From: Gemmatimonadota bacterium
GTDB lineage: Bacteria; Gemmatimonadota; Gemmatimonadetes; Gemmatimonadales; Gemmatimonadaceae
Reading direction: 5' to 3'
Length of the DNA stretch: 24,752 nucleotides
Assembly (NCBI GenBank): GCA_031372565.1
Contig: JANMLN010000146.1
Coordinates: 1 to 24,752 of the forward strand
A model generated the notes under the pieces. It was not told where the DNA came from and did not search any database. It saw only the letters and a list, made by a program, of their open reading frames with translations. Positions 1-24,752 of this stretch are shown here, one piece after another. Numbering within the stretch: position 1 is the first letter of the stretch; each line of letters opens with the position of its first letter. The position numbers were made by a program, and so were the translations under genes.

Positions 1-549
1 GATCGACAACTGGCCGCCGATCTCGGGCGCGCTGTACCCCGCAGCGATCAGCTTGAGAATCGCCCGCTCGCGCTCGGAGAGCTTCTCGAACTGCTCTTTC
101 TCCGCCGCATGCGACTCGCGCCGCTTGATCTCCTTGGCGAGCGCCCGCGCGGCGGCGGCACGCAGATAGGACTCGCCGCGTGCCACGGTCCGGACGGCGT
201 CGACGAGATCGCGATCGGCCGCATTCTTGACGAGGTAGCCGGCCGCTCCGGCTTCGAGCAACCGCACCAACGCTTCCTCCTCGCTGTGCATCGTGAGGAT
301 GAGCACGCGCGCCTTCGGGTCGCGAGCGATGATCACCCGCGTCGCCTCGGCGCCGTCCATCTCATCCATGGAGAGATCCATGACGATGACATCGGGGGTG
401 AGCCGTGCGGCGAGGTCGACGGCTTCCTTGCCATTGCGGGCCTCGCCGACCACCTCGATGTCTCGGACCGTGCCCAACACGGCCTTCAGCCCGGCCCGGA
501 CGACCGCATGGTCGTCGGCCAGCAGCACGCGAATCAGGTCTCCAGACAT
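1..549 (-). CDS. NarL/FixJ-family DNA-binding response regulator (REC + LuxR-type HTH), 3' end outside the window
   Basis: Not in the ORF track; translated by hand from CAT at 547-549: MSGDLIRVLLADDHAVVRAGLKAVL...PDVIVMDLSM...VLILTMH...GAAGYLVK...KLSERERAILKLIAAGYSAPEIGGQLSI. GGAGG SD on the minus strand at 557-561. Confidence 0.93.
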   Translation of the reverse strand, partial: MSGDLIRVLLADDHAVVRAGLKAVLGTVRDIEVVGEARNGKEAVDLAARLTPDVIVMDLSMDEMDGAEATRVIIARDPKARVLILTMHSEEEALVRLLEAGAAGYLVKNAADRDLVDAVRTVARGESYLRAAAARALAKEIKRRESHAAEKEQFEKLSERERAILKLIAAGYSAPEIGGQLSI

Positions 550-679
550 GGGGGTTCCTCCAGATAACAACGCTTCGGGATGCGCAGATGGACGGGACTG
601 GAGGCGAATGTGCCAGCAGGCCGAGCACCGCGCGGTCGGGAGATGACGGAACTTCACGGAAGAAAGCCCTACCGGAAGG

Positions 680-696
680 GTCAGGCAACCCCTGAC
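680..696. promoter_or_regulatory. Inverted repeat GTCAGG-N5-CCTGAC in the divergent intergenic region; candidate regulator binding site
   Basis: Perfect 6-bp arms at 680-685 and 691-696. A degenerate similar site, GGAAG-N5-CCTAC, lies at 658-672. Function is inferred. Confidence 0.35.
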
Positions 697-736
697 GCCG
701 CTTCCGTTAGACGCGGCAGGCCAACAACTTAGGTCG

Positions 737-1873
737 ATGGCGCACCCCAGCGATGCCCTTCTGGCGCAAGTCGTCAATGCCGCGTCCGATGCGATCATTT
801 TCGTGGACGACGCGCAGCGCGTCATGCTCTTCAACTACGGCGCGGTGAAGCTCTTCGGCTGGGAGGAGCACGAGATCATCGGCGAGACGCTCGACCGATT
901 GATGCCCTACCGGTATCACGAAGCTCATCGGGCGCATGTCCGGAACTTCGGCTATTCGCCGACGCCATCGCGTCGGATGGCGGAGCGCTCGCCCGTCACG
1001 GGGGTCCGGAAGGACGGCACGGAGTTCGCCGCCGAGGCGTCGATCAGCATGGTGTCGACCGAATCGGGGCCGCTGTATGCGGTGATTCTGCGCGATGTCT
1101 CGAACGAGCGCGCGGCTGCCCAGACCAGTGAGCGGTTGCTCGTCGAGATGCAGCGTGCCGTGCGCGCGCGCGATGATCTGCTGGGGCTGGTGTCGCACGA
1201 CCTGCGCAACCCGGTCAACGCGGTGCGGATGCTGGCGTCGGCCATTCTCCGATCGGCCGATGAGCGCAGCTAGGCGTTGCCGCCGCAAGTGTCGGAGCAC
1301 GCGGCCGTGATCCTGCAGGCCACGGTCCAGATGGATGCCCTGATCCAGGATCTGCTCGATGTGAGCCGCATCGAAACGGGACGGCTCGCGATCGTGCCGC
1401 AACCGTTGGCGGCCGCACTGCTGGTCGCCGGTGCGCTCGAGACCATGCGGCCGCTCGCCGAAGCGCGCGGCATTCGCGTCGCCAGTCGGGTGGAGCACGG
1501 CCTGCCGAGCGTGCTCGCCGATCCTGATCGGGTGACGCAGGTCTTCTCCAATCTCATCGGCAACGCGTTGCGCTTCACGCCGCCGGACAACGAGGTCTGG
1601 ATCGAGGCGCGCGCGACGGACGCGCTGGTCACATTCAGCGTGCACGACACCGGTTCCGGTATCTCGCGCGAACACCTGCCCTTCGTGTTTGATCGGTTCT
1701 GGCAGGCGAAGCGGACCAATCGCTCGGGAGCGGGGCTCGGCCTCTCGATCTGCCGCGGCTTGGTGGGCGCGATGGGCGGACAGATCTGGGTGGAGAGCGA
1801 GGTGGGGAAGGGGACCGTCGTGAGTTTTGCCCTCCCCGTCGCGGAGCGCGCGGAGGATCGCAGCGGGGAGTAG
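737..1873 (+). pseudogene. PAS-domain sensor histidine kinase (PAS-HisKA-HATPase_c) interrupted by an in-frame TAG at 1271-1273
   Basis: ORFs 737-1273 and 1277-1873 share a frame and join into one 378-codon kinase: PAS (FNYGAVKLFGW...RKDGTEF), H-box SHDLRNP, N-box QVFSNLIGNALRF, G1 DTGSGI, F-box FDRFWQ, G2 GAGLGLSIC. Product is secure; pseudogene status versus sequencing error or readthrough is uncertain. Confidence 0.7.
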
Positions 1874-1935
1874 CGCGCACGGGGCGAACGCACGACTGTC
1901 GTGCGGACGCGTCTTCGGCGAGCTTGGAACGCTGA

Positions 1936-3057
<1,122 letters not shown>

Positions 3058-3066
3058 CGATGCAGT

Positions 3067-3164
3067 TGTCGTCCTGAGCGTAGCGAAGGACCTGCTTCTG
3101 CCGTGTCGTCCTGAGCGCAGCGAAGGACCTGCTTCTGCCGTCTGCCCAACAGCAAAGCAGGTCC
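3067..3164. repeat. REP-like element: two adjacent 37-bp direct repeats plus a partial inverted arm
   Basis: TGTCGTCCTGAGCG(T/C)AGCGAAGGACCTGCTTCTGCCG at 3067-3103 and 3104-3140 (36/37 identical). AAGCAGGTCC at 3155-3164 is the reverse complement of GGACCTGCTT at 3125-3134. Confidence 0.85.
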
Positions 3165-3182
3165 CACCCACCGCCACCTCGC

Positions 3183-3211
3183 TTGTAGACGGGCGTAACC
3201 TCCGGTAATTT
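3183..3211 (+). promoter_or_regulatory. Candidate sigma70-type promoter for the yggS operon
   Basis: TTGTAG (3183-3188), 17-nt spacer, TAATTT (3206-3211). It sits in an AT-richer patch and ends 8 nt before the yggS ATG. Confidence 0.55.
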
Positions 3212-3219
3212 CCAGTGTT

Positions 3220-3903
3220 ATGCCATTTCCGACCCTGCCTGCGATCCTCGCCGACGTCCGGCACAGGATCGACTCGGCTGTTGCGCGTGGCGGGCACGAC
3301 CAATCGGTCACCATTGTGGCGGTGACCAAGACGTTCGGGCCTGACGCGCCGATGGCGGCATTCACCGTGGGCCTTGCCGACGTGGGCGAGAACAAGGTCC
3401 AGGAAGCGCTCGACAAGATCCCGCTCGTGCCGGCGCCGTTGCGCTGGCACCTGATCGGCCACCTCCAGCGCAACAAGGTCAAGTTCGTGGATCCCTTCGT
3501 CCTCGTGCATGGCATGGATAGCCCGCGCCTTGCGGAGGCGCTGCACACGTACGGCGTCCAGCGCGGGCGCCCGGTCCCCGTGTTGCTGCAGGTCAACGTG
3601 AGCGGCGAATCGACCAAGGGCGGGGTGTCGGAGGCCGATGTGCCCGCGCTCGCGCTCGCGTTGCGCCAGCGTGATGGCCTCGACGTGCAGGGGGTGATGA
3701 CCATGGCCCCGTTCGATGCACCGGATGCGACGCTGCGCGCGACCTTCGGCGGTGCGCGCCGGTGCCGCGATCGTCTGCGCGAGGCGGGGCTGCCGGCGCA
3801 GGCGTTGTCGATGGGCATGTCCGGCGATTTCGAGTTGGCGGTCGAGGAAGGCGCAACCATGGTGCGCCTGGGCTCGATTCTCTTTGGCGCGAGGACCCAA
3901 TGA
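3220..3903 (+). CDS. yggS: YggS/PLPBP pyridoxal-phosphate homeostasis protein
   Basis: Motifs VAVTK, GENKVQE, WHLIGHLQRNK, LSMGMSGDF, MVRLGSILFG. Confidence 0.95.
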   Translation: MPFPTLPAILADVRHRIDSAVARGGHDQSVTIVAVTKTFGPDAPMAAFTVGLADVGENKVQEALDKIPLVPAPLRWHLIGHLQRNKVKFVDPFVLVHGMDSPRLAEALHTYGVQRGRPVPVLLQVNVSGESTKGGVSEADVPALALALRQRDGLDVQGVMTMAPFDAPDATLRATFGGARRCRDRLREAGLPAQALSMGMSGDFELAVEEGATMVRLGSILFGARTQ

Positions 3904-4472
3904 CCGACGAAGCCTTTCACCTGACTCCGCTCGACGTCCGCCGCTTCGAGTTCGCCTCGGCGCTGCGCGGCTATGACAAGACCAAGGTCGACCAGTTCCG
4001 CGATCAGGTGGCCGACGAGCTCGAGCGCGTCACGCGGGCGAACCAGGAACTCGACGCGAAGGCCAAGGGACTCACCGACCAGCTCAAGCAGTTCAAGGAT
4101 CGCGACAAGGCGCTCAACGACGCGCTCGTGAGCGCGCAACAGCTGCGCGCCGAGATCCGCGAGCAGGCCGAGCGTGAGTCGCAACTCATCGTGCGCGAGG
4201 CGCGCGCCGAAGGCGATCGTCTGCTCGAGCAGGCCAAGACCGACATTCGCAAGCTCACCGCCGAGATCGACAACCTCGAGCGCGTGCGCCGCACGTACCT
4301 GCTCTCGCTCAAGACGATGGCGGAGAAGCAGCTCGCCGAAGTCGAGGCACTCACGGCTGCCGCGCCGCCGGGCACCGAGGCCGCGCGGGCGTCGGCCGAG
4401 GGAGCGGGCGGCAACGGCGCCGGCAGCGAGCGCAAGAGCGGATCGTGGCTCGATACGATGGTGCGCGAGTAG
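3900..4472 (+). CDS. divIVA: DivIVA-domain coiled-coil protein
   Basis: N-terminus [30 protein letters not shown] followed by a long coiled coil. ATG 3900 overlaps the yggS stop (ATGA); yggS-divIVA linkage is a known neighbourhood. Confidence 0.88.
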
Positions 4473-5329
4473 TGACGACATCGCAGGAGGCCGCGGTCCT
4501 CGACGCCACGAGCGAACTCCGATCCCGCATCGACGCCGCGGCCTGCGCGATCACGTCGCGCTGGCCGCACGCGCCCGACGCCGCGCTGATCCTGGGCACG
4601 GGCCTCGGCGCGCTGGCGCGCGAGATCGCCGTCGACGTCGAGATCCCGTACGGCGACATCCCGGGCTTTCCGCTGTCGACCGTCGAGTCGCATGCCGGTC
4701 GGCTGCTGGCCGGCACGCTCGGTGGCAAGCGCGTGGTCGCGATGCAGGGGCGCTTTCACCGCTATGAGGGGTACTCGCTCCAGCAGGTCACCCTCCCGGT
4801 TCGTGTGCTCCGTGCGCTCGGTGCGCCGCGCCTGATCGTGTCGAACGCCTGTGGCGGCATGCATCCGCTGTGGGCCCCCGGTGACCTGATGCTGATCGCC
4901 GATCACATCAACTTGTTGGGCGACAGTCCGCTCATCGGCCCCAACGATGACGCGCTCGGCCCGCGTTTCCCCGACCTGTCGGCATGCTACGACGCGGACC
5001 TGCGCGCGCACGCGCGTGCCGTCGCGTTGGCGCGCGGCATCGTGCTCCGCGAAGGGGTGTACGTGGCCGTGCCCGGCCCGAATCTCGAGACGCGCGCCGA
5101 GTACCGCATGCTGCGCATGCTAGGCGCCGATGTCGTGGGCATGAGCACCGTGCCCGAGGTGATCGTCGCCATTCACGGCGGCATGCAGGTGCTCGGCATC
5201 TCGCTCATCACCGACCAGTGCCTGCCCGACGCGCTGGAGCCCGCGACACTCGACAAGATCCTCGCGGTGGCAGCCCGCAGTGAACCTCAACTCACCGCGC
5301 TCGTGCAGGGCGTGCTGGAGCGCCTGTGA
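4472..5329 (+). CDS. Purine nucleoside phosphorylase, trimeric (PunA/XapA/human PNP) family
   Basis: Motifs [60 protein letters not shown] 4472 overlaps the divIVA TAG by 1 nt. Confidence 0.92.
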
Positions 5330-8300
5330 CCGGGTCGACCCCACCGAAGGATCGCTACCATCGCCTGAGCGCCGATCGCGGCGCCGATGACCTCGAGCGC
5401 GAGATGCTGAACCTGTGGGATGCGGAGCGGCTCCTCGAGCGGTCGCTCGCGGCTCGCGCCGACGCCCCCCGCTGGACCTTCTTCGAGGGCCCGCCCACGG
5501 CCAACGGTCGCCCGGGCATTCACCACGTGTTCGCGCGCACGATCAAGGACCTCTTCTGTCGCCACCGCGCGATGCAGGGGTATCGCGTCGATCGCAAGGC
5601 GGGATGGGACACCCACGGTCTCCCCGTCGAGATCGAAGTGGAAAAGCGCCTCGGCATCTCGGGCAAGCCGGAGATCGAGAAGATCGGCGTGGCCGAGTTC
5701 AACCGGCTGTGCCGCGAGAGCGTCTTCACCTACCGCGGTGACTGGGAAACACTCTCGGCGCGCATGGGGTACTGGCTCGACTACGAGCGGCCCTACGTCA
5801 CGTTCGAGAACGCGTACGTGGAGTCGGTGTGGTGGGCGCTCAAGACGCTCCACAGCAAGGACCTCCTGTTCCGCGGTCACAAGATCCTGCCGTATTGCGC
5901 GCGCTGCGGCACTGCGCTCTCCAGCCACGAAGTCGCCCTCGGCTACAAGGACGTGGAGGATCCGAGCGTGTACGTGGCGCTCGACCTGGTCGACGACACC
6001 GCGGGGCCTGCCGTGACGGCCACCCTCGACGGCCCCGGTCGCAATGCGGCGCACGCCGACCCGGACGCGAAGGTGGCGCCGCGCGCCGGGCGCCGCCGCA
6101 TCATCGTGTGGACCACGACGCCGTGGACGCTCGTGTCGAATGTCGCGCTCGCGGTGAACCCCGAGCTCAGCTACGTGGAGCTGCGCAAGAAGACCGGCGC
6201 CGAGTGGACGATCCTGCTGGCCGAGGCGCGCTGCGCCGGCGTGCTGGGCGCCGACTGGGCCGATCGGTGGGACGTGGTGGCCACCCGTCCCGGTGCGGCG
6301 CTCGTCGGTCTGCGCTACACGCGGCCGCTCGACTGGGAGCCGATGCCGGCGGAGGGCCGCCACGAAGTGATCGTGGGCGAGTCGTTCGTGTCGGCGGACG
6401 ACGGATCGGGCGTCGTGCACATGGCGCCGGCGTTTGGTGCGGATGACTACGCCGCCGGGCAGCGCCACGGGCTGGCGTTCCTCCAGCCGGTGGATGCGCG
6501 CGGACAGTTTCCGGCCGGCATGCCGGTCGTGGGCGGACGGTTCGTGAAGGACGCCGACCTCGACATCATCGCCGAGCTCGAACAGCGCGACGTGCTCTGG
6601 AAGTCGCAGAAGTTCGTGCACAGTTATCCGCACTGCTGGCGCTGCGGCACGCCGCTGCTGTACTACGCGCGCACGTCGTGGTTCGTGCGCACCACCGCGT
6701 TCAAGGACGAGATGCTGCGCCGGAACGGCGCCATCAACTGGAACCCGCCCGAGGTCGGCGCGGGGCGCTTTGGCGAGTGGCTCGAGAACAACGTCGATTG
6801 GGCCGTGTCGCGCGACCGCTTCTGGGGATCGCCACTGCCGGTCTGGGTCAACGACGAAGATCCCGACGAGATCGAGGTGATCGGCTCGTTCGCCGAATTG
6901 GCGGAGCGGTCGGGGACGACGCTTGGCGCCGATTTCGATCCGCACAAGCCGTTCGTCGATGCGTACACGTGGCCGGCCGCGTCGGGACGGGGCACGATGC
7001 GCCGCGTCCCGGAGGTCATCGACGCCTGGTTCGACTCGGGCTCGATGCCCTTTGCGCAGTGGCACTACCCGTTCGAGAATCGGGAGGAAGTCGCGCGCGC
7101 CTTCCCGGCAGACTTCATCGCCGAAGGGGTGGACCAGACGCGCGGCTGGTTCTACTCGCTGCTGGCGATCGCGACGGGGCTGGGAGATGCGCTGCCCAAC
7201 AATGCACCCGGCGCCGTCGCCCCGTACAAGGCCGTGGTCGTGAACGACCTGCTGCTCGACGCCGAGGGGCAGAAGATGGCCAAGAGCAAGGGGAACGTGG
7301 TGGACCCGATGGCCGTCATGGGCCGCCACGGTGCCGACGCCACGCGCCTCTTCCTGCTGCTCGCGAGCCAGGTCTGGCTGCCGCGCCGGTTCGATGAAGC
7401 GCAGATCCGCGAGACCGCCGGGCGCTTCCTGCTCACGCTCAAGAACGTGTACGACGGGATCTTCGCGCAGTACGCGAATTTCGGATGGGAACCGTCGGCC
7501 GCCGATCCGGCGCCGGCCGATCGTCCGTTGCTGGACCGCTGGATCCTGTCGCGGACGGTGAGCGTCGCCGACGAGGCAAACGCCGCGCTCGACCGGTTCG
7601 ATGCAACGGCGGCTGCGCGCGTGGTGGTGCAGTTCGTCGACGAGGACCTCTCGCGCTGGTACGTGCGGTTGGCGCGCGACCGGTTCTACGAGGTCGATGG
7701 CGCGGATCATCGCGCGGCCTTCGCCACGCTGCATGCGGTGCTCACGACCTGCTGCCGGTTGCTCGCGCCGCTCGCCCCGTTTGTCACCGACTGGATGCAT
7801 CGGCAGCTCACGGGCACGAGCGTGCATCTCGCGGCGTACGGTGGCGCGGTGGACCGGGCGGTGCACGATCCGCTGCTCGAAGCGTCGATGGCCGAGATCC
7901 GCATCCTGGCGACGCTCGGTCGGGCGGCGCGCGAGACGGCGAAGCTCAACGTGCGCCAGCCCCTGCGCACGCTCATCTGCGTGACCGGTGGCCTCAAGAG
8001 CCCGGAGCTCGACGCGCTCGTGCCGCTCCTCGCCGCCGAGCTCAACGTCAAGACGGTCCGGTTTGTCACGAGTGCGGAATCGTTTGTCACGCTCGAGGCC
8101 AAGGCCAACTTCCGGACGCTGGGCAAGAAGTTCGGCAAGGCGATGCCGGACGCGGCGGCCGCGATCGCGCAGCTGTCGAGCGAGCACTTGCGTGCCTTTG
8201 AGCACGGTGAGCCGCTGGCCATCTCCGCCGGCGGCGTCACGCATGCGCTCGCGAGCGAGGACCTGAGCATCGTGCGGCGCGCAAGCGGTGATGTCGTGGT

Positions 8301-8622
8301 CGCCGAGGACGCCGGGCGATTCGTGGCGATTGACCCGACGGTCACCCCCGAGCTCCGGCTCGAGGGCATCGCGCGCGAACTGGTCAGCCGTTTGCAGCGC
8401 CTGCGGAAGGAAATGGGGCTGGCGGTGTCAGATCGTGTGGCGCTGCTCCTTGCCGGACCGGAGGAGATCGAGGAGGCGGCGCGGGCGCATCAGGCCACGA
8501 TTGCCGATGCGGTCCTCGCACGCTCGTTTAAGATTGGAAGTTTCCCGGAGTACCACCCGGCAGCCCGGACGCTGGACCTCGATGGGGTCACGGTGCGAGT
8601 TGCCCTTGCGAAGGATGCGTGA
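5326..8622 (+). CDS. ileS: Isoleucyl-tRNA synthetase, type 2 (IleRS2)
   Basis: Motifs [82 protein letters not shown]. IleRS2-type C-terminus ([16 protein letters not shown]) without the IleRS1 zinc finger. Confidence 0.97.
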
Positions 8623-8624
8623 AC

Positions 8625-9095
8625 ATGGCTTCCAGCTCGAAGTCGACGCCCGCCAGCACGAAGGCGGCATCAGCGGCCAAGCCCTCGGCCGCCGCGCCGG
8701 CCGTCAAGGTCAAGCCGATGCTCAAGAAGCAGCTGCAGCACTTCGAGAAGCGGCTGATGGAGGAGCGCAAGCGAGTCCTGAAGGAGCTCGGTCACCACGA
8801 GGAGACGTTCGAGGGTGGAGGCCGCGAGCAGAGCGCGTACTCGTTCCACATGGCCGATCAGGGCACCGATGCGATGGAGCGCGAGAAGGCGTTCCTCTTC
8901 GCGAGCCAGGAGGGGCGGTTCCTCTGGCACATCGATCAGGCGCTACGCCGGCTGTACCGCAGCCCGGACACCTTCGGCATTTGCCACGGGTGCGGCCAGA
9001 TGATTGCGTACGATCGCCTCGATGCCCTGCCGCACGCGCGGTACTGCATCAATTGCAAGCAGAAGGAAGAGGATGACAAGCAGAAGAAGGGGTGA
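8625..9095 (+). CDS. TraR/DksA-family C4 zinc-finger protein
   Basis: Coiled coil with an HMADQGTD tip and CHGC...CINC zinc ligands, after an Ala/Lys/Ser-rich N-terminal tail. ATG 8625 follows AAGGA at 8611-8615; GTG 8619 is an alternative start. Confidence 0.88.
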   Translation: MASSSKSTPASTKAASAAKPSAAAPAVKVKPMLKKQLQHFEKRLMEERKRVLKELGHHEETFEGGGREQSAYSFHMADQGTDAMEREKAFLFASQEGRFLWHIDQALRRLYRSPDTFGICHGCGQMIAYDRLDALPHARYCINCKQKEEDDKQKKG

Positions 9096-9630
9096 GCGCG
9101 CCCTCTTCTGGGGTACGCTGACGGCGGTCGTGTCGGCGGATGCGGCAAGCAAGGCGGTCGCGGTGGCCGGGCTGGGTGCCGTTCACGCCGAGCGTGCGGT
9201 CGTCGGCGACTGGATCCGGTGGCGCCTCGTGTACAACCCCGGTGCCGCGTTCGGGCTGCACGCGGGGCCGTACTCTCGCGTCATCTTCACCGTCCTGACC
9301 CTCGTGGCCTTGGCGATTCTCTGGCGTGTCTATCAGGGAACGGCACCGGGTGATCGCCCGCGACTCACGGCGGTCGCGCTCGTTGCCGGCGGCGCCGTGG
9401 GGAACCTCCTCGATCGCCTGCGTTCGGCGCTCGGCGTCGTCGACTTCATCGACGTGGGCGTGGGCGACCTGCGTTGGCCGACGTTCAACGTCGCCGACAT
9501 CGCCGTGACATCGGGTGCGCTCTTGCTCGCCTGGGTCCTGTGGGCCGAGGAAGAACGGGACGATGCGCCGGCGAGCGTCCCAGGCACCGCGATCGATGCG
9601 TTGGCCACGGTCGACGTCGAGCCTCGCTGA
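9073..9630 (+). CDS. lspA: Lipoprotein signal peptidase II, copy 1
   Basis: Motifs YNPGAAFG, GGAVGNLLDR, VVDFID and FNVAD (both catalytic Asp), with hydrophobic TM segments. ATG 9073 follows a purine-rich SD-like run. Confidence 0.92.
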   Translation: MTSRRRGERALFWGTLTAVVSADAASKAVAVAGLGAVHAERAVVGDWIRWRLVYNPGAAFGLHAGPYSRVIFTVLTLVALAILWRVYQGTAPGDRPRLTAVALVAGGAVGNLLDRLRSALGVVDFIDVGVGDLRWPTFNVADIAVTSGALLLAWVLWAEEERDDAPASVPGTAIDALATVDVEPR

Positions 9631-9637
9631 GTCCGCC

Positions 9638-10162
9638 ATGCACCCGTTACGGACCCAACTCCTGATCATCGCTGCCGTGGTGGTCGCCGCAGACGTGCTC
9701 ACCAAGCAACTCGCCCTCGCCTTCCTGCCACCCACCGGCATGCCGATGGAGGTGGTGGGCGACTGGCTGCGCTTCACGCTGGCCTTCAATCGCGGCGCCG
9801 CGTTCGGCATGCACGTCGGGCCGTGGTCGCGGCTCGTGTTTTCGGCGTTCGCGATCGGGATGGTCGCCGTGCTGCTGGTCTCGGCGGGGCGCATGCACGG
9901 TCCCGCGCTCCGCATGGTGTCGGCCATGGGCCTGGTGGCGGGCGGTGCCGTGGGCAACCTGATCGACCGGATCCGGTGGGAACGCGGCGTGGTGGACTTC
10001 ATCGACGTCGGCGTCGGGATGACGCGGTTCTGGACATTCAACGTGGCCGATTCAGCCATCACGATCGGGGCCGTGCTGCTGCTCTGGCCGATGCCCGAGC
10101 CGGCGTCGACGGCGATGCCCGCCGACGCGCCGTCGGGTTCGGTCGGCCCGGGGACCTCGTGA
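9638..10162 (+). CDS. lspA: Lipoprotein signal peptidase II, copy 2
   Basis: Motifs ADVLTK, FNRGAAFG, GGAVGNLIDR, VVDFID, FNVAD. ATG lies 7 nt after the copy 1 stop. Confidence 0.92.
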   Translation: MHPLRTQLLIIAAVVVAADVLTKQLALAFLPPTGMPMEVVGDWLRFTLAFNRGAAFGMHVGPWSRLVFSAFAIGMVAVLLVSAGRMHGPALRMVSAMGLVAGGAVGNLIDRIRWERGVVDFIDVGVGMTRFWTFNVADSAITIGAVLLLWPMPEPASTAMPADAPSGSVGPGTS

Positions 10163-11169
10163 GCCAGGCCCCGGCGGCGGGCGGGCCCGCGCCGGGGCGC
10201 CACGAGCGGCTGGCGGACGAGTTGGCGGGCCAGCGCCTCGACCTCGCCATCGCCAGTTGGCTGGATGTCTCCCGGACGCGCGCCGCCACCCTCGTGGCCA
10301 CGGACCGGGTGCGCGTGAACGGTGCGCGTGAGCGCGCGAGCTACCAGGTCAACGCCGGCGACCGTCTGAGCGCCGATGTGCCGGCGCCAGAGGGACGCGA
10401 AGTCGTGGCGGAGGACATTCCGCTGACGGTCGTCTGGGAGGATGACGAGGTCCTCGTCGTCGACAAGCCTGCGGGCATGGTGGTGCACCCAGCCCCCGGC
10501 CATTGGACGGGGACGCTGGTCAACGCGCTCAAGGGGCGAGGCGGCGCGCTCAGCCCGACCGGCGATCCCGAGCGGGCGGGGCTCGTGCATCGGCTGGACA
10601 AGGATACGTCGGGCCTGTTGTTGGTCGCGCGTACCGAGCGCGCACACCGGGTGCTGTCGGCCGCGCTCGCGTCGCGTCGGATCGAACGGCGGTACGCGGC
10701 GGCCTGCTGGGGGCACCTGGAGGGGGACCGGCTGACCGTCGACAAGCCGGTGGGGCGGGACCCTCGCGATCGGCAGAAGATGGCGATCGTGGCGAACGGC
10801 CGGACCGCCAAGACCGACTTCCGGCGGCTCGCCCGGTTTCCGTCGGCCGACCTGTTGCAGGCGAAGCTGCATACGGGGCGCACCCACCAGATCCGGGTAC
10901 ATCTGGCCAGTGTGGGGCATCCCGTGCTCGGGGACGATACCTACGGCGGGGGGGGCGGACGGCGGTTGGCGGCGCTTCCGGCTCGACGGCACTGGCTGCA
11001 CGCCGCCTGGCTCCGGTTTCCGCATCCGGTCACCGGGGCGGTCGTCGACGTGCGGTCGCCCTTGCCGAGCGACCTCACGGCGTCGCTCATGGCGCTGGCC
11101 GAATCGTCGGATTCGTTTGCCGCACCCCTGACGCTGGAGTATTTTCACTTCTATCACGACGCCGACTGA
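10159..11169 (+). CDS. rluD: RluA-family 23S rRNA pseudouridine synthase with N-terminal S4 domain (RluD-like)
   Basis: S4-like RLDLAIA...SRTRAATLVATDRVRVNG, then VDKPAGMVVHP, catalytic HRLDKDTSG and TGRTHQIRVH. GTGA overlap with lspA copy 2. Confidence 0.92.
   Translation: MSQAPAAGGPAPGRHERLADELAGQRLDLAIASWLDVSRTRAATLVATDRVRVNGARERASYQVNAGDRLSADVPAPEGREVVAEDIPLTVVWEDDEVLVVDKPAGMVVHPAPGHWTGTLVNALKGRGGALSPTGDPERAGLVHRLDKDTSGLLLVARTERAHRVLSAALASRRIERRYAAACWGHLEGDRLTVDKPVGRDPRDRQKMAIVANGRTAKTDFRRLARFPSADLLQAKLHTGRTHQIRVHLASVGHPVLGDDTYGGGGGRRLAALPARRHWLHAAWLRFPHPVTGAVVDVRSPLPSDLTASLMALAESSDSFAAPLTLEYFHFYHDAD
11117..11145 (+). promoter_or_regulatory. Candidate sigma70-type promoter inside the rluD 3' end, driving the che/mgl operon
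   Basis: TTGCCG (11117-11122), 17-nt spacer, TATTTT (11140-11145), in a locally AT-rich patch. Confidence 0.5.
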
Positions 11170-11632
11170 GCTGGAGACCCCGGCAACCGCCGCGATCCGC
11201 TGCCTGTTGTTCTCGGCAGGGGGCCGTTTGTTTGGTTGCGACATCAGTGTGGTTCGGGAGATCATCCCGATCCGTCAGGCGACCCGGTTGCCGGGAGCGC
11301 CTGAGTACGTGCTGGGGCTCATCAACTTGCGCGGGATGGTGGTGACGGTGGTGGATCTGGTCCGTCGGTTCGGTGGTGACCGCGCCGATGCGGCCGAGGG
11401 GTCAATCATCGTGGTGGATTTCGGGACGCGTGCCGTCGGGCTTGCGGTGGATGCCATGCGCGACGTGCAGGGGGTCAGGCCGCGGTCTGTGAGCATTGGC
11501 ACACCGGCGATTGCCGGGTTGCCGGCGTCGGTGGTGGGCGGCATGGCGGACACGACGGAGGGGCTCGCCATCCTCCTTGATGTGGGAGCAGTTCTGCGGC
11601 AGGTCATGTCTTCGGGAGAGGGGGAGTCTTGA
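11153..11632 (+). CDS. cheW: CheW adaptor protein (start uncertain: ATC 11153, CTG 11171 or TTG 11207)
   Basis: IRCLLFSAGGRLFGCDISVVREII...TRLPGAPEYVLGLINLRGMVVTVVDL...VGLAVD...ILLDV. The frame is open from 11132 but has no ATG or GTG before the domain. Confidence 0.88.
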   Translation: MTTPTELETPATAAIRCLLFSAGGRLFGCDISVVREIIPIRQATRLPGAPEYVLGLINLRGMVVTVVDLVRRFGGDRADAAEGSIIVVDFGTRAVGLAVDAMRDVQGVRPRSVSIGTPAIAGLPASVVGGMADTTEGLAILLDVGAVLRQVMSSGEGES

Positions 11633-11991
11633 GCCATACGGTGCTGGTCTGCGACGATGCGATCTTCATGCGCACCATGGTCGGCGACATCCTGCAGCAG
11701 GCAGGATTCGAGATCGTGGGTGAGGCAGAGACGGGGATCCAGGCAGTCGAGAAGTACAAGCAATTGCGGCCGGACCTGGTCACGATGGACATCGTGATGC
11801 CGGACATGGGCGGGATCGACGCCGTTCGTGAGATCACCAAGTTCGATCCGAACGCGAAGGTGCTGATGTGCAGCGCGATGGGACAGCAGGCGCTCGTCGT
11901 CGAGGCCATTCAAGCCGGCGCCAAGGATTTCGTGGTCAAGCCGTTCCAGCCCAGCCGCGTGCTCGAGGCGGTGCAGCGGGTCCTCGGCTAG
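11629..11991 (+). CDS. cheY: CheY single-domain response regulator (Bacillus/Thermotoga/DifD-like)
   Basis: VLVCDDAIFMR, PDLVTMDIVMP (phospho-Asp), MCSAMGQ, AGAKDFVVKPF. TTG start overlaps the cheW stop (TTGA) after a strong GGAG-rich SD. Confidence 0.95.
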   Translation: MSHTVLVCDDAIFMRTMVGDILQQAGFEIVGEAETGIQAVEKYKQLRPDLVTMDIVMPDMGGIDAVREITKFDPNAKVLMCSAMGQQALVVEAIQAGAKDFVVKPFQPSRVLEAVQRVLG

Positions 11992-12095
11992 CGACACGGG
12001 CGCGCTGGGTGTCCCGCGACGGGGCGCTCGGCCTGTCCGTCAGCGTGACGTGCGTCGGCTGCGGCCGGCGCTCCCCTTTCCGCGACCGAGCTCTG

Positions 12096-14027
12096 GTGGA
12101 TCCCTCCCGCTACGCCGCCCTGTTCCTGACGGAGAGCCAGGAACATCTCTCGGCGATCAACACGTCGCTGCTTGAGCTCGAACGCAGCCCCGGTGCCGAG
12201 GCCCCGGTGGCCGAGCTGTTCCGCGCGATGCACACGATCAAGGGGATGGCGGCGACGATGGGGTATCAGGCGGTCACCGAGATCGCGCATGAGGCGGAGT
12301 CGATGCTGGAGGGCGTCCGACGTGGCGCCATCCGCACCGACGCAACGGTGGCGGACCTGCTGTTCGCATCGGCCGACCTGCTCGAGCGGACGATCGAGGC
12401 CACGACCGGGGGACTGGTGCTGCCGGATTCGCGCGAGGTCCTCGAGCGCATGCGCACGATGACCCGTGCGGCGCGGGCCACACCGCCTCGTGCGATGGCC
12501 AGTGTGCGTGGGGCGCCGGTCGGCACGCGCGTGCAGGTGACGCTGGAGCCGGAGACACCGCTCAAGGGCGTGCGGGCCTGGATGGTCGCGCAGAAGCTGG
12601 CCGCGCTCGGCCGGTTGATCGCCACGGAGCCGCCCGAAGGCGCCCTGCAGAGCGAGCAGTTCGAGCGCGTGTTCACGGTCGTGCTCGACACCGGTGCGGC
12701 GCCCGAAGTGCTGATCGCGGCGGCGCGATCGGGCGGTCACGTGGAGGACGTGGACGTGACCCCGCCCGCTCGGCCAGCAGGCAGCGACGACGCGGCGGTC
12801 CCGCGCGGGTCACAGCCGGTCCACCGCGTGAGCGGCGCGGTCACGGCGGAGTTCGCGGTCGCCGACGCGACGGCGGGGAGCGCGCCGCGCGCGCAGCGCC
12901 ACATCCGCATCGACCTGCGTCGGCTGGATGCGCTGACCAACCTGATCGGCGAACTGGTGATCGCACGCGGCCGACTGCAGGCCATCGCCGCCGAGCGTCG
13001 GGACGCGGTGCTCGACGATGCCTTGTCGCACGCGTCCCGGCTGGTGAGCGACCTGCAGGACGAGATCATGACGAGCCGACTCGTTCCGGTCTGGCAGGTC
13101 TTCGACCGCTTCCCGCGGCTGGTACGCGACGCGGCGCGTTCACTGGGCAAGGATGTGGAGTTCGTGATCGAGGGCAAGGACATCGAGCTTGACCGCTCGA
13201 TGCTCGACGAGATCGGCGAGCCGATGGTGCACCTGCTGCGCAATGCCGTCGACCACGGTCTGGAGACGCCGGCCGAGCGTCGCTCGGCGGGCAAACCGCC
13301 GGCGGGACGACTGCGCCTCGCGGCGCTGCGCGATCGATCGAGCGTGCTCATCCGGGTGAGCGATGACGGGCGCGGGATCGATCGCGCCCGCGTGCTCGCC
13401 AAGGCGCAGCGGCTCGGGTTCGTGGACGCCGCGGTGGAAGAGTTGAGCGACGAGGAGCTCTTCCGCATGATCGCGAGGCCCGGATTCTCGACCAACGACG
13501 CGGTCACCGACCTGTCCGGCCGCGGGGTCGGTATCGACGCGGTGGCGACGCGGGTGCGACAGCTCGGTGGCACGTTGGAACTGCGCTCGGAGGAGGGGCG
13601 TGGCACGACGGTCACGGCGCGGCTGCCGGCCACGCTGGCGATCATTCGCGCGGTGCTCGCGCGCGTGGGCACCGAGACCTACGCCGTCCCCATGACGCAC
13701 GTCAGCGAGACGCTCGAACTCTCGGGCGAGGTGCGCGAGACGGTGAAGGGGCGGGAAGTGCTGTCGCTCCGCGACGACGTGCTCCCGCTCGTGCACCTGC
13801 GCGAACTGGTGCGCCTGCCGTGCCTGCGCGAACGCGTTGCCCACGTGATCGTGCTCGAAATGGCGGACCGGCGGACCGGCGTCCTCGTGGACCGGCTGCT
13901 CGGACAGCAGGATATCGTGGTCAAGCCCTTTGATGCCGTCACGGACGGCCTCGCGCTGTTCAGCGGGGCCACGATTCTCGGCGATGGTGCGCCTGCGCTG
14001 ATCCTTGACGTGAACTCCCTTCTCTGA
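12096..14027 (+). CDS. cheA: CheA histidine kinase (P1-P2-P3-P4-P5)
   Basis: HPt ELFRAMHTIKGMAATMG, P2-like segment, dimerisation IRIDLRRLDALTNLIGELVI, HLLRNAVDHG, DDGRGID, PGFST, SGRGVGID, CheW-like end GATILGDG. GTG 12096 chosen because the ORF-track start overlaps cheY. Confidence 0.95.
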   Translation: MDPSRYAALFLTESQEHLSAINTSLLELERSPGAEAPVAELFRAMHTIKGMAATMGYQAVTEIAHEAESMLEGVRRGAIRTDATVADLLFASADLLERTIEATTGGLVLPDSREVLERMRTMTRAARATPPRAMASVRGAPVGTRVQVTLEPETPLKGVRAWMVAQKLAALGRLIATEPPEGALQSEQFERVFTVVLDTGAAPEVLIAAARSGGHVEDVDVTPPARPAGSDDAAVPRGSQPVHRVSGAVTAEFAVADATAGSAPRAQRHIRIDLRRLDALTNLIGELVIARGRLQAIAAERRDAVLDDALSHASRLVSDLQDEIMTSRLVPVWQVFDRFPRLVRDAARSLGKDVEFVIEGKDIELDRSMLDEIGEPMVHLLRNAVDHGLETPAERRSAGKPPAGRLRLAALRDRSSVLIRVSDDGRGIDRARVLAKAQRLGFVDAAVEELSDEELFRMIARPGFSTNDAVTDLSGRGVGIDAVATRVRQLGGTLELRSEEGRGTTVTARLPATLAIIRAVLARVGTETYAVPMTHVSETLELSGEVRETVKGREVLSLRDDVLPLVHLRELVRLPCLRERVAHVIVLEMADRRTGVLVDRLLGQQDIVVKPFDAVTDGLALFSGATILGDGAPALILDVNSLL

Positions 14028-14037
14028 CGGTGGCAGC

Positions 14038-14658
14038 ATGGACGACCTCCGGACCCTGAATCCGCAGCAGATCGATGCGCTGCGCGAAGTCGCGAATATC
14101 GGCGCCGGTCATGCGGCGACGGCGCTCTCGCAGATGACCAACGCGACGATCATGATCAGCGTCCCGCGGATCAACATCGCGCCGCTCGAAGAGCTCCCGC
14201 CACAGCTGGCAGCGCCCGAGGAACCGGTGGCCGCCGTGCTCATGCAGATGCTTGGCGATCTGACCGGTCGCACGCTCCTGGTCTTTCCGAAGCCCACGGC
14301 GCTCCGGTTGTCCGAGCTGATGCTGCGGCGGCCGAAGGGATCCTCGACCGAGCTCGGCGAGTTGGAGCAGTCGGTGATCAAGGAGGCGTCGAACATCCTC
14401 AGCGGCGCCTACATGAACGCACTTTCCGATTTCATGGGGATGATGCTGCTGCCGTCGCCGCCGTCCCTCGCCATCGATTTCTCGGCGGCCGTCCTCACGA
14501 GCACCTACCTGCAGTTCGGCAACGACTACGACCTCGTGTTCTGCGTGGAGAGTTCGTTCTACATGAAGGACTACGACGAGCACCTGCGCGGCTTCTTCCT
14601 GCTGCTCCCCGACTCGGCGTCGCTGCAGGCGATCCTGCGCGCCGTGCGCGTGGCCTGA
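14038..14658 (+). CDS. cheC: CheC-family CheY-P phosphatase
   Basis: Two D/S-x3-E-x2-N motifs, DALREVANI and SVIKEASNI, followed by ISVP and LPSPP; C-terminal GFFLLLPD. Confidence 0.92.
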   Translation: MDDLRTLNPQQIDALREVANIGAGHAATALSQMTNATIMISVPRINIAPLEELPPQLAAPEEPVAAVLMQMLGDLTGRTLLVFPKPTALRLSELMLRRPKGSSTELGELEQSVIKEASNILSGAYMNALSDFMGMMLLPSPPSLAIDFSAAVLTSTYLQFGNDYDLVFCVESSFYMKDYDEHLRGFFLLLPDSASLQAILRAVRVA

Positions 14659-14673
14659 GGCGTACCGCCCACC

Positions 14674-17418
14674 GTGACCACCGGCACCCTCACTTCGGAG
14701 CGCGACCGCGATGTCCTGCGGTCGTTCGCCCGGCGGATCGATCCGTCGGATGCGGGGGCGCACAACAACCTCGGCGTGCTGTACTACAACAAGGGGCTGC
14801 ACGAGGAGGCGGTGCAGGCCTTCATGAGCGCGCTCGAGCTCGACTCGAAGATGCAGGTCGCGCAGCGCAATCTCGAGATCGCGTACTTCCAGACCGGGTA
14901 CTACGATCGGCGGGTCGGCGAGTTGCGGGAGACGCTGCGCGACCGGCCCGCGGACCGCGCCGCACGCTGGGAACTGGGGCGGACCTATGCGCTCCTCAAC
15001 GAGCACGCCGCCGCGCTCGCCGAGTTCACGGAGCTGCTCCGCCATCATCCGGCGGATCTCGGGGCGCTCGTGCAGACGGGACTCGCCGAGAAGGCCATCG
15101 GTGACCTCGATGACGCGTTGCGCTGGTTCGATCGCGCGGTCGTCCTCGACCCGGCGTCGTCACTGGTGCACTTTTACCGTGGCGAGGTGCTCTACAACAA
15201 GGGCCTCAATGACGATGCGCTCAAGGCGCTCGAGACGGCGGTCGATCTCAACCCCGAGAATGCCGACGCCCACTACCTGACCGCCTTCGTGCTCGGCGAC
15301 ATGGGTCGGCACGAGGACGCGCGCGCCGCGACCAAGCGCGCCATGCAGATCAACCCGTCGCTCGGGCGGGCGCACGCCAACCTCTCGATCGACCGCAACA
15401 ACGCGCAGACGTACGAGCAGCTCGTGCCCGGGGGCACGGAGCGCCGCTCACAGCAGATGATGGCCGTGTCCGAGGAGGGGCAGCTCGCGCACTACAACCT
15501 GGGTGTCGCCTTCCGCCAGAAGGGCTACTACCAGGACGCGCTGCGCGAGTACCGCATCGCGCTCGAGCGGGCCGAGGACCGCGACCTCGTGCGGCAGGCG
15601 ATGGCGGAGGTCTATCTGCTCACGCGCGACGTGCAGCAGGCCGTGGCCATGTACGACGAGGCGCTGCGCTACCAGCCCGGATCGCCCAAGCTGTGGAATG
15701 AGCGCGGCGTGGCGTTGCACCAGGATGGCCGCTTCGATGACGCGGCCACGAGCTATCGCAAGGCCATCGAGGCCGACGCCCGCTACCCGCTCGCGTGGAA
15801 CAACCTCGGCGTGGCGCTCTATCACGGCGGTCAGAGCGAAGACTCGATCGACGCGTTCCGGCGCGCCCTCGATATCGAGGCCACGTTCGTCAAGGCGCGG
15901 CTCAACCTCGCGTTGCTCCTCTACAAGAACAAGCGGCTGCAGCTCGCGCTGGAGGCGTACCGGCATGTGCTGGGCAGCGAGCCCGAGCATCCGGTGGCAT
16001 GGAACGGCATCGGCCTTGTCCTCGCCGAACTCAAGCGGTTCGAGGAGGCGCGCGCATCGTTCGCACGCGCGATCCAGGCGCGTCCCGACTACGCGGAAGC
16101 GCACTACAACGTGAGCTTCACGCTCTCGAACCTCGGCGACTTCGAGGGGGCGCTCCGCGAAACCAAGCGGGCCCTCGAACTCGACCCGTACTACGTCGCG
16201 CAGAAGTTCGAGCTCGCCATCGACCTGATGCACGAGGATCCGGACTTCTCCGTGGTGCCGGACCTGGGCGGTGAGCGGCGTTCGTCCGCCCCCGTGCAGG
16301 AATTCTCGTTCGATCCCGGGCTGCTCGACTCCGTGTTCACCACGCTCGCCGCCCCCGCCGCCGTGCCCGTGGCACCGGTCGCATCGGCGGCGCGGCCGTA
16401 CGCATCGGCCGAGGAGTTTCTCGCCATGCGACAGTACGAACGGGCGAGCGCCGAGGCGACGGCCGCCATGGCACGCGGCGCCGACAAGGTGGAGGGCCTC
16501 GCCGTGGTCGGCGACGTCTACGCCGCGCGTGGCCTGCACGGCGAGGCGCTCGAGCGCTTCACCGAGGCGCTCGCGCTCGCGCCCGACGCGTGGCGCGCGC
16601 AGGTGGGGCGGGTACGGGCGCTGCTGCAGCTCGGACGCGGTGGGCTCGCGCGCGCCGCCGCCGATGCGCTGCTCGACCAGGGCGGGCACGATCTCGACAC
16701 GCTCGTGCTCGTGGCCGATGCGCGCATGGCGGACGGCGACGGCGCGGCGGCCCTCGAGGCGCTCGCCAGTGCCGGCGCGCTCGCCCCGCAGCGCGCCGAC
16801 CTGCACAAGCGCACGGGTGATGCCTTGCGGTCGCTCGGCGATGCGCCTGCGGCGATGGCGGCGTACCGTCGCGCGCTGGACATCGACCCGGCCTTCGGCG
16901 TCGTGCGGCTCGAGTTGGCCCGCATGCTCGTGGCGCAGGGGGACGCGGCCGGCGCGGAGACGGAGTTGCACGCCGCCATCGATGCCGTGCCGACGTGGGC
17001 GGAGCCCAAGCTCGAGTTGGCCCGCGTGCTGCGCGCCACCGCGCGCCCGGACGAGGCGCTCTCGCTGCTCATTCCGCTGTTGAGCGCCAACCCGTACCAG
17101 TTCGAGGCGCTGCTCGTGCTCGGCGAGTCGCTGCTCGATGCGGCGCGCGTGCGCGACGCCGCCACGGCGTTCGCGCGGATCCTGCGCTTCGATCCCGCGC
17201 ATGTCGGGGCGCTCTACTACACGGGGTTGCTCCTCGCGCGACAGAGTCGTTGGCGCGACGCGATCATGGCTTGGCACCGGGTCGACGAGCTGGAACCCGC
17301 GAGCCTCTGGGCGCGCAAGGCGCGACACGAGGCCCGAACGGCCGCCGAGCTGTCGCACATCCTGCACGTCACGCCCGCCGCGTCCGCTGCCCTGCCCGAG
17401 CCGATGGAGGCCCGCTAG
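14674..17418 (+). CDS. Large cytoplasmic TPR-repeat protein (914 aa)
   Basis: Many TPR units (AHNNLGVLYYNKG, AHYNLGVAFRQKG, AWNNLGVALYHGG, AWNGIGLVLAELK) in three blocks. No signal peptide or catalytic domain recognised. Confidence 0.88.
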   Translation: MTTGTLTSERDRDVLRSFARRIDPSDAGAHNNLGVLYYNKGLHEEAVQAFMSALELDSKMQVAQRNLEIAYFQTGYYDRRVGELRETLRDRPADRAARWELGRTYALLNEHAAALAEFTELLRHHPADLGALVQTGLAEKAIGDLDDALRWFDRAVVLDPASSLVHFYRGEVLYNKGLNDDALKALETAVDLNPENADAHYLTAFVLGDMGRHEDARAATKRAMQINPSLGRAHANLSIDRNNAQTYEQLVPGGTERRSQQMMAVSEEGQLAHYNLGVAFRQKGYYQDALREYRIALERAEDRDLVRQAMAEVYLLTRDVQQAVAMYDEALRYQPGSPKLWNERGVALHQDGRFDDAATSYRKAIEADARYPLAWNNLGVALYHGGQSEDSIDAFRRALDIEATFVKARLNLALLLYKNKRLQLALEAYRHVLGSEPEHPVAWNGIGLVLAELKRFEEARASFARAIQARPDYAEAHYNVSFTLSNLGDFEGALRETKRALELDPYYVAQKFELAIDLMHEDPDFSVVPDLGGERRSSAPVQEFSFDPGLLDSVFTTLAAPAAVPVAPVASAARPYASAEEFLAMRQYERASAEATAAMARGADKVEGLAVVGDVYAARGLHGEALERFTEALALAPDAWRAQVGRVRALLQLGRGGLARAAADALLDQGGHDLDTLVLVADARMADGDGAAALEALASAGALAPQRADLHKRTGDALRSLGDAPAAMAAYRRALDIDPAFGVVRLELARMLVAQGDAAGAETELHAAIDAVPTWAEPKLELARVLRATARPDEALSLLIPLLSANPYQFEALLVLGESLLDAARVRDAATAFARILRFDPAHVGALYYTGLLLARQSRWRDAIMAWHRVDELEPASLWARKARHEARTAAELSHILHVTPAASAALPEPMEAR

Positions 17419-18570
17419 ATGGCGATCGAGGGCCCGCTCCGCGAACTCGGCATCCATGATGTCTTCCAGCTGCTCGACCTGAGCCGCAAGACCGGCACGC
17501 TCACGGTGACGTCGGAACTGCGCGACAACGAAGGCACGGTCTGGTTCGACGGCGGCAAGGTCATCTATGCCACGATCAAGTCCAACCCGCATCCGCTTGG
17601 CCTCATGCTCGTCAAGTCGGGCAAGGTCACGGAAGCCGATCTTGATCGGGCCTTGCTCATCCAGAAGACGCGCTCCGATGGCCGGCGCTTCGGCGAGATT
17701 CTCGTCGAACTCGGCGTCATCTCGCCGCGCGAGCTGGAGCGGCAGGTCAAGTTGCAGGTCGAGGAAGTCGTCTTCGAGCTGATGTCCTGGCGCGAGGGGT
17801 TCTTCTCGTTCATCGAGCGCGACGTCAGCGAGATTCCAGCCGCGGCCACGGTGCGCGTCGGGACCGAATCGCTGCTCATGGAGGGCGCGCGTCGCATCGA
17901 CGAGTGGTCACGCATTGCCGACAAGGTGCCGCATCTGGCCGTCATTCCCGTACTGGAGGAGGTCAGTGACGCGCACGCGGCGCATCTCGACCTGCTGCCC
18001 ACGGAGTGGGAGATGCTGACGATGATCGACGGGACCGCCGACCTCAAGGCCATCGCGAGCAACCTCGTGCGCAGCGAGTTCGACGTGGCGCGCATCGCCT
18101 ATGGCCTCGTGACCACGGGGGTCATCTCGTTGCGCATGCCGACGCGCGTGAGCGTGCGCGCGATGCTCCCCGTCGACGACGTCGCCCCGCACGTGGCGGC
18201 GGCGCAGGCCGCGCTCGACGCGGGCCAGCCCGAGGTCGCGCTCGTGTCCGCCCGGCACGCCGTGAACGCCGATCCCTCGAGCACCGAGGGGCGCATCGCC
18301 GTGGCGCGTGCCCTCGCGCGGCTTGGTCGCGCCGCCGAGGCCGTGGACGAGCTGCGCCGCGCTGCCCAGTCTGATCCGTCCAATCCCGACGTGTCGGTCC
18401 ATCTGGCCTTCGCGGCCGCGCGAAACGGCCAGATCTACGAGGCGATGGATCGGTGGTCTCGCTACCTGAGCGAGTCGCCAACGTCGCCGCACGCGGCTCG
18501 CGTACGCGCCGCGCTTGACGCGGCCCGCCAGCTCAACGTCCTGATCGAGGAGTTCGCGCATGTCGGATGA
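17419..18570 (+). CDS. DUF4388/PATAN-domain protein with degenerate MshEN-like insert and C-terminal TPRs
   Basis: MAIEGPLRELGIHDVFQLLDLSRKTGTLTV...GTVWFDGGKVIYA...WREGFFSF...ESLLMEGARRIDEW; TPR-like C-terminus. Paralogous to 22740-24362. Confidence 0.85.
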   Translation: MAIEGPLRELGIHDVFQLLDLSRKTGTLTVTSELRDNEGTVWFDGGKVIYATIKSNPHPLGLMLVKSGKVTEADLDRALLIQKTRSDGRRFGEILVELGVISPRELERQVKLQVEEVVFELMSWREGFFSFIERDVSEIPAAATVRVGTESLLMEGARRIDEWSRIADKVPHLAVIPVLEEVSDAHAAHLDLLPTEWEMLTMIDGTADLKAIASNLVRSEFDVARIAYGLVTTGVISLRMPTRVSVRAMLPVDDVAPHVAAAQAALDAGQPEVALVSARHAVNADPSSTEGRIAVARALARLGRAAEAVDELRRAAQSDPSNPDVSVHLAFAAARNGQIYEAMDRWSRYLSESPTSPHAARVRAALDAARQLNVLIEEFAHVG

Positions 18571-19393
18571 CATCGCTCGTCTGAGCGAAGAGTTGGCGCG
18601 CGACCCGGCCAGTCTTGCCTTCCTGGAGCTCGCCGAAACGTTGCGCAAGCGTGGTGATCTCGAGGTCGCCGAGAAGGTGGCCGTTCGGGGGCTCGAGCGT
18701 CATCCGCATCTCGGCACCGGACACGACGTCCTCGCGCGCATCTACGCCGACACGGGGGTCTTCGAGAAGGCCTTCGACGAGTGGGGCATGGTGCTTCGGC
18801 TGAGTCCCGGCCATCCGGGTGCCCTCAAGGGGCTCGGCTTCGTCTGCTTTCATCAGGGACGCATGGCCGAAGCCGAGACGTGGCTGTCGCAGGCGGCGGA
18901 GGTCGATCCCGCCGACCAGCGGAACCTCGGCGCGCTGGCCTACGTCCGCCAGCAGCTCGCCGACTCGGAGCCAGCCGCGTCGACCGTTGCCGCTGCCGCG
19001 TCGCCATCGGGGCCGCCCGCGGCAGCGCACGATGCGCGGTCGCTCTTCCACGACATCCTGGGTGCGGAGCAGGGGATGGCGCTGCTGCTTGACGAACATG
19101 GACTCGTGCTCGCCGGGGGGCACGAGGTGGACGGGCGCGATGTGGGGCAAGAGGTCGGCGCCCAACTGGGCGGCGTCAGCGACGAGGCCGAGCGGGCCAT
19201 GCGCCACCTCGGCCTGGGTGGATGGACCTCGATCGTGTTCGAGACCTCGCAGGCGACGGTGGCGATGTCGCCCGGCCCCGAACGCTCGCTCATGCTCGTG
19301 AGCGCGGGAAAGGCGACGCCGGTCGGGTTCGTGCGCCGCATGCTCGAGCGTTCCCTGCAGCGCGCCACCACCTTCCTGGCGGGGAGCGCATGA
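18560..19393 (+). CDS. TPR plus roadblock/LC7 fusion protein
   Basis: N-terminal TPRs (HDVLARIYADTG, ALKGLGFVCFHQG), Ala/Pro linker, roadblock-like C-terminus (ALLLDEHGLVLAG...LGLGGWTSIVFET...PVGFVRRML). Confidence 0.75.
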   Translation: MSDDIARLSEELARDPASLAFLELAETLRKRGDLEVAEKVAVRGLERHPHLGTGHDVLARIYADTGVFEKAFDEWGMVLRLSPGHPGALKGLGFVCFHQGRMAEAETWLSQAAEVDPADQRNLGALAYVRQQLADSEPAASTVAAAASPSGPPAAAHDARSLFHDILGAEQGMALLLDEHGLVLAGGHEVDGRDVGQEVGAQLGGVSDEAERAMRHLGLGGWTSIVFETSQATVAMSPGPERSLMLVSAGKATPVGFVRRMLERSLQRATTFLAGSA

Positions 19394-19746
19394 AGAACTC
19401 GCCCTTCGCCGATCTGCTGGGCGCGCTCGTGCGACAGCGCGGTGTGACCGCGGCCATGGTCGTCTCGGAGGCGGACGGTCTCATCGTCGACGCCCAAGTC
19501 TCCATCGGCATGCGTGGGGAGGTCGTCGCGGCACTCTCGGCGTCGCTGTATCGGCGGGCGCGCCTCGCCGCGCAGGCCGCGGGCTATGGCGAGACGACCG
19601 TGCTCCAGCTGGAGGCGGAGCAGGGGCGCATCTGCGCGGTCGGCAAGAACGACCTGGTCCTGGTGGCCGTGACCGAACTGGGCTCGAACATCGGCCTCGT
19701 GCGCATGGAGATGCTCAAGGGACTCCAGGGTGGGGCATTGGGATGA
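19390..19746 (+). CDS. Roadblock/LC7-domain protein, MglC-like (118 aa)
   Basis: GVTAAMVVSEADGLIVD...VAALSASLY...LVLVAVTELGSNIGLVRMEM. ATGA overlaps at both ends support the ATG 19390 start. Confidence 0.85.
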   Translation: MKNSPFADLLGALVRQRGVTAAMVVSEADGLIVDAQVSIGMRGEVVAALSASLYRRARLAAQAAGYGETTVLQLEAEQGRICAVGKNDLVLVAVTELGSNIGLVRMEMLKGLQGGALG

Positions 19747-20216
19747 CCACTGTTGCCGTCACCGAAGCATGGGCCGAAGCGCCCCTCCGTCAGTTCGTGG
19801 AGGACGCACGGGTCGATCTGGCCCTGCTGCTGCATGCCAGCGGACAGGTGCTCGGGCAGGCGGGCTTCGAACGGCGCATGGACGTGATGACGGCGTGCGC
19901 CCTCGCCGCGGGCATCAACGCGACGGCAGCGGAACTCGGGCGCATGCTCGACGGGAAGCCGTTCGGCGCGCTGCACTATGCCGGGAAGTCCAAGCAGACC
20001 TTTCTCGCACTGGTCGACACCCGGCGCGGCGCATTCCTGCTGTTCTGCGTGTTCGACGAGCGCGCCTCGCTCGGGATCGTGCAGTTGTACTTCGGCGAGT
20101 TCCGCCATCGGCTCTCGGCGGCGGCGCCGGACGCAGAGGGACCCTCGACCCCGCTCAACGAGCACTTCGAGGGGGAACTCAACCGCAACCTTGCGGCCCT
20201 CTTCGGCCGAACCTGA
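19743..20216 (+). CDS. mglB: MglB-like roadblock protein (putative GAP for MglA)
   Basis: LLHASGQVLGQAG...ALAAG...LGRMLDGKPF...VFDERASLGIV resembles myxobacterial MglB (VIFDNRTSLGLV). Has a C-terminal helix ending LAALFG and lies directly upstream of mglA. Confidence 0.75.
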   Translation: MTTVAVTEAWAEAPLRQFVEDARVDLALLLHASGQVLGQAGFERRMDVMTACALAAGINATAAELGRMLDGKPFGALHYAGKSKQTFLALVDTRRGAFLLFCVFDERASLGIVQLYFGEFRHRLSAAAPDAEGPSTPLNEHFEGELNRNLAALFGRT

Positions 20217-20228
20217 CGGAGCCCCAGC

Positions 20229-20831
20229 GTGTCCATCGTCAACTATGCTACGCGCGAGATCACGTGCAAGATCGTCTACTACGGGGCTGGTCGCTCCGGA
20301 AAGACGACCAACTTGCAGTACATCTATGCGCAGGTGCCGCCCGAGCGCAAAGGCAACATGGTCTCGTTGGCCACGCAAACCGATCGGACCCTCTTCTTCG
20401 ACTTCCTCCCGCTGGATCTCGGCAACATCTCGGGCTTCACCACGCGGTTCCAGCTGTACACGGTGCCGGGGCAGGTCTACTACCAGACGACGCGCAAGCT
20501 GGTGCTGCAGGGGGCCGACGGCGTGGTCTTCGTGGCCGACAGCCAGGCGCGCCAGTTGGCCGAGAATGTCGAGAGCCTGCAGGACTTGCACCTGAATCTG
20601 GCGGAGCACGGCATGGATGCCCGGCATGTGCCGCTCGTGATCCAGTACAACAAGCGCGACCTGCCGCCCGAGATGCTCACCGGGGTCGATGAGCTGCAGG
20701 AGGCCCTCAACTTCCGCGGCGTGCCAGATTTCCAGGCCGACGCATTGCATGGTCCCGGTGTCTTCGAGACCTTGCGGGGAATCTCCGAGCTCGTGTTGAA
20801 GAAGCTCTCTGCCCATCAGGCCGCGAAGTGA
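20229..20831 (+). CDS. mglA: MglA small Ras-like GTPase
   Basis: [37 protein letters not shown] (R53, T54), YTVPGQV (Q82), [17 protein letters not shown], colinear with M. xanthus MglA numbering. GTG start with GGAG SD at 20218-20221. Confidence 0.95.
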
Positions 20832-22738
20832 CCACGGGTTCGCGCTACCGGTTCGACACGTACATCGTCGGCGCGGCCAATCGGCTCGCCATGGCCGCCG
20901 CGCGCGCGGTGGCGGAGGGGCCGGGCACGGTGTACAACCCGCTCTTCATCTACGGGCCGAGCGGGCTCGGGAAGACGCACCTGCTGGCCGCCGTCGGCAC
21001 GCACGCGCGACAGCTCGCGCCGGATCTGGACGTCGAGTACGTGTCCTTCGACGACTTCGTCGAACAGTTCCACGCGGCCGTCTCCGGCGGCGAGATGGAG
21101 GCCTTCCGCCGCCGTTGGGTTGCGGTCGACGTGTTGCTCGTCGATGACGTGCAGTTCCTGACCGGTCGCCGCGAGTTGCAGAGCGAGCTGTTGCGATTGT
21201 TCAACACGCTGCAGGGGACCGGCAAGCAGATCGTGCTCACGAGCGACCGCCCGCCGCAGGAGATCGCCGACGTCGACGAGCGCCTCCTCTCGCGACTGGC
21301 GGGGGGCCTGATCGTGGATATCGGCGCGCCGGATTACGAAACGCGTCTCGCGATTCTGCGCTCGGCGTGCACCGAGCGCAGCGTGCAGCTGCCGGGTGAT
21401 GTGCTCGAAACGCTCGCACGGCTCGAGTTGCCCAACGTGCGCGAGCTGCATGGCGCCCTCAATCGGGTGATGGCCGAGCAGCAATTGGAGGGGCGCGCGG
21501 TCGCGTCGCGCGAGGTGTGGGGACTCGTCGGTGGCCGTGGCGCGCCGCCGGCGCCCGCCGAGTCCGCCGAGGCCAGCGAGTACGCATCGTTCCTGTCGGA
21601 CATCGCCAGCGCGGTCGCGGCGAGCGTTGATCCGTGGAAGACGCGCCTCGCGGAGGCGATCGCCTACTGGCGGGGTGAGGGCTTTCGCACCGGTGTGCTG
21701 GAACGCGCCATGCAGTTGAGCGCCTCGCCCGATGTTCAGGGGCTGCTCGATACGTTCGCCGCGGCGGTCGACCACTTGCGGCTGCTCGAGCGGCAGGCCG
21801 GGTCCGCCGACCCGCTGCTGGCCGGGCACGAGGTCTTCCGCGATCCCGAGCGCGTGGCCGATGCCGAAGCGCTGCTCGATCGTGCGCTCGCGGGTGACAC
21901 GCCACCACCAGCGCCCGATCCGGCGATGGTGCGCGCGAGCTTCGAGGTGGCCGGCTCGAACCAGCTGGCGGTGCGTGCCGCCGATGCCGTGGTGGCCGAG
22001 CCCGGTGCACGCTACAGTCCGCTCGTGATTCACGGACCGACCGGTACCGGCAAGACGCACCTGCTGCACGCGATCGGCAATGCGCTGCTCGCGAGCGGCG
22101 CGCGTCGCGTGGCCTGCGTCAACGCGGCCACGTTCGGCGAGGAACTCATCAGTGCGCTGCAGGAAGGCACGGTGCACCGGTGGCGCGCGCGCTACCGCGC
22201 GGTGGACGCGCTCCTGCTCGATGACATCCACGCCCTCGGCGGCAAGGAACGCACGCAGGAGGAGTTCTTCCACTTGTTCAACGAGTTGCACGGGCTGGGA
22301 CGGCAGATCGTGCTCACGAGCGGCGTCGCGCCGCGCGAGCTTGGCGGACTCGAGGAGCGCCTGCGGTCGCGCTTCGAGGGCGGGCTCGTGGTCAGCATTC
22401 AGCCCCCGGAGCGCGCGCTGCGCGAGGCGTTGTTCGCGCGGTGGTTCCGGGCGCAGGAGGTCCCGGCCGACGCCGAACTGCTGCGGTATCTCGGTGAGCG
22501 GCCGGCGGCCTCGTCGCGCGAAGTGCTCGGGACCGCGCGCCGGTTGCGCGATGCGGCGGGGCACGTCGGCCTGGCGCTGACGGTGGGCTTCGCGATGGAA
22601 ACGCTCGAGCCGCCCCGTCGTACCTCGATCGCCGTGCCGCGCCCGTCGGGCGGCATCGATGCCTTCCTGCTCAACGAGGAGAAGGTCGTCTGGGATTGGC
22701 CGGACCTGACCGGACGGCTGATCGAGGAGCTGCGCTGA
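20828..22738 (+). CDS. Tandem DnaA/Hda-type AAA+ ATPase (two DnaA domain-III modules, no domain I or IV)
   Basis: Walker A GPSGLGKT (20954-20977) and GPTGTGKT (22034-22057); Walker B LLVDD and LLLDD; Arg-finger boxes RLLSR and RLRSRF; sensor II NVREL and SSREV. GTGA overlap with mglA. Confidence 0.92.
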
Positions 22739-22739
22739 G

Positions 22740-24362
22740 ATGGCCATCAAGGGCTCCCTCCGCGAAGCGTCGCTGCCGGACGTGCTCCAGCTGCTCACGC
22801 TGGGGAAGAAGACCGGTTGCCTGTCGGTCACGCATCGCTCGAACTTCGGCTACATCTACTTCGACAAGGGGCGCATCTCGTACGCGTCCATCGTGAACCG
22901 CCGCGACCGGCTGGGCGACCTGCTGGTGAAGGGGGGCGCGATCCAGCAGGCGCAGCTCGACCAGGCGGTGGCGCAGCAGGCGCGCGAGCGCGACAAGCGC
23001 CTCGGCGAGATTCTCGTCGACATGGGGCTGCTCTCGCGGGACCAGCTGCACGCGCACATCCGCACGCAGATCGAGGAGGCGGTCTACTTCCTCTTCACGT
23101 GGACGCAGGGGACCTTCTCGTTCGAGCCCGACGTCCTGCCCGAGCAGCAGGACTTCACGGTGCTGATCAACCCGGAGTCGCTGCTGCTCGAAGGGGCGCG
23201 GCGCGTCGACGAGTGGTCGCTCATCGAGAAGAAGCTGCCGAGTTTCGATCTGGTCTTCGACGTGGACCGCCAGAAGCTGCGCGAGAGCGCCGTGCGCCTC
23301 ACCGACGAGCAGACGAAGCTCCTCGAGCTGATCGACGGCCGCCGCGACGTGACGATGCTCATCGAGGATTCCGGCCTGATCGAGTTCGATGTCGGCAAGG
23401 CCGTGTACGGCCTCATCACCGCCGGCTTCCTGCATCGCGTCGGCAAGAGCCGCACGACGACCGATGCGGTCTCCGAGGCGCGCGTCGAGGAGCATCGCAA
23501 CCTGGGTGTCGCGTTCTACAAGACGGGCATGCTCGACGAGGCGCTGCGCGAGTTCCGTCGGGTGCTCGACCTGCGCGAGGGCGACGTCGGTGCGCGCTTC
23601 TTCGTCGCGCTCGCGCACGCGCGACGCGGCGAGTGGGAACACGTCGTCTCGATCCTGCAGGAGATTGCCGCGGTTCCGGGCGGCAACAAGGTGGCGGTCT
23701 TCCACAACCTCGCCTCGGCGCTCGAACGACTGGGACGCTCGATGGAGGCGCGGGTTGCCCTCGATGAGGCGATCCGTCGCGGCGGCGCGCAGGATCCGGT
23801 CGTCCAGACCACGGCCGGCGTGATCGCGCTGCGCGAAGGTGACGCCAGCAGTGCCGATGCGACGCTGTCGGCGGCCCGATCGCTCTGGGGGCGGAAGCCG
23901 CCGCCACCGGCCTGGTTCCACTACGCGGCCCTCGCTGCCGCCCTCGCGGGCGACCTGCCGCGCGGCATCACGCTGCTCACCGAGGGCACGGGGATCCATC
24001 CGCATGCGGCCGCGCTGCACAACAACCTCGCGGCCATCCTCGAGCGCCGGGGACAGGTCGAGGACGCCATGAAGGCCGCGGAGCGCGGGGTGGTGGAGGA
24101 TGCGTCGCTCCCGCAGCTGCACAAGAACGTCGGGGACCTGCAGTATCGTGCGGCACATTACGACGAGGCGCTCGAGAGCTTCCAGCGCGCGGTGAAGCTC
24201 GCCCCCGAGCTCGGCGCCGACGTCCACATGAAGCTGGGCAACATCCGCTTTCGGCGTCAGGAGACGGCCGAGGCGGTGCGCCACTGGGAACGCGCCCTGG
24301 AACTCGATCCGGCGAACGCGATCGTGCGCGCCAACCTCGACGCCGTGCGCCGCGGCGGATGA
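22740..24362 (+). CDS. DUF4388/PATAN-domain protein with MshEN-type tandem motif and C-terminal TPR array
   Basis: MAIKGSLREASLPDVLQLLTLGKKTGCLSV...GYIYFDKGRISYA, two RLGxxLVxxG motifs, WTQGTFSF, ESLLLEGARRVDEW; TPRs such as HRNLGVAFYKTG, LHNNLAAIL, VHMKLGNIRF. Confidence 0.87.
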   Translation: MAIKGSLREASLPDVLQLLTLGKKTGCLSVTHRSNFGYIYFDKGRISYASIVNRRDRLGDLLVKGGAIQQAQLDQAVAQQARERDKRLGEILVDMGLLSRDQLHAHIRTQIEEAVYFLFTWTQGTFSFEPDVLPEQQDFTVLINPESLLLEGARRVDEWSLIEKKLPSFDLVFDVDRQKLRESAVRLTDEQTKLLELIDGRRDVTMLIEDSGLIEFDVGKAVYGLITAGFLHRVGKSRTTTDAVSEARVEEHRNLGVAFYKTGMLDEALREFRRVLDLREGDVGARFFVALAHARRGEWEHVVSILQEIAAVPGGNKVAVFHNLASALERLGRSMEARVALDEAIRRGGAQDPVVQTTAGVIALREGDASSADATLSAARSLWGRKPPPPAWFHYAALAAALAGDLPRGITLLTEGTGIHPHAAALHNNLAAILERRGQVEDAMKAAERGVVEDASLPQLHKNVGDLQYRAAHYDEALESFQRAVKLAPELGADVHMKLGNIRFRRQETAEAVRHWERALELDPANAIVRANLDAVRRGG

Positions 24363-24752
24363 CGATGAAGACCCCCGTGCGTCCGGATGCCGGCTTCGAG
24401 GCGCTCACGGGCAAGATCGCCCGCGAGAAGGGGTTTGCCTGCGCGTCGTACAAGCCGAGCTGCCTCATGCGCCGCGTGGCCGTGCGGATGCGCGCGCGCG
24501 CCGTGCACGACTACGCGGCGTATGCCCGGCTCCTCGACGCCGATCCGGTCGAGTACGAGCGACTGCTCGACGCGCTCACCATCAATGTCACGACGCTGCG
24601 GCGCAACGCGGACGCGTGGACGGCGCTCGAACGCGAGGCGCTGCCCCGGTTGCTCGATCACGTCCGCGGACCGGTGCGCGCGTGGAGCGCCGGCTGCTCG
24701 AGCGGCGAGGAGCCGTACACCGTGGCCATGGCGTTCGCGCGCGTGGCGGCCG
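24359..24752 (+). CDS. cheR: CheR protein-glutamate methyltransferase, 5' part (truncated by the window)
   Basis: Not in the ORF track; translated by hand from ATG 24359 (ATGA overlap): ...YKPSCLMRRVAVRMR...EYERLLDALTINVT...VRAWSAGCSSGEEPYTVAM. Confidence 0.92.
   Translation, partial: MTMKTPVRPDAGFEALTGKIAREKGFACASYKPSCLMRRVAVRMRARAVHDYAAYARLLDADPVEYERLLDALTINVTTLRRNADAWTALEREALPRLLDHVRGPVRAWSAGCSSGEEPYTVAMAFARVAA

Follow-up and report, generated by a model that had tools for sequence, protein, structure and literature searches.

Gene content and boundaries of the locus

The window (the whole stretch of DNA analysed, 24,752 nt) corresponds to an entire contig (C15) of genome G000, which originates from a soil-dwelling member of the Gemmatimonadota. 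Based on the ORF listing and Pfam, it carries a string of 13 genes, all on the + strand, running from position 11207 to the contig end. The features are listed below, with rluD as an upstream boundary marker that lies outside the system.

9823..11169, + strand: rluD, pseudouridine synthase (PseudoU_synth_2 and S4)
11207..11632, + strand: cheW (CheW, E 1.6e-29)
11629..11991, + strand: cheY, single-domain receiver (Response_reg, E 1.8e-30)
12096..14027, + strand: cheA, with Hpt, P2, H-kinase_dim, HATPase_c and CheW domains; GTG start
14038..14658, + strand: cheC/cheX-type CheY-P phosphatase (CheC, E 6.9e-20, and CheX)
14674..17418, + strand: 914-aa TPR protein (many TPR families), retained in 16 of 20 loci
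17419..18570, + strand: 383-aa PATAN protein (DUF4388, E 2.4e-33); its MshEN insertion is degenerate, and TPR repeats form the C-terminal part
18560..19393, + strand: TPR and roadblock/LC7 protein (TPR families; Robl_LC7 21.1 bits, under the 23-bit cut-off)
19390..19746, + strand: second roadblock/LC7 protein (Robl_LC7 25.8 bits); ATG 19390 preceded by GGGGAG
19743..20216, + strand: mglB, 157 aa (match to M. xanthus MglB 6h5b_B, E 3.1e-07)
20229..20831, + strand: mglA, Ras-like GTPase (match to M. xanthus MglA 6h17_A over 194 residues, E 7.4e-76)
20828..22738, + strand: DnaA2x, 636-aa tandem DnaA-domain-III AAA+ protein (two Bac_DnaA stretches, Pfam)
22740..24362, + strand: PATAN540, 540 aa, with PATAN (DUF4388, E 1.1e-40), MshEN insertion, winged-helix-like domain and C-terminal TPR
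22908..23069, + strand: the two 24-residue MshEN-type motifs of PATAN540 (residues 57-80 and 87-110; 6-residue spacer; strict pattern match)
24359..24752, + strand: cheR, 5' part (CheR_N and CheR), cut by the contig end

From cheW to cheR, the intergenic gaps are -4, 104, 10, 15, 0, -11, -4, -4, 12, -4, 1 and -4 nt. These figures rest on the start ATG 19390 for the second roadblock gene and GTG 12096 for cheA; alignments with relatives begin at residues 62-77 of the long cheA ORF. The original prediction of 13 co-oriented genes was borne out: neighbours overlap or lie at most 15 nt apart, the one larger gap being the 104 nt before cheA. The start that it gave, 11117, falls within the 3' end of rluD, and cheW begins at 11207.

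Since the window is a whole contig, cheR is truncated by the contig end and not by the gene itself. The C-terminal end of cheR was found at positions 3-206 of contig C190 of the same genome, which continues the string with cheD, cheB, an AAA_22 ATPase gene, genes of two CheW proteins, and TPR, Peptidase_MA_2 and TPR genes, ending at mraW and cell-division genes. Thus, the count of 13 holds for the window, whereas the full cluster comprises about 20 genes and extends to mraW. The window string is the 5' two-thirds of this string of about 20 genes, which is conserved across Gemmatimonadales between rluD and mraW. The rluD gene flanked the locus in 20 of 20 fetched loci, the locus always lying between ileS-lspA-rluD and mraW-ftsI-murE-murF-mraY; the family f7 version follows yggS-divIVA-ileS-rluD.

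Among the Che genes, cheY is the most conserved of the string (78-96% identity in 17 loci), and cheA encodes the only CheA found in G000 (one H-kinase_dim match). The best NCBIfam rows were CheY_Halo, CheA_Halo and CheC_Thtogales for CheY, CheA and CheC, all three below their cut-offs; these are models of swimming organisms. The mglB-mglA labels were confirmed by the matches to the M. xanthus proteins. The alignment of MglA to 6h17_A retains TVPGQ and TDRTLFFDF, and the mglB product gave no Pfam match at E 0.01. Judged by their sequences, the cluster MglA and MglB are genuine. A stand-alone second mglB-mglA pair lies on contig C194 and could be the pilus polarity switch, the cluster copy then serving something else.

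Conservation and modularity of the gene string

We have compared 20 loci anchored on DnaA2x and picked for long contigs, from families f1 (7), f2 (7), f3 (1), f4 (2) and f7 (3). The order and strand of cheY-cheA-cheC ... mglA-DnaA2x-PATAN540 were retained in 17 of the 20, representing f1-f4, with start/stop overlaps in the order-conserving loci; 11 loci yielded the complete set of 13 window genes. This gene-neighbourhood survey, with an order common to four families, and the overlaps supported the view that these genes form a single conserved unit rather than a chance juxtaposition. In the window, the spacing at the module borders is mglA/DnaA2x -4, PATAN540/cheR -4 and cheC/TPR 15 nt. Across loci, mglA and DnaA2x were at most 30 nt apart in 21 of 22, and DnaA2x and PATAN540 at most 10 nt apart in 23 of 25.

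The cluster is also modular. In the three f7 loci the DnaA2x-PATAN540 pair stands alone beside rluD, with no che or mgl genes nearby, and CheA gave no match in the four f7 genomes bearing the pair. Genus g5 has otherwise intact che and mgl clusters and lacks DnaA2x, and g10 has che genes and lacks the entire mgl/roadblock/DnaA2x block, so the parts of the cluster can work without each other. No DnaA2x was found in g5, g10 or the greater part of f6/f7, and no replacement was evident. Thus, some lineages lack the che module, some the mgl module and some the DnaA-like one, with a PATAN-TPR gene remaining. Because lineages differ in module content, the DnaA-like gene is not obligatory in the Che-MglA link. 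The proposal of one dedicated pathway that includes the DnaA-like component is therefore supported in part, as regards the conserved string, and has to allow for a modular cluster in which that component is dispensable.

The occurrence of each module without the others in some lineage would also be compatible with independent che, mgl and DnaA2x/PATAN modules having been parked by repeated insertion between rluD and mraW, with no joint function. We consider this very improbable, given the nested order common to four families, the start/stop overlaps at module borders and the short mglA-DnaA2x gap. Moreover, terminator-like sites numbered 4 versus 3.9 expected from shuffles.

The DnaA2x and PATAN proteins

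The prediction of a tandem DnaA-like gene was upheld, with two DnaA domain-III modules recognized. The predicted structure of DnaA2x (pLDDT 89) comprises module 1 (residues ~1-240), a helical linker (~250-355), module 2 (~360-595) and a tail with a terminal helix, and its best fold match was DnaA domain III (8bv3; TM 0.94, rmsd 1.5). A DnaA2x module is 43% identical to B. subtilis DnaA domain III. A separate DnaA is encoded on contig C156 of the same genome, and its domain III is 47.5% and 40% identical to modules 1 and 2, respectively; the modules are 39% identical to one another, less than either is to DnaA. Neither DnaA domain I nor the DNA-binding domain IV was found by Pfam or in the structure model. 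Among 42 aligned members, key residues were retained in modules 1 and 2 as follows: Walker A Lys, 42 and 37; Walker B Asp, 42 and 38; box VII Arg, 41 and 35; sensor-2 Arg, 41 and 36. By these residues, DnaA2x is an intact predicted ATPase. Among the tandem-length relatives found, all those with a name or taxon label were from Gemmatimonadota.

In module 2, most of the B. subtilis DnaA residues that capture ssDNA bases according to PMC10721633 have equivalents, with hydrophobic, Arg or Glu residues at the positions of I190, I193, R202, E223 and E228. A scaffold role would account for these equivalents no better than a nucleic-acid role. DnaA2x, PATAN-TPR, Peptidase_MA_2 and TPR proteins might then form a cell-cycle hub in which DnaA2x co-assembles with DnaA or binds ssDNA, so that cell polarity, c-di-GMP and, in lineages that have it, chemosensory state are linked to the initiation of replication or to division. 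The closeness of both modules to the organism's own DnaA, the retained Arg-finger and sensor residues, and the constant position beside mraW-ftsI-murE-murF-mraY (in f7, after yggS-divIVA-ileS-rluD) are consistent with such a hub. However, we regard it as improbable: DnaA2x lacks domains I and IV, nearness to division genes is weak evidence, and the Hda model TIGR03420 scored 165.7 bits, under its 194.8 cut-off. In addition, the absence of DnaA2x from g5, g10 and most of f6/f7, with no sign of a replacement, argues that it is no general replication factor.

Using the MshEN motif pattern as printed in PMC5013675, two strict motifs were found in PATAN540, whereas Pro replaces Arg in the first motif of the 383-aa protein. 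NCBIfam NF053729 scored above its cut-off of 38 bits in both PATAN proteins (52.6 bits in PATAN540; 48.1 bits over residues 59-109 in the 383-aa protein), so the MshEN label holds. The top Foldseek row was MshE with c-di-GMP (5htl; 56-61 columns, rmsd 1.6-2.1, 41-45% identity, E 0.045-0.06), and the VIA comparison gave Z scores of 7.4 against 5htl and 6.3 against the GSPII-B domain of PilF with bound c-di-GMP. Based on motif and modelled fold, both PATAN proteins are probable c-di-GMP sensors. The proposed c-di-GMP input is thus backed to the extent that a c-di-GMP-type motif is present.

Output of the cluster and relation to known systems

We have surveyed nine genomes in which the che+mgl cluster was known from the loci. 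FlhA was not found in four of them (G077, G142, G036 and G228; 93-98% complete, G142 being one contig), nor was FliG_C, which was found in G000. Each of the four has a single H-kinase_dim match, sited in the cluster, and 2-5 MCPs. Three flagellated genomes (G067, G103 and G165) have three CheA matches each; in these, and in the flagellated G072 and G074, a further CheA lies on the flhA contig, 14-61 kb from flhA. As the cluster CheA is the sole CheA of four genomes without FlhA and FliG, the output is probably not flagellar. FlhA was found in both G000 and its congener G284, each with a single CheA, which makes the Che core the only flagellar-chemotaxis candidate in this genus. The predicted polarity/motility output is therefore favoured in its non-flagellar form, with the reservation that flagella are present in the window's own genus.

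These two genomes, and FliG in G000, are what would be expected of an ordinary flagellar chemotaxis operon with acquired polarity genes, where CheY-P acts on the flagellar switch, and MglA/MglB, the TPR/PATAN proteins and the ATPases position flagellum or array at the pole. CheC, CheD and a P2-bearing CheA are typical of swimming systems, the sub-cut-off NCBIfam rows point the same way, and the downstream AAA_22 ATPase and 274-aa protein with a C-terminal CheW domain (both on C190) presumably recall ATPase/CheW-like array-positioning pairs. Nevertheless, we find this reading rather unlikely, because the four genomes without FlhA/FliG retain the cluster, its CheA and MCPs, and five flagellated genomes have the further CheA near flhA.

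A pole-based machine, e.g. type IV pili, fits best as the output. Of 30 genomes, 29 yielded a PilT-family ATPase, cluster-bearing or not, so co-occurrence gives the pilus link no support. The explanation of the whole that we favour, at a probability of roughly 45%, is a pathway from a Che array through CheY to an MglA/MglB pole module, and from there through the PATAN adaptors, one of them partnered by DnaA2x, to a polar machine. By family knowledge of the Che genes present, methyl-accepting receptors encoded elsewhere would feed a CheW/CheA array, with adaptation and signal removal by CheR, CheD, CheB and CheC. CheA would phosphorylate the single-domain CheY, whose target would be a pole-marking module and not mainly the flagellar switch. 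This module would consist of MglA-GTP, its GAP MglB, the two further roadblock proteins and the large TPR protein, as suggested by the action of Frz on MglA/MglB in Myxococcus and by retention of the cluster without flagellar markers. The two PATAN-MshEN-TPR adaptors, with their motif and fold, may add c-di-GMP input and pass the output to the polar machine, the type IV pilus motor being the likeliest target given the cyanobacterial PATAN regulators that bind PilB1/PilC. We infer a role in the cluster for the DnaA-like ATPase as well: near-universal translational coupling, and the persistence of the two genes together where che and mgl are missing, suggest that DnaA2x could be an ATP-dependent self-assembling switch and partner of the downstream PATAN-TPR protein. 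In the window's genus, where flagella are present and the cluster CheA is the only one, this CheY may serve the flagellar motor too.

The closest parallel is M. xanthus Frz with MglA/MglB/MglC/RomR and SgmX, which likewise combines a Che-type phosphorelay, MglA, the roadblock GAP MglB, extra roadblocks and a large TPR protein; by analogy, receptor input would be expected to reset the active pole. We know of no Frz/Mgl counterpart of the PATAN-MshEN adaptors or the DnaA-like ATPase. The cluster CheA is not FrzE, since it has no receiver domain and one Hpt, and no FrzZ-like double receiver, receptor gene or RomR-like protein was seen in the cluster. In Myxococcus, MglA's partners are at separate loci according to PMC4316618, whereas the Gemmatimonadota genes form one string.

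The cyanobacterial Tax/Pix systems and PatA-type (PATAN-REC) regulators also place PATAN beside a Che-type pathway, there setting type IV pilus polarity. As presented in bioRxiv 10.1101/2021.06.11.447907, PATAN is the output part of Synechocystis regulators, binding PilB1 and PilC in two-hybrid assays, some PATAN proteins carry a GspE_N annotation, and MglA/MglB genes occur near PATAN genes. In contrast, the cluster PATAN is fused to TPR and not to a receiver, CheY is a separate protein and MshEN is inserted inside PATAN. Each DnaA2x module resembles DnaA/Hda as a DnaA domain III with Walker A/B, box VII Arg and sensor-2 Arg, but DnaA2x has two modules per chain, a ~100-residue helical linker and a conserved C-terminal helix, lacks domains I and IV, and its gene belongs to a signalling cluster instead of lying at the origin. 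The MshEN unit shares with MshE/PilF (GSPII) two tandem 24-residue RLGxx..Q motifs and a four-helix unit (structural matches 5htl and 8pdk); it differs in being inserted in PATAN, not N-terminal on a secretion/pilus ATPase, and in the motif spacer (6 residues in PATAN540 versus 5 in MshE).

The literature search found no paper describing the cluster, in agreement with the earlier statement that no characterised system including the DnaA-like component was known. The cluster is thus an unstudied string that joins a chemotaxis kinase set, a polarity switch, putative c-di-GMP sensors and a DnaA-derived double ATPase. A 2014 supplement lists 'PATAN>MglA>-PATAN>' for Gemmatimonas aurantiaca.

Layout and extent of the gene cluster

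The contig G000:C15 (24,752 bases, about 69% G+C, the window being the entire contig) belongs to a genome, G000, that is 95.85% complete. Thirteen plus-strand genes run from position 11207 onward, and the ORF listing combined with Pfam domains reproduced both the order and the gaps of the co-oriented string described in the original prediction: cheW, cheY, cheA, cheC, a TPR gene, a PATAN-TPR gene, a TPR-roadblock gene, a second roadblock gene, mglB, mglA, a tandem DnaA-like gene, another PATAN-TPR gene and cheR. Successive genes were separated by -4, 104, 10, 15, 0, -11, -4, -4, 12, -4, 1 and -4 nt, figures that use trimmed starts for two over-long ORFs (cheA and the second roadblock gene). 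Alignments with relatives begin no earlier than residue 62-77 of the long cheA ORF, so its start was placed at the GTG at 12096; that of the second roadblock gene was placed at the ATG at 19390, with GGGGAG ahead of it. The main features are the following.

1-834, minus strand: response regulator with a LuxR/GerE output domain, running off the 5' end of the contig
5326-11169, plus strand: ileS, dksA-type gene, lspA and rluD, in this order
9004-9630 and 9515-10162, plus strand: successive ORFs, each with a nearly full-length signal peptidase II (Peptidase_A8) domain
11207-24752, plus strand: the thirteen-gene string
17419-18570, plus strand: PATAN383, a 383-aa paralogue of PATAN540
20828-22738, plus strand: DnaA2x, a 636-aa protein with DnaA domain III in tandem
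22740-24362, plus strand: PATAN540, a 540-aa PATAN (DUF4388)-TPR protein

The cluster strand carries upstream ileS, a dksA-type zinc-finger gene, two Peptidase_A8 (lspA) ORFs and rluD. The two Peptidase_A8 domains cover profile positions 3-140 and 1-138 of 142; lspA thus seems to occur as a tandem duplicate, with the dksA-type gene before it and rluD after it. The LuxR/GerE regulator is, as far as seen, unrelated to the cluster. Scans of 10800-24752 were uninformative both for promoters (0 sigma-70-like sites vs 0.9 expected) and for terminators (4 terminator-like sites vs 3.9 expected).

The contig end truncates cheR, whose final 68 residues were found at the start of contig C190 of the same genome. 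There, the cheR end is followed by cheD, cheB, a gene for a 268-aa AAA_22 ATPase, one for a 274-aa protein with a C-terminal CheW domain, a second cheW, and genes for a 287-aa TPR protein, a Peptidase_MA_2 protein and a 567-aa TPR protein, before mraW, ftsI, murE, murF and mraY. The thirteen predicted genes are real, but the cluster is larger than thirteen and continues on C190 to mraW. It is wedged between the ileS...rluD tail and mraW-ftsI-mur. A counterpart in family f7 (L051, 4842-10472) has the order yggS-divIVA-ileS-rluD, and we take this order and the window's order of ileS, dksA-type gene, lspA and rluD to be the tail of the division/cell-wall neighbourhood of Bacillus.

Conservation of the locus and distribution of the tandem ATPase

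The window's proteins were mapped onto 20 kb around the tandem gene in 20 long-contig genomes (7 from family f1, 7 from f2, 1 from f3, 2 from f4 and 3 from f7). In all 20 loci rluD lay on the upstream side, and all thirteen window genes were matched in 11. The arrangement cheY-cheA-cheC ... mglA-DnaA2x-PATAN540 followed the window order in 17 of the 20; the gene order, on which the original prediction depended, held up in these. Three loci of genus g9 were trimmed, with no matches to the TPR-roadblock, roadblock, mglB or cheR genes, and one g9 locus (L037) encodes a PATAN protein devoid of the insertion described below. The three f7 loci retained only rluD-DnaA2x-PATAN540; one f7 locus had yggS-divIVA-ileS upstream, and a Peptidase_MA_2 gene and an NtrC-type regulator after the pair.

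Eleven further loci were picked as genomes without a clear tandem match or without a cluster-type MglA. Genus g5 had an intact che and mgl cluster lacking DnaA2x, and the AAA_22/CheW/TPR290/peptidase block seen on C190 was absent along with it. In genus g10, cheW-cheY-cheA-cheC led directly to PATAN540-cheR-cheB-TPR290-TPR567-mraW. Genome G114 showed rluD-mglA-PATAN540-cheR-TPR290-TPR567-mraW; G204 a DnaA-like remnant followed by PATAN540-TPR290-peptidase-TPR567-mraW; and G275 a PATAN383-type gene with a degenerate mglA. The ATPase itself occurred in single-module (G084, G049), split (G127), N-terminally shortened (G016) and stop-interrupted (G278) variants. A PATAN-TPR gene was kept between rluD and mraW in all 31 loci, and rluD and PATAN540 had identical order and strand in every locus showing both (23/23).

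By contrast, the presence of the che, mgl/roadblock and DnaA-like modules varies among these 31 loci. Where present, the central genes were tightly coupled: with start codons picked by a simple rule, the DnaA2x-PATAN540 gap was 10 nt or less in 23/25 loci and the mglA-DnaA2x gap 30 nt or less in 21/22. The proposal of one dedicated polarity/motility pathway is plausible, partly supported and in agreement with a conserved unit, but a single obligatory pathway goes past the evidence. Mere co-location of modules is a rival reading; set against the kept order and short gaps on one side and the variable modules on the other, we consider it very improbable.

Thousands of DnaA2x relatives were present in the protein database, and among the best 120 the named matches were all from Gemmatimonadota. 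Representatives were found down to about 31% identity at full length, the named ones being Gemmatimonadales, and Gemmatimonadota was the commonest phylum in all Atlas clusters of tandem length (593-663 aa). A profile search of genome contigs, built on an alignment of distant tandem members and covering 2/64 parts, gave tandem-type matches only in Gemmatimonadota, a scope that cannot show absence of the tandem protein elsewhere. About 11 of the 80 loci listed looked tandem-type (10 with E of 3e-85 or lower and one contig-edge match). The remaining loci, from other phyla and in one case from an archaeon, gave matches of 650-810 bases with E of about 1e-26 to 1e-31. These are in keeping with ordinary DnaA, which the search pattern also matches.

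In 301 genomes of the phylum, including four unpublished ones (G157, G182, G057 and G097), presence was called at a best E of 1e-66 or lower, a threshold chosen after the data had been seen; true DnaA alone gives 1e-51 to 1e-60. The tandem protein was called in 53/70 genomes of f1, 119/125 of f2, 3/3 of f3, 5/6 of f4, 1/1 of f5, 0/23 of f6, 10/47 of f7, 1/4 of f8 (with two more ambiguous) and 0/22 of f9-f12. As far as sampled, DnaA2x is restricted to Gemmatimonadota.

The GTPase, PATAN and DnaA-like proteins

The cluster GTPase matched MglA of Myxococcus xanthus (6h17_A, E 7.4e-76, residues 1-194) and of Thermus thermophilus (3t12_A, E 4.3e-66). An Arg in switch 1 is among the features of MglA. 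In the alignment, the segments LYTVPGQV and TDRTLFFDF were identical to those of M. xanthus MglA. The G3 motif of MglA, TxxGQ, has a Thr (Thr78) in place of the usual Asp (PMC3000849). The gene 12 nt upstream of mglA matched MglB (6h5b_B, E 3.1e-07); its 157-aa product matched three M. xanthus MglB chains (E 3e-07 to 5e-07) and gave no Pfam hit at E 0.01, Robl_LC7 included. The other two roadblock proteins scored 25.8 and 21.1 bits with Robl_LC7, above and below the 23-bit cut-off, respectively.

Most f1-f4 genomes had two MglA matches. In G000, a second, stand-alone mglB-mglA pair lies at about 21604-22718 of contig C194 (L141 7601-8937, minus strand), between dnaX and cinA and near grpE-dnaJ, its MglA being 50% identical to that of the cluster. 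In genus g39 (L044 9965-10528, genome G233), the cluster MglA is only 37% identical to the window's, with DnaA2x and PATAN540 at 43-45%; this GTPase is decayed or re-purposed within an otherwise kept cluster.

Wuichet and Sogaard-Andersen placed Gemmatimonadetes MglA in Group 1 (PMC4316618). For Gemmatimonas aurantiaca, their Table S2 gives "PATAN>MglA>-PATAN>" at GAU_1409, where MglA has 229 aa, and "MglB>MglA>" at GAU_1115. The former arrangement is that of the trimmed g9 loci, which likewise have an mglA ORF of 229 aa, and the gene without a name between MglA and the second PATAN corresponds by position to the DnaA-like gene. The available portion of that paper mentions neither a DnaA-like gene nor the che context. 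Since the table lists a cultured Gemmatimonas species with the trimmed layout, genetics may be feasible.

Both PATAN proteins were well above the DUF4388 (PF14332) cut-off (115.2 and 138.9 bits vs 25), and a profile search of the genome confined the PATAN domains of G000 to the cluster. The c-di-GMP-binding MshEN motif comprises two tandem 24-residue RLGxx(L/V/I)(L/V/I)xxG(L/V/I)(L/V/I)xxxxLxxxLxxQ stretches with a short spacer (PMC5013675). With a search pattern widened slightly at hydrophobic positions, residues 57-80 and 87-110 of PATAN540 matched this motif, with a spacer of 6 residues; PATAN383 gave no match to the patterns used. The curated NCBIfam profile NF053729 ("cyclic di-GMP-binding domain, MshE-related") scored 52.6 and 48.1 bits in the PATAN proteins, over a cut-off of 38. 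The model of PATAN540 residues 1-250 (pLDDT 88) showed a four-helix insertion inside the PATAN beta-core, with predicted helices at 58-64, 70-82, 88-94 and 100-119, comparable with the fold of MshE residues 7-66. Its best Foldseek match was MshE with c-di-GMP (5htl; rmsd 1.6-2.1, 56-61 columns, 41-45% identity, E 0.045-0.06). VIA aligned 60 residues to 5htl (Z 7.4, rmsd 2.5) and gave a Z of 6.3 against the c-di-GMP-bound GSPII-B domain of PilF. The label "MshEN/PATAN" is thus right as far as motif and predicted fold go.

According to VIA and the model, residues 163-236 of PATAN540 resemble a winged helix. Foldseek rows to GATOR1/SEA subunits had raised the idea of the PATAN core as a roadblock/longin-like GTPase platform; in VIA these rows align to residues 161-238, the winged-helix-like unit and not the PATAN core, and the idea was dropped. 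A double PATAN was likewise rejected for PATAN540, the profile positions 1-77 and 50-122 representing one domain split by the MshEN insertion.

DnaA2x has two Bac_DnaA stretches in Pfam, and its model (pLDDT 89.2, pTM 0.51) contains two complete AAA+ modules with a helical linker (about 251-355) between them, as well as a disordered segment and a helix at the C-terminus. The best fold matches were DnaA domain III of Bacillus subtilis (TM 0.94, rmsd 1.5, 43% identity) and of Thermotoga maritima. Modules 1 and 2 share 47.5% and 40% identity, respectively, with domain III of the DnaA that the genome encodes on contig C156, and 39% with one another. Neither the model nor the best 25 of 28 Pfam rows showed anything like DnaA domain I or domain IV. 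The protein exceeds the TIGR00362 cut-off only because its two domain III copies add up, and stays below the equivalog cut-offs for Hda/HdaA (165.7 bits vs 194.8 for TIGR03420; 69.1 vs 300 for NF051883).

The nucleotide-binding sites are intact. Over an alignment of 42 members, modules 1 and 2 kept the Walker A Lys in 42/42 and 37/42, the Walker B Asp in 42/42 and 38/42, the box VII Arg in 41/42 and 35/42, and the sensor-2 Arg in 41/42 and 36/42, respectively. The ssDNA and base-capture residues of B. subtilis DnaA, as named in PMC10721633, were mapped through a gap-free alignment. Module 2 is hydrophobic at the I190 and I193 positions and has Arg at R202 in 34/42, Glu at E223 in 24/42 and Glu at E228 in 36/42; in module 1, R202 and E228 are kept, and I190 and E223 are replaced by His and Arg, respectively. 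From these retained residues, a residual nucleic-acid or DnaA-contact surface may exist on DnaA2x. A complex prediction of full-length DnaA2x with PATAN540 1-250 scored 0.00 in two runs, which speaks neither for nor against binding. Two metagenomic proteins, P0175 (1876 aa) and P0186 (1990 aa), carry a region 39-41% identical to DnaA2x from residue ~186-189 and look, by sequence, like fused giant forms of the tandem ATPase.

The type species of the phylum has been reported to bud. That the DnaA2x/PATAN hub serves the cell cycle or replication would fit the residues kept at ssDNA positions, and the lack of recognisable domains I and IV counts against it; we regard such a role as quite unlikely. 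A specific form of it, which we hold to be a long shot, would have DnaA2x act as a DnaA decoy or partner, which the c-di-GMP-binding PATAN-TPR adaptor would tether to a cell pole and MglA and CheY-P would gate. Either DnaA filaments would be capped or seeded by it, or it would bind DNA that has been unwound, and the chemosensory/polarity circuit would set when, or in which daughter, chromosome replication starts. If true, environmental sensing would have a new path into the cell cycle.

Chemosensory core, output and proposed mechanism

The window encodes, by Pfam, CheW, CheY and a CheA with Hpt, dimerisation, kinase and CheW-like domains. As for the adaptation enzymes, cheR lies in the window, and cheD and cheB on C190. 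No MCP receptor gene was detected by Pfam in the window or in C190:1-15205; the genome has five MCPsignal matches, all on contigs other than the cluster's, and a single CheA match, the window's cheA. At the mapped loci of four families, identity was 78-96% for the cluster CheY (11629-11991), 42-66% for CheA and 31-66% for CheW, CheY being by far the most conserved protein of the cluster. Such constraint is unusually strong for a 120-aa receiver and suggests several binding partners.

By its logic, the closest known system is Frz acting on MglA, MglB, MglC and RomR in Myxococcus. The hallmarks of Frz are a CheA-receiver fusion (FrzE) and the double-receiver FrzZ. In contrast, the cluster CheA has no Response_reg domain, and no receivers other than the 120-aa CheY and CheB occur in the string. 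The system is not a Frz orthologue, because its CheA is devoid of a receiver domain and no FrzZ-like protein is encoded.

Thirty genomes were compared, of which 9 carry the che and mgl cluster by their loci. FlhA was present in five of these (G000, G284, G103, G067 and G165) and was not found in four (G077, G142, G036 and G228; 93-98% complete, G142 being a single contig). FliG_C was not found in these four either, G000 being the only one of the five searched to have it. In the same four genomes, the sole H-kinase_dim match was the cluster CheA, accompanied by 2-5 MCPs each, showing that the core is independent of flagellar genes there. The flagellated G067, G103 and G165 had three CheA matches each, one of them 14-61 kb from flhA, and the g10 genomes G072 and G074 had one CheA on the flhA contig and one beside a PATAN gene. 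The Che core of the cluster thus persists where flagella are absent, and flagellated genomes of other genera than the window's have another Che core besides it, which speaks for a non-flagellar output. G000 and G284, from the window's own genus, are the exception, with flagella and a single CheA.

On C190, 1727-3833 (L132) holds the AAA_22 ATPase gene, the 274-aa CheW-domain protein, its N-terminal half unassigned, and the further cheW. The best NCBIfam row of the ATPase was XrtA/PEP-CTERM-associated ATPase, below cut-off. An ATPase adjoining a CheW-like protein recalls receptor-array positioning pairs. With this arrangement and the flagellated window genus on one side, and the four genomes that keep the core without FlhA on the other, a flagellar or array-positioning role seems unlikely.

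G000 has FlhA, FliG and eleven T2SSE-family ATPases. A PilT-family ATPase was found in 29/30 genomes; pili are thus available everywhere, and the PilT profile has no discriminating power. CheA had no match in the four f7 genomes that have the bare DnaA2x-PATAN pair, and G224, the one checked for receptors, had no MCP.

The cluster is a variant of the known design in which a chemosensory pathway drives a small-GTPase polarity switch. In the mechanism that we favour, CheA would phosphorylate CheY, and CheY-P would act on the MglA/MglB/roadblock/TPR module. The PATAN-MshEN-TPR proteins would integrate c-di-GMP and relay the output to a machine at the pole. The pilus motor is the likeliest such target, by analogy with the PATAN regulators of cyanobacteria, whose binding partners are PilB1 and PilC (10.1101/2021.06.11.447907). 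The tandem ATPase would be an ATP-driven assembly switch working with PATAN540. We hold this package tentatively, at a probability of about 45%, with the doubt falling mostly on the target machine and the ATPase.

The supercluster is real and conserved, and apparently uncharacterised: no description was found in the literature searched, most subscription papers lying outside the search. Two parts are, as far as found, without a characterised counterpart: the PATAN adaptors with an inserted MshEN unit and the tandem DnaA-domain-III ATPase. The chemosensory-MglA link of Myxococcus was pieced together from scattered genes, and here the candidate parts stand in one operon-like string, kept across an abundant, little-studied soil phylum, offering a compact system for how CheY-P reaches a small-GTPase switch. 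It also includes a DnaA-derived double AAA+ protein without the DNA-box-binding domain. A scaffold switch would be a new use of the initiator fold; an ATPase that still talks to DnaA or DNA would link sensing to replication.

Within the phylum, the f7 genome G249 offers an anecdotal case of a PATAN gene near a pilus motor gene: on C1 (808681-811846), its second PATAN gene (808681-808980) and a PilT-family ATPase gene (810827-811846) are about 2 kb apart.

Follow-up and report, generated by a model that had tools for sequence, protein, structure and literature searches.

What is a protein built from two DnaA ATPase cores doing among chemosensory and mglA genes? The question is raised by a window of 24,752 nucleotides, the whole stretch of DNA that was analysed, from a Gemmatimonadota bacterium. 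It contains a gene for a tandem DnaA-domain-III ATPase, here called 2xDnaA-III. To our knowledge, work on the ATPase core of DnaA has been confined to the initiation of replication and its control (DnaA, Hda and the helicase loaders). The joint reading that best explains the evidence, to which we give a probability of about 0.6, is that the gene product is a lineage-specific signalling ATPase rather than a replication initiator, and that it acts as a DnaA-fold ATP switch tethered to a putative c-di-GMP-sensing PATAN-TPR partner, feeding a Che/MglA module. The genes of the operon are as follows.

11868 to 14027, + strand: CheA histidine kinase.
14038 to 14658, + strand: CheC/CheX phosphatase.
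14674 to 17418, + strand: TPR protein of 914 residues.
17419 to 18570, + strand: upstream PATAN-TPR paralogue, with one relaxed MshEN-type motif at residue 90.
18560 to 19393, + strand: protein with TPR and Roadblock domains.
19390 to 19746, + strand: Roadblock/LC7 protein.
19743 to 20216, + strand: MglB-like protein, a weak match (20 bits against a cut-off of 200).
20229 to 20831, + strand: mglA (200 residues, TVPGQ with Thr78), its stop overlapping the start of 2xDnaA-III.
20828 to 22738, + strand: 2xDnaA-III (636 residues, GTG start, TGA stop).
22740 to 24362, + strand: PATAN(DUF4388)-TPR (540 residues), its ATG 1 nucleotide past the 2xDnaA-III stop.
24359 to 24752, + strand: CheR methyltransferase, cut by the contig end.

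Thr78 is a hallmark of MglA according to PMC3000849, and Gemmatimonadetes are among the holders of Group 1 MglA, with PATAN neighbours occasional, according to PMC4316618. Within 2xDnaA-III itself the following parts can be distinguished.

20840 to 21502, + strand: module 1, a complete DnaA-type AAA+ module with lid (residues 5 to 225).
20954 to 20977, + strand: Walker A of module 1, GPSGLGKT (residues 43 to 50).
21281 to 21313, + strand: box VII, or arginine-finger box, of module 1 (residues 152 to 162).
21569 to 21913, + strand: helical linker domain, family-specific (residues 248 to 362).
21920 to 22597, + strand: module 2, the second DnaA-type AAA+ module, intact here (residues 365 to 590).
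22034 to 22057, + strand: Walker A of module 2, GPTGTGKT (residues 403 to 410).
22358 to 22390, + strand: box VII, or arginine-finger box, of module 2 (residues 511 to 521).
22658 to 22735, + strand: conserved C-terminal peptide, predicted to dock (residues 611 to 636).

This layout agrees with a preliminary description of the locus, made from the letters alone, which had seen two complete domain-III modules with Walker A motifs 360 codons apart and had predicted two Bac_DnaA matches with neither DnaA_N nor Bac_DnaA_C. Pfam returns two Bac_DnaA stretches (summed E value 4.4e-104), and DnaA_N (PF11638) and Bac_DnaA_C (PF08299) have no match in the whole protein at E<=0.01. The Walker A motifs stand at residues 43 and 403, a spacing of exactly 360 residues. 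Walker B is present at 102 and 462, box VII at 152 (RLLSR) and 511 (RLRSR), and the Arg motif of sensor II at 205 and 564. Aligned with each other, the halves share 39% identity over 204 residues (E 1e-36), which is far beyond chance. The description had also stated that the protein starts directly at the ATPase module, that no domain IV follows module 2 and that the GTG overlaps the mglA stop, and all of this is borne out. The N-terminus reads VTTGSRYRF and the first Bac_DnaA domain begins about 5 residues in, with domains I and II absent; about 42 to 46 residues separate module 2 from the C-terminus; and the GTG at 20828 shares the letters GTGA (20828 to 20831) with the mglA TGA at 20829 to 20831.

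The linker domain is modelled with a pLDDT of 85.6 and has invariant residues F255, G285, P340 and A346. Foldseek finds no match to its model in the PDB at E<=0.001 (best 3.9), and the best match from a second structure aligner, a three-helix piece of myosin VI, has a Z score of 5.6, in a range common for helical bundles. A domain IV hidden in the linker or the tail was considered and rejected. The linker (residues 248 to 362) and the last 57 residues have zero Pfam matches even at E<=10, and domain IV is absent among the best 50 structure-aligner matches to the linker.

Is 2xDnaA-III nevertheless the replication initiator of this organism? The same genome encodes a separate DnaA of 475 residues (DnaA_N, Bac_DnaA and Bac_DnaA_C) that adjoins dnaN, with yidC nearby, on contig C156, and this contig holds the genome's sole PF08299 match. 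2xDnaA-III is therefore not the only dnaA of the genome, and the separate canonical dnaA-dnaN locus that had been anticipated exists. Replication genes are absent from the window and are never adjacent at the family loci examined. Of the features of DnaA, only the Bac_DnaA-type domain III is found, and domain I, domain IV and the dnaA-dnaN locus are lacking. It is because DnaA_N and Bac_DnaA_C are absent, and because a full dnaA adjoins dnaN elsewhere in the genome, that we read the protein as something other than the initiator. Automatic annotation says otherwise, as was foreseen. The TIGR00362 'DnaA' model gives 495 bits against a cut-off of 344, which is exceeded because the scores of the two modules add up, and JGI labels many homologues 'chromosomal replication initiator protein DnaA'. 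Other database names for the family are 'DnaA/Hda family protein' and 'DnaA ATPase domain-containing protein', and PF27219 is annotated on some homologues. Since the protein passes the DnaA model and is so often annotated as an initiator, the prediction of origins and analyses that rely on dnaA can go astray in Gemmatimonadota genomes.

Membership in related classes was also considered. Hda is a single DnaA-type module with an N-terminal clamp-binding motif. 2xDnaA-III resembles Hda in being a DnaA-type AAA+ protein that lacks domain IV, and the arginine finger of Hda is used in trans; unlike Hda it has two modules, and a clamp motif of the QL[SP]LPL type is not found in its N-terminus. The TIGR03420 score of 165.7 bits, below the cut-off of 194.8, agrees with the earlier statement that this is not an Hda. 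The IstB/DnaC helper ATPases do not fit either (NF038214, 107.4 bits against a cut-off of 200). Like p97, NSF and Rix7, 2xDnaA-III has two AAA+ modules in one chain, one possibly degenerate, but it belongs to a different AAA+ clade and gives no sign of a hexameric ring. A type II assignment of the p97/NSF kind was rejected, as the Foldseek rmsd is about 20 Å (18 to 27 Å, TM 0.24 to 0.30) and each module matches DnaA instead. No description of 2xDnaA-III was found in the available parts of the literature on MglA, DnaA paralogs, PATAN/MshEN/c-di-GMP and Gemmatimonas motility, PMC4316618 does not contain the word DnaA, and the available parts of PMC5013675 and PMC12448109 do not mention it.

2xDnaA-III is a conserved family across much of the class. 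A probe made from the linker domain finds it in 199 of 301 sampled Gemmatimonadota genomes, all of them in families that share the class of the window, and some families of this class gave no hit (f1, 54/69; f2, 121/125; f3, 3/3; f4, 4/6; f5, 1/1; f7, 11/47; f8, 4/4; f6, 0/23; f9 to f12, 0/22). The homologues form more than 120 clusters at 57 to 90% identity. The family signature, present here, consists of two Bac_DnaA modules, the linker domain, the WxWP...EEL peptide and a PATAN-TPR gene directly downstream. In three sets of loci this gene follows 2xDnaA-III directly in 29/29, 14/14 and 20/20 evaluable cases, and its start lies -1 to +4 nucleotides from the 2xDnaA-III stop in 38 of 42 loci, also in clades whose mglA is more than 1 Mb distant. 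The gene mglA is directly upstream in 28/29, 7/14 and 23/23 loci of the same sets. At six loci from family f7, mglA, mglB and Roadblock genes are all missing from the surrounding 7 kb or so, and in all five f7 genomes checked, four of them with one of these six loci, MglA is encoded at a distance of over 1 Mb or, in G116, on a different contig. Among the neighbours it is the PATAN-TPR gene downstream, and not mglA, that is most constant. The gene mglA, with which the preliminary description had paired 2xDnaA-III, is thus not its constant partner. That description had counted homologues unlinked to mglA or che genes against itself; taken to the letter, such homologues do occur in the f7-type clades, and the signalling reading survives them through PATAN-TPR, the fusions with MshEN and receiver domains and the predicted docking of the tail.

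Why has this gene been kept beside PATAN-TPR? A candidate for the signal lies within the PATAN domain of the neighbour.

22908 to 23069, + strand: two c-di-GMP motifs of the MshEN type, 24 residues each, within the PATAN domain (residues 57 to 80 and 87 to 110).

PATAN-TPR scores 52.6 bits with NF053729 (cut-off 38), and the relaxed MshEN motif, taken from PMC5013675, matches it twice, at residues 57 and 87, while 2 of 2000 shuffled sequences match. On motif and NF053729 score the protein can be placed among putative MshEN-type c-di-GMP receptors. The relaxed motif occurs in 35 of 42 PATAN-TPR neighbours, twice in 17 of them, and by regular expression 7 of the 42 have no copy. Natural fusions combine DnaA-III modules with other domains in one chain: MshEN with two Bac_DnaA modules (P0175, P0186) or with one (P0246), and two Bac_DnaA modules with a receiver domain (P0237). 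Nine genomes from three genera have no ATPase gene and have a PATAN-TPR orthologue missing residues of about 56 to 110 and the last TPRs; the relaxed motif is found by regular expression in 0 of 7 such orthologues tested, and as these correlated losses are confined to three genera they represent few independent events. One genome (G114) is an exception, having lost the ATPase gene and kept the PATAN insert. MshE/PilB-type ATPases are regulated by an N-terminal MshEN c-di-GMP domain, according to PMC5013675. The present system is similar in that an ATPase is coupled to a tandem 24-residue MshEN-type motif, with some relatives being direct MshEN-ATPase fusions. It differs in that the ATPase is a DnaA-clade AAA+ protein and not a secretion ATPase, and in that the motif of the window lies in the PATAN domain of a separate protein.

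Both modules have the fold of DnaA domain III (B. subtilis 8bv3/8btg, T. maritima 2z4r, A. aeolicus 2hcb/3r8f) and share with it Walker A and B, sensor I, the box VII arginine finger and sensor II. Unlike DnaA, 2xDnaA-III has two modules per chain, lacks domains I/II and the domain IV HTH and never stands beside dnaN; it also has a helical linker domain and a C-terminal peptide predicted to dock, and the FFHT stretch of module 1 is altered. Module 1 aligns with B. subtilis DnaA domain III ungapped (E 1e-57, about 50% identity), its model superposes on 8bv3 with a TM score of 0.93 and an rmsd of 1.5 Å, and its identity is 40 to 45% with the DnaAs of Gemmatimonadota and as much as 51.6% with those from other phyla. 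It retains nearly all residues that are invariant in canonical DnaA, including the basic residue preceding the FFHTFN helix (R114 in module 1, K473-R475 in module 2), and the invariant FFHT stretch itself reads LLRL. Given the near-complete set of invariant residues and the identity to the B. subtilis protein, module 1 might bind single-stranded DNA or DnaA. It could be asked, along the lines of an alternative in the preliminary description, whether 2xDnaA-III regulates the real DnaA, by co-assembling with or capping DnaA-ATP filaments or by spurring hydrolysis like Hda, and so couples c-di-GMP, chemosensory or polarity signals to initiation. The closeness of module 1 to DnaA and the retention of both arginine-finger boxes speak for such a role. 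We consider it unlikely, however, since replication genes are never adjacent, module 1 has LLRL in place of FFHT, and many genomes of the phylum have DnaA and no 2xDnaA-III; being missing from so many DnaA-bearing genomes, it is no general part of initiation. The module phylogeny, which the preliminary description had proposed, also argues against it. In an unrooted tree a branch with an SH-aLRT of 96 has all 61 DnaAs on one side, and neither module nests inside them; as an unrooted tree of three groups, it does not allow the sisterhood of modules 1 and 2 to be read from it. Two IstB proteins of the same genome, used as an outgroup, attach inside module 1 without support on a branch of length 4.1, and an AU test does not reject a clade of modules 1 and 2 (p 0.84), which does not establish such a clade.

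A bolder version, which we regard as speculative and rather improbable, would have 2xDnaA-III polymerise in an ATP-driven, c-di-GMP-gated manner into DnaA-like head-to-tail filaments that, tethered by the tail to PATAN-TPR, serve the MglA polarity module as a polar scaffold or timer, perhaps co-polymerising with DnaA. If it did co-polymerise with DnaA, an initiator-derived filament would tie decisions on polarity or motility to the start of chromosome replication.

Returning to the reading of a tethered signalling ATPase, the tether itself can be sought in the C-terminal tail. The motif EKVVWxWP...RxIEEL is conserved in all clades (E618 in 51/51, W624 in 50/51 and E633 in 50/51 aligned members), and the monomer model leaves the tail undocked, at a pLDDT of 41 to 57. 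The complex prediction places it in the following part of PATAN-TPR.

23586 to 24224, + strand: TPR region predicted to hold the C-terminal peptide (PATAN-TPR residues 283 to 495).

Complexes of the tail (residues 580 to 636) with full PATAN-TPR, predicted with self-built alignments and with the partner at a pLDDT of only 52 to 54, reach ipSAE values of 0.80, 0.78 and 0.78, and the best of three controls reaches 0.00. Of solved complexes, 116 of 157 reach the mark used for the docking score, as do 2 of 215 mismatched pairs. As TPR-peptide complexes are common among solved structures, the pass may partly reflect likeness to these. The predicted contacts are between tail residues 610 to 636 and the TPR region, the runs sharing at least 60% of them, and the TPR residues of the predicted interface are more conserved than the others (entropy 1.37, n=46, against 1.76, n=205; one-sided p=0.003). 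The tail is thus predicted to dock in the TPR groove. Peptides of the EEVD type at the C-termini of Hsp70 and Hsp90 are bound by TPR clamps, and the acidic extreme C-terminus of 2xDnaA-III (IEELR) is likewise predicted to lie in a TPR groove; unlike the EEVD peptides, its motif is longer, has a WxWP core and belongs to an unrelated context, with the binding being a prediction. The tail motif was not found at the C-terminus of any other protein in this genome. One chance-like match to it lies in a 61-residue frame of the same genome.

It could be argued that 2xDnaA-III is merely an operon-mate of PATAN-TPR and MglA that binds neither, its tail folding back or binding another TPR protein of the cluster; the docking prediction covered one partner and the operon has three other TPR proteins. 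We think this quite improbable. The tail and the adjacency to PATAN-TPR are kept in f7 and in a minimal form with one module and the same tail (G204), both of which lack the other TPR genes in the vicinity, and the 0.00 scores of all three controls and the undocked tail of the monomer model also stand against it.

How would a tethered ATPase work? In module 1 every ATPase motif is kept in 51 of 51 aligned family members. In the f7 members Walker A and Walker B of module 2 are destroyed in 6/6 and RLR[ST]RF is retained in 6/6; the lid of module 2 is gone in f7 and f4 relatives, and its arginine-finger box is conserved even where its own ATP site is degenerate. In the composite ATP sites of ORC/Cdc6, a subunit whose own site is degenerate provides the arginine finger that completes the site of an active subunit. 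The f7 members, with a live site in module 1 and a dead-P-loop module that keeps its arginine finger, resemble this arrangement; unlike ORC/Cdc6, the 'subunits' are fused in one bacterial chain, and the comparison is an analogy only. Module 1 would be the working ATP site, and module 2 would complete an ATP site with its DnaA-type arginine finger, most simply the site of module 1 in the same chain or a neighbouring molecule. The full-length model, with a pTM of 0.48, gives no confident interface between the modules, so this pairing of finger and site is one that we infer. The pair may form a built-in head-to-tail DnaA-like dimer that acts as a nucleotide-dependent switch. The EKVVWxWP...RxIEEL peptide in the TPR groove would tether the ATPase, and the MshEN-type insert of the PATAN domain may bind c-di-GMP and gate the ATPase or its assembly, by analogy with the MshEN control of MshE-type ATPases. 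In most lineages the pair would be wired into an operon with CheA/CheC/CheR, MglA/MglB and Roadblock proteins, and this membership suggests that the system probably acts on cell polarity or surface motility as its output.

The interpretation given in the preliminary description is partly supported, including its broad notion that signalling has taken over an initiator fold. The DnaA fold has been duplicated, left without a DNA-binding domain, given a predicted docking peptide and fixed beside a putative second-messenger sensor, in an operon of chemosensory and small-GTPase genes, and this holds for much of a soil phylum that has been little studied. If the model is true, the protein would represent a new class among c-di-GMP-controlled ATPases and, for PATAN and MglA systems, a new partner, as well as a natural AAA+ pair of the initiator clade whose one module has turned into an arginine-finger donor.

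DnaA domain III binds single-stranded DNA through a region of basic residues, and in cyanobacteria the type IV pilus motor is a target of PATAN regulators, but the resulting idea that 2xDnaA-III, with its DnaA-III fold and retained R114 and K473-R475, is an ATP-dependent binder of single-stranded nucleic acid, for example at a PATAN-controlled type IV pilus or competence machine, is pure inference and very improbable, as the window has no pilus or competence genes and several residues in the helix after the basic motif are altered in module 1.

As for the range beyond the phylum, a scan of genome-collection contigs covered 2 of 64 parts. The sole title from outside the Gemmatimonadota belongs to a 15 kb contig (L089) named 'uncultured Acidimicrobiia', which carries a complete operon of the Gemmatimonadota type and may reflect mis-binning or transfer.

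The ORF at 20828-22738 (+) is genuine and encodes, from a GTG start that overlaps the mglA stop (GTGA), a protein of 636 aa, here called 2xDnaA-III. The preliminary description had read in it two complete DnaA domain-III modules with Walker A motifs 360 codons apart, no domain I, no domain IV and a start overlapping mglA, and this observation is confirmed in every point. Pfam gives two Bac_DnaA stretches (summed E 4.4e-104) and no match to DnaA_N or Bac_DnaA_C, and the linker (aa 248-362) and the last 57 residues have zero Pfam matches even at E<=10. Exactly 360 residues separate the Walker A motifs, at 43 and 403. Both halves, whose identity is 39% across 204 residues (E 1e-36), also have Walker B, a box VII with the arginine finger and the sensor-II arginine. 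Each module has the fold of DnaA domain III; module 1 matches domain III of B. subtilis DnaA without a gap (E 1e-57), and the predicted model fits 8bv3 with a TM of 0.93 and an rmsd of 1.5 A. The linker is modelled confidently as a helical domain (pLDDT 85.6), for which structure comparison found no clear match to a known fold.

A complete DnaA of 475 aa (DnaA_N, Bac_DnaA and Bac_DnaA_C) is encoded on contig C156 of the same genome, where dnaN adjoins it and yidC is nearby; the genome thus has a separate canonical dnaA-dnaN locus. 2xDnaA-III is probably not the initiator but a signalling partner of the protein encoded directly downstream, PATAN-TPR (540 aa; PATAN is DUF4388). The predicted mislabelling as dnaA does occur. 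The protein reaches 495 bits with the curated DnaA model TIGR00362 (cut-off 344), since its two modules add up, and a large number of homologues are listed at JGI as 'chromosomal replication initiator protein DnaA'. The names given by NCBI are 'DnaA/Hda family protein', 'ATP-binding protein' and 'DnaA ATPase domain-containing protein'. Database names for the family are only generic or wrong, and no description of the protein was found in the literature searched. We see in it an initiator-clade AAA+ protein whose architecture, partner and setting are all new. Some homologues (e.g. P0055, P0056, P0066) have a precomputed match to PF27219, which may already cover part of the family. Two IstB-type IS21 helper ATPases of this genome (C2:244-537, C32:2478-2771) give weak Bac_DnaA matches of 31.7 and 21.1 bits.

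The constant partner of 2xDnaA-III is PATAN-TPR, not mglA.

Genes of the window, in order
Outer part (+): ileS, a dksA-like gene, lspA, rluD
Next (+): cheA, cheC/X, the gene for a 914-aa TPR protein, PATAN(DUF4388)-TPR, TPR-Roadblock, Roadblock
End (+): MglB-like (weak match only), mglA, 2xDnaA-III, second PATAN-TPR, cheR at the contig end

Neighbours of 2xDnaA-III genes
29 loci: mglA directly upstream in 28/29, PATAN-TPR directly downstream in 29/29
14 wider loci: mglA directly upstream in 7/14, PATAN-TPR directly downstream in 14/14
Evaluable named loci: mglA directly upstream in 23/23, PATAN-TPR directly downstream in 20/20

PATAN-TPR is downstream in all loci and starts -1 to +4 nt from the ATPase stop in 38 of 42 (largest gap 28 nt), so the coupling to the downstream gene is the tighter and more universal one. 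Translational coupling to mglA, as first claimed, holds here and in most of families f1, f2 and f4 but fails in six f7 loci, which have no mglA, mglB or Roadblock gene inside ~7 kb. Their order is ileS, rluD, 2xDnaA-III, PATAN-TPR, the outer flanks of the window minus the che/mgl block. In all five f7 genomes checked, four of them among the six loci, MglA is encoded elsewhere, >1 Mb off or on another contig (G116). The ileS to rluD block (window 5326-11169, compared with locus L037) precedes the pair both here and in f7 genomes, and the cheA-to-mglA block of about 9 kb, which lies between rluD and the pair in the window and is absent in f7, behaves as one insertion/deletion unit. In genus g10 (L155/L157, genomes G074/G184) all that is left of the operon is cheA, cheC, a PATAN-TPR gene without the insert, and cheR; the TPR, Roadblock, mglB, mglA and ATPase genes are missing from the locus. 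The MglA of the window has a TVPGQ motif with Thr78, a hallmark described in PMC3000849.

The two modules differ in how well they are kept. Each of the 51 aligned members has a module 1 with Walker A and B, sensors I and II and box VII. Module 2 has stayed intact in the majority of f1 and f2 proteins, and one f1 protein carries a K-to-R exchange in Walker A. In both f4 members module 2 is without lid and sensor II. In all six f7 proteins its Walker A is destroyed and Walker B reads DG, HG, YD or YG, but the box VII motif RLR[ST]RF[ED].GL is kept. With the ATP site given up and the arginine finger retained, module 2 would most simply provide an arginine finger to another site, presumably that of module 1; the full-length model, at a pTM of 0.48, does not place the two modules against each other with confidence. 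In an unrooted tree built from 113 sequences of domain III, modules 1 and 2 form separate clades (26 rows and SH-aLRT 99 each), both with members of all families sampled, and all 61 canonical DnaAs, six from Gemmatimonadota among them, fall on one side of a branch (SH-aLRT 96). The two-module state therefore arose before these families diverged, and the DnaA of the phylum was not the recent source of either module. That 2xDnaA-III regulates the genuine DnaA is unlikely, but has to be considered because module 1 is so DnaA-like. Most of the columns with 85% or more conservation among canonical DnaAs are kept; in module 1 LLRL replaces FFHT, and several other columns differ. The singleton P0196 (673 aa, from a contig of 2.6 kb) combines two Bac_DnaA modules with a Bac_DnaA_C domain IV; it represents either an intermediate in evolution or an error of assembly.

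An extreme C-terminal motif is common to all clades, in the window as [26 protein letters not shown]. E618 is found in 51 of 51 members, W624 and E633 in 50, W622 and R630 in 47, and P625 and E634 in 46; no other protein of the window's genome ends with it. The tail is undocked and of low confidence in the monomer model. Predicted complexes of aa 580-636 with whole PATAN-TPR scored ipSAE 0.80, 0.78 and 0.78 (best of three controls 0.00). Of the solved complexes 116 of 157 attain that mark, and of the mismatched pairs 2 of 215, though complexes of TPR domains with peptides are frequent among known structures and likeness may contribute to the score. At least 60% of contacts agreed between runs, with partner pLDDT of 52-54. 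The confident predicted contacts join tail residues 610-636 to TPR residues 283-495. The TPR residues in contact vary less than the others of that region (entropy 1.37 vs 1.76, p 0.003), and D466 and G492 are invariant. The modelling supports binding of the tail in the TPR domain but is no proof of it. That 2xDnaA-III is a mere operon neighbour that does not bind is unlikely. An ssDNA-handling role is more improbable still. G204 encodes a single-module protein (L153 3105-3956 (-), about 255-283 aa) with intact motifs and the same WDWP...VEDLD tail, its gene lying between rluD and PATAN-TPR; this form shows that a minimal unit of one module and the tail is viable.

Residues 57-110 of PATAN-TPR match the NCBIfam model of an MshE-related c-di-GMP motif above cut-off. 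The relaxed 24-residue MshEN motif, as printed in PMC5013675, occurs twice there, and 2 of 2000 shuffles match at all. By regular expression, this motif occurs twice in 17 of 42 ATPase-gene neighbours and once in 18, while 7 have no match. The upstream PATAN-TPR paralogue (17419-18570, +) has one such motif at aa 90, so that two PATAN proteins of the operon may sense c-di-GMP. A putative second-messenger link is also what natural fusions suggest: P0175 (1876 aa) and P0186 (1990 aa) join an N-terminal MshEN to two Bac_DnaA modules, P0246 joins MshEN to one module without domain IV, and P0237 has a response-regulator receiver domain where the tail region usually sits, after two modules. The modules of P0175 and P0186 are parted by about 1300 residues with no domain assignment. 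Nine genomes without the ATPase gene (genera g5, g10, g22) have a PATAN-TPR orthologue that is short of its last TPRs and of residues ~56-110. In several of these genomes it directly follows mglA, and none of seven tested had the motif by regular expression. G114 lost the ATPase gene and kept the insert; the losses are few independent events, which makes this a correlation and not proof.

The Myxococcus counterpart of the Che/MglA/MglB/Roadblock module controls polarity or surface motility. In the best-supported reading, 2xDnaA-III would be an ATP switch with the fold of DnaA, held by its tail to a PATAN-TPR protein that senses c-di-GMP, and in most lineages it would feed a module to which, by analogy, that function is assigned. 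We give this whole chain a probability of roughly 0.6, and a higher one to the narrower reading of a non-initiator that partners PATAN-TPR in signalling.

Homologues form >120 clusters at 57-90% identity, Gemmatimonadota where named; the lowest identity among full-length relatives in an exhaustive representative search was 31%, and Gemmatimonadota is the commonest source of ESM Atlas clusters. The family-specific linker, used as a presence probe, was found in 199 of 301 sampled Gemmatimonadota genomes.

Genomes with a linker match, by family of the sample
f1: 54/69
f2: 121/125
f3: 3/3
f4: 4/6
f5: 1/1
f6: 0/23
f7: 11/47
f8: 4/4
f9: 0/3
f10: 0/13
f11: 0/3
f12: 0/3

Of the misses, at least one (G295) is an artefact of a contig edge, and another (G204) is the single-module variant, which has no linker. 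The tallies include four unpublished genomes (G157, G182, G057, G097), on which alone no claim rests; G157 (L022) is a row in alignments A2 and A3. In public genomes (2 of 64 parts scanned), 23 of 24 two-module loci have Gemmatimonadota titles. A 15 kb contig titled 'uncultured Acidimicrobiia' (L089) has a complete Gemmatimonadota-type operon from TPR-Roadblock to cheR and is either mis-binned or horizontally transferred. At G127:C1:304828-306800 and G198:C1:3023976-3025939 the two modules are in different frames or parted by TAG, which reflects a natural gene split, a frameshift or an error of sequencing.
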